Source of the DNA: Patescibacteria group bacterium
GTDB taxonomy: Bacteria; Patescibacteriota; Microgenomatia; JAMCYU01
Length of the DNA stretch: 62,416 nt
Reading direction: 5' to 3'
Assembly: GCA_023473585.1 (NCBI GenBank)
Contig: JAMCYU010000008.1
Location: forward strand, 1 to 62,416
Part shown: piece after piece, positions 1-62,416 of the stretch
Layout: each line of letters starts with the position of its first letter
Position numbering within the stretch: position 1 is the stretch's first letter
Notes under the pieces: generated by a model
Databases searched by the model: none
Seen by the model: only the letters and a program-made list of their open reading frames with translations
What the model was told of the DNA's origin: nothing
Program-made: the position numbers and the translations under genes

Positions 1-676
1 AGGTTCCTGCATTCGCCAAACCATTCCATTGTGAACAATCAACAGCACAAGCAGGCGGAGCCGTTGGCACCGGCGTCGGTCCGGGCGTGGCTGTGCAACA
101 AGAAGGTCCGACGCAGTTGACCACCGGACTTGACCCCGCGGGACATTCACCGGAAAACTCACCGCCGGTGCAAGCCACAACCGAACCACCCTGACAACAG
201 GTTTTATAATCGCCGCCAACCTTACAACCGCTCGCGTCGCATAAACCCGCCTCTAAATAGGGCGTATCCAGACAACTGTCAACCGCTCCACACTTGGAGT
301 AAGAATACTGATATTGGTAATCACATTGTCCAGCTTTAGTTTCGTTTGCTTTGACCTGGCAACTGGCCGCGTAACACCAACCCCATTGGGCCAATGTTCC
401 ACAGGCGCTGCTGCAACCTCCGCCGCTTTGTGTACAGCAAACGTTTTGAGGACTGCCCAAAGATGATTGACACTCGCTAACCGGAACATTGGTCCAATTC
501 GTATAGGGACAACTGGGATAACAGCAGTTTAATAAATGACTCTTACAGTAATTAACATCGGTTGAACAAAGACCCGGACCCTCGGGACAACAATCAACAA
601 TCGCCTTAACTTCCGGTGGCTGATATAAAAAAAGAGAAAAAAGAAAGAAAAAAAAGAAAAGAAATTTAATTTTCAT
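1..676 (-). CDS. Secreted cysteine-rich protein, N-terminal 225 codons (3' end runs off the window start)
   Basis: Hand translation from ATG at 676-674 gives MKIKFLFFFFFLFSLFLYQPPEVKAIVDCCPEGPGLCSTDVNYCKSHLLNCCYPSCPY...CCTATPGPTPVPTAPPACAVDCSQWNGLANAGT. The frame is open down to position 2. It has a signal-like hydrophobic N-terminus and 28 Cys, including six CC pairs. The ATG overlaps the TGA of the upstream gene (ATGA at 673-676). It is not in the ORF track because no stop lies in the window. Confidence 0.6.
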   Translation of the reverse strand, partial: MKIKFLFFFFFLFSLFLYQPPEVKAIVDCCPEGPGLCSTDVNYCKSHLLNCCYPSCPYTNWTNVPVSECQSSLGSPQNVCCTQSGGGCSSACGTLAQWGWCYAASCQVKANETKAGQCDYQYQYSYSKCGAVDSCLDTPYLEAGLCDASGCKVGGDYKTCCQGGSVVACTGGEFSGECPAGSSPVVNCVGPSCCTATPGPTPVPTAPPACAVDCSQWNGLANAGT

Positions 677-1230
677 CTGAGCATTTCTTTCGTCAATTTA
701 ACCGGCTTACCGTTTTGGATTAAGGTCACGCCCAAGTTGGCTCCGCCCAGACAGTTGATCCCGCCGCTTAACTCGTCTATTTCGGCGATTTTTTCCGCCT
801 CAAGGACGCTGTCGCCTTCTTTAACTAAAAGTTTGCTCCTGGCCGAGAAAAGATAGCTGGCGTTAAGATTTTTTGCTTGGTTTCTGATAATGATATTCTC
901 AAATTCGGGTGTCTCTCCGGAAAGCTTGCTACCAGCATAAGTAATTTTGCCGGAAATAAGAGCGTAAACAGGGGTCCTTGGGGCGAGGAAAAAAACCAAC
1001 CGATCGGAGTCGCTGGCCGTCGCCGGCAAGGTTCCTAATAATTCTTTTTTGACCGGTAAGGCAAAAGTTTCCTTAAGCTCGACGGCTTGCAAAGCCGGGG
1101 GCGTTGGCGAAGATTGGGCTTTTTGCCAGAGTTTGGCTGATTTGGGGAAGAAAAAATTGAAGCTGATGACAATAACGGTTACAATTAAAACAATCAGGCT
1201 AAATGATAAAATTAATCCGCGTTTATTCAC
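673..1230 (-). CDS. N-terminally membrane-anchored hypothetical protein (185 aa)
   Basis: Track ORF. It has one hydrophobic helix (LILSFSLIVLIVTVIVISF). Its stop overlaps the start of the Cys-rich ORF. No family recognised. Confidence 0.6.
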   Translation of the reverse strand: MNKRGLILSFSLIVLIVTVIVISFNFFFPKSAKLWQKAQSSPTPPALQAVELKETFALPVKKELLGTLPATASDSDRLVFFLAPRTPVYALISGKITYAGSKLSGETPEFENIIIRNQAKNLNASYLFSARSKLLVKEGDSVLEAEKIAEIDELSGGINCLGGANLGVTLIQNGKPVKLTKEMLR

Positions 1231-1322
1231 CGGCAGTAATACCTCTAAATTTTAGACTACTATAATGTTAGAAGACTGTCAATCCCTCGTTGATTAAAAA
1301 TTAAGAGAGGCGAAGAAAAAAG

Positions 1323-2870
1323 TTACTTTATGTAAACGAGGCGACCCTCATTAGTTCTTAAAAAATTCGCAAAAGAAATGTCTGTGGCTTTTTCTCTTAA
1401 CGAAGACGCCATTATTGTTTGACAATCACTGTCTCCAAAAGCAGATGGAAAAGTTGTTTCACTAATATTGACAAGAGGCGTTTCAAGATTAACCACACCA
1501 CCATAAGAAGGACCAAGATACTGATCTTTAGTGGGATAATAGATATTTACGCTAATTAATTTGTCAGGGCTGGATAGCTTAATATAATAAGCATCGATCC
1601 TTCCTTTACCATTTCCCGACGCAACTTTAGATACCATTCCCCCAAAAGAAGCAAAGATAACCGTATTTGTTTTAAGATTACGAAACGCGAGATATTTTTT
1701 TAGACTCGCTCTTTCTAAAACCTGTCCCTCATTCGGCAAAAAGGGAATGGGCAATTTTATTTCTCCCTCTCCCGCCGCCTTAAGAATTGCGCTTTCTGCT
1801 TCTTTAGCCGCCCAACCCGTAAATAAAGCTTGGTGTTTTTTAAAATCAATTTCTTTTATTCCTTCTATCAGTTCTACCCTTCCTTTCCCTTCGTTTCCTT
1901 TTTCATTCCAATAGGCAATTTTTTTACCGTCAGTATCAAGATAGGTCCAGACTTTCTTTTCCGGGTCGTATTTTTGGGTAAAACCTTCAAGTTTTAAACC
2001 TTTAAATTCCGGTATGGGAATAATTTCTTTGGCTTCTCCGGTTTTGGGGTCAACGGTGGCGATCAGTTTTTTGTCTTTGGTCCAATAGCCCATTTGTTCC
2101 ATGCCAAACCAGCCGGCACCTTTGGTCGCGATGGTGCTGTCGCCCAAATAACCTACATTCCCCTTTGAATCTTTAAAAGTCTCCTGTTTGGCCCAAATAA
2201 TCCCCGTCACTTCATTTTTCTCATCAAGAGCAAAATAGCCCCAGTTTCCGGCCAGAACCGAATCTTCCAGCCTTTCGCCGCTTAAAGTTCTTATTGAAAT
2301 CAGCAAATTGCCGTTCGTGTCTCTTTCCGAAACGATAACGCCCGAGAAAGGACGGTTATTTAAAACGTCAATTAAAGGATTTTTAAGATAATAGTCGGCG
2401 GCTTTTTGCGCCAGACTCTCTCTTTGGATATCGGGCGTCGGGGTTGGCCGGGGTTCAGGCCCGCCCACCACCGGCGGCAAATTAATAACCACGGCTGTTG
2501 GCGTCGGCGGAATCCTTGTCGGGGTCGCATCCGGTTTTAAAGTCGCTGTCGGCGAAGGTAAAGGAGTGGGGGTATCGGGTGTCGGTGTTGATTCCGGTTG
2601 GCCTCGATTACAACCTAAACCCGCAAGAGCGGCGAATAACAAACTTCCGCCTAGAAGTTCTCTTCTCCCGAGTTTTTTGTCCGAGTTATTTAAAGCCGAA
2701 ACCAAAACACCACCGGCAATAATCGCTTCGACTAATGGCTTGGGTAATTTGACTTCATCACGTTCATCAGGAAAGCTGACAAGAACATAGGTCCGGTCAG
2801 GACTTATCTTTTCCGCCAAAGGATTACTTTCTCTTTCGAAACTTAGACCCGCTTTTTCAGGTGTCTCCAT
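1323..2870 (-). CDS. Hypothetical exported or anchored protein with a Pro/Thr-rich linker (515 aa)
   Basis: Track ORF. Residues ~68-87 (GRRELLGGSLLFAALAGLGC) resemble a twin-arginine/lipobox-type signal, so the true start may be internal. A PESTPTPDTPTPLPSPTA linker and a large globular part follow. Confidence 0.6.
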   Translation of the reverse strand: METPEKAGLSFERESNPLAEKISPDRTYVLVSFPDERDEVKLPKPLVEAIIAGGVLVSALNNSDKKLGRRELLGGSLLFAALAGLGCNRGQPESTPTPDTPTPLPSPTATLKPDATPTRIPPTPTAVVINLPPVVGGPEPRPTPTPDIQRESLAQKAADYYLKNPLIDVLNNRPFSGVIVSERDTNGNLLISIRTLSGERLEDSVLAGNWGYFALDEKNEVTGIIWAKQETFKDSKGNVGYLGDSTIATKGAGWFGMEQMGYWTKDKKLIATVDPKTGEAKEIIPIPEFKGLKLEGFTQKYDPEKKVWTYLDTDGKKIAYWNEKGNEGKGRVELIEGIKEIDFKKHQALFTGWAAKEAESAILKAAGEGEIKLPIPFLPNEGQVLERASLKKYLAFRNLKTNTVIFASFGGMVSKVASGNGKGRIDAYYIKLSSPDKLISVNIYYPTKDQYLGPSYGGVVNLETPLVNISETTFPSAFGDSDCQTIMASSLREKATDISFANFLRTNEGRLVYIK

Positions 2871-2911
2871 GATTTCGCTCTCTTTATCCTATAACATTTA
2901 CGGCTTGCTTG

Positions 2912-3127
2912 TCAAATCCTGGGTTTTTGATCCGGCGGATATGCTGTATTGCTATTTAAGTAGGCTAACTCAGTTGCTTTTGCTAGATCATCAAGATTAT
3001 GGCTTCGCGACGTAAACACAGGAAGCATTTCAGCGCTCAGGCCAATGGGAGGCATACGCACCATTCCTATGCAATAAAATTTATCATCCAGGAAATATAT
3101 AATGACGCTTTTTTTGGCAAAACTCAT
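2912..3127 (-). CDS. Short immunity-like paralog B4 (71 aa from ATG; track lists a TTG-extended 77 aa)
   Basis: MSFAKKSVIIYFLDDKFYCIGMVRMPPIG matches the N-terminal motif of B1-B3 (YY.D..FYVVG.V..PP). It lacks their C-terminal half. Confidence 0.45.
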   Translation of the reverse strand: MSFAKKSVIIYFLDDKFYCIGMVRMPPIGLSAEMLPVFTSRSHNLDDLAKATELAYLNSNTAYPPDQKPRI

Positions 3128-3131
3128 ATGA

Positions 3132-3251
3132 TTACGGTACCTCAACTATAACCAGTGTAACATCTTTTGTTTGCGCGTAATCCTGCATCTCTAAAAGTTC
3201 TTTACTTGTTGCTTCAGTGGCTTTTCCAGCTGAAATTCCTATTTCTATGTA
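3132..3251 (-). pseudogene. Start-less remnant of the toxin-like gene 3' end (copy 3)
   Basis: Translates to YIEIGISAGKATEATSKELLEMQDYAQTKDVTLVIVEVP*. Two in-frame TGA codons lie directly upstream. The 47 nt at 3139-3185 are identical to 4342-4388. Confidence 0.6.
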
Positions 3252-3260
3252 TCATCAAGA

Positions 3261-3749
3261 TCATATCTTCTTATCTGTGTGATATACTTTACTCAAAATT
3301 TCTTCTGCTATATTCTGAGCAGAAAGCGGTGGAAGTAATATTTTTCTCGCGCCATCTATTCCTCTCCACGCCTTTCCTTCTCCCAAATCTGGCTCATTAG
3401 GATCATAGGACTCCTGAGGCGATATTTCCACACTTCCGTCTTCGTACCAATCAACCTCCCATAACTTTGCGGCCTTAGCCCAAACTTTTCCGTAATCTCC
3501 ATCCCATGGCGTCACATCTGTTCTTATTTGGTGTTGAAAATAACGCTCCTTACTTACATCACTTCCTAACCGCGCAGATTCTATGGCCTGTGCTAATTTT
3601 TTACCATCTGAAAACTGTACCATATATACAGGTTCTACCTGACGACAAAAACCAAAAGGCTGGATGCGAACCGACCCCACAACATAAAACTGATCGTCTA
3701 GGTAGTAGACAGAAACCTCGTGAATATTATCACCCCTTGCTTCAATCAT
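3261..3749 (-). CDS. Immunity-like paralog B3 (162 aa)
   Basis: Track ORF. It shares VYYLDDQFYVVGSVRIQPFGF, PWDGD..KVW, LWEVDWYEDGSVE and YDPNEPDLGEGKAWRGI with B1. Confidence 0.65.
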   Translation of the reverse strand: MIEARGDNIHEVSVYYLDDQFYVVGSVRIQPFGFCRQVEPVYMVQFSDGKKLAQAIESARLGSDVSKERYFQHQIRTDVTPWDGDYGKVWAKAAKLWEVDWYEDGSVEISPQESYDPNEPDLGEGKAWRGIDGARKILLPPLSAQNIAEEILSKVYHTDKKI

Positions 3750-3751
3750 AA

Positions 3752-3892
3752 TTATGGCACCTCACAAATAACCAACGTTACATCTTTACTTTGAGCATAG
3801 TTTTGCAATTCCTCCAACTTTTCAATCTGTTCTGGGCTAGCTTTCCCTGCAGGAATACCAATCTCTACATATCTATCTTGAAAATTTTCTTC
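3752..3892 (-). pseudogene. Start-less remnant of the toxin-like gene 3' end (copy 2)
   Basis: Translates to EENFQDRYVEIGIPAGKASPEQIEKLEELQNYAQSKDVTLVICEVP*. It has no start codon and ends 2 nt before the B3 ATG. Confidence 0.65.
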
Positions 3893-3893
3893 T

Positions 3894-4331
3894 TTACAGC
3901 TGTTTTAATATCTCCCTGGCAATATCTTTTGTAGAAACGGGTGGAGAGAATGTTTTTTCTGAAATTGTTTTCCATTGCATATCTCCCCTATACATTTTAT
4001 CGGGGTTTTCAGTATCCATATCAACGCTTCCATCTTCCTTCCACCATAAAGACCATAACTTTAAGGCGTGGTTCCACACCCTGTTTTTTTCTCCATCCCA
4101 TGGTTTTATTTCTAGATTTGCATGGTCCGGGTCAAAATGAGATTTACTTACTATGTGAGCTGAATCGATTGCTTGAGAGAGTTTTTCAATACTGAAATCT
4201 TGTAATTTTATCACAGGGTTAACATGTGCCCAGACAAAAATAGGTGGAAGCTCTACCGAACCAACCACATAAAGAATTCTATTAAATAAGTAAATGGATA
4301 CATGATGATACGTTTTTTTAATTTCAACCAT
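3894..4331 (-). CDS. Immunity-like paralog B2 (145 aa)
   Basis: Track ORF. It has YLFNRILYVVGSVELPPIFVW, KPWDGEKNRVW and WWKEDGSVDM. Its C-terminus SPPVSTKDIAREILKQL is identical to that of B1. Confidence 0.65.
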   Translation of the reverse strand: MVEIKKTYHHVSIYLFNRILYVVGSVELPPIFVWAHVNPVIKLQDFSIEKLSQAIDSAHIVSKSHFDPDHANLEIKPWDGEKNRVWNHALKLWSLWWKEDGSVDMDTENPDKMYRGDMQWKTISEKTFSPPVSTKDIAREILKQL

Positions 4332-4334
4332 AGA

Positions 4335-4475
4335 TTATGGCACCTCAACTATAACCAGTGTAACATCTTTTGTTTGCGCGTAATCCTGTAGTTCATAAAG
4401 CTTTTCAATCTGTTCTGGGCTAGCTTTCCCTGCAGGAATACCAACTTCTAAATATCTATCTTGAAAATTTTCTTC
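4335..4475 (-). pseudogene. Start-less remnant of the toxin-like gene 3' end (copy 1)
   Basis: Translates to EENFQDRYLEVGIPAGKASPEQIEKLYELQDYAQTKDVTLVIVEVP*. It ends 3 nt before the B2 ATG. Confidence 0.65.
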
Positions 4476-4476
4476 T

Positions 4477-4935
4477 TCACAGCTGTTTTAATATCTCCCT
4501 AGCAATATCTTTTGTAGAAACGGGTGGAGATAAATGTTTCTTGGCACCCTTTATACTCCTCCAAGCCTTACCTTCTCCCAAATCTGGTTCATTAGGATCG
4601 TAGGGTTCATCAAGCGACATGTCCACACTTCCGTCTTCATTCCACCATATTGACCACGATTTTGAAGAATTATTCCAAACTCTTTCATGTTCTCCGTCCC
4701 ACGGTTTTATTTCTGGGTTTGCATGATCAGGATGAAAGCGTGACTTACTTATCAGTCGAGCCACCCCTATAGCATCCGCAAGTTTATCTCTATTGTGGTT
4801 TTTTACTGTAATAATAGGATTTACTTGCCTCCACACAAAAATAGGTGGCATTTCGACCGCCCCCACAACGTAAAACATGTCACTGAAATAATAGACAAGG
4901 ACAAGGTGGGCTGTTTTTTTTATTGGCTCAGTCAT
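4477..4935 (-). CDS. Immunity-like paralog B1 (152 aa from MTEPIKK; track lists 164 aa from 4971)
   Basis: Track ORF. The start at 4935 avoids overlap with the upstream stop at 4949-4951. It has the same motifs as B2 and B3. Confidence 0.65.
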   Translation of the reverse strand: MTEPIKKTAHLVLVYYFSDMFYVVGAVEMPPIFVWRQVNPIITVKNHNRDKLADAIGVARLISKSRFHPDHANPEIKPWDGEHERVWNNSSKSWSIWWNEDGSVDMSLDEPYDPNEPDLGEGKAWRSIKGAKKHLSPPVSTKDIAREILKQL

Positions 4936-4948
4936 ATTTATTATTTTA

Positions 4949-5383
4949 TTATGGCACCTCCACGATGACAAGTGTTACATCTCGACTTTGTGCATAATCT
5001 TGTAATTCATGAAGCTTGGCAGTCTGTTCTGGGTTGGTTCTTCCTGCAGGAATACCTAGCTCTAAATACCTGTCCTGAAAATTACGCCCTCTTTCAAAAA
5101 CCATATCTTTCCATCGTCCATAAGTAAATCCACTAAGTTCATCAATATATTTTCTCACTGTCGAATCAACTTCTCTTATATCTTGATATGATTTTAGTGC
5201 TAAGTCAAGCGTCTTCATGCTTGTTGCTGTCATTGCATCAATAACGATATCATCAACTACGGGACAGTTACTACCCAAATTAGCCCTACGCAACTGTTCG
5301 TAATCATGTCCACGTGCATCTATTCCTTTTTCGCTCCACAAAGTATCTCTATGTAGTTTAGTTTGCAATTCGTCATGACTCAT
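4949..5383 (-). CDS. Small toxin-like protein A, possible PD-(D/E)xK nuclease fold (144 aa)
   Basis: Track ORF. GHDYE...PVVDD...TSMK gives an E/D/SxK arrangement. Its last 47 codons are the parent of the three remnants. It sits directly upstream of the immunity-like array. The family assignment is not verified. Confidence 0.5.
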   Translation of the reverse strand: MSHDELQTKLHRDTLWSEKGIDARGHDYEQLRRANLGSNCPVVDDIVIDAMTATSMKTLDLALKSYQDIREVDSTVRKYIDELSGFTYGRWKDMVFERGRNFQDRYLELGIPAGRTNPEQTAKLHELQDYAQSRDVTLVIVEVP

Positions 5384-5500
5384 ACTAAACCAATGTGGTC
5401 GTTCTTTTGTTTGCTCTTTCTCTGGTCGATTTCCACGCCCACCGTCGCCTGCAGATTTTGATGCAACATCTCATCTTCTAAATAAAAACCAAACGCTTTA

Positions 5501-6335
5501 TCACATCTTGGGGTATGAATATAATGCAGGGACAACTTGAATATCTCCTCTTTCAACACTCTCTTTTAAGGTATTTTGCAGAGCTTTGAAATGAGAATAT
5601 TGAATAATTGTCTTTAAAGCACTTAAATAAATATTGCCTGTATTTGGAACGACTAGATCGACATTTCTATCAATATTCGCAAAAGCTATGCCTTTTCCAT
5701 TAATCGTTATGGCCGGACTTTTAATGTCGGGGTTACTGTTTCCCATAAAAACAAGCAGGCTTTTGTTTTTAGCTACAAATTCCCTAAAATATCTTGTGGT
5801 GTATCCCATGAATGATTCGTAACCTGCTAAATCCCTTGTTAATTCTGATCTTTTTTGAGCTTCTGCCGAAACTACACTAGTAATATCAATATTCGCATCG
5901 GGTCGTTTTTCGGTAATGGTTATCCCTCGATTTAACGCTGATAAATCTAATCTTGCAATTAGATCATCATAAAAGGATTTTCTTGCTTTACCAATCTGCC
6001 TGCGTAAAGTAGGATTATCTCTTAATTCTTGGCTTCGTTTATATTGTTTATCATAAGGAATGGTTAAATTATCCCTAATTATTAAGTAGGCTAAGGCATG
6101 TAGAATAAAAAACTCACTAAAAGGTGCCCACCAAAGATCTCATTGACTCTATAAAATTAGAGACTTTAATGTCATCTGGAGCTAAAAAATCCCCATATGG
6201 AATTTTATCCCAAGATATTAAGAGATTATTGTCTCTATAGACTAACCTTCTTTCTTCTCTACCCTTTTCCCTATAGTTTTGCGCAGGCAAAAGATCTGTT
6301 ATCGCTCTGTTTGGCTGTGTTTCAGTAATACTCAT
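5501..6335 (-). pseudogene. Frameshifted gene: track ORFs 6117-6335 and 5501-5809 plus ~210 start-less open codons between them
   Basis: The frame of the 102-aa ORF stays open upstream to 6139 without any ATG, GTG or TTG. It overlaps the end of the 72-aa ORF. Removing one base from the T4 run (plus-strand A4 at 6119-6122) joins them into ~277 codons (...SLVGTF|SEFFILHALAYLIIRDN...). Confidence 0.5.
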
Positions 6336-6513
6336 ATATAAACCAAAAATAACTTTAGGGGCTATTATAGCCTATTACATCATTCATATCAAATATTATA
6401 GGCTCTAGTTGCAAAAGCTCTCCAGCATTCAAATTAATCATGAATTCGAATCCCACTGGGGCTCTACATTATGAGTTTAACGTTGGGAGGAGATCACGCT
6501 GGCTTCTGCTTTT

Positions 6514-6948
6514 TTATCTGGTCTTTGCGCCAGGCGGCAATTGGGAAATGAAAATATCTGTACTTGGGAGACAATCTTTAAAATTAATTTTTTCTGGCTT
6601 AAACCATTTAAAATCTCGATTCTCTTGATTAGCAATTTTGGGTTGTCCTCTAATAATTTGAGTCAAATAACACAAAAGGATACCGTGATAAATCATTTTA
6701 TCGGTCCTAAAAACATAAGAGGTAAGAAAAGGCGTTTTCGTCAAGATCCTAACTTCCACGCCCAATTCCTCTTTAAGCTCTGTTACCAGCCTTTCTTCGG
6801 GATTATCACCGAATTCTAAATGTCCCCCAGGAATGCCCCATTTTCCATCCCAAATCGGAAATTCTTGTTCATTTCTCTGGGTGAGCAGGACTTCGTTATT
6901 TTTATTTAGCGACCAAAAGTACGCCATATTCAAAAAAACCCGTTTCAA
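6514..6948 (-). CDS. NUDIX hydrolase
   Basis: Nudix box GGHLEFGDNPEERLVTELKEELGVEV. Confidence 0.85.
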   Translation of the reverse strand: MKRVFLNMAYFWSLNKNNEVLLTQRNEQEFPIWDGKWGIPGGHLEFGDNPEERLVTELKEELGVEVRILTKTPFLTSYVFRTDKMIYHGILLCYLTQIIRGQPKIANQENRDFKWFKPEKINFKDCLPSTDIFISQLPPGAKTR

Positions 6949-6994
6949 AACGGGGAAAGACTAGTTTAAAATGACGACTAAAAATCCTTTTTTG

Positions 6995-7423
6995 TTAAGT
7001 TTGTTTTAATTTTTTCTCTATAAAATAAAAAAGCTCTTCCGCATCAAAAAGGGCCTGTTCTGTTTCCTCTTTTGAATAATCAATAATGGCATCAGCCGGA
7101 TACTTCGTTTCAATGAAATATTCGTTAAGTATTTTACATTGTTTTTCGAATTGCAAAAAATCCCGATCTTTATCCACGCACATTGTCAAAAGCAAAGGAA
7201 GAATATGAATTTTAGGAAGAAATTCCAACCCTTTGGCTAAAAGATAGGCTTTAAGAGCCTTCTCGGTTGCTTGATGGCAAAAATAACATGTCGTATCCGT
7301 ATAACCGCCATGACGATTATTCAAAAATCCCGTATCAAGATCACGCCTGGCTTTTAATAGCCAATCTTCATAATATTTAGATTCGCGAAACTTTTTCTTC
7401 ACAGAAAAGCTTTGCTTAACCAT
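6995..7423 (-). CDS. HEPN domain protein (toxin half of a HEPN/MNT pair)
   Basis: 142 aa and helical, with CHQATEKALKAYLL and a KYP motif. It overlaps the upstream nucleotidyltransferase gene by 8 nt. Confidence 0.75.
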   Translation of the reverse strand: MVKQSFSVKKKFRESKYYEDWLLKARRDLDTGFLNNRHGGYTDTTCYFCHQATEKALKAYLLAKGLEFLPKIHILPLLLTMCVDKDRDFLQFEKQCKILNEYFIETKYPADAIIDYSKEETEQALFDAEELFYFIEKKLKQT

Positions 7424-7763
7424 ACAGAACTTTACCTTTTTGGAGAATTTCGCTTATAAAAACATTGCCCCTGTTGATTTCGTACTCTACCTCCGAGGGA
7501 GTATAAATCAAAAAATCTACGGGGATATTTTGGGCAGGAAGACATGACCAAGCTTCTGTAGCTCTTTTTCCCAATCTGCTCACTAAAGTTTTTTTGATCA
7601 AGAAAAGATCTATGTCATTACTTTGGGTTTTAGAATCAATCATACTACCGAAGAGAATGATCTTTTCCGGCTTGTAGCCCTTTTTAAGAGCAGCTACTAT
7701 TTGAGGAAGTTTTTTAAGATAATCTTCCTTTCTACTCGCGGAGAAACTTTGCTTCTTTAGCAT
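7416..7763 (-). CDS. Minimal nucleotidyltransferase (MNT) domain protein
   Basis: Signature ILFGSMIDSKTQSNDIDLFLI (GS..D.D). Paired with the HEPN gene. Confidence 0.8.
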   Translation of the reverse strand: MLKKQSFSASRKEDYLKKLPQIVAALKKGYKPEKIILFGSMIDSKTQSNDIDLFLIKKTLVSRLGKRATEAWSCLPAQNIPVDFLIYTPSEVEYEINRGNVFISEILQKGKVLYG

Positions 7764-7891
7764 ACTTAATTATCTTAACATATCCGTCAACTTATTTTCG
7801 TCAAGTTTCTGCTTTTTTTCTGGTCTTTGTGCCAAGCGGTGATTGAAATTGATATCTTGACTTTAATTCTTTAAACATCTTAAATAAAGAT

Positions 7892-8257
7892 GTGCAAACT
7901 ACTAAAAAACCCAATATCGAATTAAAAAGACTAGAAAAACTGCTAAACAAGCTTCTTGAGCAAACTGAAATTACGAAGATTGAGGCAAGAAAACTTAACG
8001 AAAAAATTGAGGGAACGCGAAACTGGACATGGTTTGAGCTTGAAAAATTTTCAGATAAAATCCTCGACGAGATGGCTTTACTTAGAAACGATGTGGCCAA
8101 CATAAAAGACGAAATTATAACTGAACTTAAAACGTCAAGAGAGGAATTTGTCGCCCATCAAGGCGCTCACTTCCGCAAACAAGAAACACTTGACGATCAC
8201 GAAAAAAGAATTGCCAAACTGGAAAATTCTTCTCTTCCTTCTGTTAACCCCACCTAG
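7892..8257 (+). CDS. Coiled-coil hypothetical protein (121 aa)
   Basis: Track ORF with charged, heptad-like composition. It is preferred over the Ser/Phe-rich antisense ORF at 7801-8103. Confidence 0.5.
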   Translation: MQTTKKPNIELKRLEKLLNKLLEQTEITKIEARKLNEKIEGTRNWTWFELEKFSDKILDEMALLRNDVANIKDEIITELKTSREEFVAHQGAHFRKQETLDDHEKRIAKLENSSLPSVNPT

Positions 8258-8271
8258 ATTTAAATTGATTT

Positions 8272-8886
8272 TTATGGATATAAATGTCCCAGTCTTCGCT
8301 TTTTGGCCTCTAAATCTTTGGCGGTCATTTTGCTATTTACTTTGATGGGTAACGGTTCGACGTCAACGACAAACCCCGCCTCCCGCAATGCCGCAAGTTT
8401 ATCGGGATTATGCGTCATCATTCGCAATGGGGCGGTAACATGCAAATTCCTGTAAATATCAACCCCGGCCTGGTAACAACGGTTTTCTCCCTTCATGCCC
8501 TGATTCTCAAAAGCCGTTACCGTATCCACGCCTTTTTCCACCATTTCCTTAAGCTGTAAAACCTTGCCCGCCAAACCATTTCCCCTGCCCTCTTGATGCA
8601 GCCAAACGATTAACCCTCTGTTGGCATCGGCTATCTTTTTCATCGCTGCTTCTATTTGTTCATGGCAATCGCAGTTGGTAGCGTGAAAAGTTTCTGCCGT
8701 CACACAAGACGAATGCAGACGGGTTAATAATGGTTCTTTTGTGGTTATGTCACCTTTGTATAAAACAACGTGTTCTTCATTATCATCTTTTTGCCGATAA
8801 CTGACTATATGCCATATTCCTGTTTTTGTAGGCAATAATCCCTCGGCAGTTCTTTCAACGATTGATTGGTACTTATTAGGTTCCAT
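8272..8886 (-). CDS. ribA: GTP cyclohydrolase II-like protein
   Basis: LHSSCVTAETFHATNCDCHEQ and HQEGRGNGL motifs. The start is placed at MEPNKYQ (ATG 8886) because AAGGAG (8894-8899) lies 7 nt upstream. The track start at 8943 lacks an SD. Confidence 0.8.
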   Translation of the reverse strand: MEPNKYQSIVERTAEGLLPTKTGIWHIVSYRQKDDNEEHVVLYKGDITTKEPLLTRLHSSCVTAETFHATNCDCHEQIEAAMKKIADANRGLIVWLHQEGRGNGLAGKVLQLKEMVEKGVDTVTAFENQGMKGENRCYQAGVDIYRNLHVTAPLRMMTHNPDKLAALREAGFVVDVEPLPIKVNSKMTAKDLEAKKRRLGHLYP

Positions 8887-8944
8887 AGCTACTCTCCTTT
8901 CAATTGGCCTATATTGCTGGCCGATGATCCACCTGTCTAACATA

Positions 8945-9259
8945 TTATCCTTTAAAAATTAATTTTTTGCTAATTTTAGTTCTATCTACATGGAAAGCTG
9001 TTCTTTTCTCTCCATGAGTGGTACAAATAAATATTGTTCCAAAAACAACCCCGCACCTTGAGCAGAATAAAGTTTTGTCGTCTTGTCTTGCCAACCCTCA
9101 TTCCAGCACCTTATCGGGATAAATTTTCCTAAACATCCTGTGGGATAGACCGTCTTTTTGGTAAATTAATAATTTTCCTTTACAGATTATACACTTAACT
9201 AAATTGACAGTTGAGATATTACCTCTTGTCTCCCGATATTTGTCTCCTATAAGTTTCAT
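8945..9259 (-). pseudogene. Zinc-ribbon-like small ORF interrupted by one in-frame TGA
   Basis: Hand translation gives MKLIGDKYRETRGNISTVNLVKCIICKGKLLIYQKDGLSHRMFRKIYPDKVLE, then TGA at 9098-9100, then GLARQDDKTLFCSRCGVVFGTIFICTTHGEKRTAFHVDRTKISKKLIFKG*. CIIC and CSRC sit on either side of the stop. Both halves are below the track length cutoff. Confidence 0.3.
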
Positions 9260-9289
9260 AATTATGAGATTAAGTCCTGCATTTTCCTT

Positions 9290-11419
9290 TCAGGTTTTAC
9301 TTTTAATTTCATCTCGTCTCCAGGCGGCAAAGGTACAGGTCGGATAATTACGGCAACCGAAAAAGCTTCTGCCTTTTTTCGTTTTTTTGATGACGATGTT
9401 TCCCCCGCACTCGGGGCATTTAAGATCGGTTTTGTTGACAAAATTTTTCGTGAACTTGCACTCCGGAAATTTAGAACAGGCCAAAAACTTGCCAAATTTG
9501 CCCAGCCTTATAACCAAAGGCGCCCCGCACTTCTCGCACTTCTCGTCGGTTTCCTCAACCGGAACGGCCACCCTTTTGGCTTTCTCCAAAACCTCGTCCA
9601 GTTTTTTTTCAAAAGGAGTATAAAACTCGGAAAGCATCGGCTGCCATTCAACTTCACCGTTGGCAATGGCATCCAAATTATCTTCCATTTTCGCGGTAAA
9701 ATCGTAATCAACAATTTCCGCAAAGTTCGCGACCAAAAAATCATTGACGGTTGTCCCTAAAACCGTCGGCGCAAATTTTTTGCCCCGCCCGCCTCCTGAT
9801 GGGTCGGTTTTTTCCACATACTGGCGCTCCTGAATGGTCGAAATAATCGGCGCGTAAGTTGACGGCCGGCCAATCCCCTTTTCCTCCAAAGTTTTAATCA
9901 GGGTCGCTTCGGTGTATCTGGCCGGCGGTTCGGTAAAATGCTGGTTGGGCAAAAGTTGAAGGAGCGTTAAAAGCTCACCGATGGTTAAGGCCGGGATTTC
10001 ATTTCCCGTCCCCTCCTCCTCATCATTATTATTCCCATAAATTTTCTTCCAGCCGTCAAATTTTAAATTACTCCCTGTGGCGCGCAAAAGATAGTTGCCC
10101 GCGCTAATTTCCACTTTAGTTTCCTCAAAAACCGCTTCTTTCATTTGACAGGCAACAAACCTTTTCCAAATTAATTCGTAAAGCTTTTCTTCATCCCGAC
10201 TGATTCCTGATTCCTGATTCCTGATCTCTACTTTCGTCGGTCTGATCGCTTCGTGAGCTTCCTGGGCAACCTTGCTTTTCGTTTTATAAAAACGCGACGC
10301 CTCGGGCAAATAATTTGGGCCGTATTCGTGAACGATGAAATCGCGACAAGCCGAAACCGCCAATTGAGCCAAATTTAAAGAATCGGTCCGGTGATAGGTA
10401 ATTAGGCCCTGCTCGTATAAACTCTGGGCGACCTGCATCGTCCTTTTGCTTGTCCAGCCGAAAAGAACGGCCGCCGCCTGCTGCATCGTCGAGGTCGTAA
10501 ACGGCGGATAAGGATGCCTTAAAGCATCATTAATTTTGATTTCTTTAACCTGATAGGTTAATTTTTGTAAGTCGGCGACAATTTGCTCGGCCTGCTCTTT
10601 ATTTTTAATTTCCAATTTTTTCTCGTCTTGACTGACTAAATTAGCCAAGAAAGAGTTTTTAGTAATGGCGCGGGGAGGCACAAAATTTTTGAGGGTTTCA
10701 TTACGAGCGGCAATAGACTGTTTAACAGTTAGTGCCACATCCGCGAGAGATTTGGAACCCGAAAAAATTTTTGTGCCGACATCAGCGCCAACTTTATCGG
10801 ATATTAATTCCGCCTGAATCGTCCAATATTCTTCCGCTTTAAAAGCCTGAATTTCCCGTTCCCTTTCCACAATCAAACGAACCGCGACCGATTGCACTCT
10901 TCCGGCCGACAAGCCCCGCCTTATCTTTCTCCACAACAAGGGCGACAGTTTATAACCGACCAGCCTGTCTAAAATTCTTCGGGCTTGCTGGGCATCAACC
11001 AAATGAAGATCAATTTCCCGGGGATTTTTTAAAGCTTCTTTAATCGCTGACTCTGTGATTTCGTGAAAAACAATACGTTGGTATTTATTGGGAGTCTTGG
11101 TATTTATTGGGAGTATTTTGGAAACGTGCCAGGCAATCGCCTCTCCTTCCCGATCAGGGTCGGTCGCCAAAATAACCTGGCCGGCTTTTGGGGCATCTTT
11201 GACCAGTTTATCAATCGTTTCTTTTTTCTTGGGAATTAAAGCGTAATCTGGCAAAAAATCATAAGATTGGCCTTCTTTTTTCTTTTTAATTTCGATGCTC
11301 AATTTTTGAGAAGGCAGATCGCGAAGATGACCCATGGTCGCTTCGATTTGATAATCGCTGCCCAAGAAGCGACTTAAGGTCTTGGCTTTTGTCGGTGATT
11401 CAACAATAATTAAATTCAT
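9290..11419 (-). CDS. topA: DNA topoisomerase I
   Basis: 709 aa with a Toprim N-terminus, the active-site region ITYHRTDS, AQEAHEAIRPT, and two C-terminal C4 zinc ribbons. Confidence 0.95.
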   Translation of the reverse strand: MNLIIVESPTKAKTLSRFLGSDYQIEATMGHLRDLPSQKLSIEIKKKKEGQSYDFLPDYALIPKKKETIDKLVKDAPKAGQVILATDPDREGEAIAWHVSKILPINTKTPNKYQRIVFHEITESAIKEALKNPREIDLHLVDAQQARRILDRLVGYKLSPLLWRKIRRGLSAGRVQSVAVRLIVEREREIQAFKAEEYWTIQAELISDKVGADVGTKIFSGSKSLADVALTVKQSIAARNETLKNFVPPRAITKNSFLANLVSQDEKKLEIKNKEQAEQIVADLQKLTYQVKEIKINDALRHPYPPFTTSTMQQAAAVLFGWTSKRTMQVAQSLYEQGLITYHRTDSLNLAQLAVSACRDFIVHEYGPNYLPEASRFYKTKSKVAQEAHEAIRPTKVEIRNQESGISRDEEKLYELIWKRFVACQMKEAVFEETKVEISAGNYLLRATGSNLKFDGWKKIYGNNNDEEEGTGNEIPALTIGELLTLLQLLPNQHFTEPPARYTEATLIKTLEEKGIGRPSTYAPIISTIQERQYVEKTDPSGGGRGKKFAPTVLGTTVNDFLVANFAEIVDYDFTAKMEDNLDAIANGEVEWQPMLSEFYTPFEKKLDEVLEKAKRVAVPVEETDEKCEKCGAPLVIRLGKFGKFLACSKFPECKFTKNFVNKTDLKCPECGGNIVIKKTKKGRSFFGCRNYPTCTFAAWRRDEIKSKT

Positions 11420-11434
11420 TTTATAGTCATTAGA

Positions 11435-12529
11435 TTATTTGTTTATTGTGTACACCATTCCGCCCAGATTTTTGACCTTGCCTTTAATTTCCATTAAGGT
11501 CAAAAGGCTGGCAATCCTTCCTGCTTCCATACCAGATATTCTAACAAGACTGTCAATATGCAGACGTTCGTTTTCCAAAATCTGCAGAATTTTTTCTTCC
11601 TCGGGATTTTCCGGGATAATTTTTTTTGCCTTTTGACTTTTAATTTTTGATTTGATGTCAAGTTCTTCCAGTATATCAGAAACATGATAAACCAATTTCG
11701 CCCCTTCTTTAATCAGAATCGAGGAGGCTGCCGAAAGATAACTGGTAATCGGCCCGGGCACGGCAAAAACCTCACGACCCTGGTTCGCCGCATCCCGGGC
11801 GGTAATTAAGGCTCCGGAGTCCTCGGCGCCTTCAGTAACGACCACGCCTAAGGAAAGACCGGCGATAATCCGGTTGCGGGCAGGAAAAATACCTTTGGCC
11901 ACGTATTGTCCGGGCGCCACTTCGGAAACAACCGCACCATGCAAAATTATTTGTTCATAAAGGGCTTTATTCTCCGGTGGATAGACCAAATCGACTCCGC
12001 AGCCTAAGACGGCAATCGTCCGGCCGGCGGCCTCAAGAGCGATTTTATGAGCTAAAGAATCAACCCCTCTGGCCAAGCCGGAAACGATGGTCAGGCCCGA
12101 GGCGACGAGATCGCGGGTCAAAATTTCGGTCACTTCCCGGCCGTAAGCAGAGATTTTTCTGGTGCCGACAATGGCCACGGCCAGCTCGTCTTCGATTTTG
12201 ATTTGCCCCTTTATATATAGTACCGGCGGACAATCGCTAATCTGCCGCAATGAATCCGGGTAATTTTTGTCTTTTAGGGTTAAAATCGTGATGCCTTTTT
12301 TCTTCACTTCTTCGTAAAAACCTTGGGGGTTAAATTTTTGCCGGAAGATTAAAAATTGAGAAACGAGGTTGGCCCCAAGGCCGGTTTTTAAAAGTGTCTC
12401 TTCGTTAGCTTCATAGGCTTTTTGCGCTTTGCCGAAATATTTTAAAAGAAGTTTGAATCTTTGCGGGCCGATGCCGGAGAAAAAATTAAACGCCAACCAA
12501 AAAGGCAGGTCTTTTTGCATTAATAACAA
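11435..12529 (-). CDS. dprA: DNA processing protein DprA/Smf
   Basis: Motifs GLARGVDSLAHK and VLGCGVDLVYPPEN, with a C-terminal winged-helix-like tail. Confidence 0.9.
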   Translation of the reverse strand: MLLMQKDLPFWLAFNFFSGIGPQRFKLLLKYFGKAQKAYEANEETLLKTGLGANLVSQFLIFRQKFNPQGFYEEVKKKGITILTLKDKNYPDSLRQISDCPPVLYIKGQIKIEDELAVAIVGTRKISAYGREVTEILTRDLVASGLTIVSGLARGVDSLAHKIALEAAGRTIAVLGCGVDLVYPPENKALYEQIILHGAVVSEVAPGQYVAKGIFPARNRIIAGLSLGVVVTEGAEDSGALITARDAANQGREVFAVPGPITSYLSAASSILIKEGAKLVYHVSDILEELDIKSKIKSQKAKKIIPENPEEEKILQILENERLHIDSLVRISGMEAGRIASLLTLMEIKGKVKNLGGMVYTINK

Positions 12530-12549
12530 TTTAACAGGTTATTTTAAAT

Positions 12550-12578
12550 TTGACAAGGCAAATAATGTGCCTTATAAT
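12550..12578 (+). promoter_or_regulatory. Sigma70-type promoter for the small-protein genes P1-P3
   Basis: TTGACA (12550-12555), a 17-nt spacer, then TATAAT (12573-12578), 40 nt upstream of the P1 ATG. Confidence 0.55.
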
Positions 12579-12618
12579 CGGCCAATCCTAATTTCTGTCC
12601 GGAAAGGAGAAATAAAAG

Positions 12619-12840
12619 ATGCCAAGTCCTATCGAAGCAAAATCAGTCGTCTTGGTTCTTTTTGGAGTTGACCCCAGAACAGGCAACCGTACGGTTAGTC
12701 CGAAAACACGCCAGTGTCCTCAAGGCTGTTTGGGAAATAGAGCGTTTGACCCTGATAAACAATGCTATTCGGGCATGACGAAACGTGGTTTTAATTGCGA
12801 CGGTAAAGAAATTGTGCCTAATCCTTCTAAAAATATATAA
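12619..12840 (+). CDS. Small protein P1 (73 aa)
   Basis: Track ORF. It is preceded by CTGTCCGGAAAGGA (12595-12608), which includes an AAGGAG SD. N-terminus MPSPIE. Contains CPQGC. Confidence 0.5.
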   Translation: MPSPIEAKSVVLVLFGVDPRTGNRTVSPKTRQCPQGCLGNRAFDPDKQCYSGMTKRGFNCDGKEIVPNPSKNI

Positions 12841-12872
12841 AGTTTTATAAACTGTCCGGAAAGGAAAAATAA

Positions 12873-13091
12873 ATGTCACCACATTTTGAAACGGTTAAGG
12901 GCGATAATATCATGCTTTTCCATAATCCAATCTCGCAGGATAAAGAAGGAGCGAGAAGAAGACACGCCGACGCTCAAAACTATGCCAATGAACACCAGGT
13001 CGAAGTTGTGGAAGTTGCCGACGGTCGGGGCCAACCTTGTGCTGCGTGCAAGGATATAAGCAATCGTTATCAACCGCAAACTCAAAAATAA
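12873..13091 (+). CDS. Small protein P2 (72 aa)
   Basis: Track ORF. It is preceded by an identical CTGTCCGGAAAGGA (12852-12865). N-terminus MSPHFE. Contains CAAC. Confidence 0.45.
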   Translation: MSPHFETVKGDNIMLFHNPISQDKEGARRRHADAQNYANEHQVEVVEVADGRGQPCAACKDISNRYQPQTQK

Positions 13092-13115
13092 AAGATTTTA
13101 AGAGAAAGGAAATTT

Positions 13116-13346
13116 ATGCCACCAGCTCTTGAATGTCGTCTTTGTCACTATAGAATTAAAACAACTAAAGAACCGGCAACAGTAAAACAAATGGTAAATC
13201 TGCTTACGGCAACCAAAGTCCATGAAGCCGCGGCTGGACATGTAAATAATCAAGAAGAAGAACCCATAAGCCACTGGAATTATTATCCAGAAACACCCAA
13301 AACGCCCGCTTTCAATTCCAAAGACGTCGTTGTTATCAACGGTTAA
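13116..13346 (+). CDS. Small protein P3 (76 aa), paralog of P4
   Basis: Track ORF with SD GAAAGGAAA. MPPALECRLCHYRIKT..ATVKQM..HEAAA aligns with P4 MSPAIECKDCGKRFKT..ATPEEM..HAAV. Confidence 0.5.
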   Translation: MPPALECRLCHYRIKTTKEPATVKQMVNLLTATKVHEAAAGHVNNQEEEPISHWNYYPETPKTPAFNSKDVVVING

Positions 13347-13357
13347 ACCATTCTTCC
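13342..13357. repeat. 16-nt exact copy of the mrdA 3' end (att-like scar, copy 0)
   Basis: GTTAAACCATTCTTCC is identical to 18989-19004. It overlaps the P3 stop codon. Confidence 0.6.
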
Positions 13358-13382
13358 GGCACACTGCAACTTTACTAGCTTT

Positions 13383-14021
13383 TTATAGAAAAAATTCTAC
13401 GTCTTGATTATAAAGATTTGAAGGTTTTTTATTTGGGTGACGTTTTAAATATTGAGCAATTAAGTTGAACCCAACTGTATATCCTGCCCACCGAGGAATT
13501 TTCTCTTTTTTTGATCCAAAAAACCAAGCCTCATGATTGTAAGACAAATCATTATACTGCCCTTTGGCACGTTTGCTTAGATCTCTTAATTGTTTTTTAT
13601 CAAGTGCTACATCCCATTTTTCTGGTCTTTTTTTATTTACTTCGATATCAAAATGGTCCGCTAGCCCTTCGTTTATAAGAGCTCCAAATAGTGTCTGTTT
13701 TTTTCTATATCTATATTTTCTAATGCAATGGTACAATTCATGAGCGATTATCCTCGGAAGATTTTCTTTTAGACTTTCTTCAAGTTTATTGAATTCAGGA
13801 TTTATAGAAATCATTATAAGATTTACTGTTGCGGAATATCCGCCTACCCCCAAATGTTGAATTATTCCCTTTGTACCACCGTCATAAAAAATAATATCGA
13901 CATTATCTATCGGGATAAGTTTAACAATAGAATCTATGGAAGACTTTGAAACCTTTTTTATTGCATGTTCAAAAGGTTTTAATCTGCCACTCGCATGAAG
14001 TATTTGAGGTTTGATGTTCAT
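13383..14021 (-). CDS. DUF2268-like predicted Zn metalloprotease
   Basis: AHELYHCIR (HExxH) followed by NEGLADHF. Confidence 0.7.
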   Translation of the reverse strand: MNIKPQILHASGRLKPFEHAIKKVSKSSIDSIVKLIPIDNVDIIFYDGGTKGIIQHLGVGGYSATVNLIMISINPEFNKLEESLKENLPRIIAHELYHCIRKYRYRKKQTLFGALINEGLADHFDIEVNKKRPEKWDVALDKKQLRDLSKRAKGQYNDLSYNHEAWFFGSKKEKIPRWAGYTVGFNLIAQYLKRHPNKKPSNLYNQDVEFFL

Positions 14022-14123
14022 AATTATATTATTAAAAATAGACTTCAGACTTTTTACCTTGTGACGTTTGAGTTTCTAAAAACTTGACAGGCTTCTGTCA
14101 GATATTTAAAAGGAATTAAACTT

Positions 14124-14648
14124 CTATTGATAACGAATAATTTTCCCTAATACAATTTCACTTTCATATCCATAATTAGTTTTAACAGATTTTACTTTTT
14201 CGCCTTCTACTATATATCCAAGATTTAGAAAAAACCTCAAGGTTTTAGTCGATGTTTTGCGAATTGATACTTCTATTTTTTCTATTTGTATTTGAGGAGC
14301 CATTTTTTCTATCTGAAAAATTAATTTATTTCCAACGTGATTATTTTGATATTCAGGTAATACTCCTATTAATAACAAACCAATGTGTTTTTGAAACTTT
14401 AAAGATCTTCTTGTTAGGGTCACCCAACCGATAATTTTTTGATTAATCAGTGCGAAAATCGTAATATTATGTTTCATATTTTCTTCAAGATAGCCCTCTA
14501 GATTTTCTTCGTTAAATGGATACATATCGGTTAAATAGTTTAACCCATCGTTCATTAAATTATTGAACAATTCAATTGCAGATGGTTCATCTCCGTGTTG
14601 GGCTATTCTAAAAAACAGATTATCCATATTTTTACTTTTTGCATTCAT
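14124..14648 (-). CDS. GNAT family N-acetyltransferase
   Basis: 174 aa with the acetyl-CoA pocket region LLLIGVLPEYQNNHVGNKL. Confidence 0.75.
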   Translation of the reverse strand: MNAKSKNMDNLFFRIAQHGDEPSAIELFNNLMNDGLNYLTDMYPFNEENLEGYLEENMKHNITIFALINQKIIGWVTLTRRSLKFQKHIGLLLIGVLPEYQNNHVGNKLIFQIEKMAPQIQIEKIEVSIRKTSTKTLRFFLNLGYIVEGEKVKSVKTNYGYESEIVLGKIIRYQ

Positions 14649-15258
14649 TATTAAGAATTGAAAATAACAAAGAGTCTCTATACGTCTGATTTCTGGGCAT
14701 CCATATATTGCCCCTTATGTATCCTTCATATTTCATGCCGGTTTTTTGCATCGTCCTTTTTGACGAAATATTACCTGGATCACATGTTGCCCAAATTCTG
14801 TGTAATCCCAGGTCTTCAAATCCAAAATTCAACATCGCCGATTGAACCTCTGTGCCTAGTCCATTGCCCCACTCTTCTTTTTTTAGGAAAATTCCCCACT
14901 CCGCAGATCGATTCGCCATATTCACTTGAAGGCTTGTATATCCTATTAATTCTTTTGACGTTTTTAACATCACTGCTAATCCGTAATTGGTTCTGGGGGT
15001 TCTCTTTTGATTTCCAATAACCCTTAATATAAAAGACTTTGCTTGACCTATCGTAATATATGGTCTCCAAGATACATATTTTGTTACGTCTGGATCAGAA
15101 AATATCTTATACAATGCTTCGGCATCGTCTAGAGCAAATTCACGAATAAATAATCGTGGGGTTATTAATACCAGCTCTTTTCTTGTTGGGAATTCGTTTT
15201 CAATATTTGTCACTATATTTATTACCACACTACGATATTCTCTCCCCCATACTAACAT
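14632..15258 (-). CDS. GNAT N-acetyltransferase, RimJ/RimL-like
   Basis: ITPRLFIREFALDDAEALYKIFSDPDVTKY and WGNGLGTE are typical of the RimJ/RimL subgroup. It overlaps the downstream GNAT gene by 17 nt. Confidence 0.8.
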   Translation of the reverse strand: MLVWGREYRSVVINIVTNIENEFPTRKELVLITPRLFIREFALDDAEALYKIFSDPDVTKYVSWRPYITIGQAKSFILRVIGNQKRTPRTNYGLAVMLKTSKELIGYTSLQVNMANRSAEWGIFLKKEEWGNGLGTEVQSAMLNFGFEDLGLHRIWATCDPGNISSKRTMQKTGMKYEGYIRGNIWMPRNQTYRDSLLFSILNNECKK

Positions 15259-15351
15259 GTTTAAGAGGGAATATATTTGTTCGAATCAATTTTATTTACC
15301 TTGCTCTTCTCACTTTTCCGCTGGTTACGGCTATTTTTTTAGCTCTATTTT

Positions 15352-15474
15352 TCATGTATCCATCGTCACAAGAACATCCTGAGCTGTCTGAATTGCATTC
15401 ACAATCTCTGGCCCCCCAAATTCTTTTGTGTAGCTTACTAATGGCCGAGCATTTTTCATTTCTATATTAATCAT
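15352..15474 (-). CDS. Unlisted 40-aa ORF between the SagB-like and GNAT genes (weak precursor-peptide candidate)
   Basis: Hand translation gives MINIEMKNARPLVSYTKEFGGPEIVNAIQTAQDVLVTMDT*. AGGAGG lies 11 nt upstream, inside the SagB stop region. It has no Cys and few Ser/Thr, so it is doubtful as an azole substrate. Confidence 0.3.
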   Translation of the reverse strand: MINIEMKNARPLVSYTKEFGGPEIVNAIQTAQDVLVTMDT

Positions 15475-15482
15475 TTAATATA

Positions 15483-16244
15483 TCACCTCCTTTCAAAAAT
15501 TTGCCTTTTACCAATTGCTAAGACCATTATGGTGGATTCTTCTATTCCGTCAATATCAAGTAAATTATTGATTTTATCATCCAAAAAACCACCTATTGCA
15601 CAACAGCCTAATTTTAATGACGTAGAAACAAGGTAGGCGTTTTGAGACATGTGCCCAGCATCAATCATGACAAATCGATATCCTCTAAGGCTATATTTCA
15701 TCTCTGACCGCCAAAAAACACTTGTAAATAGTAAAAGCAAGGCTGCGTGTTTTATCCATGGCTGATCAAAGCAGCTAAATATATTAGATTCAAAATTCTT
15801 CCCCGTCCAAAGATATTCTAAAGAATGGCTAATTACATTATAGTGATATATACCTTTATTCAGATTGTTGATATTTAGTATTACTGGATAAACTTCAATC
15901 GGATATCGCGCTCCCGCAGAGGGATAGAATCTATTATTTTTCTCCTTTCTTTGACCGAATGAATAAAAGAGTAAAGAAGAAAAAACGTTTTGGCTCAAAG
16001 ACTCATTGGAAAAATCACGAATACTAGATCTTTTGATTAGACACTTATCTAAAGAGGGTAAATCTTTTATAATGGGGGCTAATTTTATTTTATTAAAACG
16101 AGGGTAGGTTTTATAATGAATTTCCGTCCATTCTCTCGGCCATTCGCCTGGCTTATGTTTATTACCGACAAAATCTCTAGTTTTTGTCTTATCGTGAAAT
16201 TCTTGCGTAGTCGAATATTTAATATGTGGCAAGTTTTTATCCAT
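15483..16244 (-). CDS. SagB-type (nitroreductase-fold) dehydrogenase
   Basis: Hallmark FYPSAGARYPIEVY, within a 253-aa nitroreductase-like layout. Confidence 0.85.
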   Translation of the reverse strand: MDKNLPHIKYSTTQEFHDKTKTRDFVGNKHKPGEWPREWTEIHYKTYPRFNKIKLAPIIKDLPSLDKCLIKRSSIRDFSNESLSQNVFSSLLFYSFGQRKEKNNRFYPSAGARYPIEVYPVILNINNLNKGIYHYNVISHSLEYLWTGKNFESNIFSCFDQPWIKHAALLLLFTSVFWRSEMKYSLRGYRFVMIDAGHMSQNAYLVSTSLKLGCCAIGGFLDDKINNLLDIDGIEESTIMVLAIGKRQIFERR

Positions 16245-16249
16245 GTTTA

Positions 16250-17599
16250 TTATATAAAAGGGTGCGGAATATTATTAATAGGCTTCTCAACCTTATAACC
16301 AAGTAGTTTTGGAACCTCGTATAGTCTTTTAACCCCTAAGTATTTATATGCCTCGTCAACATAAAATGGGTAGAGTTCGGGAATAATAACTTTTATTACA
16401 TAAAATCCTGTAGCTCCTATAGGCTTTGGGGTTAAATTTACAAAATATGTTCTTAAATGATTTTCTTCTAATATTTTTAAGACTTCTTTTAAGATTGGTC
16501 CAGAATCGTAATTTGTAAATTTGGGGTATTTTTTTAATTTTTTCGGTTTTTGTTTTGTCCAGAAATCAAGGTACTTCAATTTAGATTGATCATACCAATA
16601 CATCCCTCTATCTTCTGCACTAGATATTTCTTCTGGATTTATTTTTTGAGTTTTTATATGATGATATTCGTAATATTCTCTCATCCATCCAATGACATGT
16701 AAACTTTCTTCAAAAGAATTGCAAATGGCTTTGTATGGGTCAAGATTAGATTTAAGCCCGATAGTAACAGGGTCACCGATACCAGTTCTATCTATCAACA
16801 GTGTGGCAAATGAAGGAATATTTATATCTGTAGTTATGTCAATAACATGTGCCTCTAGCCTATATCTTTTAGTAATATCAATAATCTTTTGGATTGATTT
16901 TCTATTTATTTTAGATAAATCTACTTTATAACCATGTAATCTCTTCAAATAGTGGATCATGAATGAATCTCTTTCAATTGTTTCATATATTCCTCTTAAA
17001 ATAGCTGCTGCCTTACTTCCTCCGCCGGCTGTTCCAGTGCTTATGTTTAACCTTATATATCTTTCTCCCGCTATCGGTCTATAGTTAAAATAGATCAATT
17101 GCGCCGGTATGAATTTACTGGTTATTGTCTCTGGGCTTATTTCAAAACCCTTCATCCATGAAAAAACAGAATTGTTGTCAAAATTAAATATCTCGAATCC
17201 TTTTTCCAAAAGTTGTTTTTTTGAAAAAGCCGAAAAATCTTTTGGGTCGACCGCTTTGTTTTTTCCTAATTCAGAGAAACTATTCTTTATAAAATTTGAT
17301 TGAAAATATGAACTAGAATAATATCTTTCGAGAGCTTCAGCGACACACTTTAAATATGCTTCCTTTTCAGAAAATAAAGATGTTCCGCCGCTATTGTCTC
17401 GGCTTCTTGGATTTCCGTCACCCGTTTTTTTAGAGACTTCTTTTACCCTACATATAAAATGAAAAAATTTAGGCTCATCATTATACAGGGGAACTCTATA
17501 TATATTTTCGATAAAGCTCAACTGGGGAATAATTTTACAAAAGGAAGTAAGCAACTTGTCAATCGATTTTTCCGAATCGCGGAATAAAAGCTGGTCCAT
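16250..17599 (-). CDS. YcaO-domain cyclodehydratase-like protein
   Basis: The YcaO core starts at SGGTSLFSEKEAYLKCVAEALERYY. The Pro-rich C-terminal tail IPHPFI resembles the PxPxP end of azoline-forming YcaOs. No E1-like or Ocin-ThiF partner was seen. Confidence 0.85.
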   Translation of the reverse strand: MDQLLFRDSEKSIDKLLTSFCKIIPQLSFIENIYRVPLYNDEPKFFHFICRVKEVSKKTGDGNPRSRDNSGGTSLFSEKEAYLKCVAEALERYYSSSYFQSNFIKNSFSELGKNKAVDPKDFSAFSKKQLLEKGFEIFNFDNNSVFSWMKGFEISPETITSKFIPAQLIYFNYRPIAGERYIRLNISTGTAGGGSKAAAILRGIYETIERDSFMIHYLKRLHGYKVDLSKINRKSIQKIIDITKRYRLEAHVIDITTDINIPSFATLLIDRTGIGDPVTIGLKSNLDPYKAICNSFEESLHVIGWMREYYEYHHIKTQKINPEEISSAEDRGMYWYDQSKLKYLDFWTKQKPKKLKKYPKFTNYDSGPILKEVLKILEENHLRTYFVNLTPKPIGATGFYVIKVIIPELYPFYVDEAYKYLGVKRLYEVPKLLGYKVEKPINNIPHPFI

Positions 17600-17612
17600 A
17601 TATAATAATTAG

Positions 17613-17641
17613 ATTATACTACCAATGTAAATTAAATTCAA
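17613..17641 (-). promoter_or_regulatory. Promoter of the YcaO operon (near-leaderless)
   Basis: On the minus strand: TTGAAT (17641-17636), a 17-nt spacer, then TATAAT (17618-17613). The YcaO ATG at 17599 lies only 13 nt after the -10 box. Confidence 0.5.
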
Positions 17642-17700
17642 CAAATTGTATGGGTTGCGGATTTTTTCGCCATTCTTATAAAATAGACTCTCTTTACCTT

Positions 17701-17739
17701 ACCTGTTAAACCACTCTTCCAAAATCTTTTTGGCGATCA
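17701..17739. repeat. 39-nt copy of the mrdA 3' end (att-like scar, copy 1)
   Basis: ACCTGTTAAACCACTCTTCCAAAATCTTTTTGGCGATC has 2 mismatches against 18985-19023. On the minus strand it still encodes ..AKKILEEWFNR*, the same as the true mrdA C-terminus. Confidence 0.8.
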
Positions 17740-18396
17740 CGGTTCGACCGCTGTCCTACCCAATTCCTTGGCTTTTTCACGAAAGAAATTTTTTATTTTA
17801 TCTAGGGTCAAGGGCTTAATCATTTTCGGCAAAGTTTCAAAATCCTCAACCTTCAAAAAATCCGAGGACAGATTATAAGCCTCAATTTCCTGATGAAATT
17901 TTATTCGTACTCCTTCAATCAAATCCCAAAGACCAAATTGCGGTTCAAGATAGTAAAGATCAACAAAATCTTTGATGTCTGTTCTTCTAATAATGGTTGA
18001 AAGTTTATTAATCGCAATGTCCAGAAGGCTATCAACGTAAATTCCGTCCTGCAAAATACTTTTTTCAACTCTTTTATAAGAATAATTATTAAAGTCAATT
18101 TTTAAAAACGGCTCTTTGCCAAAATCAAGAAAAAACATATTAACTGTTTCTATTGTTTCTACTTGATATTTAAAATGGTATTCCTCGCTCAAACTATCCA
18201 TAAAGGAAATAATAATTTGCGGGTCGAATTTCTTTTCTGAAAAGATATCAATATCTTCTGAATAACGATGGTGAAGATAAAATTCCGATAAAGCCGTACC
18301 GCCGGTAAAATAGAAATTTTCGCGGATAAAATCGTTTGTCCTTATCCCATCCAGAATGGTTTTTTGTTCTGGGGTGAGGATTGATATTTGCCCCAT
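17737..18396 (-). CDS. AbiEii/DUF1814-type nucleotidyltransferase toxin
   Basis: FTGGTALSEFYLHHRYSEDIDIFS signature. Confidence 0.8.
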   Translation of the reverse strand: MGQISILTPEQKTILDGIRTNDFIRENFYFTGGTALSEFYLHHRYSEDIDIFSEKKFDPQIIISFMDSLSEEYHFKYQVETIETVNMFFLDFGKEPFLKIDFNNYSYKRVEKSILQDGIYVDSLLDIAINKLSTIIRRTDIKDFVDLYYLEPQFGLWDLIEGVRIKFHQEIEAYNLSSDFLKVEDFETLPKMIKPLTLDKIKNFFREKAKELGRTAVEP

Positions 18397-18608
18397 ATTA
18401 AAAGCTCCATAAGCCGTCTTCTCACGGCAAAAAGATTAGGAACTAATTTGTCCCAGTATTTTTTGACCAAAGACAGTTTTATTTTTTTCTTGCCTGGGCC
18501 GTAATTTAACATTCTCTCCAGAATAAAAATCCGACCCTTTTCGGTTTTTTGCAGTTCCTTCTCATCATAATCCCAAAGATAAGCAGAGCTTTTCTGCGAA
18601 TAAACCAT
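18342..18608 (-). CDS. Small partner protein of the AbiEii-like gene (putative antitoxin)
   Basis: 88 aa with YLWDYDEKEL..ILERMLNYGP. From memory this pattern often sits upstream of AbiEii genes. It overlaps the NTase ORF by 55 nt. Confidence 0.5.
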   Translation of the reverse strand: MVYSQKSSAYLWDYDEKELQKTEKGRIFILERMLNYGPGKKKIKLSLVKKYWDKLVPNLFAVRRRLMELLIWGKYQSSPQNKKPFWMG

Positions 18609-18695
18609 ACGGAGATATTATCTCAAATTTACCTTGACTTGACAAGGAGGAGGAGGAGTAAGATATGGAAAATTCTGTCCGGAAAGGAAAAAATT

Positions 18696-18968
18696 ATGTC
18701 ACCAGCCATTGAATGCAAAGATTGTGGTAAAAGATTTAAAACGCCAGTTACAAACAAAGCCACCCCCGAAGAAATGGCAAGGATGATTAACGAGGCTTGT
18801 TGCCATGCTGCTGTCGAATGTTTAGGCGGTCTTTTTATGAAAGGCCCATCAGGAAAACCACACGCAGAAACAATAGCAGCGACTGGGTATTGGTTTGAAC
18901 CAGTTACCGGCCAAACCCAATATGGATTTGAATTTCATCAGAAAAAACCTATCACTAAGGAAAAGTGA
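18696..18968 (+). CDS. Small protein P4 (90 aa), paralog of P3
   Basis: The start is placed at MSPAIECKDCGK because CTGTCCGGAAAGGA (18675-18688) and TTGACAAGG (18642-18650) precede it exactly as for P1. The track ORF from 18549 would run through this leader. Confidence 0.55.
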   Translation: MSPAIECKDCGKRFKTPVTNKATPEEMARMINEACCHAAVECLGGLFMKGPSGKPHAETIAATGYWFEPVTGQTQYGFEFHQKKPITKEK

Positions 18969-18982
18969 TATGCTTTTTTTAT

Positions 18983-20632
18983 CTACCTGTTAAACCATTC
19001 TTCCAAAATCTTTTTGGCAATCGGCGCGGCGACGTTGGAACCTTCACCGCCTCCTTCCACCAAAACGGTTATTGTTAATTCGGGTTCGTCTGCAGGGGCC
19101 GCCTTCGCTGACTTTTCGGCGGGCAAGGGGGCGAAGACCGTAAACCAGGCGTGGGTTTTATTCTGCGGATCGCCGTATTCCGCCGTCCCTGTCTTGCAGG
19201 CCACCGAAATTTTTCTCTCTCCGAACTCCGAACTCTGAACTTTAAACTCAAAAAACGGCCAACCCGTCCCCCCGGTCGAACACGCCTCTTTCATCCCCTC
19301 CTTAATTAAACCGATGGTTTCTTTTTTAAGGCCCAAATCTTTACAGTCCTGGTTTTTCAGTAAAGTCGGCCGGCAAAGCTTGCCGCCATTGGCAATGACA
19401 TTCGTCCAAAAATTCGCCTGGAGGGGCGTCACCTGCAAATCTCCCTGACCAATGGCTAAATGATAGGTGTCGCCCAAATACCACTCGTCCCCGCGGGTTT
19501 TTTTGCGCCACTCCGGCGTCGGCATGACCCCGGCCGCTTCACCGGGCAAGTCAATACCTAAAATTTTGCCGACGCCCATTTTTCCGGCCCATTGAGCCAA
19601 CTTTTCCACTCCCACCCACTCCCCGACTTTATAGAAATAAATGTCGTTTGATCTTTTTAAAGCCGTGACAATATTTAAAAGACCATCGGTTTTGCCGTAC
19701 TGCAGCCAAAACCAATTAGGATATTTATAAGGACCAATCGTAATCACCCCGGTATCCTCAACCAAAGTTTCCTTATCAATTTTTCCGGTTTCCAAACCGG
19801 CGGTGGCCGTGATAATTTTGAAAATTGAACCGGGCGGATAAAGACCGGAAATCGTCCGATCAAACATCGGTTTTTCCAAATCTTCCAGCGTTTTTTGACT
19901 GATTTCGTTAGGATCAAAAGTCGGTGAGGAATATAAGGCTAAAATTTCGCCGGTTTGCGGTTGGGAAACCAAAACGGCGCCCGTTTTTCCTTCCAAAGCG
20001 TCAGCGGCGACTTTTTGAAGGTTTAAATCAATCGTCAAATCCAGTGCCTCTCCGGCAACCGGCTCAATCTTACCTAAAGTTTTAAGTTTAGAGCCGGCCG
20101 CGTCAACTTCAATCAATTCTTTGCCGTCAACACCGCGCAAGGTTTTTTCATGTTGCTCCTCAACACCGGTCCTGCCTTTTAAATCGCCCAGTTTATAATC
20201 CAAGCTTTTTAAGCTTTCGGCGTCAAGTTCCTTATCGGTAACCTCGCCGATATAGCCCAAAACATGAGCTAAAATTCCTCCCCAGGGATATTCTCTTTTT
20301 AAGTCCGTGATTAAACGCCCCGCCTCCGTTCCTCCTTTGGTTTCCATCGCCAAAGCCTCTTCGCGGCTGATGACTTGGCAATCATTTCTTCTTCCCGCTT
20401 GATTGCCGGCATCACATTTTTTATAAACCGGCGTGTTTCTGACCAAAACCTGGCGGTGACGATCATAAATAATGCCCCGAGGGGCTCTGATAAATTTTTC
20501 CTGAATGCGATTACCCTCGGAAAGATCGCGGAAATAACCACCCCGAACCACGGTTAAATCAATTAAACGGATGATCAGAAACCAAAAAGAAAAAATTAAA
20601 AGAAGATAGAAAGGTAAATAGCGCCATCTCAT
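18983..20632 (-). CDS. mrdA: Penicillin-binding protein 2 (elongation transpeptidase)
   Basis: N-terminal TM anchor, then the SxxK (GSIFK), SxN (RSNDIY) and KTGT motifs. Confidence 0.9.
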   Translation of the reverse strand: MRWRYLPFYLLLIFSFWFLIIRLIDLTVVRGGYFRDLSEGNRIQEKFIRAPRGIIYDRHRQVLVRNTPVYKKCDAGNQAGRRNDCQVISREEALAMETKGGTEAGRLITDLKREYPWGGILAHVLGYIGEVTDKELDAESLKSLDYKLGDLKGRTGVEEQHEKTLRGVDGKELIEVDAAGSKLKTLGKIEPVAGEALDLTIDLNLQKVAADALEGKTGAVLVSQPQTGEILALYSSPTFDPNEISQKTLEDLEKPMFDRTISGLYPPGSIFKIITATAGLETGKIDKETLVEDTGVITIGPYKYPNWFWLQYGKTDGLLNIVTALKRSNDIYFYKVGEWVGVEKLAQWAGKMGVGKILGIDLPGEAAGVMPTPEWRKKTRGDEWYLGDTYHLAIGQGDLQVTPLQANFWTNVIANGGKLCRPTLLKNQDCKDLGLKKETIGLIKEGMKEACSTGGTGWPFFEFKVQSSEFGERKISVACKTGTAEYGDPQNKTHAWFTVFAPLPAEKSAKAAPADEPELTITVLVEGGGEGSNVAAPIAKKILEEWFNR

Positions 20633-21045
20633 CTTTCTTGGTTTATCTTAGGAATTTTTTTAAAAAACGGCAAAAAGAAAATAATCAAGACTGAATTTAC
20701 CAGTATTTGCCAGGGAATTAAAACTTGCTTAAAAAGCCAGTGATCAAGAAAAACCGTGATTAAGGATACCGGCCATAAAAAAGCGACTTTATCGGCCCGA
20801 AAGCGATTTTTATAAACATAAATTAAAAAACTGACGGTTAAGAAAAAAAGACTGGAAGAACCCAAAGGTTGACCTTTAAGAATGTCCAAAATAAGACCGG
20901 CGAAAAAGGCCACGACAAAGCCTTCCTCGGCCACTTTTAAAGCCGACCACAAGACAATAACCAGCAAAACCAGGTTCAAAGAAGTCACCGTTGCCTCTAA
21001 CAACGAAAAGAAAAAAATAAGAGAAAAAAGAAAGATTAAGGACAT
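20629..21045 (-). CDS. mreD: Rod shape-determining protein MreD
   Basis: 138-aa polytopic protein between mreC and mrdA, with 1-4 nt overlaps at both ends. Confidence 0.7.
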   Translation of the reverse strand: MSLIFLFSLIFFFSLLEATVTSLNLVLLVIVLWSALKVAEEGFVVAFFAGLILDILKGQPLGSSSLFFLTVSFLIYVYKNRFRADKVAFLWPVSLITVFLDHWLFKQVLIPWQILVNSVLIIFFLPFFKKIPKINQER

Positions 21046-21818
21046 TATTTTAGTAAAAAAACATTTTCCAGTTTGGCAAAGTCTAAAAGCGATTCGACTC
21101 CCGCTTTTTGGAAAGGGTCAACTTCGTTTTTGCTTATTTTCCCGATTTTACCCAGGAGAAGATCGCGCGCGTAGCCGCCTTCCCCTGTCGTCACGACCAA
21201 ATCACCGGTTTCTAAAATTTCCGACTGTAAAACCTTGGTCAAAACGGCTTTGGTGCCGAATTCACCGACGACTAGCCCTCTGGCGCCGGTTTTGAAAGTT
21301 CTCACCGGAATTTTGGAATCAGGATCAATCGGCAAAAGGACCTGACTGGTTTGCGGCGTTACCGCCGTCACTTTTCCCAGTAAAATATTTTCCGAAATAA
21401 CGGTGGCGCCGACTTGAACCTTATCTTTTTCACCTTTATCAATAACCAGATATCTAACCAAGCCCAACGTCTTCGCCGGAAGAAATTGGTAACTGGCCGG
21501 CAACGGCGCCTCCAATTGTTGACGCAGAGCCTTATTTTCCTCTGCCAAAAGCCCCATTTGTAAGGTTTGGTTTTGTAACGTCTTCACTTCTTTTTCAAGC
21601 TTAACAATCTTTTGCTCATTCGTTCGCCAGGAAATTAAAGCCTGAAAGGTTTGCCTTCCTCCCTGCCAGGTTTGGAAAATGCCGCCTCTTAAGGGCAGGG
21701 TAATTTTTTCGGCTAAAACCCTTAAAGGTTTTAACAATCCGGCGTTCTCCGTCAAAATCACAAACAGAGTGATGAAGATAAAAAATAAAAAAAGCGGTAA
21801 AAGTTGTTTCCTCGGCAT
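21045..21818 (-). CDS. mreC: Rod shape-determining protein MreC
   Basis: TM anchor, a coiled coil (KLEKEVKTLQNQTLQM), then a beta-rich domain with GDLVVTTG. Confidence 0.85.
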   Translation of the reverse strand: MPRKQLLPLFLFFIFITLFVILTENAGLLKPLRVLAEKITLPLRGGIFQTWQGGRQTFQALISWRTNEQKIVKLEKEVKTLQNQTLQMGLLAEENKALRQQLEAPLPASYQFLPAKTLGLVRYLVIDKGEKDKVQVGATVISENILLGKVTAVTPQTSQVLLPIDPDSKIPVRTFKTGARGLVVGEFGTKAVLTKVLQSEILETGDLVVTTGEGGYARDLLLGKIGKISKNEVDPFQKAGVESLLDFAKLENVFLLK

Positions 21819-21870
21819 AGGCTAAATTAGATTTTAAGCTTTTACCTTTCAAGAAGCAAGAATTCTTATC

Positions 21871-22449
21871 TTAGGAACGAAGCAGGAAATACCAACCGAT
21901 CCAAAAAACCAGAAAAGAGAGTAAGAAACCGCCTAAAAGCTGCGCGGGGGTGTGTTTATGGCGGACATAACGCGACCAGGCAATCGGCGGCAAAAAAAGA
22001 TAAAGGAAAAAAAACCCGGGAAAAAGATAGTTAAGAATGTTGATAAAAAGCGTGTCAACAAGCAGATGAATGCTTATTTTCCAAAAAAGGGTGATTAAGG
22101 TCGCCAGGAAAAAAGCCAGGGAAAAAATTAAATAAAGATTCCCGGCCAGGCTGTTGCCGAAAAAATAGACAATCATCGTCCCCAGAAAAAAAAGAAACGA
22201 GAGAATTAAATAAAAATTGATTCTTTCCAACCTTTTTGTCATCTCCCAGTCAGAAATCCAGCCTTTTTTCATAAAAATTGTCCATAAAATCGCCGGCACG
22301 ACAAGGTCAATGAAAAAAATCAAAGGCAGAATTAATTTTTCCTGATCAAAGGTAAGATGGGCTTTCAAAATGACCAAAAGCAAAAGCAAAGGAAAAGTGA
22401 AGGACGGATTAAAAAGAAAACTGATCAAGGCCGCTGTTTTCTTTTTCAC
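21871..22449 (-). CDS. Polytopic membrane protein, weak PAP2-phosphatase-like motifs
   Basis: 192 aa with ~6 TM helices. KISIH and SRYVRHKHTPAQ resemble the PAP2 C2/C3 motifs. It overlaps mreB by 4 nt. Confidence 0.45.
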   Translation of the reverse strand: MKKKTAALISFLFNPSFTFPLLLLLVILKAHLTFDQEKLILPLIFFIDLVVPAILWTIFMKKGWISDWEMTKRLERINFYLILSFLFFLGTMIVYFFGNSLAGNLYLIFSLAFFLATLITLFWKISIHLLVDTLFINILNYLFPGFFFLYLFLPPIAWSRYVRHKHTPAQLLGGFLLSFLVFWIGWYFLLRS

Positions 22450-23516
22450 CGTAAGCCTCCGGTCACTCTGACTTGAGCCAGCAACGCCTCATCTTCCAAG
22501 ACCTTACCGCAACCCTTAACGACACAGGTTTGCGGATCATCGGCTCGCCAGACCGGCATTTTCGTCTCTTGAGCGACCAATTTTTCCATTCCCGCCAAAA
22601 GCGAACCGCCGCCGGCCAAGGCTAAACCTCTTTCCATTAAATCACCAACCAGCTCCGGCGGTGTCTCTTCGATAATTTCCGCAATCCCTTCCGTAATTTC
22701 GTTCAAAACCGGCGCCAAAGCTTCGCGTATCTCGGCGCTGCCGATTTTAATCGATTTGGGCAACCCGGTTTCCAGGTCGCGGCCTCTTATAACCGTGTTT
22801 TTTTCTTCAGCCAAGGGATAAGCCGAACCGATTTGCATTTTAACCTCTTCGGCGGTCGTCTCGCCGATTAAAAGGGAATATTTAAGACGGCAAAAAGCAA
22901 TAATCGCCTCGTCCATTTCATCGCCGGCAGTTCGTAAACACCTGGAAACGACAATTCCGCCCAAAGAAATGACCGCCATCTCCGTCGTTCCCCCGCCGAT
23001 GTCACAGATAAAAGACCCGCCGGCATCTTTAATGGGTAAACCGGCCCCGATCGCAGCCGCCATCGGCTCTTCAATTAAATAGGCCTTGCGGGCGCCGGCC
23101 GCCAAAGCCGCTTCCTGAACCGCCCGTCGCTCCACTTCGGTCACCCCGGAAGGAATCCCGATGACCACTCTTGGCCGAGCCACCGTCGGCATAAAATTTC
23201 TGGGGAATTGGTCAGGATCAGCTCTTTGGTGGACTTTCTTAATATAAGAGGTTAAAATCGCTTCCGTCGCGTCAAAATCAGCAATGACGCCGTCGCGCAA
23301 AGGCCGGAAAGCTTCGATCGTTCCCGGCGTTTTTCCCATCATTTTTTTGGCTTCAAAACCAATGGCTAGGATTCTTTTCGTTTTTTTTTGTCTGGCCACA
23401 CACGAAGGTTCGCGGATGACAATCCCCTTGCCTTTAACCAAAACGAGGATATTGGCCGTCCCCAAATCAATGGCTAAATCATGGGAAAATAAGGCAAAGA
23501 TGGAATCGAACATCAT
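22446..23516 (-). CDS. mreB: Rod shape-determining protein MreB
   Basis: Actin-fold motifs DLGTANILV, IPSGVTEVERRAV and DIGGGTTE. Confidence 0.95.
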   Translation of the reverse strand: MMFDSIFALFSHDLAIDLGTANILVLVKGKGIVIREPSCVARQKKTKRILAIGFEAKKMMGKTPGTIEAFRPLRDGVIADFDATEAILTSYIKKVHQRADPDQFPRNFMPTVARPRVVIGIPSGVTEVERRAVQEAALAAGARKAYLIEEPMAAAIGAGLPIKDAGGSFICDIGGGTTEMAVISLGGIVVSRCLRTAGDEMDEAIIAFCRLKYSLLIGETTAEEVKMQIGSAYPLAEEKNTVIRGRDLETGLPKSIKIGSAEIREALAPVLNEITEGIAEIIEETPPELVGDLMERGLALAGGGSLLAGMEKLVAQETKMPVWRADDPQTCVVKGCGKVLEDEALLAQVRVTGGLR

Positions 23517-23566
23517 GATTAAAAATCATTTTATCACATCCCAATTTTTTGTGATATACTAGGCTC

Positions 23567-25642
23567 ATGAAAGTGAGCCGGCTTTGTGAGCGAGTGATCG
23601 TCTTTGGCTTTTCTTCTCTCTTTTTCTTCATCCCCCTGCTTTTAACGCCTCTTAATTACGAGCTTTTTGAATATAACAAAATGATGGCTGTTTACGCTTT
23701 AACGACGCTTATCGTCGTCGCCTGGCTTGGCAAAATGGTCGGTCAAAAGAAGATAATTTTTCAAAGGACCCCCTTTGATCTGCCAATTCTGCTCTTTTTC
23801 ACAACGCAATTATTAAGTACCTTTGTTTCATTAGATCGGCACGTTTCGCTTTGGGGCTATTATTCGCGCTTTCACGGCGGTTTGATCTCAACTATAAGTT
23901 ACCTTCTTCTTTATTACGCTTTGGTCAGTAATCTCGATCGCGAAAGGGTCATTAAACTTTTCAAAATCTCTTTATTGTCAGGCTTGCTCGTTTCTTTTTA
24001 CGGCTTTTTGGAGCATTTCGGGATTGACAAAGATCTTTGGGTTCAGGACGTCATGAATCGGGTTTTCTCAACTTTGGGTCAGCCGAATTGGCTCGCCGCT
24101 TATCTTGTCATTCTTTTACCCTTAACCTGGGCATTCATTCTCATTTCCGATGGTAAATCATGGGTGATGGATCGAAGGACAATCTTCTATTATCTAGTAT
24201 CTATAATCTATTATTTGACGCTTCTTTTTACCAAATCCCGTTCGGGTCTTATCGCTTTCGGTCTTACTTATTTGCTTTTTTGGAGCGGCTTTTTTGTTGC
24301 CAATAAACAAAATTTAAAAGTTATCTTGCGTCCTTTTCTTTTCCTTACGCTTTCTTATTTTTTCCTTCTTTTAATCGTCGGCACCCCCTGGACACCGAAA
24401 ATCCAGGAGTTTATTGTAAAACCGGCCCAAACTGCCGTTTTAAAACCCTTGGGAACCGCCATGGAAACCGGCGGCACCGAGTCGGGAGAGATCAGAAAAA
24501 TCGTTTGGAAGGGAGCCTGGGATATTGCCCGCCATTACCCGCTTTTCGGCTCCGGGGTGGAAACCTTTGCTTATGCTTATTATCAATATCGTCCCCAAGA
24601 ACACAATTTGGTCTCCGAATGGGACTTTTTATACAATAAAGCGCATAACGAATATCTAAACTACGCAGCGACGACCGGCTTCGTCGGTTTGGGAAGCTAT
24701 TTACTCTTGATCGGGTGGATCATCGTGTGGAACACCAAGAAAATTTTCAATTTTAAATTAGACCAATTAGAAATTAGACCAATTAGAAATTTGTTAATCG
24801 CTCTTTTCTCCGGTTGGCTCTCGATTTTAATCACCAACTTTTTCGGCTTTTCCGTCGTCACCGTCGCCCTTTACTTTTACTTGATTCCGGGGATGAGTTG
24901 GCTTATTTTCACCAAACAAAACACGGAAAAAGCAATCCCGCAAAATCCTTTGTCGCCAAAACAAAAAGTTTTTTTGCTTCTTTTAGTGTTTTCTCTTTTT
25001 TCTTTTCTTTTTTCACTGGGCAGAATGTGGTATGCCGACACGGTTTTTAACAAAGGTTATCTTTTAACCAAGTCCGACTCTTATAAAGACGCTTATTTTG
25101 CTTATCATGAGGCTATAAATCTTAATCAGGGCGAACCCTTTTACCGGGATGAACTTGCCTATACGGCGGCACTTTTAGCTTCGGCGGCCTGGGAACAAAA
25201 AGAAGCCACTGTCTCTTCGCAATTGGCCGACGAAGCGATTGCCCAAAATAAATTAGCCTTAAAGATTTCACCTTTCAACGTCAATTTTTGGAAAACCCAA
25301 ACTAAGGTTTATTATACCTTAGCCACGATTGATCCCAAATATAACGAGGACGCTTTGACGGCCATTATGAAGGCGCAAAAACTGGCGCCGACGGACGCGA
25401 AAATTTCTTACAATCTGGCTCTGCTTTATGGCAGAAACAATAATCCCAAAATGGCGATCAAAACTTTAGAAGATACCGTTTCCCTAAAGCCAAATTATCA
25501 GGACGCGCGGTTCGCTTTGGCCTTGTATTATAAAGAGGCCGGCCGCCAAGATGAGGCCATAATTCAGCTTCGGTATATTTTGGAAAAAATCTCAAGTGAT
25601 GCCGCTTCGGTTAAAGACAAACTCAAAGAATGGGGTCAATGA
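23567..25642 (+). CDS. O-antigen ligase/Wzy_C-like polytopic protein with C-terminal TPR repeats
   Basis: More than 10 TM helices, TKSRSGLIAF and HNEYLNYAATTG, and TPR-like repeats in the last ~200 aa. Confidence 0.8.
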   Translation: MKVSRLCERVIVFGFSSLFFFIPLLLTPLNYELFEYNKMMAVYALTTLIVVAWLGKMVGQKKIIFQRTPFDLPILLFFTTQLLSTFVSLDRHVSLWGYYSRFHGGLISTISYLLLYYALVSNLDRERVIKLFKISLLSGLLVSFYGFLEHFGIDKDLWVQDVMNRVFSTLGQPNWLAAYLVILLPLTWAFILISDGKSWVMDRRTIFYYLVSIIYYLTLLFTKSRSGLIAFGLTYLLFWSGFFVANKQNLKVILRPFLFLTLSYFFLLLIVGTPWTPKIQEFIVKPAQTAVLKPLGTAMETGGTESGEIRKIVWKGAWDIARHYPLFGSGVETFAYAYYQYRPQEHNLVSEWDFLYNKAHNEYLNYAATTGFVGLGSYLLLIGWIIVWNTKKIFNFKLDQLEIRPIRNLLIALFSGWLSILITNFFGFSVVTVALYFYLIPGMSWLIFTKQNTEKAIPQNPLSPKQKVFLLLLVFSLFSFLFSLGRMWYADTVFNKGYLLTKSDSYKDAYFAYHEAINLNQGEPFYRDELAYTAALLASAAWEQKEATVSSQLADEAIAQNKLALKISPFNVNFWKTQTKVYYTLATIDPKYNEDALTAIMKAQKLAPTDAKISYNLALLYGRNNNPKMAIKTLEDTVSLKPNYQDARFALALYYKEAGRQDEAIIQLRYILEKISSDAASVKDKLKEWGQ

Positions 25643-26673
25643 AAGAAGCGATTCTCTACGAAAAACTAAAAGATGCCTCGGTACGCTGTCATGTCTGTCG
25701 GCGTCAGTGTTTAATTGCCAAGGATCAGGTTGGTTACTGTCAAACCAGAAAAAATTTTGCGGGCAAGCTTTATACGACTGTTTACGGCTTAGTCTCTTCC
25801 TGTTATAACGATCCGATCGAAAAAAAACCGGTTTTCCATTTTAAACCGGGCTCCTTATGTTTTTCCCTGGGGACTTTCGGCTGTAACTTTCGCTGTCGCT
25901 TTTGTCAAAACTGGGAAATCGCCTATGCCGACCCTTCAGCCAAAAACTTTAAGGCTGAAACTTCTAAACTGCAAATAACGCCGGGGGCAGCCTGCAAAAT
26001 GGCTCTTATACAGGACGCCAAAGGTATTGCCTTAACCTACAACGAGCCGGTAATCTGGCTTGAATACGGCCTCGATCTGTTCAAATTGGCCAAAGCGGAA
26101 AACCTTTATACGGTTTGGGTCACCAACGGTTATGCAAGTCAGGAAGCAATTGATCAAATTGCTCCCTATCTTGATGTGTATCGGGTCGATTTAAAATCCC
26201 TTGACGATAAATTCTATCAGCAATTAATCAAAATCCCCCGGGCGGCGGACATTTTCAAAATGACCAAATATGTCCATGATCAATATCCCAAGATTCATCT
26301 TGAGACCGTCACTAATATTGTCCCCGGTTGGAATGATGGCCCCAAAATGCTTACCAAAATCGCCCGGTTTATTAAGGAAAATTTGGGCGTTAAAACGCCA
26401 TGGCACGTTACCCGTTTTTACCCTGATGCCGAAATGCAGGACGTCCCGCCGACTCCCGAAGCAACGCTTTTTAGAGCCAGAGAGATCGGCCTGAAAGAGG
26501 GCTTAAAATTCGTTTATATCGGCAATTTAGCGGTTGAGGGAGAAGACGACACTTTTTGCCCCAAATGCGGCCAATTGGCGATTAAAAGAGACGGCTATCA
26601 AGTCGAAATTTTAGGCGTTGACCAAAAAGGCCATTGTCTAAAATGCCAAGATGACTTAAAAATTATAATGTGA
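25639..26673 (+). CDS. AmmeMemoRadiSam-system radical SAM enzyme
   Basis: N-terminal Cys cluster CHVCRRQC..GYC and CNFRCRFCQN. The start at MKEAIL gives an ATGA overlap with the upstream stop. Confidence 0.85.
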   Translation: MKEAILYEKLKDASVRCHVCRRQCLIAKDQVGYCQTRKNFAGKLYTTVYGLVSSCYNDPIEKKPVFHFKPGSLCFSLGTFGCNFRCRFCQNWEIAYADPSAKNFKAETSKLQITPGAACKMALIQDAKGIALTYNEPVIWLEYGLDLFKLAKAENLYTVWVTNGYASQEAIDQIAPYLDVYRVDLKSLDDKFYQQLIKIPRAADIFKMTKYVHDQYPKIHLETVTNIVPGWNDGPKMLTKIARFIKENLGVKTPWHVTRFYPDAEMQDVPPTPEATLFRAREIGLKEGLKFVYIGNLAVEGEDDTFCPKCGQLAIKRDGYQVEILGVDQKGHCLKCQDDLKIIM

Positions 26674-26687
26674 TAGGATAATTTTAT

Positions 26688-27140
26688 ATGAATGAATTCA
26701 GTGAAACGCCAGTAAAAAGCAGCAACCCGGTCAGACAATTTTTGGGAAAAGTTTTTGATGCCATGGATCCGGTCCCTCCGGTGCCAAAAGAAAATATCAC
26801 TCCCCAGATCACGGCCCAAAGACTCCTTGAGAATATGGGAAATCCGATCAGAGAAAAAGTTCTCGGCCAAGACACTTATTGGGACAATCCGTTTTCTCTA
26901 AGAGACGTTTTAGCTGCCTTAGGACATATCCCTCTTTTTACTGCTCAAGATCACTTTGACGTCTTTCCCCAGGAATGTCAAGCAACCGGAAAAGCTCTGC
27001 AAGAATTGGTTAATCGGGGCGCTTTGCAAATTGTTCCCCAAGAAAAAGCCGATCGTTATAATCAAAGAGTTTATTGGCGCGTTATTGATGAAGCAAAATT
27101 AAAAGAAATCGCCCGGGGAAAACCAACAGCTAAACCTTAA
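26688..27140 (+). CDS. Hypothetical protein (150 aa) inside the AmmeMemoRadiSam cluster
   Basis: Track ORF. No motif recognised. Confidence 0.5.
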   Translation: MNEFSETPVKSSNPVRQFLGKVFDAMDPVPPVPKENITPQITAQRLLENMGNPIREKVLGQDTYWDNPFSLRDVLAALGHIPLFTAQDHFDVFPQECQATGKALQELVNRGALQIVPQEKADRYNQRVYWRVIDEAKLKEIARGKPTAKP

Positions 27141-27143
27141 ATT

Positions 27144-27851
27144 ATGTTTGTTTTTGGTTGTCTTTCTCCTCATCCGCCTCTGCTTTTGCCAAATATTGGC
27201 AGCCCCGCTGACCGCCGAAAAGTCAAACACACCATTTCAGCTCTTACATCTTTGGCGCCAAAACTCGAAAAAGCCAAACCGGATATCGTGATTATCTCCA
27301 GTCCCCATCCCGACTGGGGTATCAATGTCCCCCTGTATTTTTTAAATCCTAATTTCCAATTTCTAAATTCTAAACAAATTTTAATGTCCAATGACCAATT
27401 CTTAATTAAAAAATTAGGTCAATTATTTAGGAATTCAGATTTAGAAATTAAAAATTCCGCAATTTTGCCTATCCTAACAACGTTAAACTCACCTCAGAAA
27501 CATTATCGCTATGGCCAAGAAATAATTAAGGCTATTCCTCCAAAATTGCGGCTGGCCTGGATTGCCTCAGGCGATATGAGCCATCGGCTTAAAAAAGACG
27601 GACCTTACGGTTTTCATCCTTCCGGCCCTAAATTTGACCAGAAATTTATTGAACTTTTAAAGAAGAAGAACACCCGGGGAATTTTAAATTTGGATCCGGA
27701 ATTGGCCGAAGAAGCCGGCGAATGCGGCCTGCGAAGTTTTTGCCTCCTTTTAGGTGCCCTGGAACAGGAAAAAATTAATTGGCAACCGGAAATCTTATCA
27801 TATGAGGGGCCGTTTGGCGTCGGTTATCTGGTCGCAAAACTTTATGATTGA
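27144..27851 (+). CDS. LigB-type (class III extradiol dioxygenase fold) / Memo-like protein
   Basis: SPHPPLL and ASGDMSHRL motifs. Contains a ~38-aa low-complexity insert at 27345-27458. Confidence 0.65.
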   Translation: MFVFGCLSPHPPLLLPNIGSPADRRKVKHTISALTSLAPKLEKAKPDIVIISSPHPDWGINVPLYFLNPNFQFLNSKQILMSNDQFLIKKLGQLFRNSDLEIKNSAILPILTTLNSPQKHYRYGQEIIKAIPPKLRLAWIASGDMSHRLKKDGPYGFHPSGPKFDQKFIELLKKKNTRGILNLDPELAEEAGECGLRSFCLLLGALEQEKINWQPEILSYEGPFGVGYLVAKLYD

Positions 27852-28365
27852 TTCTTATCTTTTATTAGCGCAAAAAACCGTTGAGGAGTATGTTAAAACG
27901 GGCCAGGTTATTTCTTTGCCCAGGGACTTGCCGAAAGAAATGCTGACTAAAAAAGCCGGCGTCTTTATTTCAATTCACCAAAAAGACGGTTCTTTAAGAG
28001 GCTGTATCGGAACATTTCTGCCTACGCAGGATAACCTCGCCCACGAGATTGTCCGTAATGCTATCGAATCGGCCACAGCCGATCCCCGCTTTTCGGCAAT
28101 TTTGGCCCAAGAATTGCCTGATTTAGTTTACAGCGTTGATATTCTCTCCGAACCGGAACCGGCCGAGAAAAAAGATCTTAACCCCAAAAAATACGGTCTG
28201 ATTGTCACCACGGCTGACGGCCGCCGCGGCCTGCTTCTGCCCGATTTGGAAGGGGTGGAGACAATCGAGCAACAAATATCTGTCTGCCGGCAAAAAGCCG
28301 GAATTGCCGAAACCGAACCGGTTTCCTTTTTGCGCTTCCGGGTAGAAAGACACGCGGAAAAATGA
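27844..28365 (+). CDS. AMMECR1 domain protein
   Basis: LRGCIGTF motif. The start at MIDSYLL (ATG 27844) overlaps the upstream stop at 27849-27851. Confidence 0.85.
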   Translation: MIDSYLLLAQKTVEEYVKTGQVISLPRDLPKEMLTKKAGVFISIHQKDGSLRGCIGTFLPTQDNLAHEIVRNAIESATADPRFSAILAQELPDLVYSVDILSEPEPAEKKDLNPKKYGLIVTTADGRRGLLLPDLEGVETIEQQISVCRQKAGIAETEPVSFLRFRVERHAEK

Positions 28366-28377
28366 TAAAATCGGCTC

Positions 28378-28941
28378 ATGGAAATTGTTAAAATTCCCCA
28401 TCCGGTTCTTTTTCAAAAGGCAAAGCCGGTTGAAAAAATTGATAAAAAGATCCTGGAACTAGTTGAGGAAATGAAAAAAACGCTCTTGGCAGCGGAAAAT
28501 CCGAAAGGGGTTGGTCTGGCCGCTCCCCAAGTCGGTAAGCCGCTGCGGATTTTTTTAACAAAGCCCTGGCCGAAATCGACAATTGGCGTTTTTATTAATC
28601 CCGAATTAAAAGACCAGTCCGAGGAATTAACCAGTGGTGTCCCCGAAAGGGATAATAAGCAGAGCTTTTCTTCGAATAAACTCGAAGGCTGTCTTTCCAT
28701 CCCTAAAATTTGGGGCGTGGTTAAAAGACACGAAAGGGTTACTCTTAAATACCAAACACCCGACGGCAAAACGCATGTGAAAAAATTCTCCGGCTTTATG
28801 GCCACCATTATTCAGCATGAGATGGACCATTTAGACGGCCGCCTTTTCTCTTCCCGAACCGTCGAGCAAAAGGGTAAGTTTTATCAAATTGAAAAAAATA
28901 AAAAGGGCGAAGAAGAACTGATAGAAATAGAATTAGCCTAA
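28378..28941 (+). CDS. def: Peptide deformylase
   Basis: GVGLAAPQVG, EGCLS and QHEMDHL motifs. Confidence 0.9.
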   Translation: MEIVKIPHPVLFQKAKPVEKIDKKILELVEEMKKTLLAAENPKGVGLAAPQVGKPLRIFLTKPWPKSTIGVFINPELKDQSEELTSGVPERDNKQSFSSNKLEGCLSIPKIWGVVKRHERVTLKYQTPDGKTHVKKFSGFMATIIQHEMDHLDGRLFSSRTVEQKGKFYQIEKNKKGEEELIEIELA

Positions 28942-28942
28942 G

Positions 28943-29833
28943 ATGATTAATACAGTTTTTTTTGGCACACCTGATTTCGTCTTACCGATTTGCGAGGCCC
29001 TACGTGATTTAAAAGAATTCCACCTTGCCGCTGTTATTACCAGTCCTGATAAACCGGTTGGCCGCAAGCAAATTCTCACTCCTTCTCCTGTCAAACAATG
29101 GGCGCTTAGTCATAAAATCCCAGTTTTTACTCCGGAAAAACTATCTACTACTAATTCCCAATTCCCATTATCCAATATCCAAGGTGATCTTGGCGTTCTC
29201 GCCGCTTACGGCAAGATCATTCCCCAGGAAATCATTGATTTTTTTCCCAAGGGCATTTTGGTTATCCATCCTTCGCTTTTACCCAAATACCGCGGCGCCT
29301 CGCCGGTCCCGGCCGCAATTTTAGCAGGCGACAAGGAAACCGGCGTGACCATTTTTAAAATGGATAACCTCATGGATCACGGTCCCATCGTTACCCAGTT
29401 TAGAGAAAAAATAAAAGCCGACGACACCACCGAAAGCCTTTTGACTAGGCTTTTTAGTAAGACAACGGATATCTTATTAACAATCTTAAAGCCATATATT
29501 GAAGACAAAATTATTCCAACAATTCAGGACCATAAAAAAGCGACTTTTTGTCCTCTTCTTAAAAAGGAAGATGGTAAAATTAACTGGCATTGGCCCACTC
29601 CTAAAATTGACCGTTTGGTTCGCGCCATGATTCCCTGGCCGGGAGCCTTTACTTACATAACACTAAACACTAAACGCCAAATACCAATTGTTAAGCGGTT
29701 AAAAATTTTAGAAACCCACTTATCGCTTAATACTAAATACTTGATACTTGATACTGTCCAACTGGAAGGCAAAAATCCTGTTTCGTGGCGACAATTTAAA
29801 CAAGCTTATCCCGAATTCGAGGTTACTTTTTAA
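28943..29833 (+). CDS. fmt: Methionyl-tRNA formyltransferase
   Basis: FFGTPDF, HPSLLPKYRG and PWPGAFT. Follows def by 1 nt. Confidence 0.9.
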   Translation: MINTVFFGTPDFVLPICEALRDLKEFHLAAVITSPDKPVGRKQILTPSPVKQWALSHKIPVFTPEKLSTTNSQFPLSNIQGDLGVLAAYGKIIPQEIIDFFPKGILVIHPSLLPKYRGASPVPAAILAGDKETGVTIFKMDNLMDHGPIVTQFREKIKADDTTESLLTRLFSKTTDILLTILKPYIEDKIIPTIQDHKKATFCPLLKKEDGKINWHWPTPKIDRLVRAMIPWPGAFTYITLNTKRQIPIVKRLKILETHLSLNTKYLILDTVQLEGKNPVSWRQFKQAYPEFEVTF

Positions 29834-29848
29834 TCGTTTTTTTCGTTC

Positions 29849-30112
29849 TCACCGGCTTTTTTGTTTCTTTTTCGGGAGTTCTTTTTTTGCTTCTAATTTA
29901 TAAGTCGCGATCTTGCCTTCTTTTTTGGCTTTAGAATAACATTTCATGCAGATTTTAATCTTTTTAGAGTCAGACGGATTTCCGGCCACCAGGATTTTCG
30001 CCAAACGTAAATTAGGCAAAAAGACTCTTTTGGTCCGGCGTTTTGAATAGGAAACATTATGACCAACCCTTTTTCCTTTACCGCAAATTTCGCATACTTG
30101 AGCCATAGACAC
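29849..30112 (-). CDS. rpmB: 50S ribosomal protein L28
   Basis: VCEICGKGKRVGHNVSYSKRRTKRVFLPNL. Confidence 0.85.
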   Translation of the reverse strand: MSMAQVCEICGKGKRVGHNVSYSKRRTKRVFLPNLRLAKILVAGNPSDSKKIKICMKCYSKAKKEGKIATYKLEAKKELPKKKQKSR

Positions 30113-30189
30113 CCCCTTTTAGAATAGGTTATACTATATCATAGGCAAACCTGATTTAGCAACAAATAGAATATTACCAATACTTACCA

Positions 30190-30588
30190 ATGTCAAATTC
30201 AAATAATCAATCAGAAAATAAAAAATATCAAAAACAAAAAACCATTGATATCCATGACCGAATCTATAAATTTGTAACCCGGGTTATTGAACTTACTAAA
30301 GCTCTCCCAAAAACTTCTCAAAATCTTGTTTTAATTAATCAGGTTATGCGTTCGGCTACTTCGATGGGGGCAAACGACCAAGAAGCTGATGGTAGTATCA
30401 CCAAAAAAGATTTTATTCACTGTCTCACAACCGTAAGAAAAGAAAGCAAAGAAACAAATTATTGGCTAACTCTTATTGCCGATACTAATTTGTCGATTAA
30501 GCCACGAATGAACGCCATACTCCAAGAAAATAAAGAAATCATCAAAATTATCAGCAGTATTATTACCAATACCAAATCCAAGATGTAA
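30190..30588 (+). CDS. Four-helix-bundle protein (23S rRNA-IVS / Avd-like family)
   Basis: 132 aa with IYKFVTRVIELTKALPK..., SATSMGANDQEA and ESKETNYWL, typical of the family. The N-terminus is low complexity. Confidence 0.75.
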   Translation: MSNSNNQSENKKYQKQKTIDIHDRIYKFVTRVIELTKALPKTSQNLVLINQVMRSATSMGANDQEADGSITKKDFIHCLTTVRKESKETNYWLTLIADTNLSIKPRMNAILQENKEIIKIISSIITNTKSKM

Positions 30589-30662
30589 TATTGGCTTATT
30601 TGTAGTATTATATTAGATTATTGGTAGTATTAGTATTTATTGGTAGTATTTTTAATTAAAAT

Positions 30663-31316
30663 ATGTTGGGTGAGCTTTTCAATAACCCGTTTTCCTTTTT
30701 TGTTTGGACATTGTCTTTACTTGTCGCCATTACCATTCATGAATTCTCTCACGCCTGGGCTTCTGACCGCTTAGGCGACCCCACCGCCCGCTTAATGGGC
30801 CGGCTGACCTTAAATCCCCTGGTTCATCTTGATCCTCTGGGAACTTTATTTTTGCTTTTCGCCCGCTTCGGCTGGGGCAAACCCGTTCCCTTTGACCCTT
30901 TTAATCTTAAAAATCCCCGCCGCGATGCCGCCTTAATTTCTTTAGCCGGACCGGGTTCCAATTTAATGACCGCCATCATTTTGTCTTTTATTTTGAAAAT
31001 TATCCCCGGTCTACCTTTTTCTTTAACCGCTTACCTTCTTATTCAGACTCTTCTGGTTCCCCTCATCATTATGTCGGTTTCTTTGGGAATTTTTAACCTT
31101 CTTCCGGTTTCGCCCCTGGACGGCTTTAAGATCGTGGCCGGTTTTCTACCGAAAAATTTGGCTTCTCAATGGGAAGAGTTGGAAAATTACGGCCTGTTGT
31201 TTTTGCTTTTAATGCTTTTTCCCATGGCCGGCGGTTCGCTTTTGACCAATATCATGAATCCTCTTCTTAATTTTGTCCTCACTCTTCTTCTCCCCGGCCT
31301 GGGCACGATTATTTAA
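30663..31316 (+). CDS. Site-2 protease (M50) family membrane metalloprotease
   Basis: HEFSHAW and NLLPVSPLDG. Confidence 0.8.
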   Translation: MLGELFNNPFSFFVWTLSLLVAITIHEFSHAWASDRLGDPTARLMGRLTLNPLVHLDPLGTLFLLFARFGWGKPVPFDPFNLKNPRRDAALISLAGPGSNLMTAIILSFILKIIPGLPFSLTAYLLIQTLLVPLIIMSVSLGIFNLLPVSPLDGFKIVAGFLPKNLASQWEELENYGLLFLLLMLFPMAGGSLLTNIMNPLLNFVLTLLLPGLGTII

Positions 31317-31351
31317 TGTCTTGACACGTTGATCTATTTTGTGCTAGTCTG

Positions 31352-31514
31352 AAATTGCCCTGGTTTTAAGGCGTGGAGTAAGACTATTTTCCTCTACAGT
31401 TTCATTAAACTTAAGGGCGGGGCGAATTGCTGAAGTCTGCGGATTTTAGCTGAGCCCTCCCACCTGGATTATCCGGGGAAACTTCTTACTTACTGCCTAA
31501 AACTGGGGCATTTT
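31352..31514 (+). ncRNA. Candidate structured, rod-like ncRNA (~160 nt), identity unknown
   Basis: Four nested helices found by hand: 31352-31367 pairs with 31499-31514 (15 of 16 pairs), 31369-31373 with 31494-31498, 31376-31383 with 31484-31491, and 31388-31394 with 31475-31481. A possible promoter lies upstream (TTGACA at 31321-31326, then 18 nt, then TAGTCT). The intergenic region is free of ORFs. Confidence 0.4.
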
Positions 31515-31541
31515 CGCTCTCCTTCTTCTTTGTGATATAAT
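31513..31541 (+). promoter_or_regulatory. Extended -10 promoter for the tRNA pair
   Basis: TGATATAAT (31533-31541) lies 14 nt before the first tRNA nucleotide. The -35 box is weak (TTCGCT). Confidence 0.5.
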
Positions 31542-31555
31542 TTTCCTGAAATCAA

Positions 31556-31627
31556 GCTGATGTAGCTCAATGGTAGAGCAGCTGTTTTGTAAACAGCAGG
31601 TTGTCGGTTCGAGCCCGACCGTCAGCT
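31556..31627 (+). tRNA. tRNA-Thr (anticodon TGT)
   Basis: Cloverleaf folded by hand: acceptor GCTGATG/CGTCAGC, D arm GCTC..GAGC, anticodon stem GCTGT/ACAGC with loop TTTGTAA, T arm GTCGG TTCGAGC CCGAC. No CCA is encoded. Confidence 0.9.
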
Positions 31628-31635
31628 CAAAAAAG

Positions 31636-31718
31636 GCCGGGATACTCAAGTGGCCAACGAGGGCAGTCTGTAAAACTGCTGGCGTAAGCCTACGTAGGTT
31701 CGAATCCTGCTCCCGGCA
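31636..31718 (+). tRNA. tRNA-Tyr (anticodon GTA), long variable arm
   Basis: Acceptor GCCGGGA/TCCCGGC, anticodon stem GCAGT/ACTGC with loop CTGTAAA, a class II variable arm, and T loop TTCGAAT. Confidence 0.9.
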
Positions 31719-31788
31719 CTTCCGCAAGCTTTGTCCGCTCAGTAACTGCTCTCTTGAAAAGATCTAAAACTCATGGTATCTTGATCAT

Positions 31789-32013
31789 ATGTTGGATAAA
31801 AACGATCTTTCGCAAATCAAAAAAATCGTTCACGAAGAAACGACTAAAATTATTGACGCTAAACTAAAACCTATCAAACAGGATATTGCCCAAATCAGAA
31901 ACGATCAAAAAACCATTATCGCCTTTTTCGACCGAGAATATTTAGATTTAAGAAAAAGGGTCGAAAGAATCGAAGGGCACCTCAATCTACCTCCTCTTTC
32001 CCAAGCTCAATAA
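31789..32013 (+). CDS. Small coiled-coil hypothetical protein (74 aa)
   Basis: Track ORF. No family recognised. Confidence 0.45.
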   Translation: MLDKNDLSQIKKIVHEETTKIIDAKLKPIKQDIAQIRNDQKTIIAFFDREYLDLRKRVERIEGHLNLPPLSQAQ

Positions 32014-32084
32014 TTACTAGTTTTAAACGTATGGTATGAGCTACGATACATCTTCGACGCTCCCTTGAAATCTTTCGCGCGCGC

Positions 32085-32103
32085 AAAAAACAGATCGTCT
32101 GTT
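32085..32103 (-). terminator. Intrinsic terminator after the metallophosphoesterase gene
   Basis: The minus strand reads AACAGA-cga-TCTGTT followed by TTTTG, 10 nt after the stop. Confidence 0.45.
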
Positions 32104-32112
32104 CCTTTGAAA

Positions 32113-32943
32113 TTATTCTACCCACATCTCTTTTTCCTCAAGATTGACTTCTGGGAGTGAAACATTAACCTCCAAAAACCTGGCCGGCTGGGTCTTTTTT
32201 TCGGTATAAATCGCCCCAACGGTTTGGGTTTTTAACCCATCATATCCGTAGGCACCAAGATAATGAATGTGGCCGGCAAAGAGTTCTCTAACCTTAAGGG
32301 CCTTAAACTCTCTAACTAAATTCGCGGCTTGACTCGCTACCTCCGGACTATCCTCACCCATAATATGGCTTAAATAAGCATGATTTAAGGGCATATGGGT
32401 AAAAACCAGACAATAAATTTTCGGGCATTCCTGTAACTCTTGCCTCAACCACGTCCCTTGATTCTCGCCGTTTAAACCGGTTACACCCTCAACGCCCAAT
32501 TGACCATCGGCATTATTGACCAAAATAAATTTGATTTTTTGGTTTTGAAACGACCGGAAGTCCGGCCCAAAAACCTCACGGAAATAATTAATCCCCGAAG
32601 CCCATAAATCGTGATTGCCGGGTAAAACAAAATACGGCAATTCATTTTTCTCCAAAACGGCCTTAACTTTTTTAAGCTCCACTAGCTCTCCCGAAGTCGT
32701 CAGGTCACCGGCAATCACCAGGAATTCACTTTTATCAGCCTTAACCCTGTCAATCGCCTTTTGCAGGCTTTCGGTATCGCTATGGATATCCGATAAAACG
32801 GCAAAACGGAAAGACGTTGCCGAAACTTTAGGTAAAGGAGAAATCGTTTCCTTAGGAGAGATTTCTTTGCCTTTAAGGAAAAGAAAAGGGACTAAAACCA
32901 AAAGCAGAAAAAAGAAAAATAAAATCCGGCGCAAGATTTTCAT
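32113..32943 (-). CDS. Exported metallophosphoesterase
   Basis: Signal-like N-terminus, with LSDIHSD, GDLT, GNHD and GHIH motifs. Confidence 0.85.
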   Translation of the reverse strand: MKILRRILFFFFLLLVLVPFLFLKGKEISPKETISPLPKVSATSFRFAVLSDIHSDTESLQKAIDRVKADKSEFLVIAGDLTTSGELVELKKVKAVLEKNELPYFVLPGNHDLWASGINYFREVFGPDFRSFQNQKIKFILVNNADGQLGVEGVTGLNGENQGTWLRQELQECPKIYCLVFTHMPLNHAYLSHIMGEDSPEVASQAANLVREFKALKVRELFAGHIHYLGAYGYDGLKTQTVGAIYTEKKTQPARFLEVNVSLPEVNLEEKEMWVE

Positions 32944-32964
32944 AAACCACGTTTTAAGTATAGC

Positions 32965-33975
32965 TTATTCCTTCAAATTTTTCTTAAAAAATTCCAAATC
33001 CCGCGCCGTAACCTGATCCCAATTGATGCTTAAATTATGATTATCGCCCTGATAAGTAAAATAAGTCACCGGTTTCCCCAAATTTTTCAGTCTTTGGACA
33101 AAATCTTCGGTCCAACCCACTTCAATATATTCGTCCCCTGTCCCCTGGTGAACCTGTATTGGCGCTTTAATATCGGCCAAATAAGTAGTCGTAGAAAATT
33201 TTTGCGGATTATAATCTTTAACAAAAAAGTCTAATCTTTGTTTGACTTTTAAACCCAAATCGTCAAGTTGATCCATGTAGGTCGTCACGGACTCGGGAAA
33301 ACCCTTAGTTACCGGTGCCCAAAGAACCGTCGGGATCATTTTTTGACTTATTTCCAAAACCGAGATGGCAATTTGACCGCCGTTGGAATGTCCCCAGAGG
33401 AAAATTTTATCGGCTTTGGCCTGATTAAGCGTCTTAACTGAAGCGAAAAGATCCAAAACAGCAACCGGCCGGTAAAACCGGTCTTCCAAAATATCGGGGT
33501 AAGTCGTATCCGAATAACCGAAACCTAAAAAATCGGGCGCCAAAGTTATAAATCCGTTTTCGGCAAAAAAAGCCGCCGGTTTTTTCGTCCCCATGCCGGT
33601 TGTGTAAATTTTATCGTCAACATACCCGCGCAACATAAGAACAACCGGAAATTTACCCTCGCCTTTGGGCAAATTTAACTGACCACTGATCTTTTTGCCG
33701 TCGGATTGGTAAAAAAAGACATAACTTGTATATTTTTCCTTTTTCTCCAAAACCCGGCCGATCTCGATTTGACTACCGATAAAAAGTCTTTTTTGCAAAT
33801 TTTCAAAGGCGTATTTTTCCAAAAGGCCAGGTTCTTTGGGTTTGTCGGATAAAGGAGAAACCACCGGCAGATTCTTTTTAGCCGAGGTCGTTTGCGAATA
33901 AACAAAACCGGCAGTGACGAAAAGAAAAAGGATCGGTAAAAAGATTAATTTTTTCATTTTACGCTTCAGAATCAT
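32965..33975 (-). CDS. Exported alpha/beta hydrolase (S9 / dienelactone-hydrolase-like)
   Basis: Signal-like N-terminus and the nucleophile elbow GHSNGG. Confidence 0.8.
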   Translation of the reverse strand: MILKRKMKKLIFLPILFLFVTAGFVYSQTTSAKKNLPVVSPLSDKPKEPGLLEKYAFENLQKRLFIGSQIEIGRVLEKKEKYTSYVFFYQSDGKKISGQLNLPKGEGKFPVVLMLRGYVDDKIYTTGMGTKKPAAFFAENGFITLAPDFLGFGYSDTTYPDILEDRFYRPVAVLDLFASVKTLNQAKADKIFLWGHSNGGQIAISVLEISQKMIPTVLWAPVTKGFPESVTTYMDQLDDLGLKVKQRLDFFVKDYNPQKFSTTTYLADIKAPIQVHQGTGDEYIEVGWTEDFVQRLKNLGKPVTYFTYQGDNHNLSINWDQVTARDLEFFKKNLKE

Positions 33976-34008
33976 TTTAACACAACGTCGGTTTTGACCG
34001 GCGATGGC

Positions 34009-34037
34009 TTGACAAATTATTAGGTATTATTTAAGAT
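34009..34037 (+). promoter_or_regulatory. Sigma70-type promoter, near-leaderless
   Basis: TTGACA (34009-34014), a 17-nt spacer, then TAAGAT (34032-34037). The ATG at 34046 lies 8 nt downstream. Confidence 0.5.
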
Positions 34038-34045
34038 GCCATCAC

Positions 34046-34252
34046 ATGAACGACAAAGAACGAGCCAGAAAATGCCTGCCGGGAAAGAATAGCCGCGCCG
34101 CCAGCCAAGCCATGATTTTAAACCTGGCTCTCGATTGTTTAACCCATGAGAGAACAAATTCACTGGCGCAACTCTTAACGGAAAACATGGAAGAAGTCAA
34201 TCATATCGTCCCAAAAGCAAGAATAAGATTTCAGCAAAAGCTGTTTGAATAA
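34046..34252 (+). CDS. Small hypothetical protein (68 aa)
   Basis: Track ORF with a good promoter directly upstream. Confidence 0.4.
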   Translation: MNDKERARKCLPGKNSRAASQAMILNLALDCLTHERTNSLAQLLTENMEEVNHIVPKARIRFQQKLFE

Positions 34253-34289
34253 ACTTCTGACGCCAATTCGTCTTGAATTAGAAAATAAG

Positions 34290-34955
34290 TTACTGAATCT
34301 TTGTAATCGCCACTTCTACTTTTTGGCTATCGGCTTTAAAGGTAAATTTAACCGGAAAGTTAAAAGCATTCTCAATGTATAAATTTTGATTTTGACTTTT
34401 CCAGCCGCTTTGGGGCAGCCAAAAAATCGCCGTCCCGAATTCCCTGGGCACTCCAGGAACCGGCAAAAAATCATGATTAGAAGGAGCTATAACTTTTAAA
34501 CGGGCTTCTTGAGCCACCCAGTTAATTAAGGTTGCCAAATGACAAACGCCGTCGCCAACCAGAAAGCCGTCGCTTTTAAAACCGTCTTCCCAGTTAAAAT
34601 GAGCGCCGGTCGTTTTGACAATTTTGCCCTTAAATTCCGGCAAAATATCCTCATGAAAGGCAAAAGCCTCGTTCGGTTTCAAAACAAAAGAGGTCTCAAA
34701 AGGTTGTCTGACTTTTTCCCAGTCAGGCTTATTTTGGGCATCGCCCTTAAGATAATGCAAATTAAGTAAAATATTGTCGGCAAAAACCTCGTTAACGCTT
34801 TTTTCCGGATAGCGATTTGTTAAATCCAAGGTCTTTTTCGCCAGGGGCTCACTATAAATCTCTTCAACCGCGTTGAAAAAACCCGCTGATGTAGCCTCAA
34901 GCGGTGTTGCAAGCGTTAAGCCTAAAAGTGATAAAGAAACCAAGATTTGTCCCAT
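34290..34955 (-). CDS. VanW-like domain protein, exported
   Basis: GDGVCHLATLINW resembles the VanW GGGVCQ.S.TLY motif. Signal-like N-terminus. Confidence 0.55.
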   Translation of the reverse strand: MGQILVSLSLLGLTLATPLEATSAGFFNAVEEIYSEPLAKKTLDLTNRYPEKSVNEVFADNILLNLHYLKGDAQNKPDWEKVRQPFETSFVLKPNEAFAFHEDILPEFKGKIVKTTGAHFNWEDGFKSDGFLVGDGVCHLATLINWVAQEARLKVIAPSNHDFLPVPGVPREFGTAIFWLPQSGWKSQNQNLYIENAFNFPVKFTFKADSQKVEVAITKIQ

Positions 34956-34978
34956 AAATTAATCCTCCATAGGCGAAT

Positions 34979-35004
34979 AAAAAAAGAGTACCGCCAGGTA
35001 CTCT
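34979..35004 (-). terminator. Intrinsic terminator-like hairpin
   Basis: The minus strand reads AGAGTACC-tggc-GGTACTCT followed by T7. Confidence 0.5.
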
Positions 35005-35114
35005 CATTTAGGGGCGCATTATACCAAAAAACTATAGGATAGTCAAGTTAGGCCAAGGCTTTTACGTATAATTATTTCCCCTTTCCCTTTTTTATGCTAA
35101 AATAAATCTATCTT

Positions 35115-35444
35115 ATGAATAACTCTTTTTCCCTTTTGCGTTTCATTCTGCAAACCATTATTTGCTTATCCATTTTGGCCGGCGGCGTGATTATTCTCAT
35201 TTTAAGAATCAGCGTCTGGAGCCTCGTTTTGGGTTTACCCATGGTCCAAATTGGCGTGTTCTTTTTGATTTTAAGTTTTGACGAGCTTGCCCGAAAAAAA
35301 TTTGGCAAAGAATCTATACAAGTCGTTCTTTGTTCTGTCTGCGGCCAACCAACCTACTCTCCTTCGTGGCAAAACGAACAAATCTGTCCGGCTTGCGAAA
35401 AAAAATTAAAAAACAAACTTCTAGAAGAAAAGAAGATTAAATAA
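35115..35444 (+). CDS. Two-TM protein with a C-terminal zinc ribbon (109 aa)
   Basis: CSVCGQ...CPACEKK. Preferred over the K/R-rich antisense ORF. Confidence 0.5.
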   Translation: MNNSFSLLRFILQTIICLSILAGGVIILILRISVWSLVLGLPMVQIGVFFLILSFDELARKKFGKESIQVVLCSVCGQPTYSPSWQNEQICPACEKKLKNKLLEEKKIK

Positions 35445-35445
35445 A

Positions 35446-36510
35446 TTATTTCGTTTTTCTTTCGCGTTTTTTTAATTCCTCTACGCCATCACAATATCCA
35501 TTAATGTATCCCTGTCTTTCCCTGATTCTCGCCGCCAAAACATGAAAAAGAACGACCACGATTAAACCGATAAGTAAAAGCGCTAGTCCCTGATCTTGAA
35601 TTTCCGAAAAAGGATTCAGTTGATCTTTAACTTCTTTATACGGAACCGAAATCAGCAAAAACCATAATTGTTGATCGATTTTTACCGGCGCATAACCGAT
35701 AAGTGCTTTATATGATTGATCGTCAGGATAATTTAATTCCGTTATCACGCTTCCTTCTTCTTCTTTTGTCAAATTAGTCGCCAAATTTGGATTGCTATTT
35801 AGTAGATTAATACCCGGATTTCCCGCTATTGACGAAGCCACGATTTCTCCTCCCTTATTTAAAAGCGTTTGCACCGAATACGGAGATATGGTTAAGGGCT
35901 TAACGTATTTTTCTACTAAATCTTTCGTGGTCACAACGGCGTAAAGAACTCCGTTAAATTGGTTCTTGTAAAAAAGCGGGGTTGTAATCAGGATGATCCA
36001 AGTCCCCTTTGCCGGGCCCGTCCTGGCGATAACCGGTACTGAAACATACACTTTTCCTCCTTGGGTCTGACTTTTCGCCCAAAGGAAATACTCACGGTCC
36101 GAAAGATCAGTTCCTTCACCTACTTTTTGTTTCTGGGGATTTTCCGACCAAACAATTTTACCGTTTTTATCAATAACACCAAGGCTGGTTATGGGCCGGT
36201 CAATCATTTCCTGCACAAATGTTTGGGTAATTGCCCTGCCTTTTACCGGATCCAAGGATTTTATTTCTTCAATATTGGCCAAAAGTAATAATTTTGTTTT
36301 TCGGGACTCGAAAAAATCACTGATAGCCAAAGCTCCGGCGCGCGCCAAAATCAATTCGCGCGTTTTGGCTCTTTCCGAAAGGATTTGTTCGGCTTTTTTG
36401 GTCGAATTCCAGAAAAGAAAAACCCCAATTGTCGTCATTATTACCAGAATCACCCCTAAAAACACCTGAAGAGAGGAGGTTTTTAAAAAACAACCAACTT
36501 TCTTTACCAT
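35446..36510 (-). CDS. Cache-like extracytoplasmic sensor domain membrane protein without an output domain
   Basis: TM, ~260-aa Cache-like region (REYFLWAK, PLFYKNQFNGVLYAVVTTKDL), TM, then a short tail. The ATG at 36510 is preferred over the TTG at 36546. Confidence 0.65.
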   Translation of the reverse strand: MVKKVGCFLKTSSLQVFLGVILVIMTTIGVFLFWNSTKKAEQILSERAKTRELILARAGALAISDFFESRKTKLLLLANIEEIKSLDPVKGRAITQTFVQEMIDRPITSLGVIDKNGKIVWSENPQKQKVGEGTDLSDREYFLWAKSQTQGGKVYVSVPVIARTGPAKGTWIILITTPLFYKNQFNGVLYAVVTTKDLVEKYVKPLTISPYSVQTLLNKGGEIVASSIAGNPGINLLNSNPNLATNLTKEEEGSVITELNYPDDQSYKALIGYAPVKIDQQLWFLLISVPYKEVKDQLNPFSEIQDQGLALLLIGLIVVVLFHVLAARIRERQGYINGYCDGVEELKKRERKTK

Positions 36511-36542
36511 GTTTCTATCGTAACATTTTGAAAAATTAAAAG

Positions 36543-37946
36543 TCAAACTTTGAGGCTTGGCAGAAAATATCTTTTGCCGGCATTATAGAGAAGTTTAAGG
36601 TTTAACCAGTTATCAAGGCGTTTTACTTCTTGAAAAATTCGGCTCGGTCTTAAATAAAACTTCCGGTAGGCTTCGCGCCATTTTTGGGAAACCAACTCCG
36701 GATTTACCTCTCCCAAAACAAACATCCCCTTTCCTTCCAAAATGCCAAAGTCATCCCAATCCGTATTTAAAAGTTGACCGTTTTTTAAAATTTCTTCGTA
36801 CAACGGGGCTCCGGGAAAGGGAGTCGCAATGCTAAAATGGGCTATATTTGGATTAAGTTTAAGCGCAAATTTAATCGTTTGTTCCATGGTTTTTGCGTTT
36901 TCGTCTAAATTCCCGAACATAAAAAAACCCATGGTCTCAAGTCCTGCAATCTTGGCCAACTTAAAAGCCTTTTCAATTTGAAAAAGAGTCAGTTGTTTTT
37001 GAATCTTATCCAAAATCTTTTGCAACCCGCTCTCTACCCCAAAAGCCACTCTTTTGCAACCCGCTTGTTTCATTTTTTTGAGAAGTACCAGATCAACTTT
37101 ATCCGCCCTAATCCCGTTATTGGTAATCCACGGCACTTTATTTAAACCTTTTTTAGTTAACAAATCACAGATTCTAAGAGCTCTTTTGCGATCCAGATTA
37201 AAAACATCGTCCTGAACGCCGATTTCCGTTGCCCCCATATCTTTAATTAAATATTCCCACTCCTCCGCGACTTTTTCCGCGCTTTTTGGTCTCCACGTAC
37301 GGCCGCAAATTCCCTTAAAACAATAAACGCATCCGTAAGGACAACCCCGCGAGGTCATGATGTAAAAAGCTCTATCTTTATCGGTTTGCCGGTCGCGCAA
37401 TGGCTGAGTAACGCTGTATTTTTCAATTTGGAAAAGGTTGTATGCGGGAAAAGGCAAATCATCGAGATTTTTCTTAAGCGGCCGAGTAGGATTATGAACA
37501 ATTTTCCCTTTATTTTTAAAAGACAAACCAAAAATATTTTCTTTTTTTCTTTGACCGTTAAGCATGGATATGATTTCCAAAATGGCTTCTTCCCCTTCAC
37601 CTCTTACCACCATATCAATTCCCTTTTGTTTTAGGGATTCATCGGGCATTGCGCTGGGGTGCGGTCCGCCCAAAACAATGAGTGCCCGAGAATATTTCTT
37701 AATTTGTAAGGATAACTCCCAGGCGTTTTTAACCAAAGGCGTTGTTGCCGAAAGACCAACGAGGTCAAATTTATTTTTTTTGAGAAGGGATTTTAAAGAT
37801 TGTGGCGGTTCAATCGCCGTATCGCAAACCGTAACTTCATGTCCCGCTCTTAATAAAACCGCGCCAATGGAGGCTAGTCCCAGAGGAATTTGTTTAGGCA
37901 TATTCCAGATTTTGGCTTGAGGATAGACTAAAAGAATTTTCATCTT
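36543..37946 (-). CDS. B12-binding (class B) radical SAM enzyme
   Basis: MKILLVYPQ..PLGLASIGAVL forms the B12-binding domain. SRGCPYGCVYC. Confidence 0.85.
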   Translation of the reverse strand, partial: KMKILLVYPQAKIWNMPKQIPLGLASIGAVLLRAGHEVTVCDTAIEPPQSLKSLLKKNKFDLVGLSATTPLVKNAWELSLQIKKYSRALIVLGGPHPSAMPDESLKQKGIDMVVRGEGEEAILEIISMLNGQRKKENIFGLSFKNKGKIVHNPTRPLKKNLDDLPFPAYNLFQIEKYSVTQPLRDRQTDKDRAFYIMTSRGCPYGCVYCFKGICGRTWRPKSAEKVAEEWEYLIKDMGATEIGVQDDVFNLDRKRALRICDLLTKKGLNKVPWITNNGIRADKVDLVLLKKMKQAGCKRVAFGVESGLQKILDKIQKQLTLFQIEKAFKLAKIAGLETMGFFMFGNLDENAKTMEQTIKFALKLNPNIAHFSIATPFPGAPLYEEILKNGQLLNTDWDDFGILEGKGMFVLGEVNPELVSQKWREAYRKFYLRPSRIFQEVKRLDNWLNLKLLYNAGKRYFLPSLKV

Positions 37947-39280
37947 GTTTTTTCCATAAGTAGATAATGGTGGTGAGCCAAAAAGAACTTTAACCATTTT
38001 GGCCAGTTTTCAAACCGGCTTTCCTTAATTTTTTCAATTTTACTTTTTAAAAAAGGCAAATTTCGGAAATATTTCCCGGTTTCGTAAACATCCAAGATAA
38101 ACCACGGGATATCAAACACCCCAAGTTCCCTAATCTCCCAAACTCCAGCCTTCCTAAAAGTCTGCTTTGCCGACCAACCCGACATTTTGCTCAATTGTCC
38201 ATGATCCCACTTTTTTCCTGATAAAAAATGAAACAACCAATGGATCAAAACTCCCGGGTTCAAATAATTTTGAGTAATTATTAAGACGTACTTATTAGTT
38301 AAATCAGCCATACTTTTAATAAATTCATGGGTATCAGTTGTCTGCTCGAAGGCGCAAAAGTTCCAAACCAAATCAGGTTTTGTTTGCCTCTTGGGTATTT
38401 TAAAAACCTTTCTTTCTCCTAGAAGCTGATTTTGAGGATATTCCAAGACCGATTTAATCTTATATTTATTAATCATTTTGACCGCAATTTTTTCTAAAAT
38501 ATATTTTTCGTATTCTGTCCCGAATCCTAAATCGGCTGGCTTTTTTTGACCCGTTATAAAGACAATCGAACCAAAGTTATTAACAAACGGCAGTTTTTCG
38601 AAAAAATCATTTAACTTTTTTGAAAATTGCTTCTCCAAAAAACCTACGGGCGGCATTCTCAAGGGTAAATGTTTTTGTTTTTCGATATTCCAGCTATCAG
38701 CAAAAACTTCATCGCAAAGTTTAAGATCAACAAAGGTTTCTTCCGGCGAGCCGCATCCGGATATTTTTTGATATTTTTTTTCGCCCATTAAAAGAATCGC
38801 AAAACGGCGGGTTAAATAATAAGGTAAGTTCAAACTCCATTTGGTCGGTTCGCTGATGAAAACTTGTCCTCCGGTTTTTAAAACGCGGGCAATCTCCTCA
38901 AGGGCCTTCTTTTGATTCTCTAGATGATGAAGCACCCCTACCATGTAAACAAAATCAAAGCTTTGGTCCGGAAATAGCAGGTTTTCCGCATCCCCAACCA
39001 CCAGTTTTACCTTACCTTTATTTTCCTTAAGAAGAACCGGACTGATATCTAAAGCCGTAACTTCATTATCTTTATCAAAAAGACTTAAAAACTCGCTTCT
39101 TCCCGCCCCGATTTCCAAAATTTTTTTCTTTTTAAAATGATATTTTTCTAATTCTTGAGTAATTTTTTGTTTTAAATAAACAAAGTACGGCCGAGACATC
39201 AGTTCTTCGTATGCGGTTAGGTCTGAAAAGGTTTTAATTTCTTTTTTCTTCCTTGGACTTAACTTATAAATATTTTTCAT
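37940..39280 (-). CDS. Class I SAM-dependent methyltransferase with an extra C-terminal domain (446 aa)
   Basis: ILEIGAGRSEF..LDISP..GDAENL. Confidence 0.75.
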   Translation of the reverse strand: MKNIYKLSPRKKKEIKTFSDLTAYEELMSRPYFVYLKQKITQELEKYHFKKKKILEIGAGRSEFLSLFDKDNEVTALDISPVLLKENKGKVKLVVGDAENLLFPDQSFDFVYMVGVLHHLENQKKALEEIARVLKTGGQVFISEPTKWSLNLPYYLTRRFAILLMGEKKYQKISGCGSPEETFVDLKLCDEVFADSWNIEKQKHLPLRMPPVGFLEKQFSKKLNDFFEKLPFVNNFGSIVFITGQKKPADLGFGTEYEKYILEKIAVKMINKYKIKSVLEYPQNQLLGERKVFKIPKRQTKPDLVWNFCAFEQTTDTHEFIKSMADLTNKYVLIITQNYLNPGVLIHWLFHFLSGKKWDHGQLSKMSGWSAKQTFRKAGVWEIRELGVFDIPWFILDVYETGKYFRNLPFLKSKIEKIKESRFENWPKWLKFFLAHHHYLLMEKTR

Positions 39281-39827
39281 TCTTTAACTCAACAGTTAAC
39301 TGTGGCGTCTTTTTAAACAAAATCCCTTTCATGCCTAAATTTATTGCGGCTTCAAGTTTTATTTTATCGTCATCAATATAAAGACACTCTCTTGGTATTA
39401 CCCCAAGCTTTTGACAAATAAGAAGATAAATTTCCGGGTCTGGTTTCATAAGTCCTGTCTCTCCCGAACAAATCATCATATCAAAGTACTTATCAAGGGA
39501 AAATCGGTTAACCGCATCTTCGAGAAAAGCTTTCGGACAATTCCCTAAAAGTCCCAACTTGTATTTCGGCCTTAATTTTTTAACCAAAGACAATATTCCT
39601 TCTACCGGAATGCTTTGTAAGTAATATTCTTGCCGTGTTTTTTCCTCCCACTTTATATCCTTTCCTAATTCCTGTGCCCATTTTTGCCAAAATTGTTTTT
39701 CCGAAGTTTCTCCCCGCCAAAAAGGCTGCCATATTTCCAACGATAAAATCTTTTCCCTTTTAACAATTGGGTTTAGACCGTTTTTAATGATGGTGTCGTG
39801 GAAATCAAAAATTATCGCTTTAATCAT
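39264..39827 (-). CDS. HAD-superfamily hydrolase
   Basis: IIFDFHDTI (DxD) and YIDDD. Confidence 0.8.
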   Translation of the reverse strand: MIKAIIFDFHDTIIKNGLNPIVKREKILSLEIWQPFWRGETSEKQFWQKWAQELGKDIKWEEKTRQEYYLQSIPVEGILSLVKKLRPKYKLGLLGNCPKAFLEDAVNRFSLDKYFDMMICSGETGLMKPDPEIYLLICQKLGVIPRECLYIDDDKIKLEAAINLGMKGILFKKTPQLTVELKNEKYL

Positions 39828-40870
39828 GCTTTTAAAAAATTTGCCCCAACGGTTATTAAGGTTTTTGGGCTTAAAAGAATATTAGTATAGCTAACATTAG
39901 CTAAAGGACAATAACATTTTTTATTCCTAATTGATTTTCGAACTAAATCACTTTTAGGCGAAAACCAGATTTTCTTAAAATCAAAATTGTTCTCTTTCAG
40001 GTTCCCTAAAATATCCGCCCGGACACAGCAAGGCCAGATATCGCCGTTTGAAGCAATTTGCGCTGAAGCTAAACCGGCGTAGCAAGGAATAACCTGTCTT
40101 TGTTCTTTTAAGAACTTCATAACCAAATCGTAATAAACAAGCCGGAAGGCCCGCTGTATTCTGGGTAAAATCGCCAATTTTTCCTTCTTCATTCTGGTTT
40201 TTAAATAGTTAATAGCTGTTTTATAATCCCGCAACGAAGGTTGTATTTTATTACTCAAATTATCGAGTTCGACCCGATTCTCCGCGATTTCCGTAATGTA
40301 TGAATCAGGCTTTAACGTGTCTAAAACATAGTCGGTAATCCTTGGAAATTCCTTAACATTATTTTTAGAAATAACGGTATGAATACCGATCGTCAGATTT
40401 CTCTTTTTCAGTTTTTTTAGTAAAGATAACGTTTTGACTGTTTTATCGAAATTACCCTTAATCCCCCTGGCCTGGTCGTGCTTTTCCCTTATTCCATCAA
40501 GCGATAAATTAATCACAAAATTTGTTTTGGGATTGGCCTTGGTAATTTTTCCAACATCATTAACAATCTTTTCTGTTAATAAGCCATTAGAGGGAATGTT
40601 TATAATTTTTGGGTTGCCTATCCGGCATAAATCACTAACAATTTCCATAAGATCAGCCCGCAAGAAGGGTTCTCCGCCAGATAATGTCACCCAATAAGGA
40701 GAATGTCCCAGTGATTGAAAAATCCGTTTCCACTCTTCTTTTGTTAGTTCAACCGTAGCTTTTTTTTGCCAAATATTGCAGGTTAAACAGCGGGAATTAC
40801 ACTTATTAGTTAAGCTGAAGGTATAACTTAAGGGCAGAATTTTAAAAAAAGAAAAAATTTTAAACAACAT
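39824..40870 (-). CDS. Radical SAM protein with a SPASM/twitch-type C-terminal Cys cluster
   Basis: CNSRCLTCNIW, CYAGLASAQIASNGDIWPCC and CYCP. The start at M23 (40870) is preferred. Confidence 0.8.
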   Translation of the reverse strand: MLFKIFSFFKILPLSYTFSLTNKCNSRCLTCNIWQKKATVELTKEEWKRIFQSLGHSPYWVTLSGGEPFLRADLMEIVSDLCRIGNPKIINIPSNGLLTEKIVNDVGKITKANPKTNFVINLSLDGIREKHDQARGIKGNFDKTVKTLSLLKKLKKRNLTIGIHTVISKNNVKEFPRITDYVLDTLKPDSYITEIAENRVELDNLSNKIQPSLRDYKTAINYLKTRMKKEKLAILPRIQRAFRLVYYDLVMKFLKEQRQVIPCYAGLASAQIASNGDIWPCCVRADILGNLKENNFDFKKIWFSPKSDLVRKSIRNKKCYCPLANVSYTNILLSPKTLITVGANFLKA

Positions 40871-41747
40871 TGAGGTTTTTTGTTGATTCCACCCTGTCCC
40901 AAATAGTGTGCTTATTTTTTTGAAAATGATAATCATAAGTCCCGAGGATTCTGGCCATCATTTCCAATAAAGCCACGGCTGGCGACCAGATTAAATATTT
41001 AAAATCAGGCTTTAAAACTTTTACCCAAGCAAGAAGAGTTTTTCTTAAACCTAAAGTAGAAACTTGATAACCTTGAATTTTTTTTAAAGCTAAATGGCCG
41101 CTATAGATTCTTCTTCTTTGCTTCATAAATTCGAATAAATTCTCTGTCCCTTTATTTAAAACAATCGCGTCGGGAACGTATTTAAGAGTGTACCCTTGAC
41201 CAACAATTAAAGGTTCAACCGTGGCTTCGTCAACGGCCGAAGCGTAAGGAATTCTTTCAAAGATTTTCCGGTAAGCCACCATCTCCCCCATTTTTGGGGA
41301 CATTAAAGCCACTTGGTGATGAAGCTCCCATAAAAGGTGGGCGGCAAAACCAAAGAAATGATCTTGAGGGTCTGAAGGAATCGGCCGGGCTCCGGTCATC
41401 CCGATTCTTGGATTGGAAAATGGCCTTGCCAATTTTTCAATTACATCCTCCTGTGGAATCGTGTCCGCCCCGGCGCAAACCACAATTTTCCCTTTGGCAT
41501 GTTTTAGAAATAAATTAACGGCCGAAGATTTCCCCAAACGTTCTTTTTGAATCAAGAGTTTGATTCTTTTGTCGGTTTTGGCCAGGCGTTTAACAATGGG
41601 AATTGTCTTGTCAGTGCAACCAGAAGCCACGACAAATATTTCCTTAATCTGGGCTTTATTAAGTTCTTGTGACAGTATGGCCTCAAGGCAACGGGCAATG
41701 TTTTGTTCCTCGTTGTAAGCCATCACGCCGATACTTGCTTCAATCAT
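40860..41747 (-). CDS. Family 2 glycosyltransferase (soluble, ~295 aa)
   Basis: IGVMAYNEEQNI and CAGADTIP. The start MIEASIG makes an ATGA overlap with the upstream stop. Confidence 0.85.
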   Translation of the reverse strand: MIEASIGVMAYNEEQNIARCLEAILSQELNKAQIKEIFVVASGCTDKTIPIVKRLAKTDKRIKLLIQKERLGKSSAVNLFLKHAKGKIVVCAGADTIPQEDVIEKLARPFSNPRIGMTGARPIPSDPQDHFFGFAAHLLWELHHQVALMSPKMGEMVAYRKIFERIPYASAVDEATVEPLIVGQGYTLKYVPDAIVLNKGTENLFEFMKQRRRIYSGHLALKKIQGYQVSTLGLRKTLLAWVKVLKPDFKYLIWSPAVALLEMMARILGTYDYHFQKNKHTIWDRVESTKNLNVV

Positions 41748-44494
41748 TCGTCTTCCTTTCCTAACCAAGCGATTTTATCACTTTTAAGATTTTTCATCTG
41801 CCGTCTTTTAATGATTTTCTCCTCAAGGAAAAAATAAATAATTGTCCAAAGGATCGTTAAAAAGCTAAGGATAAATAACACCCACCCTATTTTGTTCCCA
41901 TTATAAGTAATATTGACTTTTAAATCCCCAGTTGTTCCTTCTGGTACTCTTACGTACATAAAATAAGGTCCGGCCCGATAGACGCTTAAATCCGCCTTCT
42001 TTGGCAATAAAAGTTTACTTCCCCAACCTTCCCAATAATTTTCTTTAAAAAGGACGCCTCTAAATCCTTTTCCGGAAACCTGGACGTGCTCGTTATCAGA
42101 TCTTTGAACGTTGACCCCATTCAAATCTTCTTCTTTTTGTAAAGGAACCATTTCCGAAAGAAGATTTTTAAAAAATTTGGCTTCTTCCGTATTCAGATAA
42201 TAAATAAAATGGTACGGCAGATTAAGACCGCTCCAAATTACCTGCCCATTACCCAACTTGCCTTGAGCTAAAATTATTTTGTCACCCTGTGATAAAACGG
42301 GCTTCGCCCAAGAACGAAGATCGCCGGAAGCGTAAGATAATTTCCAAGGGGCTTCTTCGTAAGCCAGTTTCGAAAATTGCGAAAAATCAATCCCTTTAAT
42401 CATTGGACTGTCGCCAAAACTTAAGGCCCAATTTCCACCCAAGTTTTCTCTTTTGGTTTTTTCTATCGGGAAAACCGCAGGCAATTGGTCTAGTTTTTTA
42501 AAAGACAATAAACTTGAATCCGACTCAATAACCTCGCCTCCGGTCTCAATAAAGAGTTTTCCGCCTTTCTTAACCCAATCTTCAATTTTTTTCCAAGAGG
42601 CCCGCGGCCGGACGTTAAAATCTTTTTCGTTTTTATATTGATAGCTGTATAAAATAATCGCGTCGAAATCGTCCAAATTCATTTTGGCTAAATCTTCAAT
42701 ATATTCCGGACCATGAATTGGCACCAGATAACGTGAATTTAAATTTTCCGTGGCCAGTAGTTTCAAGAAAGTATCATAGGCGACGGTACTGCCCACCAGC
42801 AGTACGGAAGGAACGTTTGTAGCTTTGATAATCGGCGAAGTAAGGTTATCAAAAAATTTCATCGGGTAAAGCGGTTCCGAGTTTTCCTTATTAAGAACGG
42901 CTTCAAACTCAACCACGCCTGGATCATTTTTCAAATAATCCGCCAAGGGCAAACCGTAGATATCCAAATAGCGGATGGCGTACCAGTCAATTAAAAATAA
43001 GGCATGCTGTTTGGCAATCACCTCCGAGATATTAAAATGCCAAACGTATTCGCCTAAAATTGTCTGGTCAACCCAATAAATCCAATCATTAACCTTAGAG
43101 GTCATAATCCCGTAATAACCCTTAATCAGGGGTAAAGAAAAGACCGAATTCCACCAAGTCTGTATTCCGGGAGTAATCTCGTAATACCGATAATCTTTCG
43201 TTTCCGTATCCAGCCACGGCGGAACCATTACTTTTTTCACCTCTTCCTTATCCCCTCGAATAGCCGCCGGCATGGCGTTTGAGGGATATCCGTTTTGGCT
43301 AAGATGATCTTCAAAATTCTTTTTGAAACTCGGGAGTGTAAGCGAAAGAAAAATCGGCATAAAAATAATTAAAGTCAAAAAGACCCCTTTGCTTTTACTA
43401 AACCAGGATTGACCCTCAATTTTGGGAAAAATAATTCTCCAAAAAACCGCAATCAGCCCAGCGATGGCCAAGCTGCTAATCCACCAAAACCGGCCGGGAC
43501 CAAGCGCTTGCGATAAAGGATGACGGCCGATAAAAAGAAGAAAACAAGAAAAGGAAATATAGATTAAAATTGTCAAAAAGGGCAGAGCCTTAAACGCTTC
43601 TTTTAACTTTCTTTTGAAAACGAGCAGGACGCCAAAAAGGAAAAACAAACCCCACAAATAGGGGTTAGCGCTGGAAAAAAGACCAATAATGGCGTCGCTT
43701 TGAATTTTTGTCTCAAAACCAACTTGAGCCCACGCCACGCCGTTTTTTTTGTAATCCAGCATCAAATAAACAATGGGGTAAAGAGTTACTAGTCCGATAA
43801 AAAAACTGGTGGCGACAAAAATAACCATCTCTTTTCTTCTGGAAAAAGAAATTAATTTGGTTTCATCAATTCTCGTTATTAAAAACAAAGCCGCCGGCGC
43901 CAGACTTAAAATCAGAAACGAACCGGCGTGTCCAAGCGCGGATAATCCCACCATAAGTCCGGCCAAGAGAAGAAATTTTTTTTTCTTACTATTAAAATAT
44001 TTTAACAGTAACCACAGGGTTAAAGGCAAAAACATTCTGGTGGCCGTAAAGGTCGCCGTGCCGCCGTCAAAAAGACCGATGTAAAAATCGACTGAGGAAA
44101 TCAAGCCAAAAGTTAAAGCCGCCGAAACGAGAATGCTTCCGGAAATTTCAAAAAATAACAAATAGGAAAAAAGGGCTTGCGCCACCATGGTTAAAGTCAG
44201 ATAAATTCGGCTGGCATCAATAACTGATAAAAAATTGGTCAAGGGCAAGGTTAAATAAAAATGCAGCCAGGCATTGTCAAAAACAGAAGGAGAACCGCCG
44301 TACCAAATATATTTCCAAGATAAGGGCGGAATTTTAAGATCATTTTTTAATTGAGCCACAAAAGTGGGAAATTGCAAAAAATCAGCCCCCATGGGCGGAG
44401 AAATAAGATTGTAGGATTTTAAAATAGGAAGCCATAAGGCCAAAATTAAACCAAAAACGGCTAAATGCAAAAAGGGAGAGATAATTTTTTTCAT
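41744..44494 (-). CDS. GT-C/YfhO-like polytopic membrane protein with a large ectodomain and a C-terminal TM anchor (916 aa)
   Basis: ~13 N-terminal TM helices, with GAD in the first loop. Then a ~450-aa ectodomain, a last TM, KRRQ and the acidic tail WLGKEDE. The fold call is an inference. Confidence 0.55.
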   Translation of the reverse strand: MKKIISPFLHLAVFGLILALWLPILKSYNLISPPMGADFLQFPTFVAQLKNDLKIPPLSWKYIWYGGSPSVFDNAWLHFYLTLPLTNFLSVIDASRIYLTLTMVAQALFSYLLFFEISGSILVSAALTFGLISSVDFYIGLFDGGTATFTATRMFLPLTLWLLLKYFNSKKKKFLLLAGLMVGLSALGHAGSFLILSLAPAALFLITRIDETKLISFSRRKEMVIFVATSFFIGLVTLYPIVYLMLDYKKNGVAWAQVGFETKIQSDAIIGLFSSANPYLWGLFFLFGVLLVFKRKLKEAFKALPFLTILIYISFSCFLLFIGRHPLSQALGPGRFWWISSLAIAGLIAVFWRIIFPKIEGQSWFSKSKGVFLTLIIFMPIFLSLTLPSFKKNFEDHLSQNGYPSNAMPAAIRGDKEEVKKVMVPPWLDTETKDYRYYEITPGIQTWWNSVFSLPLIKGYYGIMTSKVNDWIYWVDQTILGEYVWHFNISEVIAKQHALFLIDWYAIRYLDIYGLPLADYLKNDPGVVEFEAVLNKENSEPLYPMKFFDNLTSPIIKATNVPSVLLVGSTVAYDTFLKLLATENLNSRYLVPIHGPEYIEDLAKMNLDDFDAIILYSYQYKNEKDFNVRPRASWKKIEDWVKKGGKLFIETGGEVIESDSSLLSFKKLDQLPAVFPIEKTKRENLGGNWALSFGDSPMIKGIDFSQFSKLAYEEAPWKLSYASGDLRSWAKPVLSQGDKIILAQGKLGNGQVIWSGLNLPYHFIYYLNTEEAKFFKNLLSEMVPLQKEEDLNGVNVQRSDNEHVQVSGKGFRGVLFKENYWEGWGSKLLLPKKADLSVYRAGPYFMYVRVPEGTTGDLKVNITYNGNKIGWVLFILSFLTILWTIIYFFLEEKIIKRRQMKNLKSDKIAWLGKEDE

Positions 44495-44502
44495 TTTAGT
44501 TT

Positions 44503-47247
44503 TTAAGAATCCTCATCATTTAACCAGGTTTTCGTTTTAACAGAAAGCGGTTTTTGCATCCTGCCGAGAGCGATTTTCATTTTTTCCGCAGGAAATAAAT
44601 TAAAAAGAGAAAAAATCAAAAATAAAATTGACAAAAGGGTTAAAGCTAGCCCCGCTTGTACGGCTAAGCCTTGAGTGTATTCAAGCGTCACCTTAAGAGG
44701 ATATTGGCTTGTTTTGGGTAAAGAAGCGTACATCATTCCCGGCCCGGCCAACTCTAAATGTAAATTGGTTTTTTTATTTTTACCATCTAATGCGTAAGCT
44801 TTCCAGCTCGGATAATAGCTTTCTTTAAACAAAACTCCCGCGGCCCTTTCCGAAATCAAAATTTCTCTTTTTTCGGGATTTATAAAAGCCGCTTGAGCCG
44901 AATTTGGTAAACTCGCCGCCGCAAAATCCGTAAAAAATTGCCTTAAAAGTTTGGCTTCTTCAAAATTTTTATAGGCATTGGTGTGGTAAAGAAAATTAAA
45001 ACTTGTCCAGACAATTTTACCCTTACCGTATTTTCCGGACACGACGAGCGGTCCTTGTTTTGAATCTAAAACCACTTTTGCCCAAGGTTTTAAATTGCTT
45101 CCCTTGGCCATTTTCCACGGCGCTCCGTTATAAAGCGGCGGCGAAAAAAGGGTTAAATCAACATCGTTAAAAAAAGGACTTTCCTGTTTTTGAAAATCCC
45201 AAGTTCCCTGAATTTGGTTTCTGTTAAGAAGAGAAAAAGGCGAAGGTTCGGGAAGATCTTTCGCTGTTCCCTTTTCGTTTAAAAGTTCCGGCGAATCCCA
45301 GGCTTCCCATAAAATATTTCCTCCTTCATTTAAATAATCGGTTAGAATTTTATAAGCCCTTTTTTGATCGCGGTAACGATATCCGAACAAAACCAAGCTC
45401 GTGTAAGCTTTAAAATCTTTAGCGGTGTAGTCATCTAAGTAAAGTTTGCCGCGGACCGGAATTAATTTTGAACTATTGTAATTAGTAAAAGTCAGGTTAG
45501 TAAAAAGAAGGTTGTAGCTTTTGGGATCGCCGATATAAAGCACTGTCGGCGCGCTGGTGGCAGAAAGAATCGGGCCGGGGTTTTCAACCTCAAATTGTTC
45601 CTGAACTCCGTCATAATGCACTCGGCCGTAAGAAACGAGGTTAAAACCAGATTCACGAAGATAACGATTTTGGCTTGCGGCCACAAAATCGGCCGCTGAC
45701 TTTCCCCCGCCGGCGCCATTATAAGCTTCATAATCGGAAATATCTTTACTTCTTTCGTAAGTTGAAAACCAGCGTACCGCAAACCAATCTAAGGCCGACC
45801 TTGCTTCGTCAAGCGAAAACTTTTGGTTATCCCAAAGAGCCTGTTCAAACCAATAGCGCCAATCAGGATACAAAATTCCTTGTCCGTAATAATCTCTTAC
45901 TTGAGGAATCTTGTAAAGGGTATTAAACCAAACGGCCTCGTCGGCGTCAAAAGCGGCGAAACGGTGGTTAAAATCTCCTGCTTGGGGAAATTTCAGAATC
46001 CGCTGCAGTTTATAAACGGCATTTTGGGGAATATCGGCACTCGTATCGTTAATATTGATTTGGCGATCGTCCTTTTTAATTAGGGGAACACCGACAGCCA
46101 ACGTTGACCCCCAAACAACCGCTATTAAAAGAAAACCAATTAGGGGCAAAACTCGTTTGGCTGTTGGTTGCAGCCGCGCCAGCAAAAGACCAATAAGAAT
46201 ACTCCCGTAAAGAGTCATAAAAAGAGTCGCGGAAAGAGGAATAAACCCGTTAATATAATAATACTTTCCCGAAAGACCCGTGTACCCAATCAAGGCATAA
46301 GCGGAAAAAAGAAGAAACATAACAAGCGGAGCAAAAATAAGTCTTAAAAGACCAATTTCGCCTTCAGGTTTTAACCGTTTTAAAAAACCCAAAATCAAAA
46401 CCACCGCTAATAAAGGTAAAACAAACGGCCCCATACCGGCAAAATCAATTAAATAATAAAGCGGAGCCGGCACCACTGGAGAGATAACACCGATAAAGGT
46501 CGAGGCGCCTCCGGGGCTTAAAAATAAAGGCAGAAAGAAAAATCCAGCCACGGAAAAAGAAGACAAATAAATTAAAAAACCATATTTTATTTTTTTCTTT
46601 AAAGGAAAGACTGAAACAAGAATGAGGAAAAAAATGGCTATCCAAATAAAAAGCCCCATCAGGGCGTGGGTGGTTAAGGCCGCTCCCAGAGCTAAAGCTG
46701 CCGCCGCAAATTCCTTCCTCGGAAAAGCTTCTTTACTTTCCGCCGCTTTTAGAAACCTAGCTGTGAACCAAAAAGCAATCAGGGAAAAACCCACCCCCAA
46801 AATTCGAGGGTAAATACCGCCGGATAACATCCATGACCAAAGACTAAAAGAAGAAAGCGCTAAAATCGCGGCAAACAACCCCCAAAAAGGTTTTCGGGTT
46901 TGCGTCAAGACAAAACCAAAAACTCCAATCCCGATGGCCGCGTAAGCCAAAAAACCAAGAATAATCAGGCTGAAAAAAGGACTGCCCGAAAAGATTTTGG
47001 CAATAATGGCGCCCAAGAAATAAAACAAAGGCGCTTCGGTTTTAAAAGTCGGCATTCCGTCGGCCCAGTGATATTGCCAAAAGACATGAGGAAAAAAATC
47101 TAAAAGATAAACTATCCGTGTAATTCGGGCGTAAGCATCCGCCCCCTTAGGGAAACCCGTAAAAGTTTCCAGTTGATATCCGTAAAGAGCAACCACGAAA
47201 AGAATCAAAATAAAACAGAAAATAAGAACAAATTTTTGTCTATTCAT
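44503..47247 (-). CDS. GT-C/YfhO-like paralog (914 aa)
   Basis: Same architecture as the 916-aa protein: GADAYAR loop, IPQVRDYYG, and the tail WLNDEDS. Confidence 0.55.
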   Translation of the reverse strand: MNRQKFVLIFCFILILFVVALYGYQLETFTGFPKGADAYARITRIVYLLDFFPHVFWQYHWADGMPTFKTEAPLFYFLGAIIAKIFSGSPFFSLIILGFLAYAAIGIGVFGFVLTQTRKPFWGLFAAILALSSFSLWSWMLSGGIYPRILGVGFSLIAFWFTARFLKAAESKEAFPRKEFAAAALALGAALTTHALMGLFIWIAIFFLILVSVFPLKKKIKYGFLIYLSSFSVAGFFFLPLFLSPGGASTFIGVISPVVPAPLYYLIDFAGMGPFVLPLLAVVLILGFLKRLKPEGEIGLLRLIFAPLVMFLLFSAYALIGYTGLSGKYYYINGFIPLSATLFMTLYGSILIGLLLARLQPTAKRVLPLIGFLLIAVVWGSTLAVGVPLIKKDDRQININDTSADIPQNAVYKLQRILKFPQAGDFNHRFAAFDADEAVWFNTLYKIPQVRDYYGQGILYPDWRYWFEQALWDNQKFSLDEARSALDWFAVRWFSTYERSKDISDYEAYNGAGGGKSAADFVAASQNRYLRESGFNLVSYGRVHYDGVQEQFEVENPGPILSATSAPTVLYIGDPKSYNLLFTNLTFTNYNSSKLIPVRGKLYLDDYTAKDFKAYTSLVLFGYRYRDQKRAYKILTDYLNEGGNILWEAWDSPELLNEKGTAKDLPEPSPFSLLNRNQIQGTWDFQKQESPFFNDVDLTLFSPPLYNGAPWKMAKGSNLKPWAKVVLDSKQGPLVVSGKYGKGKIVWTSFNFLYHTNAYKNFEEAKLLRQFFTDFAAASLPNSAQAAFINPEKREILISERAAGVLFKESYYPSWKAYALDGKNKKTNLHLELAGPGMMYASLPKTSQYPLKVTLEYTQGLAVQAGLALTLLSILFLIFSLFNLFPAEKMKIALGRMQKPLSVKTKTWLNDEDS

Positions 47248-49321
47248 CTTCGTCTTTATCCTCCTCCCATTTAGCTTTGGCTTGTTTAAAAAGCCCGTTT
47301 AAACGCTTCGTTAAAAAGGGGTAAGCGATAAAACCAATAACCGTCATGATCGTTAACAAATATCCCAACCAAATATCCCCAGTTTTATGCCAAGTCAGGG
47401 TAATTTCCATGTTTCCCGTTGCCTTTGGTTCCAGTAACATAAAACCTAACGGGTCTTTTTTGATCGCAATCTTTTCCTGACCGGAAAAAGCCTGCCAGCC
47501 GCTACTGTAAGGAATCTGCAAAGCAACCCCTTCTTCTTTATCTAAGTTGGCCGTAATTTTGGCTTGACCATTTTTAAACCAAGTAAAATTAGCCTCCGGC
47601 AATTTGTTGTTATCGATATAAATTAAATAATCTTGTAAGGCTGAATAATCAACGGCGTTTTTTAATGGTTTTAGGTTAACAAAATTCGTTTTGCTGACAA
47701 CTTGAGCGAGTGACGGCTGAACCAAGGGTACTTTATAAATCACATCCCCTTTCAAGTCAATTATTTTCGTTAAATCAGGGTTTTCGGTGAACCTTTCGAT
47801 TTTTTTAAAATCATGGAAAACCTCCGAAGACTGAGGAGTATTCACCACCAAATAGGAAACATTCAAAATTCTCAGCCAAGAGAGGGCGATTTCCGCTTCT
47901 TTTCCTAAAGGCGCGTTTTCTCCGGTGTTAATTTGATAAATCGCGTGGAGAACCCAAGGATTGGCCAAACCGTCATTGCCACCTCTGACCTGAGGGACGT
48001 CGAAAAAAGTATTCAGCCAAAAAGCGGTCGAACCGGAAGCATAAACCCTTTCTCCGTCAGTGTTATTTTTAAGCCAAGAGGCAATTTTATACTCCGAGGT
48101 TTGCTCAATTGCCTGGTGAGGTTGCGTTAAATTCCAAACTTGGTTAATATATCTTAATGGCAAATAGAGTATCAAAATAGTAATTAGTGTATATAAAATT
48201 CCTTTTGCCCAGACCAATTTCGGGATGATTTTTTCAATTAAAAGAAAAATTCCCCAAGAAAGAAAAAGAGCCATCCCCATGTCCATTTCCGGAAGATAGC
48301 GATTTGGTTGAGGTAAAAGCATGACTTCCTTGGTGAACCAAAAATAAGCGGAGGAGAAAAACAAAACAACCCAAGTCACGGTTATCAACGGTAGTTTCCA
48401 ATTTTCTTTTTTAGCCGCAAGGGCGAAAAGAAAAACTAAAGGAATCAATAAAAAAATAAACGGTAAAAAACGAAAATACACCTCGCCTAAACTGCCACCC
48501 GCTCCCCCGGTCCCAATCGAGAGGCTGGCTTTCATAAAAGAAAGGTTATACCAAAAACTGACTAAACCAAAACTGTAAAAAACAAGAAGGAAAGATCTTC
48601 CCGCTTTTTTCTGCCAATCCTGACCAATATCTTCAATGATAAAAACGGTCATCAGCATCATCGTCAGTCCCATTAAAGAGATCATGTTCGTTAGAGCGAC
48701 AAAAGCGATAAAAATACTGGCCATTAAATAATTTCGCAAATTACCCTGCCGAAGGGTTTTAAAAGTAAAAAGAATCGCCAAGGGCAGAAAGAATAAACCA
48801 ATAATGTGCCCGCCTTCCCCATATAGAATCATGGTTAAAAAACGCCATGGGGCAAAATTGTGAGCTTCAGCCGTTCCGGAAAGTCCCGGCATTAAATATC
48901 CGACGGTGGGCGCGAAGGCAAAAATCATGGCCGATAAAAAACCGGCGGCCGTATTCTTGAGAAGATAGCGAACCAGAAAATACACGCTAATCGGCGTCGC
49001 CGCGTAAAAAAAGCCGATCAAAATCCGATACCATGATTCAAGAGGAATTGAACTAAAACAGGCGTGGAGCAAAACCATTAAGTATGGCAAAAAGGGCGTA
49101 TAAAATAAATGAAACGGGAAACCCGTATACCAATAAGGATTCCAGGACAAATTGGGAAAATTTTCCGCGATAAAGCGGGCGTCGGCAATAAAAACACTTT
49201 CAATTGACCCCATTTGGCTGGTATAACCGCCGCTAAAAAGCGGCCAAATCAGCATCGCGTTAACCGTAAAGAGAAAGAGCGGAATAACCATCAAGGAAAA
49301 TAATAATTTGATTATTCTCAT
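47240..49321 (-). CDS. GT-C/YfhO-like paralog (693 aa)
   Basis: Same architecture: VPQVRGGNDG and the tail KWEEDKDEDE. Confidence 0.55.
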   Translation of the reverse strand: MRIIKLLFSLMVIPLFLFTVNAMLIWPLFSGGYTSQMGSIESVFIADARFIAENFPNLSWNPYWYTGFPFHLFYTPFLPYLMVLLHACFSSIPLESWYRILIGFFYAATPISVYFLVRYLLKNTAAGFLSAMIFAFAPTVGYLMPGLSGTAEAHNFAPWRFLTMILYGEGGHIIGLFFLPLAILFTFKTLRQGNLRNYLMASIFIAFVALTNMISLMGLTMMLMTVFIIEDIGQDWQKKAGRSFLLVFYSFGLVSFWYNLSFMKASLSIGTGGAGGSLGEVYFRFLPFIFLLIPLVFLFALAAKKENWKLPLITVTWVVLFFSSAYFWFTKEVMLLPQPNRYLPEMDMGMALFLSWGIFLLIEKIIPKLVWAKGILYTLITILILYLPLRYINQVWNLTQPHQAIEQTSEYKIASWLKNNTDGERVYASGSTAFWLNTFFDVPQVRGGNDGLANPWVLHAIYQINTGENAPLGKEAEIALSWLRILNVSYLVVNTPQSSEVFHDFKKIERFTENPDLTKIIDLKGDVIYKVPLVQPSLAQVVSKTNFVNLKPLKNAVDYSALQDYLIYIDNNKLPEANFTWFKNGQAKITANLDKEEGVALQIPYSSGWQAFSGQEKIAIKKDPLGFMLLEPKATGNMEITLTWHKTGDIWLGYLLTIMTVIGFIAYPFLTKRLNGLFKQAKAKWEEDKDEDE

Positions 49322-50724
49322 ATTGATTGAATGGTTAAAAAGGCTTTAATTTTCCGATTTAAATCGGATAGACCTCTTATTTGTCCCAGTTGCCTCAAAA
49401 GAAATTTTGGCTGGCGATAAAATTCCCGATACGCTTTTTTTTCGTACGCTTGAACTGTTTGCGCGTTCAAACCTTCAGGTACATAATAAAGATGGTTAGG
49501 CAGATTTACTAGAAGTCTATCATAAGCAACGTTTTTTAAAAAACTGCGTTTCTTGGCCTCCTGCCAAAGTTTTGTTCCCGGGTAAGGCGTCGCGATCGTA
49601 AAATTAGCCACGGATAAGGGCAGGCTTTTAGCAAAATCAATTGTCTCCTGCATGGTCTTTTCCGTTTCCCCGGGCAAACCTAAAATAAAAAATCCCAAAG
49701 CCTGAATTCCAACCCTGGTTGTTTCCCCAACCGCCTCCTCTACCATTTTTTTGGTGATGCCTTTATTTAAACTTTTCAAGATTTCCTCATTTCCCGATTC
49801 AATGCCGTAGGAAATCTGCCAGCAGCCGGCTTTTTTCATCAAACGAAACATTTCCCCATCCGCTTTATTCACCCGTCCCAAACAAGTCCAAGTAAATTTC
49901 AACTTTTTTTTAAAAATTAAACGACAGATTTCTTTAACCCGATCCGTATCCGCGTTAAAGGTATCGTCCCAAAGACGAATTTCCTTGGCGCCATATTTGT
50001 TAATCAGAATTTCCATTTCCGAAACGACACTTTCAGGGCTTCGGAAGCGCCATTTATTACCAAAAACGCCTCGGAAACAAAAATTGCATTGGTATGGACA
50101 ACCGCGGCTGGTAATCATTGTCCCCACCGGAAAATTTTGATAGGTTGCCGGAGTCGGATGATAGGCTGATAAAGAAGGCATTAAGTGCCTGGCCGGAAAA
50201 GCAATTTGGTCAAGATTCTCAATGTATGCTCTTGGGACGGTTTTGATAACTTTTTTTCCTTTTCGGAAAACAATTCCGGCGACCTTGCTAAGATTGCCCT
50301 TATTAGTTAAAACCTGAATAAGCTCGACAATCGTCTGTTCACCTTCACCAATGACCCCAACATCAAAACAAGAAAATTTGGCGACCTCCTTTGGCATTGC
50401 GGTCACATGAGGCCCGCCGATAATAACGAACGCTTTCTGAGATTTTTTTAATGCCCTTGCTAGTCTGACAGCCTTATTAAAATCAACCGTTGAAGCAGAA
50501 AGACCGATAAAGTCCGGCAACAACCTTTGCGCCTCGGCAACAACCTCTTTAATCCCCCAACCCAGCGGTGGAGCGTCAATAATTTTAATCTCAAAGCCCG
50601 CTTTCTCCAAAACCGCGCCAAGATAACCAATACCAAGTGGCGGCTGCATGTTTCCCACCTCTGCCAGAGAACTGAATTCTTCTTTTAAACTGTAGGGAGG
50701 GAAAATGAGTAAAACTTTAGTCAT
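49318..50724 (-). CDS. B12-binding (class B) radical SAM enzyme, second copy
   Basis: VLLIFPPY..PPLGIGYLGAVL and SRGCPYQCNFC. Confidence 0.85.
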   Translation of the reverse strand: MTKVLLIFPPYSLKEEFSSLAEVGNMQPPLGIGYLGAVLEKAGFEIKIIDAPPLGWGIKEVVAEAQRLLPDFIGLSASTVDFNKAVRLARALKKSQKAFVIIGGPHVTAMPKEVAKFSCFDVGVIGEGEQTIVELIQVLTNKGNLSKVAGIVFRKGKKVIKTVPRAYIENLDQIAFPARHLMPSLSAYHPTPATYQNFPVGTMITSRGCPYQCNFCFRGVFGNKWRFRSPESVVSEMEILINKYGAKEIRLWDDTFNADTDRVKEICRLIFKKKLKFTWTCLGRVNKADGEMFRLMKKAGCWQISYGIESGNEEILKSLNKGITKKMVEEAVGETTRVGIQALGFFILGLPGETEKTMQETIDFAKSLPLSVANFTIATPYPGTKLWQEAKKRSFLKNVAYDRLLVNLPNHLYYVPEGLNAQTVQAYEKKAYREFYRQPKFLLRQLGQIRGLSDLNRKIKAFLTIQSI

Positions 50725-51403
50725 TTTCGACGACGAAAAAGAAATTCATCCCAAAACAACCTCTTTTAAGTCTTAAAATCTTACCTTGGTTGTTAAAAAG
50801 AGCTTGAACCTCCCTTTTTTTAAAAATTCGATGATAAGGCTCTCCCGGGTGGGTTGATGATAAAAACCGAAGATGCCAAATTGGATTTTGAGCTGGAACC
50901 GAGCCGATTAAAATCCCCTTTGGGGTTAAGACACGAAGGATTTCTGATAAAGCTTTTTGAGGATGAATAAGATGTTCTAGAACATCAGTGCAAATTACCG
51001 CCTTAAAAGCTTGGCCGGAAAAAGGCATTTTTTCGATATCTCCAAGGACTAACTTCGCCTGGGGAGCATGAGTTTTAGCCCGGCGAAGATTTCGAGGGTT
51101 AATGTCAAGACCAATTGAATCAGGAGGCAAATGGCGCAGAATTAAACCTGTACCACAACCAACATCAAGAAACTTACCTTCCTTTCCAAATTCTTTTACC
51201 AATTTTAAAGTCTCCCTTTCTCTTAGACAATGAAGAATCGTCTCCAGACCCCGAAATCGGTTAGCCACCTCAACCCAATCATAGTCTTCTAATTCTTGAT
51301 AATATCGCTTATTTTCTTTAACAAACTTTTCTGTCGAAATATCGACAGTAAGCCCGTTTTTTGCACAAAATTTCCAATTAACAAATCTCGCTTTTCTCTT
51401 CAT
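50717..51403 (-). CDS. Class I SAM-dependent methyltransferase (228 aa)
   Basis: LDVGCGTGL..GLDINP..GDIEKMPF. Confidence 0.8.
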   Translation of the reverse strand: MKRKARFVNWKFCAKNGLTVDISTEKFVKENKRYYQELEDYDWVEVANRFRGLETILHCLRERETLKLVKEFGKEGKFLDVGCGTGLILRHLPPDSIGLDINPRNLRRAKTHAPQAKLVLGDIEKMPFSGQAFKAVICTDVLEHLIHPQKALSEILRVLTPKGILIGSVPAQNPIWHLRFLSSTHPGEPYHRIFKKREVQALFNNQGKILRLKRGCFGMNFFFVVEND

Positions 51404-51457
51404 CTTAAAAACCTTAAAATTTTGAAGAATTTTTCTGACGGCTTCAAAACGTTTAAA

Positions 51458-52723
51458 TCATCCATTTTCGCCTTTGGCGAATTTTTGGCTTAATTTTAAG
51501 GTGCTTAAAATTAAAACGGTTGCTGACGAAATAACTATCCCGATGATTTGAGAAAATCCCCCACCGTCTCGGACTAATTGTGCCCCCAAAACTTGGTTAG
51601 AACTCTCAAGACGGTTGGTAAATTGCGGCCGCACGAAAAATACCGAAATAACCAAAAAAGATAAAAGAAAACTGATCCAGCCGTAAAAAATAGGACTCAC
51701 TCTCTCCTTTTTTTCTTTTGGGAATTTTGGAATAAACGGAAGAAGGCGTAAAAAGACACCGGGATTAGTTTTTAAAACCTCGGCAATAATGACCAAAACA
51801 ACGGCGAGAAAAAAAGAAAAGCTGAAATAAAACTCCGGCAGGAAACGATTCGGAACCGGTAAATAAGTCGTACTAATACTGGGCGCCACATAAATAAGCG
51901 TAAAAAACACTAAAAAATGACTCAAGCTTAAAAAAATGGCTTGTAAACTGGGCTTTCGGTCAAAAATCAAAAAAGAAAGGGCACCCAAAACCGGGACCAA
52001 AAAGAACGACGGCGGGATGAGATTCAATAGAAGTTTAACGAGTGCTTCTCCGTGCTCGGCTTGAAAAATTTTGTAAACAAAGCTCGGGTGATACCAAAAA
52101 CTGGAAAGGCCGGCCGCGGCGATCAGAATCATTAAGGTCGACAGCATTTTAAACCGGCCCAAACCTAAAAGCATCTCCGAGTAGGTCAGTAAGCCCAAAA
52201 AGATTAATAAGGTAAAAAGACCGAAAGGACTGGTTAAGGCGACCAAAGCGACTCCAACCGCCGAAACCAAAAGCAAACCAATGGTGGGATTGCGTAAAAA
52301 ACGCAGATTGAAAATTAAAACGATGGGCAAAATCGTTAAGGAAACCAGATGCGCACTGTCGCCAACGGCAACCGTATCATAAAATCTGGAGGCTGACAAA
52401 GTGTAAATTAAGCCTGCTAAAAGACTGATTAAGCGTCTATTGGTAATTTCCCAAACATAAAAATATAAAGAAACCGGTCCAAAAATATAGGCGCCGAAAA
52501 TTAAAAACTTTAAAATTTCTTCTCTGCCTCCGGCAAGAAAAGGCAAAAGAGGCGCCGTGAATTTGCTAAAGGGCAAGGTCTTGTCCATGAGTGGCCAAAT
52601 CAAAAAAAGATTGAGGATTAAAACAAGAAGGGGCAAAACCAAGGTATGCAAATTTAAACTGATGCGGGGAGCGGCTGGGGTTGACAATTTTGCATGATTA
52701 CTTAAGCGTCTAAAAAACCGCAT
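51458..52723 (-). CDS. Polytopic membrane protein resembling the TM half of the GT-C-like paralogs (421 aa)
   Basis: More than 10 TM helices and no ectodomain. Confidence 0.6.
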   Translation of the reverse strand: MRFFRRLSNHAKLSTPAAPRISLNLHTLVLPLLVLILNLFLIWPLMDKTLPFSKFTAPLLPFLAGGREEILKFLIFGAYIFGPVSLYFYVWEITNRRLISLLAGLIYTLSASRFYDTVAVGDSAHLVSLTILPIVLIFNLRFLRNPTIGLLLVSAVGVALVALTSPFGLFTLLIFLGLLTYSEMLLGLGRFKMLSTLMILIAAAGLSSFWYHPSFVYKIFQAEHGEALVKLLLNLIPPSFFLVPVLGALSFLIFDRKPSLQAIFLSLSHFLVFFTLIYVAPSISTTYLPVPNRFLPEFYFSFSFFLAVVLVIIAEVLKTNPGVFLRLLPFIPKFPKEKKERVSPIFYGWISFLLSFLVISVFFVRPQFTNRLESSNQVLGAQLVRDGGGFSQIIGIVISSATVLILSTLKLSQKFAKGENG

Positions 52724-52876
52724 GGTTTTATTTTAGTAAAAATGCCATGGGTTATCAAGAATGAAGAAGGTATAAACTCCTTTAATTATTCTTAGCAGAT
52801 ATCAAGTTACTACTTGAATTTTAGCGTTTAATGTTTTATTAATATATCTATAGTAAAGAGAAGGGGGGTGATAAAA

Positions 52877-53008
52877 ATGAAAAAAATATTATTCATCTTG
52901 GCCATATGTTTCCTTTTAGGCTTTACCTTAGCCAACGGTCATAAAGGTGATGGATGCGGATGGCCGACAACTCCATTTTCTAGTTTAAAACTTTGTCCCT
53001 ATTTATAA
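52877..53008 (+). CDS. Unlisted 43-aa secreted peptide with two Cys in the mature part
   Basis: Hand translation gives MKKILFILAICFLLGFTLANGHKGDGCGWPTTPFSSLKLCPYL*. The SD GGGGGGTGA lies 6 nt upstream. An AT hairpin follows (AAAATAAAAA/TTTTTATTTT). Confidence 0.45.
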   Translation: MKKILFILAICFLLGFTLANGHKGDGCGWPTTPFSSLKLCPYL

Positions 53009-53064
53009 ATTAAAATAAAAACAGATCTTATTTTTATTTTATTTGCTTTCAGTAATTCTGTTTT

Positions 53065-53685
53065 TTAACCTATTTCTTTCTTTGACAAGAAGGTTTTTCT
53101 CTTCCCCATTGATATTTTACCTCCCTCATCATTTTTCTCTTCCAACACATAAGAGTAACTAAACCACCAAAAGAAAAACAACCACAAGATTAAAATAATA
53201 ACCGAGGAATAATCATGGATGACCGTCGCCGGAACCCCTCTTACATAAACGATCAAAATCGCTACTAAACTGATTCTTAAAATATTAACAAGGATTGTTC
53301 CTAAAATTCCTATCATGGCACATTCGATTTTTGAAACCTTCGTATAGGCTCCCTGTAAACCAGTTGCTAGGGTTAGCAATAAAACTAACATTGATTGCCA
53401 ACCTAAACAATTCCAGGAAATGATGATTTTTTCCCAGACGCCGTTTTTTAAAATACTGATACTGGTCGCCGAAGCGCTTGCCTGCTGTCCCATCGCCCCA
53501 AGAAAAACGACAATCATCCGTGTTTCCAGGGGTAAAATAAAACTTTCAATCAGCCGATACCAACCCATCTTTAAGAAAATCGAGGTTAAAAGTTCGTTAA
53601 AAGTTGTTAGGAAAGGTAAAAGCAATAAGAAAATCGCCAAGAGACTAAAAATCGTTAGAAATGTTGCCTTAGGATTCCCCTTCAC
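53065..53685 (-). CDS. Exosortase/archaeosortase-family protein (short form, 206 aa)
   Basis: Polytopic. The candidate catalytic Cys/Arg/His contexts are WNCLGWQS, VNILRISL and VIHDYS, in the order expected for the family. Confidence 0.6.
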   Translation of the reverse strand: MKGNPKATFLTIFSLLAIFLLLLPFLTTFNELLTSIFLKMGWYRLIESFILPLETRMIVVFLGAMGQQASASATSISILKNGVWEKIIISWNCLGWQSMLVLLLTLATGLQGAYTKVSKIECAMIGILGTILVNILRISLVAILIVYVRGVPATVIHDYSSVIILILWLFFFWWFSYSYVLEEKNDEGGKISMGKRKTFLSKKEIG

Positions 53686-56208
53686 CTAATTACCTCCGAT
53701 TTGTTGATTTAACCATTGATTGGTCTTATCAATTTGGTATGCCAAACGGTATTCCTCAAGCGCCCTTAACGTCTCACCCCTGGTAAAATACATCTTCCCC
53801 AGGGTTACATGTTGACGGAAAAGAAAATATTTATTATCCGTCTTTGGTCTTAAGTCTTTCATGGCTTCGATATTTTTGCTCGTGGTCGCCTGATAAAGAC
53901 TTTTTGGGGCGGAAAACTCTAAAAAAGGGTGGTTGTCGGTATTTTCTTTGGCTCCCTGAATAAACTTAACTATGCCTTCTTGACCCAACGCTAAATAGCT
54001 TAAAAACTGTTCGGCACTTTCAATGAAAATCCGCCCAAATTCATTTTTGATAAGTTTCTGCTCTAATTTCTGGCTGATTAAATCAGCATCTAAATTTATC
54101 GGTTCCTGACTGCCCAAGAGCAGCAAATCGTAAGAAGAAAGATTGTCCCAAACAGTAGTATAGGGAAAAACCGATTGAAAAGTCTTAATCTCCGTTTTTA
54201 AATCGTCTGTTTTAAGACTGTAAAGTTGAATCCAGTGGGCAAAAATGCCACCCTTATTAAGACGTTTTTTCGCCAACTCAAAATACTCTTTGGTGAAAAG
54301 TTTAGAATTTCCCGACAGCCAAATATTCGAAGGTTCGGAAGTAATCACATCGTATTTTTCCGTTCCTTTCAAAAGATAATTTCTACCGTCCCCTGTCACC
54401 ACTTTTAGTCTTTGGTCTTCTATGGCCCGATGGTTTACCTCACTGAAATATTTATTGGCTTCAATAATGGCTGGTTCAATTTCCACCGCCTCGATATTTT
54501 TGGCCGGAAATTGTTCAACAGAACCTAGGGTTATCCCTGATCCTAACCCAACCACCAAGACATCTTCTGGATTAGGATGTAAGATCATCGGTAATGCTCC
54601 TGAGAGAACCTGTGTGTCAATATCCAAACCGGTTGAAGCATCGGTTTTCCCGTCAATGCGCAAAAAAACCTGCGCCCCGAGTTTTTTAACGGCCACTGTT
54701 ACCTCAATCCCTTCCCGATAATAAAGAAAGTCGGAGCCCTGCATTCTTTTTTCGGCTTGCTCTTGGCTGTCTTGGATGAAAAAACGCCAATTGGCATATG
54801 GCCCGGAAACTAAAAAATGTTTGTTCCATAATGGCCATAAATAACCAATCAAAAGAATGACTAAGATAACAAAAGAGATCAAAATTCTCGGAAAACTTCG
54901 CTTGTCTTTGACAATAAGCCAAACTGCCAAAAAAAGATAAATCGCTGCCATCAGCCAAATTCCCTTCTGGACGCCGATTCGAGGAATCAGGAAAAAACCG
55001 GCTAATAAGGAACCAAAGACGCCTCCTAGGGTATTAGCCGCGTAAAGACTGCCGACTGACCAACCGACTAATTTTTCTTCTTCCTGATAGAATTTAATAC
55101 CCAAGGGCAAAAGCAAACCCATAACCAAAGTCGCCAGAAACATAAGAAAAAAGGAAAGGATAAATTGCCAAAAAAGAATCGACCCAAAAGAAGTGTAGCT
55201 GGTTTTGATTATTTCCAAAAGGAAAAAGGGTATCTTTTCAAAAAGAGGGATGCTAAAGATTATCCATGTGCCTAAAATCGCTAAAAAAACGGCCAGCCAA
55301 ATTTGGCTAAATTTCTTTCCCCATTGGCGAAAAATAAGACTCCCGATGGCAATCCCTAATAAGAAACTGACTAAAACCGTCGCAAAAGCATATATCGAAG
55401 CACCGAAAAATAAAATTAAAGTTCTCGTCCAAAAAACCTCCATGGCCAAACCTGCCAAACCAGTCAGGAAAAAAACTCCCAAAAGAAAATAATTTGTGTG
55501 AAGACTATCAGGGACTATGTTCGGCCGCTTGCCAGCGATTTTTCTGTCTTCACTTGATACTTGATACTTACTACATAATACTAATATCGTGATACCGATA
55601 ATTAAATTTATACCCGCGGCCAGCCAGATGGTTTCACGAACGCCCAAAAAAGCAATCAGAAAAAACCCGGCTAAAAAAGCCCCCATGACGGCGCCCAAAG
55701 TATTGATAAAATATAAAAAACTTACCCCCTCCCCTATTTCCTGATCTTTAAGAAGAAATTTCGCGATCACCGGCAAAGTTCCACCCATCAGGATTGTTGG
55801 TAAAATCAAAGCCAAAAAACTTAAAAGAAATGTCAAAAATTGAAAACCATAAAAAGATGAACCGATATTTTGGCCAACAAGAACCTGCAATCTTTCGACG
55901 AATTTAAAAATTAAAGGAGTTAAAAAAGCATATAAACCTATTCCTAATTCTAGAAATGCGTAAAGTTTTAGGGAATTCTCTTTTTGATCGATAATTCGGC
56001 CAAAAAAAAAGCTGCCCAAGGCTAAACCGCAAAAAAAGATAGCCAAAACAGAAGCGGTTGCGTAAGCAGTTGTCCCGAAAACCAAAGCCAGCTGCCTTTG
56101 CCAAACAACCTGATAGGTTAGGGCGCAAAAACCGGAAAGGAAAAAGAAGAGAACCAAAAGTCTTCGTAAGTTAATCATCGTAATTATAAACTTATAACAA
56201 CTTGCCAT
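53686..56208 (-). CDS. Fused polytopic membrane / spermidine-synthase-like / TPR protein (840 aa)
   Basis: ~14 TM helices, then VLVVGLGSGITLG and DVITSEPSN (aminopropyltransferase/MTase fold), then TPR-like repeats. An alternative start at M11 (56178) would remove the overlap. Confidence 0.75.
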   Translation of the reverse strand: MASCYKFIITMINLRRLLVLFFFLSGFCALTYQVVWQRQLALVFGTTAYATASVLAIFFCGLALGSFFFGRIIDQKENSLKLYAFLELGIGLYAFLTPLIFKFVERLQVLVGQNIGSSFYGFQFLTFLLSFLALILPTILMGGTLPVIAKFLLKDQEIGEGVSFLYFINTLGAVMGAFLAGFFLIAFLGVRETIWLAAGINLIIGITILVLCSKYQVSSEDRKIAGKRPNIVPDSLHTNYFLLGVFFLTGLAGLAMEVFWTRTLILFFGASIYAFATVLVSFLLGIAIGSLIFRQWGKKFSQIWLAVFLAILGTWIIFSIPLFEKIPFFLLEIIKTSYTSFGSILFWQFILSFFLMFLATLVMGLLLPLGIKFYQEEEKLVGWSVGSLYAANTLGGVFGSLLAGFFLIPRIGVQKGIWLMAAIYLFLAVWLIVKDKRSFPRILISFVILVILLIGYLWPLWNKHFLVSGPYANWRFFIQDSQEQAEKRMQGSDFLYYREGIEVTVAVKKLGAQVFLRIDGKTDASTGLDIDTQVLSGALPMILHPNPEDVLVVGLGSGITLGSVEQFPAKNIEAVEIEPAIIEANKYFSEVNHRAIEDQRLKVVTGDGRNYLLKGTEKYDVITSEPSNIWLSGNSKLFTKEYFELAKKRLNKGGIFAHWIQLYSLKTDDLKTEIKTFQSVFPYTTVWDNLSSYDLLLLGSQEPINLDADLISQKLEQKLIKNEFGRIFIESAEQFLSYLALGQEGIVKFIQGAKENTDNHPFLEFSAPKSLYQATTSKNIEAMKDLRPKTDNKYFLFRQHVTLGKMYFTRGETLRALEEYRLAYQIDKTNQWLNQQIGGN

Positions 56209-59200
56209 TTATTTTAATGACTGCCAAATGAATTTGCAATCGCCTTTTTTGCCACCACTCGATCACCTTAGGCAAGAAGATCGCCATCGGTATAAAAAGC
56301 AGGGCTTTTTCCGGCGCTGCCGGAGCAGTAACTTCGTAAGTTATAAAAGCAGTAAGTCCGCCAAGTTTATCCACATTAACCGGGAGATCAATATTCATGT
56401 AATATGCCCTTATATTTCCACTAAGACCTGTTCCTGACGAAGCTGCTAGATTTGATGCATCCTGAAAAGTGGAAACGCTAAGGTTCTCTCCCGTTGTCTG
56501 ATTTAGAGGACCATACCCAACAGTATCGGCCACTTGTACAAAAGCATACGTCGCACTCGTATAGAAAATTTCGAAATTTCCTTCAGCTCCTGATGAACGC
56601 TTTGTCGTCGAAGATTCGGGAATATAAGTATTAAATGTAAAACTTGGATCAGAAGTGCTTTTTGCCGTTTCTTGCCCAACAAACCAATTCACCGTTTTTA
56701 TACCCGTATATGTACCGCTTGTAGGAATTACGAAGTTATAAGAAACAATTAGTTCCGCTCCTACCGCATAAGTCTCATTAATTTTATCTCCTAAAGCTTC
56801 AACCGTCACCGTGTCCCCGGTTTGCCAATTAGTACTAAAGTTACTGGAAATATCAATAAAAATCACATTTCTCCCTGCTTGTTGGGTGACTACTGTTGCG
56901 TAATAAGTACTCGCCGAAGGATATTCGACTGCTGTGCCACCGGTTATTGTTACTCGGTAACGCGTGTTAGCCGCAGCTGTGTTTGTCCCCACAATTTTTA
57001 AATAAGCATTGTAATTGGAGAGTGAGCTTTCGGGTAAATAAACCGCTGGTGCGCCGATTTGAGTATAAGTTATAGGTAAAGCTCCGCTTAGCTGACCAAC
57101 ATGATATTTAGCCGTATTGCGATGAGTTGTACTTGTTTGGTTGTAATAACTATAAGTATAGGTAATAAGCAGTTCTCCCCCCTTAAGGTTCATTACCTGC
57201 GCGTTATTATAAGAAATGATGGTGTTAGAGGCTTTGTAGTTTAATTGACCAAGAGCAGCTCCATCGGCCACAACTCCTACCGGTTCGTACATGGCGACAA
57301 AATCCATTGTTGTTTTGTTGGCTCCGTCTATAAAAGTAAAAACTGCCGAAGCGCCTCCAACCGGCAATATTTTTGGATTTGTAATTGGCTGATTGTTATT
57401 TATTTCTCCTCTAATTTGAGCGTCTGTTGTACCAGCGGAAACTTGACCAACATACTCCACCCAGGCCTTTTGGATAGTGATATTGGCCTCTTGCAGATTG
57501 GGATTAAGTGTACTTGTCAAAGTATCAGTCGAACCCGAACTAGATTGACTATTCTTGGTTTGTAAGGCGTATCTGACGGTTTTTACTTGCGTTGTTACCG
57601 TATCATCATATTCGTAAGTCACGATTAATTTAGCAGAATCAGTATTGTGAGTTTGGTTAACATAGGCGTTAAAATTATAAGTATTATTTCCTTGAGCGAC
57701 CTCGCTGGTTACATCCATACGAATAATAAAAGGTTGACTTTCACCAGAGTTTGTATTTATAGTGGTAAGTGATTGAGTTATGAAACTGTTAGTTCCCCGA
57801 CGGAACTTCATCTCACCGGCCGTTACATTATTAGCCGAAAGAATAAACCGCCATTCAACATAAGCATGACAGGGATTCGTCCCGGTAGTTCCGGTTAAGC
57901 AATCAACCATTGTTTCTGGAATATCTAAAGAAAATTGCGGCCCATTGGAAGAACTATAAGTTCCGGCATCAATCCCTTGAGTAGCCGTAATATCCGTTGC
58001 GCTGGCATATTGATAAATTGGCATTTCAATGGTCTTAATTTGGGTCCCCGGGGAAGCAAGGGCAAGAGGAACTTTGAAAGATAGCCAAGAAAGGTTCATG
58101 GATAAAATCAAAAGTACAGCTAGGGTAGTTTTTGCCAGCCACCTGATTTTCCTGCGCCTGATGGTAAAATGACCAAACCGGTTATTGGCTGTTTTTAAGG
58201 CCAAATAGGGATTGGAGCTGGAAATTAGATATGGTAATTGGGAATTAGTTTTTAATTCTTGAGTGCTTAATGCTTCATGCTCCATGCTTAATGAAGGTTT
58301 AAATCCCGGCAATATCCCTGAAATCCATCGGTAGAATCTCCCTCGTTGTAGGACATCGGTAATCATGCCTGTCTTGGGGGTTCTAAACCAAGGCCCTTCT
58401 TCTTTTTCGATAAAGCCCTTAACCGAGGCGTAGGCCTGAAAAGGAACGAGAAGATAAGAAAGTACCACAAATGAGAGTATCCCTAAATAGTCTTTCTCCT
58501 CACTCTCCTCCAGGAAAAGACCCACGGTATTGACTAGGGGTAAGGAGAACATGTTGGTTAAAACCAGAGACCAACCCCAAAGAGCCGTCCAGAAAGGGAG
58601 CCTGGCTTTAAAGATGGCTTCAGAGACAAACCAGCAAAAGGTCCCCAAAAGAAAAAAGGTGGCCTGGAGATAATAGGGAGACATAAAGAGAAACTCAAGT
58701 TTCTCCATGTAGGTAAGGTTGGAAGAACCTAAGAGTTTACCAAACATTTTCCTAACGTTAAAGGAATGACCCTCGGCCCAACGCATCCGCTGGCGGACTA
58801 ACCTCTTGATCGTCGAGACACATTCGGCCGGACCTTGAATGTAAGGAGTGTAGATGACCTTGTAACCCTGTTCGTAAAGACGCAGGGTTAGTTGGAAGTC
58901 TTCGGTAATTGAGGTTAACCAGCCGAGCTTTTTTAAGACATCCATCCTGATCATATAGACAGAGCCGGCGATCTGCTTTAAACCCCCGTAGACCTCGGCC
59001 CCTGACCTCTCAACGACATAAGATCCCGCGTACTCGCTTCTTACCCCCCTCGTAATCCAGTTCTCTGATTTGTTAAGAACGTGCCACTGGTAACCCTGGA
59101 TGGCCGCAACGGGTGAGTTTTGGTTCCTCCCTTGGTGACTAAATTCCTGATTCCTAATATCAAAGTTAAGTGTTCCGCAGACCGCTTGGAAGTACTTTAA

Positions 59201-60583
59201 GAATTGGGTGATGGTGTCAGGATAAGGCACAAAGTCGGAGTCAAAAACCAAGACAAACTCGGTTCTTGGGTCGGTAATCTTCATCGCCTCTTTAAGGGCC
59301 CCTCCCTTGTAGCCTTCCCTTGATTCCCGGTGAATAAGTTTGACTTTGGGATGATTCTTCCAGTCCGCAAGAATACTGGTGGTTTCATCATTGGAATCAT
59401 CAATAACGATAACCTCGTAGTTTTGGTAATCCATACTGGTGCAGGCCGAGAGAAGTCTGTTAACGACCTTCTTCTCGTTATACATGGGTAAATGAATGGA
59501 AACAAAGGGAGATCTTTGGAGAATCACTCCTTCTAGGTTGGGTTGTAATCCACCAACATATCCTTTCCGCAGACCAGAAGCACTATCTAAACCAACAAAC
59601 CTAAAAAGAAATCTCATCAACCACGACCGCTTCCTCGTTCCTGATTCCTGATTCTCTCCTTCTTGTCCGATATGACGAGAGAACCCTAAGACTATCGCCA
59701 AGGTTAAATAGTATTTAAGCGAGTAAAGGAAGAAAACCGAACCGGAAAATAAAGCGATTGAAGCAAAGATTAAGCCCAACTTATTCTCTTGAGGAACCTG
59801 ACTATAGATCCTCAACCAAGCTAAAAGAAGATAACTTATAGGGGCGGAAAAACCGAAGCCAAAGAAGAAGGACTTAAATATATTTTTAAAATTTGGCGGT
59901 GGTGCTGGTGCCAAAGAAGGCATAAAGGCTTCAAAAACCGTTCTGATTCTATTAATATTGGCGGTCGCAAGTTGAACAAGGGAGTTTGAGGTATGGGTTT
60001 TAGCGTAAGCAAGGCGCTGACAATAATAAGACAGGTTAAATCTTCTCAAGATGTTTTGCACGCCATGATTGCCCAAAATTGGCTTACCATTTATTTGAGG
60101 TAAACAAGCAACGATTTTATGCGTTGAAAGCTCTGGATATTTAATGACTAGTGTCAAAATTGTCTTTTCAACTAGCCGGGGAGTTTGATGATAATATTTT
60201 TCTCTTTTGGGAATTTTATCCCAGAGAGCTCCCGTTTTTTCTCCAAGCGGAGCCTGCTCATAACGATTTTTCCAACGATAAAAGATCGTACGGGAGATAC
60301 CGTATTCTTGACAAATTTCGGCCACGGGTTTACCAGTAAGTTTTTTTTCGATCGTCGCTAGCCGCTCTTTTGGAGAAAGCAGTTTTCTGGGGATTTTCGC
60401 ATTGTGAAAAAGCGGTTTAAGTGAACTAATTTTAAGGTTATTTTCTTTATATCTTTTTAACCATCGGTAAAAAAGAACGCGGGAGATTCCGGCTTCCCGA
60501 GCAAGCCTAGTAGCTTCTTCATTTTTATTTAAGAAGCGCTTAATAAGACTTAATCTTTGTTTTACAGTCAGTTTAGCTCTCAT
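56192..60583 (-). CDS. Fusion protein: two transposase-type HTH domains, a processive GT2 (QxxRW), a ~640-aa Thr/Ser/Asn-rich ectodomain and a C-terminal TM anchor (1463 aa)
   Basis: One continuous ORF. HTH motifs: GISRVLFYRWLKRY and GISRTIFYRWKNRY. GT2 motifs: LPMYNEKKV, VIDDSND, FDSDFVP and RQRMRWAEG. The C-terminus is APAAPEKALLFIPMAIFLPKVIEWWQKRR. Confidence 0.8.
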   Translation of the reverse strand: MRAKLTVKQRLSLIKRFLNKNEEATRLAREAGISRVLFYRWLKRYKENNLKISSLKPLFHNAKIPRKLLSPKERLATIEKKLTGKPVAEICQEYGISRTIFYRWKNRYEQAPLGEKTGALWDKIPKREKYYHQTPRLVEKTILTLVIKYPELSTHKIVACLPQINGKPILGNHGVQNILRRFNLSYYCQRLAYAKTHTSNSLVQLATANINRIRTVFEAFMPSLAPAPPPNFKNIFKSFFFGFGFSAPISYLLLAWLRIYSQVPQENKLGLIFASIALFSGSVFFLYSLKYYLTLAIVLGFSRHIGQEGENQESGTRKRSWLMRFLFRFVGLDSASGLRKGYVGGLQPNLEGVILQRSPFVSIHLPMYNEKKVVNRLLSACTSMDYQNYEVIVIDDSNDETTSILADWKNHPKVKLIHRESREGYKGGALKEAMKITDPRTEFVLVFDSDFVPYPDTITQFLKYFQAVCGTLNFDIRNQEFSHQGRNQNSPVAAIQGYQWHVLNKSENWITRGVRSEYAGSYVVERSGAEVYGGLKQIAGSVYMIRMDVLKKLGWLTSITEDFQLTLRLYEQGYKVIYTPYIQGPAECVSTIKRLVRQRMRWAEGHSFNVRKMFGKLLGSSNLTYMEKLEFLFMSPYYLQATFFLLGTFCWFVSEAIFKARLPFWTALWGWSLVLTNMFSLPLVNTVGLFLEESEEKDYLGILSFVVLSYLLVPFQAYASVKGFIEKEEGPWFRTPKTGMITDVLQRGRFYRWISGILPGFKPSLSMEHEALSTQELKTNSQLPYLISSSNPYLALKTANNRFGHFTIRRRKIRWLAKTTLAVLLILSMNLSWLSFKVPLALASPGTQIKTIEMPIYQYASATDITATQGIDAGTYSSSNGPQFSLDIPETMVDCLTGTTGTNPCHAYVEWRFILSANNVTAGEMKFRRGTNSFITQSLTTINTNSGESQPFIIRMDVTSEVAQGNNTYNFNAYVNQTHNTDSAKLIVTYEYDDTVTTQVKTVRYALQTKNSQSSSGSTDTLTSTLNPNLQEANITIQKAWVEYVGQVSAGTTDAQIRGEINNNQPITNPKILPVGGASAVFTFIDGANKTTMDFVAMYEPVGVVADGAALGQLNYKASNTIISYNNAQVMNLKGGELLITYTYSYYNQTSTTHRNTAKYHVGQLSGALPITYTQIGAPAVYLPESSLSNYNAYLKIVGTNTAAANTRYRVTITGGTAVEYPSASTYYATVVTQQAGRNVIFIDISSNFSTNWQTGDTVTVEALGDKINETYAVGAELIVSYNFVIPTSGTYTGIKTVNWFVGQETAKSTSDPSFTFNTYIPESSTTKRSSGAEGNFEIFYTSATYAFVQVADTVGYGPLNQTTGENLSVSTFQDASNLAASSGTGLSGNIRAYYMNIDLPVNVDKLGGLTAFITYEVTAPAAPEKALLFIPMAIFLPKVIEWWQKRRLQIHLAVIKINGKLL

Positions 60584-61002
60584 CTTTTCGTGTTAACACC
60601 ATTATTAATAATTAGCCTCATATTTATGTTAACATTAAGTGGGTACTGTTTGTCAAGCCCTATGGGTTATGAAGTAACAAGCAAAACCAAGATATCCAAG
60701 GCTAACTTCTTCCCCAAATAATCCACATTTTTACCCACAGATAGCCTTAATTTTTGTCCTTTTATTTTATAGGCTATTATTAATATCTAACTATAGGACT
60801 TAATTGTGGAAACTATAAGCTATTCTGATTCTCAAACTATAGGAGATTAACCTGCAAGGCTCTTCGGCTACTAAAAACTTGGGATTTTCTTTTTGGAAAC
60901 CTTCTTAAGATGAGAATTAATAAGACCAGATTAAATCATTTGCTTTTTATTCGGCGCTTCAAGAATACCCCGCCTCTGGTGGGGATGAATTGAAGCAAAG
61001 AA

Positions 61003-61028
61003 AATATTCTCCCTTAAGGGAGAATATT
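61003..61028. other. Perfect 11-bp hairpin in the long AT-rich intergenic region
   Basis: AATATTCTCCC-ttaa-GGGAGAATATT. Confidence 0.4.
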
Positions 61029-61396
61029 ATAGGATATATCTTTCCGTTAAATATAATTCAGAACGCTCCGATAATAAGAATTATTTTTTGCGCTTTCAAA
61101 AAAATATTTATACCCAGAGATGAAAATGATGAAGTTTATATTTAATTAAAAAAGATTATTTAATAATTTCGCTAATAAGGCTAGTTAGAACTTCGTTACC
61201 TAACAATTTTTTGTATTAAAAGTAATTAAATGCTTGGTCTTTTCTTTATTAATGAACAAAAAAGTTCATCAATAATTATTGGCGATAAAAATAATAACAA
61301 AAATATGTCTTTCTTGTTTAACTTAAAAAACTATTAAGCAGGAAATTTTTATTTTACGAAGGATAGAGCAACTTTAAAAGAGGCAGATTAAAAATA

Positions 61397-62386
61397 TTAC
61401 TCTAGGACTCTATAAATCCGATCACCGGCAACGTCATAAATTTTTTCTAAAGAGGAAATTTTGTCAAAAATTTCCGGATGGACAAAATCATGATAATACT
61501 CCCGCGAGTTTTCGGTATGAACGACTAAATAGTTGATCTTTAATTTTCGCAGCCATTGTGAGATCTTTGATGGGTTCTGACCCTGGCGAATCTTCCAGGC
61601 CGCTTTTCGCCAGTTTTGGTCTACGACCACCTGATCCTGTCCCCCTCTTACCTGGTTAATATCAAAAAACGCATTTAGCCAAAAAACCGTTGTCCCCGAA
61701 AGAAAGGCTCTTTCGTTTGGCCCAACGATCCTGGTCAGTTCCTCCCCTATTTGGTATTCCACGGTTTTTTTAATATCTTTCTGCATGGTCTTTAAAACAA
61801 AAGTGTTAAAAATAAAAAGGAAAATGAAAAAATAAATAGCCAAAAAAGCGACGGAAAAGGTATTTTTGAAGAAACGCCGAAGCAGAAGACTAAGACCAAG
61901 ACTTATTCCCAACTGTAACTCCATTGTGTAGGCTGTCCAGTCCAACCAAAAATCAATATCAGACAAGAATCTAGTCAAAGTTAAAAAACCAAAAACGAAA
62001 AGCCAGTAAAAAAGAAAGTCCCGGGGTAAGTTTTTTTCTTTGAAAACCTTCACCGAAAAAATGGCCAAAATAAAGGCCAGAGTTGTCGGAAGGATCTGCA
62101 AAATCCAAAAGATAAGACCACTCAAACCTTTGCCAGCCCAAGAAGGCGTACCCAAAATAGCCAACCAGTAAATCGGTGTATACCACAGAGTGGCGATCAT
62201 GATTGAAAGGAAAAGCAGAAGAGAGGTTTTTTTAATTTTTTCCTTGATTCCCTGCCAGCCGGTTTTGGCCAAGAAAAGACAAACCATGCCGAAAATTAAA
62301 GAGGGTAAAATAAGAGTATCTATAAGTAAGACAAAAGATATCAAAATAATCAAAAAAACTCGAATTCTTTTCGTTTCTCTTTGCAA
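61397..62386 (-). CDS. Shorter paralog of the GT-C/YfhO-like family (329 aa listed; may extend past the window end)
   Basis: FWLNAFFDINQVRGGQDQ..INYLVVHTENSREYYHDF aligns with FWLNTFFDVPQVRGGNDG..VSYLVVNTPQSSEVFHDF in the 693-aa protein. Confidence 0.6.
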   Translation of the reverse strand: MQRETKRIRVFLIILISFVLLIDTLILPSLIFGMVCLFLAKTGWQGIKEKIKKTSLLLFLSIMIATLWYTPIYWLAILGTPSWAGKGLSGLIFWILQILPTTLAFILAIFSVKVFKEKNLPRDFLFYWLFVFGFLTLTRFLSDIDFWLDWTAYTMELQLGISLGLSLLLRRFFKNTFSVAFLAIYFFIFLFIFNTFVLKTMQKDIKKTVEYQIGEELTRIVGPNERAFLSGTTVFWLNAFFDINQVRGGQDQVVVDQNWRKAAWKIRQGQNPSKISQWLRKLKINYLVVHTENSREYYHDFVHPEIFDKISSLEKIYDVAGDRIYRVLE

Positions 62387-62416
62387 GAATTTTAAGTATA
62401 AAAGAAATATCCAAGG

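Follow-up and report, generated by a model that had tools for sequence, protein, structure and literature searches.

The XrtG system of the Firmicutes, which comprises a Firmicu-CTERM protein, XrtG and two XrtG-associated glycosyltransferases (PMC12854382), is the closest known analogue of the locus described here, which lies in a 62,416-nt stretch of DNA from an uncultured Patescibacteria group bacterium (the window). EPS loci often encode exosortases, and PEP-CTERM proteins, rich in Ser and Thr, probably carry glycans (10.1101/2023.06.07.544157). ArtA cleaves a tripartite signal, after which its substrate is lipid-anchored, and requires Cys173, Arg214 and Arg253 together with enzymes that make an ethanolamine lipid (PMC9263693). 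A GT-A lipid-sugar synthase, a flippase and a GT-C enzyme constitute the standard route for the decoration of envelope glycans (PMC11754754). We propose, with a probability of about 0.6, that the locus in the window is a modular cell-surface glycoconjugate locus built on a one-to-one exosortase-substrate pair, the surface product of which is probably decorated by an optional set of GT-C paralogs, radical SAM enzymes and methyltransferases. Module A would consist of g1 to g3, and module B of g4 to g14 plus g0.

The ORF list of the window contains 15 minus-strand ORFs between 35446 and 60583 (g1 to g15, read downwards from 60583), an exact match to the earlier listing. The original prediction that every gene in this interval lies on the minus strand thus holds, with the same overlaps and break, and all of its domain calls were recovered. 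Junction overlaps are 4, 4, 4, 8, 8, 17 and 17 nt, g2 and g3 abut directly, and there is one gap of 8 nt and one of 54 nt; three longer overlaps (25, 58 and 77 nt) become shorter with downstream start codons and, as noted earlier, the g10 GT2 read from the ATG at 41747 has a 4-nt overlap. The only real break, located previously at the same position, measures 341 nt:

52724..53064, minus strand, 341-nt intergenic break that separates g1-g3 from g4-g14

A promoter-like TTGATA-17-TAAAAT at 52758-52730, directly upstream of the g4 start codon, is a tentative promoter candidate for that gene. The same-strand run spans 32113 to 62386 and the minus strand accounts for most of the window; the shared strand of the block genes is by itself ordinary. 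Positions 35446 and 60583 are not the true limits of the system, as the upstream ORF at 61397-62386 encodes another GT-C paralog.

The small membrane protein g3 was listed as exosortase-like in the original prediction, yet left unused in its model.

53065..53685, minus strand, g3, 206-aa exosortase/archaeosortase-family protein with four TM helices (TIGR04178)

The TIGR04178 signature scores 27.2 on g3 against a cut-off of 23, and is also above cut-off in three g3 homologues; PF09721 is annotated on many relatives, some of which are labelled exosortase/archaeosortase family protein in some sources. Cys93 (53407-53409), Arg137 (53275-53277) and His157 (53215-53217) are invariant in 43 sequences. 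The structure model of g3 displays four TM helices, and hydropathy and helix positions would place the three residues near the outer membrane face. None of the NCBIfam exosortase subtype models matches g3, a member of an unnamed exosortase subfamily. XrtG, like g3, is a short exosortase (about 190 aa) from a bacterium without a classical outer membrane, and g3 aligns to positions 70-182 of 187 in the XrtG model, with a score of 17 vs 102.75. In contrast, exosortases A-B have eight or more TM helices, compared with four in the roughly 200 aa of g3. Exosortase A-B systems belong to EPS loci of Gram-negative bacteria, whereas Patescibacteria are generally regarded as having no outer membrane.

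The proposed substrate of g3 is g1. This fusion starts with two cytoplasmic HTH domains and one TM segment; the processive GT2 comes next, then more TM segments and the ectodomain, and the sorting signal is at the C-terminus.

56192..60583, minus strand, g1, 1463-aa fusion, proposed exosortase substrate (domain searches and tail)
59984..60583, minus strand, g1 residues 1-200, two transposase-type HTH domains (HTH_Tnp_1, HTH_28/HTH_23)
58484..59521, minus strand, g1 residues 355-700, GT2 catalytic domain (DSD448, TED560, QRMRW598)
56318..58069, minus strand, g1 residues 839-1422, predicted extracytoplasmic ectodomain, no match in a family search
56240..56317, minus strand, g1 residues 1423-1448, APEKALLFIPMAIFLPKVIEWWQKRR, sorting signal in three parts, a PE motif, a hydrophobic helix and a basic cluster

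We read the DNA-binding HTH domains as a regulatory module; the fusion is kept in Patescibacteria homologues of g1, while a receiver (REC) domain takes their place in a homologue from Anaerolineae (Chloroflexota). The GT2 domain carries the full D, DxD, TED and QxxRW set of processive synthases, and its best matches are PgaC, CelA and BcsA, with chondroitin synthase also among them. These motifs, shared with BcsA, PgaC and NodC, rule out this large GT2 as a CsbB/GtrB-type lipid-sugar synthase, and in this respect the original model is not supported. The same set, with flanking TM helices, is found in BcsA, PgaC/IcaA, NodC and hyaluronan synthase. Unlike these enzymes, the g1 family has N-terminal HTH (or REC) domains and combines in one polypeptide the synthase, an ectodomain of 600 to more than 3000 aa and a sorting signal; g1 also reaches no equivalog cut-off (PgaC_IcaA, 87.8 bits vs 422). 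Threonine and serine make up 22% of the ectodomain, which is hypervariable and alignable solely to that of the closest orthologue; N-x-S/T sequons are not enriched in it (10 observed vs 10.2 expected from composition). In consensus, the tail opens with [V/I]-P-E, continues as a hydrophobic helix in which PF[L/I]P is often present, and closes with Arg/Lys. None of the NCBIfam CTERM models matches the g1 tail and, among the real ORFs of the window, only g1 has a tail of the PE type.

Comparison across loci links the tail to g3. In 9 other loci g1 homologues likewise end in a PE/hydrophobic/basic tail, and the sole g1-like protein without an exosortase gene nearby (locus L020) also lacks the tail. 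In 46/69 evaluable metagenomic loci, a tail-bearing ORF ends upstream of the g3 homologue at a distance of at most 3.6 kb (within 0.7 kb in 41 of these), compared with a tail rate of 1.5% (27/1803) among the other ORFs. Natural fusions join GT2, ectodomain, tail and exosortase (P0255 and P0262), or exosortase, ectodomain and tail (P0216, P0217, P0223, P0249, P0268 and P0205). The conserved core of the block is g1 plus g3, and these patterns suggest that g3 is the cognate enzyme of the g1 tail and that the exosortase-substrate pair is the organising principle of the locus. The XrtG locus similarly encodes an apparently dedicated substrate beside the enzyme, and a processive-type membrane GT2; the g1 GT2 region aligns to positions 46-352 of 439 in TIGR03111, with a score of 24 vs 364, and Firmicu-CTERM does not match the g1 tail. 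The present system differs in that the substrate is fused to the synthase and HTH domains, that as many as five GT-C paralogs, along with radical SAM enzymes, accompany the pair, and that it occurs in Patescibacteria and Chloroflexota rather than Firmicutes. Like PEP-CTERM/exosortase A-B, it combines a tripartite signal, in which a Pro-Glu motif abuts a TM helix and a basic cluster closes the tail, with a membrane enzyme of the Cys/Arg/His type; both systems are linked to polysaccharide genes and have Ser/Thr-rich substrates. However, exosortases A-B serve tens of substrates scattered across the genome, whereas here there is one adjacent substrate per enzyme, and the motif is [V/I]PE then PF[L/I]P rather than PEP; the PEP-CTERM model does not match the g1 tail.

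The GT-C family is represented by five paralogs, three of which (g7, g8 and g9) are giants.

61397..62386, minus strand, g0, 329-aa short GT-C family paralog with TM segments, fitting the family consensus
51458..52723, minus strand, g4, 421-aa polytopic paralog of the GT-C transmembrane domain (E 4e-14 to g7)
47240..49321, minus strand, g7, 693-aa GT-C-fold glycosyltransferase (AlphaFold model, pLDDT 91.9)
44503..47247, minus strand, g8, 914-aa GT-C paralog (hhalign probability 97.2%, E 3.7e-11)
41744..44494, minus strand, g9, 916-aa GT-C paralog (hhalign probability 90%, E 1.7e-6)

The g7 model displays around 11 TM segments, a periplasmic α/β plus β-sandwich domain and a C-terminal TM segment, and its 26 best matches in the PDB are all GT-C. 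Together with the hhalign results for g8 and g9, this bears out the earlier assignment of the giants as GT-C-like and rules out that they are transporters. The similarity of g9 to g8 has an E value of 2e-48. This family reaches no Pfam or NCBIfam threshold; PF10131 matches to the giants are sub-threshold only (24.8 on g8, cut-off 26.4). As g4 is without the first external loop, which bears the invariant SIE motif of the family, it may be non-catalytic; homologues are present in L010, L011, L012, L017, L018 and L019. The g0 protein holds the conserved periplasmic motif FWLN..RGG..YLVV..YHDF, and its homologues (483-604 aa) adjoin g4/g7 homologues in L011, L017 and L018. A GT-C trio in Daviesbacteria sits within a teichoic-acid-like locus. 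As in the three-component systems (CsbB/YfhO, GtrB/GtrA/GtrC and SccN/SccM), GT-C proteins with large external domains are encoded beside a small GT2. Unlike those systems, this one clusters five GT-C paralogs, one of which has no first external loop, and no described three-component system includes radical SAM enzymes.

The remaining genes encode accessory proteins.

53686..56208, minus strand, g2, 840-aa MFS/spermidine-synthase fusion with a TPR-like end (NF037959)
50717..51403, minus strand, g5, 228-aa class I SAM methyltransferase (domain search)
49318..50724, minus strand, g6, 468-aa B12-binding radical SAM protein (CX3CX2C at residue 209)
40860..41768, minus strand, g10, GT2 of roughly 300 aa, soluble or peripheral, probably starting at 41747
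39824..40936, minus strand, g11, radical SAM protein of 370 aa whose C-terminal domain is of the SPASM type (CX3CX2C at residue 46)
39264..39827, minus strand, g12, 187-aa HAD-IA phosphatase (domain search)
37940..39280, minus strand, g13, 446 aa, class I methyltransferase domain (domain search) joined to a C-terminal domain of 290 aa without a family match
36543..37997, minus strand, g14, 484-aa B12-binding radical SAM protein (CX3CX2C at residue 219)
35446..36546, minus strand, g15, 366-aa membrane protein with a dCache_1 domain (53.6 vs 45) and no output domain

NF037959 scores 136.8 bits on g2, against a cut-off of 40; the gene recurs only in the closest relatives (L024, L025 and L104) and is absent from 22 long metagenomic loci. 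Orthologues of g5 at 61-75% identity occur in L010, L011 and L012, and g14 is 35% identical to g6. The best PDB match of g10 is 6yv7 (50.6 bits), compared with 26 bits for the GtrB sll0501, and its sequence does not clearly mark it as a polyprenyl-phosphate sugar synthase. Although g15 overlaps g14 by 4 nt, it has no relative in any fetched related locus, and its membership of the system is therefore doubtful.

In the proposed pathway the cytoplasmic GT2 of g1, with its motif set of processive β-glycan synthases, would make a polymer, and g3 would cleave the g1 tail after or near the PE motif at the outer membrane face. By analogy with archaeosortase A and sortases, g3 may transfer the new C-terminus of g1 to an acceptor, candidates for which are the glycan of g1 itself, a lipid, or an amine derived from the g2 spermidine-synthase-like fusion; as g2 is missing from most related loci, the amine is suggested by analogy alone. 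Archaeosortase A (PGF-CTERM, Haloferax volcanii), of the same superfamily as g3, provides an experimental precedent for tripartite-signal cleavage, conserved Cys and Arg, and an anchor that needs an amine-bearing lipid. It belongs, however, to another subfamily with another motif, its substrate is an S-layer glycoprotein and not a synthase fusion, and the present locus has no lipid-synthesis genes of that type. The five GT-C paralogs would use lipid-linked sugar donors outside the membrane to glycosylate the g1 product or the g1 ectodomain, while g10, the SPASM enzyme, the HAD phosphatase, the two B12-radical SAM proteins and the two methyltransferases may make and tailor donor sugars in the cytoplasm. 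It counts against this proposal that the ectodomain, once cleaved, would stay tethered to the synthase by the upstream TM helix, that modules A and B are separable (L024, and the 341-nt gap with its promoter-like site), and that g10 is unlike a clear polyprenyl-phosphate sugar synthase, in a block without a GtrA-type flippase.

The radical SAM enzymes admit other roles, as their top matches include both peptide- and lipid-modifying enzymes, with scores far below every named family. The radical SAM enzymes and methyltransferases could act before export on the g1 ectodomain or on a different peptide, in the manner of proteusins or sactipeptides, and the matches of g11 to SkfB (a sactipeptide maturase, its best PDB match), ScmE, WgkB and HxsC, those of g6 and g14 to ApyD and RiPP C-methyltransferases, and the fusion of an exosortase domain to a methyltransferase in P0181 are consistent with this. 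Two class B radical SAM enzymes with a further radical SAM enzyme and methyltransferases also resemble polytheonamide maturation. Such peptide modification is nevertheless very unlikely: all of these matches lie far below family cut-offs, the overlapping junctions leave no space for a precursor-peptide gene among g4-g15, and with only 5 Cys the C-terminal domain of g11 falls short of the usual number in full two-cluster SPASM maturases. Furthermore, the GT2 and SPASM genes show translational coupling both in the window and in L004/L005, where a g10 orthologue (52% identical) adjoins the SPASM gene, and both are present, although not adjacent, in L009. NTP_transferase, epimerase/dehydratase and HAD genes also lie among the radical SAM genes, the nucleotide-sugar genes in relatives; both observations favour the tailoring of sugars. 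Modification of a membrane lipid or polyprenyl carrier (of the HpnJ, ladderane or Tes type), which the exosortase would then join to g1 as its anchor, is so improbable as to be almost negligible. HpnJ and the lipid-biosynthesis B12/radical SAM family TIGR04072 are the best NCBIfam matches of g6 and g14, g11 weakly matches HpnH and Tes, and ArtA substrates receive a prenyl-derived lipid (PMC9263693, 10.1101/2023.06.07.544157). Again, however, all scores are far below cut-offs (HpnJ on g6, 227 bits vs 577), and radical SAM or methyltransferase genes occur in only about 20% of long g3 loci, so the radical SAM enzymes could not supply a generally required anchor. As both B12-radical SAM proteins fall far under every NCBIfam equivalog cut-off, the C-methylated product tentatively suggested originally is not established either.

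That product belonged to a model in which all 15 genes form a single dedicated pathway, with GT2 and GT-C enzymes building a heavily C-methylated surface glycan and the exosortase in a minor role. This model is unlikely, although the confirmed GT-C fold (Pfam YfhO is annotated on one family member), the tight translational coupling of g5-g15, the class B radical SAM architecture and near-complete synteny with the block in one Patescibacteria MAG are in its favour. Relatives in two phyla (Patescibacteria and Chloroflexota) have block genes close together more often than by chance, and their equivalent blocks also hold sugar-nucleotide genes, namely NTP_transferase, NAD-dependent epimerase/dehydratase, TagF-like and Wzx-like genes. 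The block is therefore best read as a pathway for an envelope glycoconjugate, and to this extent the prediction stands. The block is not, however, one fixed 15-gene pathway. Its 15 genes are not conserved together (g12, like g15, has no relatives in the fetched related loci), g1 is of the processive type, and the linkage of g1 with g3 is stronger than that of GT2 with GT-C. Around the g1 plus g3 core, GT-C genes are often present, and genes for radical SAM enzymes and methyltransferases only occasionally. Modules A and B could also be independent neighbours that act on separate targets within a variable surface-gene island. L022-L024 contain module A but not module B; in L024, which holds the closest orthologue of g1-g2-g3 (54-68% identical), remnants of toxin-antitoxin and integrase genes come next, and mobile-element and toxin-antitoxin genes are found in related loci. 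GT-C trios without g1 or g3 (L017 and L018), and the 341-nt gap with its promoter-like site, are consistent with such independence. It is nonetheless distinctly unlikely, as a g7-family gene lies at most 10 kb from g3 in 8/15 independent g7 loci, GT-C paralogs are present in 13 of the 22 long g3 loci (about 60%), and Patescibacteria and Chloroflexota alike show the linkage, compact g1-g3-g7 arrays (L014) among the examples.

The original prediction described a block of 15 ORFs on the minus strand, spanning 35446-60583 (g1 to g15, numbered downwards from 60583). These were reproduced in the ORF table, and each accompanying domain call was matched by Pfam and NCBIfam scans. The features are:

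61397-62386, minus strand: g0, an ORF upstream of g1, of the same paralog family as the giants
35446-60583, minus strand: g1 (HTH/GT2/ectodomain fusion, 1463 aa), g2 (MFS/spermidine synthase fusion), g3 (exosortase-family protein), g4 (421-aa GT-C paralog), g5 (methyltransferase), g6 (B12-radical SAM), g7-g9 (the 'giants'), g10 (GT2), g11 (radical SAM/SPASM), g12 (HAD), g13 (methyltransferase), g14 (B12-radical SAM) and g15 (Cache)
52724-53064: the one real break, of 341 nt
32113-62386, minus strand: the full same-strand run, longer than originally stated

The junctions were as claimed, with seven short overlaps of 4-17 nt; the remainder comprise one abutment, gaps of 8 and 54 nt, and three longer overlaps that vanish if a downstream start codon is used. 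As the minus strand holds most of the window, co-directionality is unremarkable, and it is the tight coupling of the genes that stands out. Promoter and terminator counts in the scan showed no excess over shuffled expectation, and a promoter-like site upstream of g4 is suggestive by its position alone. Elsewhere the window has the usual genes of a bacterial chromosome (TopA, DprA, PBP2, MreBC, Fmt and two tRNAs), the two tRNAs being the only matches in an Rfam scan. Contig JAMCSI010000029.1 (assembly GCA_023380895.1) displays 100% identity over 7951 bp to positions 53167-61117, and a partial g3 protein in NCBI (P0052, 99% identity) is labelled 'Patescibacteria group bacterium'.

The 206-residue g3 protein matched TIGR04178 at 27.2 bits against a cut-off of 23, three homologues scored 26.7-36.4 bits with the same model, and PF09721 is recorded on many relatives. 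None of the named exosortase subtypes (XrtA-XrtX, CrtA-C, ArtA-F) reached its cut-off for g3 or the homologues tested, the best scores being 21-33 for CrtC (cut-off 225), 17 for XrtG (102.75), 27 for XrtM (125) and 28 for ArtC (100). When 1.84 billion cluster representatives were searched exhaustively with phmmer, 241 clusters of relatives were returned, 134 of them at E ≤ 1e-10, and by sequence g3 and these relatives form a compact family of their own. Cys93 (in WNC[L/I]GWQS), Arg137 (N..R) and His157 (HD) are invariant in a 43-member alignment and are candidates for the catalytic residues of this polytopic membrane protein. The AlphaFold model (pLDDT 83) contains four membrane helices, whose positions, together with hydropathy, would place the three residues near the outer membrane face; a Foldseek search of the model against the PDB gave no match below E 0.8. 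The signature, the conserved residues and the co-occurrence with a sorting tail argue that g3 is a member of the exosortase/archaeosortase superfamily. In one protein (P0181, 384 aa) a class I SAM methyltransferase is fused to an exosortase-like domain, which hints that methylation may be tied to the sorting step itself.

The g1 protein comprises, in order, two N-terminal HTH domains, two to three transmembrane helices, a GT2 domain, three further transmembrane helices and a Thr/Ser-rich segment (helices at 239-301, 673-717 and 820-838). The GT2 motifs DSD448, TED560 and QRMRW598, with the flanking helices, constitute the set typical of processive synthases, and the closest matches of the domain are PgaC/IcaA, CelA/BcsA and chondroitin synthase, although the equivalog cut-offs were missed by a wide margin (PgaC/IcaA 87.8 versus 422; CelA 57.8 versus 699; NodC 31 versus 550). 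The 584-residue Thr/Ser-rich segment matched no family, and a homologue search with this ectodomain returned no relatives, low-complexity words having probably filled the candidate list; it could be aligned only with the closest orthologue (L024). The protein ends ...APEKALLFIPMAIFLPKVIEWWQKRR..., and the predicted topology would have the HTH domains, the GT2 domain and the terminal basic cluster on the cytoplasmic side and the Thr/Ser-rich segment on the outside. An Anaerolineae homologue (L013, 1556-4654) carries a response-regulator receiver domain in place of the HTH domains seen in Patescibacteria, and it is tempting to speculate that the interchangeable domains provide regulatory input. 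Locus L022 (1-20585) contains two tandem pairs, each made up of a giant HTH-GT2 protein (of 3807 aa and 2509 aa, respectively) and an exosortase; the 2509-residue protein carries a beta-helix domain, and the first pair harbours an inserted IS200-type Y1 transposase gene.

The relationship between g1 and g3 is indicated by the C-terminal tail. The g1 homologues of nine other loci end in [V/I]-P-E followed by approximately 18 hydrophobic residues (often with PF[L/I]P) and an Arg/Lys cluster, and within the window g1 is the sole genuine ORF with such a tail. In the one case of a g1-like protein without an exosortase neighbour (L020), the tail is also missing. A metagenome scan with the g3 alignment recovered at least 382 relatives; 79 loci were examined, 69 of which had enough upstream sequence for the tail count. 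Upstream of the g3 homologue, a tail-bearing ORF ends at a distance of up to 3.6 kb in 46 of these 69 loci (a lower bound, as the tail detector is a simple pattern) and of up to 0.7 kb in 41, compared with 27 tails among 1803 ORFs elsewhere in the same loci, some of which belong to second copies of the system. In addition, two proteins (P0255 and P0262) combine synthase, ectodomain, tail and exosortase in a single chain, while six proteins of 428-474 aa are exosortase-ectodomain-tail fusions. The recurrence of the tail, the metagenomic linkage and the natural fusions make the assignment of g3 as the enzyme, and of the tail-bearing g1 as its presumed substrate, the best-supported statement about the locus. 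The NCBIfam CTERM models, searched against seven tails at E ≤ 10, gave no usable match, with one sub-threshold match to Heimdall-CTERM. A sub-group of tails located upstream of g3 homologues (L042, L059, L060, L067, L068, L088 and L089) displays a doubled motif, V-[V/I]-PEFTTVPEN, before the helix and basic cluster.

The C-terminal transmembrane helices of g7-g9 were considered as further exosortase signals, a role that was ruled out as they lack the PE motif and continue into a long basic, then acidic, tail. The common end of the giants (g7, 47240-47330; g8, 44503-44590; g9, 41744-41830) and of a relative in L004 (12182-12832) consists of the last transmembrane helix, a basic stretch and W-x(2-5)-(D/E)-E-D-(E/S/Y), and is predicted to be cytoplasmic. 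Locus L008 (838-2432) encodes two classical PEP-CTERM proteins (VPEP...RRRRR) approximately 8 kb from a distant g7 relative, which itself adjoins a SPASM radical SAM gene.

The closest described architecture to the locus is the XrtG system of Firmicutes, in which a short exosortase is accompanied by a CTERM protein and a pair of associated glycosyltransferases (PMC12854382). The XrtG model aligns with g3, and the TIGR03111 model with the GT2 domain of g1, over most of the length, but the scores (TIGR03111 on g1, 24.1 versus 363.95; XrtG on g3, 17 versus 102.75) fall far below the cut-offs, and the tails of the locus have no Firmicu-CTERM match. The locus also differs from canonical PEP-CTERM systems, which have many substrates per genome: the tails do not match the PEP-CTERM model, and g1 is the one tail-bearing ORF in the window, the stretch covered here. 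On the basis of the sub-threshold alignments and the lack of Firmicu-CTERM, the locus would work like an XrtG or PEP-CTERM system but belongs to none of the named subtypes. The second associated glycosyltransferase of the XrtG system is probably of the PTPS_related/GT-C type. What is new is that substrate, synthase and regulatory domains share one protein, that enzyme and substrate also occur as fusions, and that a GT-C paralog family and a radical SAM cassette accompany them.

The GT-C family represented by g7 is rare, with 51 members in 5.8 billion proteins and 12 loci among 185,579 species-representative genomes (genome contigs scanned with a profile from an alignment of 20 closer sequences). 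Its assignment derives from structure prediction, as sequence searches with g7 and g8 against PDB chains gave no match at E ≤ 1. The AlphaFold model of g7, built from a 36-sequence alignment (pLDDT 91.9, pTM 0.91), had only GT-C enzymes among its best 26 Foldseek matches in the PDB (STT3/OST, AglB, PglB, AftD, DPY19 and AftA; E 6e-9 to 3e-5), and the first transporter appeared at E > 0.1. These matches show that the giants are GT-C-fold proteins and not plain transporters, the outcome that would have spoken against the original prediction. The homology extends to g8 and g9 over ~375 columns (hhalign probabilities of 97% and 90%, respectively) and, by BLAST or motif, to g4 and g0. Of these, g4 is paralogous to the membrane domain but is missing the first external loop, the site of the invariant SIE motif; Glu41 of this motif and Glu169 are invariant in the g7 family. 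The profile databases were less informative: g8 (24.8) and g9 (21.3) missed the PF10131 gathering threshold of 26.4 and g7 had no match, PF09586 (YfhO) was carried by one distant g7 relative, and an NCBIfam scan of all the GT-C paralogs at E ≤ 10 gave only two chance matches for g7 (E 0.26-0.5). The g7 model and the homology place g7, g8, g9, g4 and g0 in a polytopic GT-C-fold glycosyltransferase family, with a predicted use of lipid-linked sugar donors. The OST-like top matches raised the possibility that the paralogs are oligosaccharyltransferases, but the WWDYG motif is absent from g0, g4, g7, g8, g9 and all 36 family members, and g1 shows no enrichment of sequons; the paralogs were therefore not classed as oligosaccharyltransferases in the strict sense.

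The remaining genes encode putative tailoring functions. Both g6 and g14 exceed the cut-offs for PF02310 and PF04055 and contain CX3CX2C at residues 209 and 219, respectively, features of class B (cobalamin-binding) radical SAM proteins, to which their sequences assign them; none of the named class B equivalogs (HpnJ, BchE, PhpK, HpnR and others) was reached at cut-off, HpnJ being the best match (227 and 203 bits, respectively, versus 577.6). The third radical SAM protein, g11, matched PF13186 (29.3 versus 21.5), yet has only five Cys in its C-terminal SPASM-type domain, a number compatible with a single auxiliary cluster. The small GT2 protein g10 has PDB entry 6yv7 as its best match (50.6 bits) and resembles GtrB (sll0501; 26 bits over the N-terminal 107 residues) and ArnC (20 bits) weakly, with no transmembrane helix predicted in a hydropathy scan. 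The match of g2 to NF037959 (136.8 versus a cut-off of 40) identifies it as a member of the fused MFS/spermidine synthase family. Nucleotide-sugar genes are interleaved with those for such enzymes in related loci (an NDP-sugar epimerase/dehydratase in L004/L005, an NTP-transferase in L009), and in a Daviesbacteria genome the GT-C trio is found amid TagF-like, Wzx-like, GT4 and cytidylyltransferase genes. As, in addition, g4-g15 leave no room for a precursor-peptide gene, the genomic context favours the view that the radical SAM and methyltransferase set would tailor sugar donors rather than a peptide or lipid. The Daviesbacteria locus (L017, 1281-20978) is teichoic-acid-like and holds the g0/g4/g7-like trio without g1 and g3, together with two TagF-like genes, a Wzx-like flippase, one GT4 and two further GT-C proteins (PTPS_related/PMT_2 and TMEM260-like-TPR).

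Conservation was assessed around g7 (15 independent loci) and around g3 (22 metagenomic loci, each of at least 10 kb). The taxonomic labels 'Pseudomonadales', 'Gammaproteobacteria' and 'Bathyarchaeia' on binned MAGs may, in our judgement, be unreliable.

Partners of g7 and g3 in related loci
g7, 15 independent loci: g3 in 8; g1-like synthase in 6; further GT-C paralogs in 9
g7, 15 independent loci: methyltransferases in 8; radical SAM genes in 6
g3, 22 loci: g1-like synthase in 19
g3, 22 loci: GT-C paralog in 13
g3, 22 loci: methyltransferase in 5
g3, 22 loci: B12-radical SAM in 4
g3, 22 loci: g10 in 1
g3, 22 loci: g11 in 1
g3, 22 loci: g2, g12 and g15 in 0

The 15 genes do not travel together as one set in relatives. 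One Patescibacteria MAG (L002/L010) retains a nearly whole array, without g2, but g2, g12 and g15 accompany none of the 22 g3 loci. In the same MAG the true g1-g2-g3 orthologue lies on another contig, followed by toxin-antitoxin and integrase remnants. These partner counts and the separate core trio show that the locus is modular: the core pair is widespread, the GT-C set is often found with it and the tailoring cassette varies; for g15 no conservation was seen and its membership is doubtful. In L002/L010 (4527-5363) the gene between those for the giant and the exosortase, the place taken by g2 in the window, encodes a 278-residue protein with a 23S_rRNA_IVP domain; the window has an IVP-family gene of its own at 30190-30588.

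A mechanism can be proposed in which g1 would polymerise a beta-linked glycan while carrying a variable, probably glycosylated, surface domain. The predicted activity of g3 would be to recognise the PE motif where the last helix meets the outer face and to cleave there; it may then pass the newly formed C-terminus on to an acceptor, as has been suggested for archaeosortase A, whose substrates acquire a lipid anchor in a process dependent on Cys173, Arg214 and Arg253 and on the enzymes of ethanolamine-lipid synthesis (PMC9263693). The GT-C paralogs, by their fold and the three-component scheme (PMC11754754), would transfer sugars from lipid-linked donors onto either the polymer or the ectodomain, donors that g10-g14 and g5-g6, judging by context, would make and modify. 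The spermidine-synthase-like g2 might, speculatively, supply an amine acceptor, an idea given little weight because g2 is confined to the closest relatives. A more far-reaching, and tentative, proposal, to which we assign a probability of about 0.2, is that the exosortase forms a covalent bond between the C-terminus of the ectodomain carried by the synthase and either the glycan extruded by the same polypeptide or an aminopropylated acceptor that g2 produces, yielding a protein-glycan conjugate that the GT-C paralogs decorate with radical-SAM-tailored sugars.

The role of exosortases after cleavage, and their siting in polysaccharide loci, have been an open question since their sequence-based description (10.1101/2023.06.07.544157). 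In this locus the presumed substrate forms one chain with a processive glycan synthase, and some relatives have the exosortase itself fused to the substrate, so that protein sorting and glycan synthesis are tied together in one or two polypeptides; the fusions are small, self-contained constructs for studying cleavage, transpeptidation and the acceptor. If the conjugate proposal were true it would provide the first defined acceptor of any bacterial exosortase, with the natural enzyme-substrate fusions (428-1227 aa) as self-contained test objects. The locus gives Patescibacteria a predicted sorting system with a defined motif; the envelope and host-attachment structures of these bacteria are poorly characterized. 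The literature search returned no paper tying exosortases to Patescibacteria, radical SAM enzymes to GT-C systems or cobalamin radical SAM enzymes to polysaccharide. Three radical SAM enzymes are unusual company for a glycan locus, and the search found no description of such a set.

The remainder of the window contains several further genes of interest:

15483-17599, minus strand: nitroreductase-family protein (253 aa) adjoining a YcaO protein (449 aa)
17737-18396, minus strand: AbiEii-family nucleotidyltransferase toxin gene
23567-26673, plus strand: Wzy_C (O-antigen ligase-like) and TPR protein (691 aa), overlapping the start of a radical SAM gene (347 aa)

The radical SAM gene is the fourth of its kind and lies outside the reported block. 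AbiEii pairs adjoin the exosortase gene in locus L023. The nitroreductase and YcaO genes sit in a low-GC stretch (14000-18000), where GC falls to 0.33, and the pair may represent an azoline/TOMM-type RiPP cassette.

Follow-up and report, generated by a model that had tools for sequence, protein, structure and literature searches.

A 206-aa membrane protein of the exosortase/archaeosortase family, encoded by an uncultured, ultra-small bacterium of the Patescibacteria, likely processes the C-terminal tail of a 1463-aa protein (the giant) that combines a GT2 glycosyltransferase synthase and a repetitive ectodomain in one chain. The two were paired through the family membership of the enzyme, its invariant Cys/Arg/His triad, a conserved tail on the giants, gene adjacency, co-diversification and natural fusions. 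By analogy, the system most likely operates in the manner of the PEP-CTERM and PGF-CTERM sorting pairs. Here, the window is the whole stretch of 62,416 nucleotides that was analyzed; all coordinates are window positions and all window features given lie on the minus strand. A scan of GTDB species representatives gave 240 relatives, from which 78 loci were retrieved (the ~80 loci compared below). Loci with a named lineage are mostly from Woese-, Curtiss-, Gottesman-, Davies- or Chisholmbacteria, and several genomes are multi-copy.

The sequence-only reading had placed a minimal sortase-like gene at 53065-53685, and this 206-aa ORF is real. It begins with a GTG codon (53685-53683) immediately after the TAG (53688-53686) of an 840-aa gene that precedes it in frame, and a GGAGG ribosome-binding site read from the sequence (53693-53697) lies 7 nt ahead of this start, within the 3' end of the 840-aa gene. 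The latter (53686-56208) lies between the giant and sortase genes, encodes a fused MFS/spermidine-synthase-like protein (NF037959, 136.8 bits; cutoff 40) and shares 17 nt with the 3' end of the gene for the giant. The ribosome-binding site and the abutting and overlapping genes point to co-translation, and thus to the giant, 840-aa and sortase genes forming one tightly coupled unit. The MFS/spermidine synthase was rejected as a core component of the system, being found in only 4 of the ~80 loci and confined to the clade of the window.

Scoring against sortase-family HMMs gave the 206-aa protein 27.2 bits on TIGR04178 (curated cutoff 23), a cutoff also passed by 43/43 sampled homologs (best E 1.1e-11). 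The three motifs in which a catalytic triad had been suggested were all found, namely WNCLGWQS (Cys93), VNILRISL (Arg137) and VIHDYS (His157), and conservation of the triad among homologs was complete. In an alignment of 121 family members, C93 (codon 53407-53409, in WNC[LI]GWQS; the presumed nucleophile), R137 (codon 53275-53277, in N-x-x-R) and H157 (codon 53215-53217, in H-D-Y) are each present in 121/121, as are W91, N92, G95, Q97, S98 and N134, and D158 is kept in at least 119/121. Because the HMM score lies above its cutoff and the Cys, Arg and His are conserved, we assign the protein to the exosortase/archaeosortase superfamily, within an unnamed Patescibacteria subfamily that has no curated model. 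It is presumed to be a minimal polytopic cysteine endopeptidase or transpeptidase with Cys93, Arg137 and His157 as its active site.

Models for named subfamilies gave lower scores. The 206-aa protein reached 17 bits on the XrtG model TIGR03110 (cutoff 102.75), which 16/43 sampled homologs matched weakly (best E 2e-5), and 21 bits on the CrtC (cyanoexosortase C) model (cutoff 225). Across the named Xrt/Art subfamily models (CrtC, ArtC, XrtX, XrtM and others), no sampled member of the 43 came near a cutoff (best E 9.4e-9). ArtC, which goes with the PEF signal, was among the best sub-threshold matches for 20/43 (best E about 9e-9). For PF09721 (Exosortase_EpsH), the 206-aa protein itself gave no Pfam match at E<=10; many homologs carry a precomputed PF09721, and the fusion protein P0198 described below scores 35 bits on it (cutoff 25.7). 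Some homologs are labeled 'exosortase/archaeosortase family protein' by JGI or NCBI, and public annotation stops at this generic family name. A search of 5.8 billion proteins returned 264 homologs, with 41-99% identity among the 120 listed; they are mostly ~180-200 aa long, and those with a named source are from Patescibacteria or Microgenomates. An HMMER scan of 1.84 billion cluster representatives (clustering at 50% identity) recovered 526 clusters at E<=1e-3 and 80 at E<=1e-30.

The AlphaFold model of the 206-aa protein is confident and mostly helical with one beta-hairpin (pLDDT 84), and hydropathy gives 5-6 hydrophobic segments, as in a polytopic, deeply membrane-embedded protein. Judged by its charges (K6, K39/R44, K116/K119, Lys-rich C-terminus), the protein may cross the membrane six times with both termini inside (N-in/C-in), in which case Cys93 and His157 would lie where helices end on the outer side. 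A PDB sequence profile search for solved relatives gave none below E=0.1, and Foldseek with the AlphaFold model against the PDB gave no match below E=0.5.

The giant (56192-60583) consists of two transposase-type HTH domains, a processive GT2 synthase, a signal-like TM segment, a four-repeat ectodomain and a C-terminal sorting tail of the type that we call PE-x. The tail (aa 1420-1463; 56195-56326) reads APAA, then P1424-E1425 and K, a hydrophobic stretch at 1427-1444 containing FLPK, the basic cluster K1446-R-R and 15 extra residues. The C-terminus quoted in the sequence-only reading, ...ITYEVTAPAAPEKALLFIPMAIFLPKVIEWWQKRR, is correct in its letters and is tripartite, but it had been taken as the end of the protein, and 15 more residues (LQIHLAVIKINGKLL) follow the KRR cluster. 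The sorting motif is neither (I/V)T(L/Y).(Y/W), which that reading gave for the GT-C-like giants, nor ITYEV, but P1424-E1425: ITYEV is the final strand of ectodomain repeat 4, and the Pro-Glu pair is what is conserved. Two features of the window tail are atypical, a weak hydrophobic core interrupted by Lys1439 and the 15 residues past the basic cluster.

The tripartite plan is common to the tails of the window (APAAPEKALLFIPMAIFLPKVIEWWQKRR), L001 (APQAPEKALMLLFVAPFLPKIVEWWRRKYLQ), L003 (AIVPEKLLALLGFGPFLPLFLRRRKRKNND and IIIVPERLLALLGPGFLFPLFLRRKRKGNG) and L005 (YIIIPEFLWLFLPLGPFLPLILRKRKT). In the related loci the tail is present on 34/35 GT2 ORFs of >900 aa with a complete 3' end, the lone exception being apparently frameshifted. 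Motif-anchored counts gave Pro in 33/35, Glu in 34/35 and a preceding Val/Ile in 30/35. The residue after PE is variable, its six commonest states being N (10), K (8), A (6), R (5), I (3) and F (2), Pro not among them. Past the motif come ~16 hydrophobic residues with a conserved Pro-Phe-Leu-Pro and then at least 6 Lys/Arg; by position, residues are hydrophobic at +4 to +17 and K/R at +18 to +26, which matches the tripartite motif/TM/basic design. Signals cut by membrane-embedded sortases (PEP-CTERM, PGF-CTERM) have a motif that abuts the helix with no spacer (10.1101/2023.06.07.544157), and the PE-x motif likewise abuts its helix directly, with no spacer.

By a regular expression drafted after examples had been seen, the tail was found on 54/98 large ORFs ending <=3 kb upstream of a mini-exosortase gene vs 16/356 other large ORFs; several of these 16 are additional GT2 giants. 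Within the 62-kb window it is present only on the 1463-aa protein. When five tails were compared with NCBIfam sorting-domain models, the sole match was a sub-threshold one to Heimdall-CTERM (15 bits; cutoff 24). The PEP-CTERM model TIGR02595 gave none at E<=10 for the five tails, a search in which the HMMER filters may drop very weak short matches. Neither HMM matching nor the residue at the third motif position makes the PE-x tail a PEP-CTERM domain.

The pairing of sortase and giant recurs well beyond the window. Across the ~80 Patescibacteria loci, GT2 giants usually lie directly upstream of the mini-exosortase gene; an HTH+GT2 giant occupies this position in L001, L003 (two pairs) and L005-7, and the contigs of three diverse homologs carry giants of 1575, 3807, 2509 and 2642 aa, one contig having two pairs. 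The tails fall into subtypes (IIVPE; TTVPENP; NWxYIIIPE; SSLQ[IV]PE with LPK; FEFATVPE; and APxAPEK with FLPK in the window), and a clustering of 56 sortases mirrors them. In L051, two sortase-giant pairs of one genome group by tail type and not together. L073 and L043 each hold two giants of the same tail type and a single sortase gene within the retrieved locus. Among the 'non-GT2' tail bearers, which were considered as independent substrates, most proved to be fragments of split giants; only two, in L026 (410 aa) and L075 (417 aa), look truly stand-alone, both adjoining sortase genes. As the compared sequences are phylogenetically related, adjacency and co-clustering are partly due to the shared descent of neighboring genes.

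In two proteins encoded at other loci than the window, P0198 (946 aa) and P0229 (1227 aa), the whole system forms a single chain. Their order is GT2 synthase, signal-like helix, ectodomain, ..FPIEVPEN with helix and basic stretch, and sortase domain, the last with the motifs DWNC[AS]GWQ, NVLRI and FH[ND]Y. The converse arrangement is found in L087. P0123, one of the three ectodomain homologs (see below), stands alone there, begins with a signal peptide and carries a TM+RRR tail of its own (..YWVPTLGWPLLILLILFIGYMLVRRR); its gene overlaps that of a 205-aa XrtG-like sortase (TIGR03110, 85.5 bits; TIGR04178, 45 bits). Downstream lie genes for an XrtG-type GT2 (TIGR03111, 252 bits), a PTPS_related membrane protein, a B12-radical-SAM enzyme and another GT2. 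By gene content we read L087 as the gene set of the window in unfused form and as a bridge to XrtG-type operons; BLASTP of the 206-aa protein against the L087 sortase gave no significant alignment. The proposal that the C-terminus of the GT2 fusion is the best candidate substrate has five independent lines of support: adjacency, tails, co-clustering, single-chain fusions and L087.

The remaining parts of the giant fit a protein with a cytoplasmic synthase and an exported ectodomain. The N-terminal region (aa 1-200; 59984-60583) matches Pfam HTH_28, HTH_23, HTH_29 and HTH_Tnp_1 over its two HTH domains, and the HTH+GT2 fusion recurs in many related loci. Hydropathy gives two or three hydrophobic segments at aa ~239-301; were these two TM helices, a cytoplasmic GT2 module would follow. 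That module (aa 355-700; 58484-59521; PF00535, PF13641, PF13632) carries the motifs DDS, DSD, TED and QRMRW, typical of processive beta-glycan synthases, and is PgaC/CelA-like at a sub-threshold score; on the XrtG-associated GT2 model TIGR03111 it reached 24 bits (cutoff 364). Further helices, a conserved cytoplasmic motif EGPWFRTPKTG and a linker follow.

Ahead of the ectodomain, the sequence RRRKIRWLAK-TTLAVLLILSMNLSWLSFKVPLALA followed by SPGTQ shows the n/h/c organization of a signal peptide (aa 806-843; 58055-58168), with RRRKIRW, a hydrophobic core and PLALA, and signal-peptidase cleavage is predicted between A843 and S844. An [AVSTGC]-x-A site lies <=17 residues past the hydrophobic core in 30/40 distinct giants, vs 16.4±2.9 in control ectodomain windows; 0/2000 samples of random ectodomain windows reached 30. 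BLASTP also aligns this internal segment to the N-terminal signal peptide of the stand-alone homolog P0121 (E 2e-52 overall), with PLALA-SPGTQIKT in the giant opposite PQAQA-APGTQIKT in P0121. Signal peptidase I therefore probably detaches the ectodomain from the synthase after A843, a step that would account for a C-terminal sorting signal on a polytopic protein.

The ectodomain itself (aa 844-1419, 576 aa; 56327-58054) has four ~150-aa repeats, each beginning with ..Q[IV]KTV.. and ending with ..L[IL][VI]TYEY, and is Thr/Ser/Asn-rich and acidic. It is almost an orphan, with only 3 homologs found in 5.8 billion proteins. N-glycosylation sequons are not enriched in it (10 observed vs 10.1±2.7 in shuffles). 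The ectodomains of different lineages are very unlike each other and range from about 0.5 to 3 kb of protein, the pattern that exposed surface proteins would show.

From these sequences we infer the following order of events. The giant would enter the membrane with its HTH and GT2 modules in the cytoplasm, and an N-in/C-out helix (aa 820-843) would export the 576-aa ectodomain. The PE-K/hydrophobic/KRR segment would re-anchor the far end of the ectodomain with its basic cluster inside the cell. Signal peptidase I would probably cleave after PLALA(843), and the ectodomain would then be held by its C-terminal helix alone. The mini-exosortase, with a triad that presumably faces outward, would recognize PE-x at the outer membrane face and cleave there through Cys93, Arg137 and His157. 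By analogy with ArtA/PGF-CTERM, the new C-terminus would be passed to a lipid or glycan acceptor, with the polymer product of the linked GT2 synthase as one candidate. To a more specific form of this last step, in which the sortase covalently joins the ectodomain C-terminus to the nascent polysaccharide from the GT2 module of its own chain, or to an amine-bearing acceptor built by the adjacent MFS/spermidine-synthase-like protein, we give a low probability. If true, it would make the locus a self-contained protein-glycan conjugate machine, possibly for a Microgenomates surface layer, and the single-chain forms (synthase, ectodomain, VPEN tail, sortase) would self-process in cis. Exosortases were named after their linkage to exopolysaccharide loci, and such a reaction would give a direct mechanistic reason for this long-noted association.

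The evidence for tail recognition would be identical if the sortase homolog were a plain hydrolase that removes the PE-x tail and releases the ectodomain to the extracellular matrix without joining it to a lipid or glycan. Among the ~80 loci, no gene that would make an acceptor is found beside the pair in every case, and one-step removal and attachment is unsettled even for ArtA or rhombosortase (10.1101/2023.06.07.544157). We nevertheless regard shedding as unlikely: the Cys/Arg/His triad is the transpeptidation triad of sortases and the known relative ArtA gives a lipid-anchored product (10.1101/2023.06.07.544157), and close linkage to a polymer synthase speaks for a product that stays at the cell surface. 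A permanent membrane anchor, with the giant uncut and the mini-exosortase homolog either a part of the synthase complex, in a structural or regulatory role, or active elsewhere, would suit P0198 and P0229, where the tail is a helix linking ectodomain to sortase domain, and would suit the window tail as an imperfect signal. We consider this very unlikely, as a triad invariant in 121/121 argues for catalysis, a plain anchor has no need of a near-invariant Pro-Glu (33/35 and 34/35) at the membrane boundary, and the sortase clades co-vary with tail subtype.

The enzyme might also be a general sorting enzyme that acts on many PE-x substrates genome-wide, as in classical PEP-CTERM systems, with the giant merely the nearest of them. 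The stand-alone tail bearers that adjoin sortase genes without a GT2 (410 aa in L026, 417 aa in L075) are of the kind that such an enzyme would serve, and the tail search covered the window and the related loci. Against this, the giant is the only tail bearer in the 62-kb window, the tail is found almost only on GT2 giants and their fragments across ~1 Mb of related loci, and where a genome has several sortase copies each is paired with its own giant. A general role is accordingly improbable, and a sortase dedicated to the giant remains our preferred reading.

Among known systems, the XrtG system of Firmicutes (XrtG TIGR03110, a Firmicu-CTERM protein and the GT2 TIGR03111) is the closest in gene content. 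The sortase is ~190 aa in both, and both are dedicated small systems beside processive GT2 glycosyltransferases. In L087, XrtG-like sortase, XrtG-type GT2, PTPS_related and B12-rSAM genes accompany a substrate homologous to the window ectodomain. The Firmicutes lineage with XrtG and the Patescibacteria are both generally taken to be without an outer membrane. Unlike in XrtG loci, the window substrate is fused to synthase and HTH domains, and its PE-x tail matches no Firmicu-CTERM or other CTERM model.

With the PEP-CTERM/XrtA systems of Gram-negative EPS producers, the window system shares a [VI]PE core that abuts a TM helix and is followed by a basic cluster, linkage to polysaccharide loci, and an enzyme of the same Cys/Arg/His family. 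It differs in the third motif position, which is N, K, A, R or others in the window type and not Pro; in giving no match to TIGR02595; in having one or very few substrates, as judged from the loci, rather than dozens; and in a host in which an outer membrane is presumed absent. The mini-exosortase is also small at ~190 aa, whereas exosortases have been described with eight or more TM helices (10.1101/2023.06.07.544157). ArtA/PGF-CTERM, acting on the Haloferax S-layer glycoprotein, and ArtC/PEF-CTERM resemble the window system as dedicated sortases for a large surface (glyco)protein, but here the scores fall far under the ArtC cutoff, the host is bacterial and the substrate is fused to a GT2 synthase. 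In ArtA processing, loss of the C-terminal helix goes together with attachment of a lipid (10.1101/2023.06.07.544157).

A literature search for exosortase with Patescibacteria found no paper, and one for exosortase with 'candidate phyla radiation' found only hot-spring virus papers. Among the 20 papers listed by a broader search, none joined a sortase term to Patescibacteria, Microgenomates or CPR. The sortase subfamily, the PE-x signal, the HTH-GT2-fused substrate, the apparent internal signal peptide and the all-in-one fusions appear undescribed. With substrate and synthase in one polypeptide, and the sortase too in some relatives, the system is minimal and tractable, one enzyme with one substrate, and lends itself to tests of cleavage site, acceptor and polymer coupling. 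It also offers a candidate major surface protein and an anchoring route for Patescibacteria, whose cell-surface biology is little explored. Subfamily models for the sortase and the PE-x tail would better annotate several hundred protein clusters.

Elsewhere in the operon, three paralogous GT-C-like polytopic giants (693, 914 and 916 aa; 41744-49321) are probably accessory enzymes. Their C-terminal resemblance to the tail had been noted with the caution that it might only reflect paralogy, and we read it in that way, or as domain architecture. In each, 20-30 residues with acidic ends lie beyond the final TM helix, and a Pro-Glu motif is missing. As substrates they were rejected on the missing PE motif, the long acidic post-TM tails and the recurrence of the same architecture in paralogs elsewhere. 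The 914- and 916-aa proteins match PF10131 (PTPS_related) weakly, and a neighbor gene in L087 has a precomputed PF10131; a PTPS-related membrane protein is also part of the XrtG neighborhood.

Several of these genes are conserved neighbors of the pair. Among the ~80 loci, the 693-aa type occurs in 40 and a partial 329-aa polytopic type in 37. A 421-aa polytopic protein (51458-52723), with no family match in Pfam or NCBIfam, has relatives in 25. A B12-binding radical SAM enzyme (468 aa; 49318-50724) is of the same gene kind as in L087. A SAM methyltransferase (228 aa; 50717-51403; Methyltransf_11) has relatives in 23 of the loci (22-23 for SAM methyltransferases as a type), and P0137 is a natural sortase+methyltransferase fusion.

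The gene for the giant, the 1463-aa protein combining helix-turn-helix domains, a GT2 synthase and an ectodomain (56192-60583, minus strand), is tightly joined to the two genes that follow it. Its 3' end contains the start of the 840-aa MFS/spermidine-synthase-like gene, 17 nt in (overlap at 56192-56208, minus strand), and the sortase gene opens, in the same frame, with a GTG that directly abuts the TAG ending the MFS/spermidine-synthase gene (stop and start together at 53683-53688, minus strand). As read from the sequence, these junctions suggest translational coupling of the three genes; read-through of the TAG stop codon would yield an MFS/spermidine-synthase and sortase fusion protein.

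At its N-terminus, the membrane GT2 synthase of the giant is fused to two transposase-type helix-turn-helix domains (HTH_28, HTH_23, HTH_Tnp_1; 59984-60583, minus strand). Because the same HTH-GT2 fusion recurs in many related giants, it is no artefact of ORF calling. The giant gene is broken into two or three consecutive ORFs in several MAGs (loci L025, L033, L048, L051, L057 and L063), the pieces corresponding, for example, to HTH, GT2 and ectodomain; these splits may come from misassembly, mark pseudogenes, or be frameshifts through which genes for surface proteins can be switched.

Three radical SAM genes lie in the window operon (36543-37997, 39824-40936 and 49318-50724, all minus strand), two of them encoding B12-binding enzymes (HpnJ/BchE-like, sub-threshold) and one a SPASM enzyme. 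A B12-binding radical SAM enzyme is likewise carried by L087, the unfused cousin locus in which a stand-alone homolog of the window ectodomain sits beside an XrtG-like sortase. These enzymes hint at an unusual modification of lipid, glycan or protein. The operon also encodes two methyltransferases of the Methyltransf_11 type (50717-51403 and 37940-39280, minus strand), a type found in about 23 of the 80 related loci and naturally fused to a mini-exosortase in the protein cluster representative P0137.

PF05635 small genes ('23S rRNA intervening sequence protein' family) border stand-alone ectodomain homologs on two unrelated contigs (L086, 6514-6888; L087, 888-1262 and 3922-4287). Some 20 loci with the Patescibacteria-type gene pair bear the record title 'uncultured Gammaproteobacteria bacterium' and two 'Bathyarchaeota/Bathyarchaeia archaeon' (L013, L018, L023, L032-L034, L043 and others); a wrong label or faulty binning of the MAGs is the probable cause.

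The gene string that includes the sortase and the giant carries, distally, a gene (35446-36546, minus strand) whose 366-aa product combines an extracellular dCache_1 sensor domain with a TM at the C-terminus; this protein could be a sensor tied to the surface system. Elsewhere in the window, three small paralogous ORFs stand in tandem (162, 145 and 164 aa; 3261-3749, 3894-4331 and 4477-4971, minus strand), the last two ending in the identical C-terminal motif ..SPPVSTKDIAREILKQL and the first in the similar ..PPLSAQNIAEEILSKVYHTDKKI.

Follow-up and report, generated by a model that had tools for sequence, protein, structure and literature searches.

What would a polysaccharide synthase do with a transposase-type DNA-binding module at one end and a giant ectodomain at the other? 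The question is raised by an ORF at positions 56192..60583 (stop codon included) of a 62,416-nucleotide stretch of DNA from a Patescibacteria group bacterium, the whole of which is called the window below. The reading frame runs uninterrupted for 1463 aa, as the preliminary description of this DNA had stated, with the correction that the gene lies on the minus strand, as do all features given below. In order, it encodes an HTH module, a GT2 synthase, an internal signal-like helix, an ectodomain and a putative sorting tail. Hydrophobic helices were located at residues 239-301, 639-725 and 816-838 and, at the C-terminus, at residues 1427-1444 followed by QKRR.

The Fusion Recurs across Patescibacteria

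A homolog search with the synthase returned 393 matches, the best 120 of which each scored >796 bits. One homolog, P0002, showed 54% identity across 99% of the synthase length, and the search for the same architecture in other genomes, which had been proposed earlier, revealed more than 80 full-length homologs that keep the identical module order. In addition, 271 synthase-family loci were found in species-representative genomes, and the family resolved into 174 clusters at 50% identity and E <= 1e-30. Since the layout is common to hundreds of Patescibacteria proteins, chiefly from Microgenomates, whose genomes and contigs often carry several copies, the fusion is genuine and no assembly artefact. 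On balance, we lean toward the view that this ORF is intact and belongs to a large family, specific to Patescibacteria, of self-contained modules for the surface coat.

The Core Is a BcsA/Hyaluronan-Synthase-Like Processive GT2

The first pair of TM helices (residues 239-302; 59678..59869) bears the invariant family motif FFLYSxKYY and precedes the GT2 catalytic domain (residues 355-620; 58724..59521), which was recognized by Pfam, NCBIfam and Foldseek and contains the motifs DD(S), DxD, TED and QRMRW. Pfam GT2 families scored above their cut-offs, and the GT2 region as a whole spans residues 355-700. Post-catalytic TM and interface helices (residues 625-725) were assigned from the AF2 model and from conservation; together with the gating-loop-like motif described below they take up 58367..58711. 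Residues D395/D396, D448xD450, T560-E561-D562 and Q598RMRW602 were invariant in 118 homologs, in agreement with the earlier reading of this region as TM helices, a GT2 domain with D,D,D and QRMRW motifs, and further TM helices. The catalytic domain also holds a family-specific insert, GYQWHVLN. The sequence WFRTPKTG (residues 732-739), invariant among homologs, is gating-loop-like, and we take its WFRTPK to be the counterpart of the BcsA gating-loop motif FxVTxK. In the AF2 model the synthase core reached a pLDDT of ~90, with TM helices flanking the catalytic domain together with interface helices and the gating loop. The stretch from the gating loop to the next helix (residues 740-812), which contains the conserved residues N801, F803 and F806, was modelled at low confidence. 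A Foldseek search with the synthase model retrieved BcsA (E 1e-16), hyaluronan synthases (target-normalised TM-score 0.55-0.57) and chitin synthase.

The synthase part is a processive GT2 that resembles BcsA and hyaluronan synthase and has both membrane helices and a gating-loop motif. It shares with BcsA, PgaC/IcaA, HAS, chitin synthase and NodC the GT-A domain, the D, DxD, TED and QxxRW motifs and helices on both sides, and with BcsA-type synthases the gating-loop-like WFRTPK; BcsA was the best Foldseek match and PgaC/IcaA the best NCBIfam match. NCBIfam scores were far under all equivalog cut-offs (PgaC_IcaA 87.8 vs 422.3, CelA 57.8 vs 699.1 and NodC 31 vs 550 bits), so that the ORF is no ortholog of any named synthase. 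Unlike the known processive GT2 synthases, which have no N-terminal HTH or, in BcsA, a PilZ domain, this family carries an HTH module and adds the GYQWHVLN insert, a variable ectodomain of 300-2500 aa and a sorting signal.

A Transposase-Type DNA-Binding Module Is Conserved at the N-Terminus

The cytoplasmic DNA-binding module (residues 1-200; 59984..60583) was delimited from Pfam, NCBIfam, AF2 and PDB analogues, and comprises HTH1 (residues 7-52), HTH2 (residues 71-119) and a third helical or winged module (residues 136-200). The Pfam families HTH_28, HTH_23, HTH_29 and HTH_Tnp_1 each matched two stretches, approximately residues 3-48 and 70-111, above their gathering scores. The NCBIfam IS481 transposase model NF033577 matched residues 74-190 with its positions 2-109 of 284 (E 6.6e-19); this match covers the DNA-binding part only, and the whole-protein score was 68.5 against a cut-off of 224. 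No Pfam or NCBIfam match to a DDE/rve catalytic domain was found in the ORF, and positions 110-284 of the IS481 model were unmatched. The two sets of searches thus agree with the preliminary description, which had noted the double HTH, the third helical module and the missing DDE domain. Judged from its sequence, the module is derived from an IS481/IS3-type transposase whose catalytic domain is absent. It resembles IS481/IS3 transposases in its HTH_28/HTH_23 and HTH_32-like parts and in its match to IS481 model positions 2-109; it differs in the duplicated HTH unit, the missing DDE/rve domain and the fused membrane enzyme, and in that the synthase is a stable chromosomal family gene, not a mobile element.

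The AF2 model of the HTH module had a pLDDT of 86, and its structure resembles the DNA-binding domains of paired (Pax), Tc3, IstA and Mos1 proteins. Its best PDB analogues were DNA-bound bipartite HTHs of the paired/Tc3/IstA type (Pax5/Pax6, Tc3 and IstA), with weak Foldseek E-values of 0.09-0.4. The IS-type module was present in 118/118 close homologs, which upholds the earlier proposal that a DNA-binding module of transposase type was domesticated and is tethered to a processive polymer synthase. In a distant branch of the synthase family a MerR/HTH_17 HTH, acquired independently, occupies the same position, which argues that an HTH function is under selection.

A Conserved Promoter/Operator Co-Occurs with the HTH Module

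A synthase-specific promoter/operator was predicted at 60588..60656 by k-mer enrichment, alignment and motif scans. It consists of a -35 element TTGACA (60651-60656), a spacer box GTACCCA (60640-60646), an extended -10-like element TGTTAACAT (60626-60634) and a second TGTTAACA (60591-60598), 7 nt ahead of the ATG. The palindromic TGTTAACA boxes upstream of the synthase gene are the only two such sites in the window, both lying in 60588..60656. In an unbiased 7-mer enrichment, with p in the range of about 1e-9 to 1e-10, 10/22 of the upstream regions contained GTACCCA, against 23/879 of the GC-matched sequence windows (p 5e-10), and the conserved boxes were also recovered by alignment of the upstream regions. 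When 1.12 Mb was scanned with the motif, 31 of the 39 matches fell at synthase 5′ ends, where ~6% were expected; a motif-only scan of metagenomes gave seven matches, all seven upstream of family genes. Among family members without an IS-type HTH the element was found in 0/6, a small sample in which kinship is ignored. Operator architecture co-varied with HTH architecture (p 0.0013), on small numbers and with a statistic that ignores kinship.

The preliminary description had proposed that the synthase could regulate its own gene and had pointed to 60584-61396 as the region for an EMSA. The region was the right one, its informative part being 60588-60656 only. The proposal of self-regulation finds circumstantial support, in that a conserved, gene-specific element co-occurs with the HTH type, and leaves room for a separate regulator. 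Overlap of a binding-site-like element with the synthase gene's own promoter is a further likeness to IS481/IS3 transposases, and calls to mind the way transposases regulate themselves through their left inverted repeat. The joining of a cytoplasmic DNA-binding domain to a membrane protein or enzyme is shared with ToxR, CadC and PutA, and by functional analogy such a joining could inform the promoter of the membrane component's state. Here, the DNA-binding part is a transposase-type bipartite HTH as opposed to an OmpR-type winged helix or ribbon-helix-helix and, unlike in ToxR and CadC, the membrane part is polytopic instead of single-pass, with no evident sensing domain.

Alternatively, the HTH may be no regulator of its own gene, with the boxes read by some other conserved regulator or by a specialised sigma factor and the HTH serving as a nucleoid or DNA anchor, as a PilZ-like allosteric domain or in oligomerisation. 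The boxes overlap the core -35/-10 elements, and a sigma factor or a separate regulator could be what reads them. The recognition-helix motif GISRxxFYxWxKRY is nearly identical across paralogs and of a type that we take to be common in real transposases, and thus says little about specificity. The net charge of +30 across residues 1-235 would fit non-specific nucleic-acid binding as well, and the conserved N801, F803 and F806 in the low-confidence segment before the next helix might make cytoplasmic regulatory contacts. Against these points, the element is specific to genes encoding the IS-type HTH and co-varies with HTH architecture, and comparison of related loci revealed no candidate regulator gene conserved beside the cassette. 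We therefore rate a separate reader of the boxes as a serious contender, though an unlikely one, and prefer autoregulation by the tethered HTH.

The Ectodomain Lies between a Signal-Like Helix and a Sorting-Signal-Like Tail

An internal signal-peptide-like segment (residues 809-843; 58055..58159) with a conserved putative cleavage site precedes the ectodomain. It has a basic n-region, RRRKIRW, a hydrophobic core and the sequence KVPL-A841-L-A843, followed by S844. The pattern V-P-x-[VA]-x-A was near-invariant (Ala in 50/53 and Val/Ala in 48/53 homologs), and [VAI]xA was found in 101/118 homologs, mostly at a fixed offset, against a non-positional background of 34%. By these features the helix, overlooked in the preliminary description, looks like a signal peptide and would be cleaved. 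The MerR-type branch has no [VA]-x-A site, and cleavage from the synthase can therefore not apply to the whole family.

The ectodomain itself (residues ~844-1423; 56315..58054) is an orphan that is hypervariable in the family. It is composed of 13% Thr, 9% Ala, 9% Ser and 8% Asn, gave no match in searches against Pfam and PDB sequences, and was aligned over its length by only four homologs (P0002, P0004, P0011 and P0033). Across the family, ectodomains of 300-2500 aa are mutually unalignable.

Behind it stands a candidate tripartite sorting signal (residues 1424-1463; 56195..56314), delimited by family conservation and made up of P1424-E-K, the helix ALLFIPMAIFLPKVIEWW, QKRR and 15 more residues. 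The same combination of [IV]PE[NK], a helix with APFIP and a K/R cluster was present in 83/118 homologs, behind unrelated ectodomains. Of 62 synthase ORFs 43 bore the tail, compared with nine of 529 other ORFs, which were mostly broken synthase C-termini, and the synthase is the sole tail-bearing protein in the window. P-E was invariant in the tails, the next residue being N, K, I, R or F and Pro in 0/83. Four tails searched against the NCBIfam CTERM models at E <= 10 gave no match. The C-terminal end thus appears to be a non-canonical, PEP-CTERM-like tripartite sorting signal, which the preliminary description had missed. That description had an ectodomain bounded by TM helices and ending in APEK-hydrophobic-KRR; the segments are present, and are better read as a passenger with a signal-like helix and a sorting tail.

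A Mini Exosortase Is Encoded in the Same Operon

An exosortase-family gene, also missed earlier, lies two genes downstream of the synthase and changes what the whole protein is. It encodes a mini exosortase/archaeosortase-family protein of 206 aa (53065..53685; TIGR04178), the putative sorting enzyme for the tail. The TIGR04178 score was 27.2 bits against a cut-off of 23, and 50/50 homologs matched the model (best E 1.1e-11). The motifs defined in EpsH are Cys-x-Gly, Asn-x-x-Arg and His-x-x-x-Gly (PMC1569441). Their counterparts here are C93-L-G95, N134-I-L-R137 and H157, of which C93, R137 and H157 were invariant in 50 sequences; Gly is absent at +4 from H157, so that the third motif is only partly present. 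The protein also contains hydrophobic segments. The protein of the window scored 17 bits against a cut-off of 102.75 for XrtG and 21.1 against 225 for CrtC. No member reached the cut-off of these or of any other named subfamily, such as ArtC and XrtX, and XrtG was among the weak best subfamily matches for 20/50 of the exosortase-like proteins.

Of 53 evaluable loci, 36 had the exosortase-like gene directly after the synthase gene on its downstream side, with a gap of -151 to +71 nt in 26 of them. The other 17 synthase copies had no adjacent exosortase gene, and ten of these were still tailed and would need service in trans. A dedicated mini-exosortase gene is thus predicted in the synthase's operon. 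Haft has described "dedicated" one-to-one sorting systems in which enzyme and target are encoded by consecutive genes (bioRxiv 10.1101/2023.06.07.544157), and the synthase/exosortase pair, as predicted from its sequences, fits this class. The gene that stands between the two in the window encodes a fused MFS/spermidine synthase of 840 aa (53686..56208; NCBIfam NF037959, 136.8 bits vs a cut-off of 40), runs over the synthase stop with an overlap of 17 nt and adjoins the exosortase gene. Being present in only 6/74 related loci, it is an accessory component outside the core.

The tail could instead be a permanent membrane helix or plain anchor that is not cleaved, in which case the exosortase-like protein has another target or a non-proteolytic role. 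In one form of this explanation the tail helix is the last channel helix of a BcsA-type synthase and the ectodomain is inserted as a loop. In BcsA two last helices come after the gating loop, and in the model the pre-ectodomain and terminal helices sit where BcsA has them. Conserved intramembrane prolines in APFIP could be structural, the tail fails all curated CTERM models, and the ten tailed synthase copies without an adjacent exosortase gene point the same way. On the other side, Chlorella-virus hyaluronan synthase, a good structural match, works with fewer helices. The tripartite design at the extreme C-terminus agrees with the published criteria for sorting signals (PMC1569441; bioRxiv 10.1101/2023.06.07.544157), the exosortase family has no known role beyond processing such signals, the catalytic triad of the exosortase-like protein is invariant, and the synthase and exosortase genes are tightly linked and often overlapping. 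A permanent helix consequently seems improbable to us, and we favor a tail that would be processed by the exosortase.

The System Differs from Known Exosortase Systems

PEP-CTERM/exosortase systems (EpsH, XrtA) show the same order of an outer-face motif, a hydrophobic helix and a basic cluster, together with variable passengers, a genomic link to polysaccharide synthesis and the Cys-x-Gly, Asn-x-x-Arg and invariant His of the enzyme (PMC1569441). Unlike PEP-CTERM (TIGR02595), the tail here reads [IV]-P-E-[NK], with P-E-P in 0/83, and in place of an N-terminal signal peptide there is a polytopic synthase with an internal signal-like helix. The enzyme is shorter than classical exosortases (~190-206 aa) and forms a one-to-one operon pair with its target. 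The host is a CPR bacterium and is presumed to be without an outer membrane, a structure present in the bacteria for which PEP-CTERM was defined. The XrtG system of Firmicutes, hosts without an outer membrane, comprises a Firmicu-CTERM target, XrtG and two associated GT2 enzymes (PMC12854382). The present system is like it in combining a small exosortase, a GT2 and a C-terminally tagged target, and the XrtG-associated GT model TIGR03111 matched the synthase weakly. It is unlike the XrtG system in that target and glycosyltransferase form a single polypeptide, an HTH and a dedicated promoter are added, and the tail has a different motif that no NCBIfam CTERM model recognizes.

A Proposed Mechanism and Its Significance

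We infer the mechanistic steps, namely DNA binding, proteolysis and transpeptidation, from sequence. The synthase would polymerise and extrude a beta-linked glycan, and its last core helix would export the ectodomain, which signal peptidase I would probably free by a cut after A843. The PE[NK] helix would hold the ectodomain in the membrane until cleavage by the exosortase, which by analogy with sortase and archaeosortase would use a Cys93/Arg137/His157 triad and might transfer the newly formed end of the ectodomain onto an acceptor at the surface, which could be a lipid or else the glycan that the same protein makes. The membrane-tethered HTH may bind the GTACCCA/TGTTAACA boxes, which overlap the promoter of its own gene, and so exert feedback control over the number of synthase/surface-protein units. 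As paralogs share the boxes, cross-control among them is possible.

A bolder reading, which we regard as a long shot, makes the cassette a self-regulating coat-variant unit. The polypeptide would be cut into a glycan synthase and a variable surface protein, the exosortase would join the C-terminus of the surface protein covalently to its own synthase's glycan, and the HTHs of paralogs, all recognizing one operator, would cross-repress, leaving one or a few variants expressed at a time in an antigenic-variation-like switch of episymbiotic CPR bacteria, with an operator possibly descended from an IS481-type inverted repeat. If true, it would demonstrate directly what exosortases attach their substrates to. 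Lastly, one could suppose that the fusion is an artefact, in which frameshift or misassembly put a GT2 gene in line with an HTH gene or an IS fragment, or that the module is a dead N-terminal relic of an IS insertion. This notion draws on the HTH being of transposase type without a DDE domain and is effectively refuted by the identical fusion in hundreds of independent assemblies and at the 271 species-representative loci, by retention of the module in 118/118 close homologs with key residues at least 90% conserved, by its fold at pLDDT 86 (AF2) and by the conserved promoter, belonging to the gene, that stands ahead of the HTH.

The system is a common but undescribed cell-surface module, and no description of the synthase/exosortase system was found in publications or curated models. 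Exosortases have been tied to exopolysaccharide loci since 2006, and two questions have accompanied them, what they attach their targets to and why they travel with glycosyltransferases. A target built into a processive glycan synthase and matched one-to-one with a minimal exosortase of ~200 aa is a "Rosetta stone" arrangement for these questions, and in so compact a two-gene system the cleavage site, the acceptor and the dependence on polymer synthesis are all testable. In the literature we found no previous account of a polysaccharide synthase that carries its own conserved DNA-binding domain along with a conserved promoter element to match; binding of the element by the HTH would represent a new link between envelope assembly and transcription, as well as a clear bacterial example of transposase domestication.

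In CPR/Patescibacteria, a group whose cell-surface biology and host attachment are largely uncharted, this family is abundant, occurs in multiple copies and is hypervariable at its surface-exposed end. In public databases the family's proteins are labelled only "glycosyltransferase" or "hypothetical protein."

Conserved Architecture of the Synthase Family

The synthase gene of the window is a single unbroken ORF, as the preliminary description had claimed, and lies on the minus strand (56192..60583, 1463 aa); the domain layout proposed in that description was recovered by profile searches. Two HTH units were found at approximately residues 3-48 and 70-111, with Pfam HTH_28, HTH_23, HTH_29 and HTH_Tnp_1 each matching twice above the gathering score. 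The reported lack of a DDE domain held, as rve/DDE had no match in the Pfam and NCBIfam profile searches and the NCBIfam IS481 transposase model matched residues 74-190 through its DNA-binding part only (positions 2-109 of 284). The GT2 domain lies at residues 355-700 (Pfam/NCBIfam), its top NCBIfam match being PgaC/IcaA (E 7e-25) followed by cellulose synthase, with all scores far under the NCBIfam equivalog cut-offs. Hydrophobic helices and residue composition also agreed with the earlier account, and the Thr/Ala/Ser/Asn-rich ectodomain (residues 844-1423) gave no match at E <= 1 in a Pfam search or in a PDB sequence search. An AF2 model of residues 1-840 had a mean pLDDT of 75.9, rising to approximately 90 across both the HTH modules and the GT2/TM core. 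Its best PDB fold matches were BcsA of E. coli and Rhodobacter (E down to 1e-16), the hyaluronan synthases of Chlorella virus and Xenopus, and chitin synthase; judged by the modeled fold, the best structural relatives of the core are processive, membrane-embedded synthases.

When the same architecture was sought in other genomes, the HTH-GT2 fusion was found to be a family trait and not an artefact. A homolog search with the synthase returned 393 proteins, of which the best 120 all scored above 796 bits (lengths 812-2293 aa), with HTH and GT2 Pfam domains together in nearly all of them; databases name the homologs ‘glycosyltransferase’ or, at JGI, ‘cellulose synthase/PNAG synthase-like glycosyltransferase/transposase’. 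Hosts of these best 120 were Patescibacteria, chiefly Microgenomates (e.g., Woese-, Davies-, Gottesman-, Curtiss- and Chisholmbacteria). Species-representative genomes yielded 271 confirmed synthase loci, often with multiple copies per genome or even per contig, and when residues 1-360 were run exhaustively against 1.84 billion representatives with phmmer, 174 clusters passed E <= 1e-30 and 330 passed E <= 1e-10. Alignment of 118 sequences delimited a conserved core from residue 1 to approximately 840, in which D395/D396, D448xD450, TED (560-562), QRMRW (598-602) and a gating-loop-like WFRTPKTG (732-739) are invariant, while the sequences are unalignable beyond approximately residue 850. Between the gating loop and the export helix lies a cytoplasmic motif, NPYLALxTANNxFxxFxI (residues 786-815; nt 58139-58228, minus strand), with Y793, A799 and N801 at least 90% conserved and F803 invariant; this region is of low confidence in the structure model, and the motif might serve to contact the HTH or the export machinery.

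The HTH Module and a Matching Promoter Element

At least 120 residues precede the first TM helix in all 118 close homologs. Two complete HTH_28+HTH_32-like units are present in 74/118, the second half of the first unit is lost in 44/118, the synthase of the window among them, and some family members begin at the second unit. In the 118-sequence alignment R190 is invariant, and conservation reaches at least 90% at S97, R98, R107, Y108, L143, V146, P150, G174, L179, R181 and L184. A separate model of residues 1-235 (pLDDT 86.2, net charge +30) had as its top fold matches exclusively DNA-bound bipartite HTH domains: the Pax5 and Pax6 paired domains (probability 1.0, target-normalized TM-score 0.57-0.64) and the Tc3 transposase DNA-binding domain (probability 0.99, TM-score 0.64), together with IstA, Mos1 and Mu/TnsB. 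The E-values of these matches were weak (0.09-0.4) and the type of match was consistent; an HTH sequence search against the PDB gave noise only.

In a distant branch of the synthases, represented by the loci L064 (6891-9602) and L072 (9341-14236), a MerR/HTH_17-type HTH followed by a TM helix stands in the same position instead of the IS481-type module (MerR, 28.4 and 31.8 bits with the gathering cut-off at 28.2; HTH_17, 32.2 with the cut-off at 27). An exosortase gene adjoins both, the C-terminal PE-tail is kept in L072 while L064 ends at the contig end, and neither the conserved promoter element nor the [VA]-x-A site described below occurs in this branch. A search for more MerR-type fusions gave two short fragments only, and the variant is documented in two MAGs only (L064/L068 and L072/L073). 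Because two unrelated DNA-binding folds occupy the same place, an HTH function would seem to be selected for at the N-terminus, and these sequences argue that the module is under selection and is not a dead insertion-sequence relic.

In an unbiased 7-mer analysis of the 300-nt upstream regions of 22 synthase genes, with 879 GC-matched windows as background, GTTAACA (12/22 vs. 44/879), GTACCCA (10/22 vs. 23/879) and CTTGACA (13/22 vs. 60/879) were enriched, with p between 4e-10 and 6e-10, and these 7-mers align into one element. Its class A form reads TTGACA, N4-5, GT[AT]ACCCA, N5-6, TGTTAACAT, often with a second TGTWWACA directly before the start codon, and its compact class B form reads TTGACA, N2-3, GTACCCATGAAAGGTAACAAT. 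The window has a class A element at 60588-60656, upstream of the synthase, and the two TGTTAACA sites of this element have no further copy in the 62 kb. When the -35 and the spacer box were combined in a relaxed pattern, 39 matches appeared in 1.12 Mb, 31 of them no more than 700 nt from a synthase 5′ end, against an expectation of approximately 6%. Conversely, metagenome contigs scanned for the exact motif yielded seven matches, every one just upstream of an ORF opening with the family's HTH module, and the element is present in 0/6 family members without an IS-type HTH. Moreover, an extra downstream box accompanies the short HTH form in 11/14 promoters and its absence accompanies the long form in 16/20 (Fisher p 0.0013, phylogeny ignored). 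A conserved box within the promoter spacer implies that some conserved factor acts on it in trans, and the equally conserved HTH encoded by the same gene is the simplest candidate. An arrangement in which the HTH has some other role and a different factor reads the promoter seems rather unlikely beside this pairing of box and HTH form. IS transposases commonly repress their own promoter within the left inverted repeat, and the inverted repeats of IS481 start with TGT; by analogy, the promoter element might be a fossil of such a self-repression arrangement.

Several other upstream features were considered. The TGTTTAC...GTAAACA sequences of the synthase loci L004 and L013 were rejected as a compensatory change in a hairpin, being variants of one pseudo-palindrome, TGTWWACA. 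On the minus strand, a 31-nt direct repeat (81% identical, 46-nt spacing) at 60768-60844, 185-260 nt upstream of the ATG, holds four CCTATAGTT/CTTATAGTT/CCTATAAAA boxes 22-24 nt apart, and CTATAGTT occurs five times in the window against 1.2 expected. The repeat and its four CCTATAGTT-type boxes were rejected as an operator because the upstream regions of homologs lack conserved counterparts, and a scan for upstream repeats in this role did no better than shuffles; the repeats were thus dropped in favor of the proximal element from the k-mer enrichment. A perfect 13+13-nt palindrome (AATATTCTCCCTT/AAGGGAGAATATT) followed by a T-rich run at 61003-61028 (minus strand) is probably the terminator of the upstream gene, in which case the synthase promoter at 60651-60656 would begin its own transcription unit. 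At several synthase loci (L005, L016, L075, L076 and L077) the gene apparently begins at CTG or opens with a conserved CTGCC(C/A), as in the leader AAGGAGGGCAGGCTGCCACCC, read as (M)LPPKLS, suggesting either initiation at a codon other than ATG or a conserved element in the leader.

A Candidate Sorting Signal and a Linked Exosortase Gene

The ‘APEK-hydrophobic-KRR’ end of the synthase is, by its sequence, a candidate sorting signal. The same tripartite element, with the consensus T-[VI]-P-E-N-x-[LIV]-L-[LF]-L-x-x-A-P-F-I-P-x-x-V-L-W-x-K-K-R-R, closes 83/118 homologs regardless of the preceding ectodomain, and most of the remainder look truncated by contig ends. In approximately 1 Mb of related loci the tail was found on 43/62 synthase ORFs with complete 3′ ends compared to 9/529 other ORFs, eight of these nine being truncated or frameshifted synthase C-termini and one a spurious ORF within a synthase gene; in the window the synthase is the sole bearer. 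A subtype of the tail (P0005, P0029, P0038, P0042, P0046, P0050, P0060, P0069, P0074, P0097 and other homologs) has P-E-I-P, the helix and the basic cluster, then approximately 33 more cytoplasmic residues ending in a conserved ...LDELPV, which suggests an additional cytoplasmic interaction motif in one sub-branch.

Two genes downstream of the synthase, in the same operon, 53065-53685 (minus strand) encodes a polytopic 206-aa protein that scored 27.2 bits against the exosortase/archaeosortase signature model (cut-off 23). All 50 of its homologs pass this model, and none of the 50 reached the cut-off of a named exosortase subfamily. The motifs by which Haft defined exosortases, Cys-x-Gly, Asn-x-x-Arg and an invariant His (PMC1569441), are present as C93-L-G95, N134-I-L-R137 and H157 and are invariant among the homologs. 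In 36/53 evaluable related loci an exosortase gene immediately follows the synthase on the same strand, and the gap in 26 of these is -151 to +71 nt. Together, these data point to a putative sorting system beside the synthase, which the preliminary description had overlooked. In the window a fused MFS/spermidine-synthase gene (53686-56208, minus strand, 840 aa) stands between the two; the synthase stop overlaps it by 17 nt, it abuts the exosortase gene, and it appears to be translationally coupled to both. As a core component it was rejected, and it is regarded as accessory, because only 6/74 related loci, L001, L002, L039 and L049 among them, have the same insertion. It places an aminopropyl-transferase domain inside the putative sorting operon.

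Tail and exosortase gene agree with published accounts of tripartite signals and with the ‘dedicated’ type of system, in which the enzyme and a single target are encoded by consecutive genes (bioRxiv 10.1101/2023.06.07.544157). The tail differs from a canonical PEP-CTERM in that Pro follows P-E in 0/83 family tails, and the NCBIfam CTERM models gave no match to it even at E <= 10. Among known gene sets the XrtG system of Firmicutes comes closest; it comprises a Firmicu-CTERM protein, XrtG and two GT2s (PMC12854382), whereas in the family studied here target and GT2 are a single polypeptide. That the terminal helix is instead a permanent structural helix or anchor would be compatible with the silence of the CTERM models, and in view of the adjoining exosortase genes we consider it improbable.

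The helix preceding the ectodomain has at least three K/R just upstream in 117/118 sequences and a hydrophobic core of approximately 17 residues. Where the hypervariable region begins, V-P-x-[VA]-x-A is near-invariant (Ala 50/53, Val/Ala 48/53), and [VAI]-x-A is found in 101/118 sequences, mostly 21-22 residues from the core start, against a non-positional background of 34%. We take [VAI]-x-A at the helix end to be the (-3, -1) pattern of signal peptidase I, and the predicted cut in the synthase of the window would fall after A841-L-A843, before S844. If this site is used, the gene encodes a polyprotein of an HTH-synthase and a free surface protein, and the latter, like a normal exosortase substrate, would effectively begin with a signal peptide and end with a sorting tag. 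Clean natural split genes with synthase and ectodomain as separate ORFs were sought in support of the polyprotein idea and none were found, the candidates L011, L046, L057 and L065 being rejected as frameshifts or masked N-runs.

Proposed Mechanism and Novelty

The order of the modules, the family, the linkage to an exosortase with an intact triad, the tail and the promoter element are established, and on them we build a proposed composite mechanism to which we give a slightly better than even chance. The synthase would polymerize a beta-glycan; the ectodomain would be exported and then probably severed by signal peptidase; the exosortase would cut off the PE[NK] helix and hand the protein to a surface acceptor; and the membrane-tethered HTH would exert feedback control over its own promoter and the promoters of paralogs. 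An artefactual fusion is scarcely credible for a trait of the whole family.

Each component belongs to a known kind, namely a processive GT2, an exosortase with its tripartite signal and a transposase-derived HTH, and it is the combination of a synthase-fused sorting target, a dedicated mini-exosortase, a built-in DNA-binding head and a matching promoter that appears undescribed. The curated NCBIfam models include none for the synthase, the tail or the exosortase subfamily. A literature search found no publication linking exosortases with Patescibacteria, and exosortase with ‘candidate phyla radiation’ returned unrelated hot-spring virus work only; the single publication found for HTH with glycosyltransferase, CPR and transposase was unrelated by its title and abstract. 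The finding bears on both exosortase biology and CPR surface biology.

Genomic Neighborhood

Outside the synthase, the window is ordinary CPR chromosome (topoisomerase I, DprA, MreB, PBP2 and two tRNAs) lying in a large envelope/glycan gene island. The cassette is flanked on the minus strand by polytopic membrane proteins at 61397-62386 and 51458-52723 with no solid Pfam match, the 421-aa one having a weak PTPS_related match; homologs of the two adjoin synthase genes in 29/74 and 16/74 loci, respectively. The 329-aa flanking ORF is probably truncated by the window end, since its homologs have approximately 470-600 aa. Downstream (3′) of the cassette, a co-directional island on the minus strand (36543-51403) encodes two B12-binding radical-SAM enzymes, a SPASM radical-SAM protein, two methyltransferases, a HAD hydrolase, a small GT2 and two approximately 915-aa proteins with PTPS_related membrane domains, and is probably a glycan or envelope modification cluster. 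A YcaO cyclodehydratase-family gene at 16250-17599 (minus strand, E 1.4e-47), which is unconnected with the synthase finding, lies amid small ORFs and could be part of a RiPP or thioamide-type cluster.
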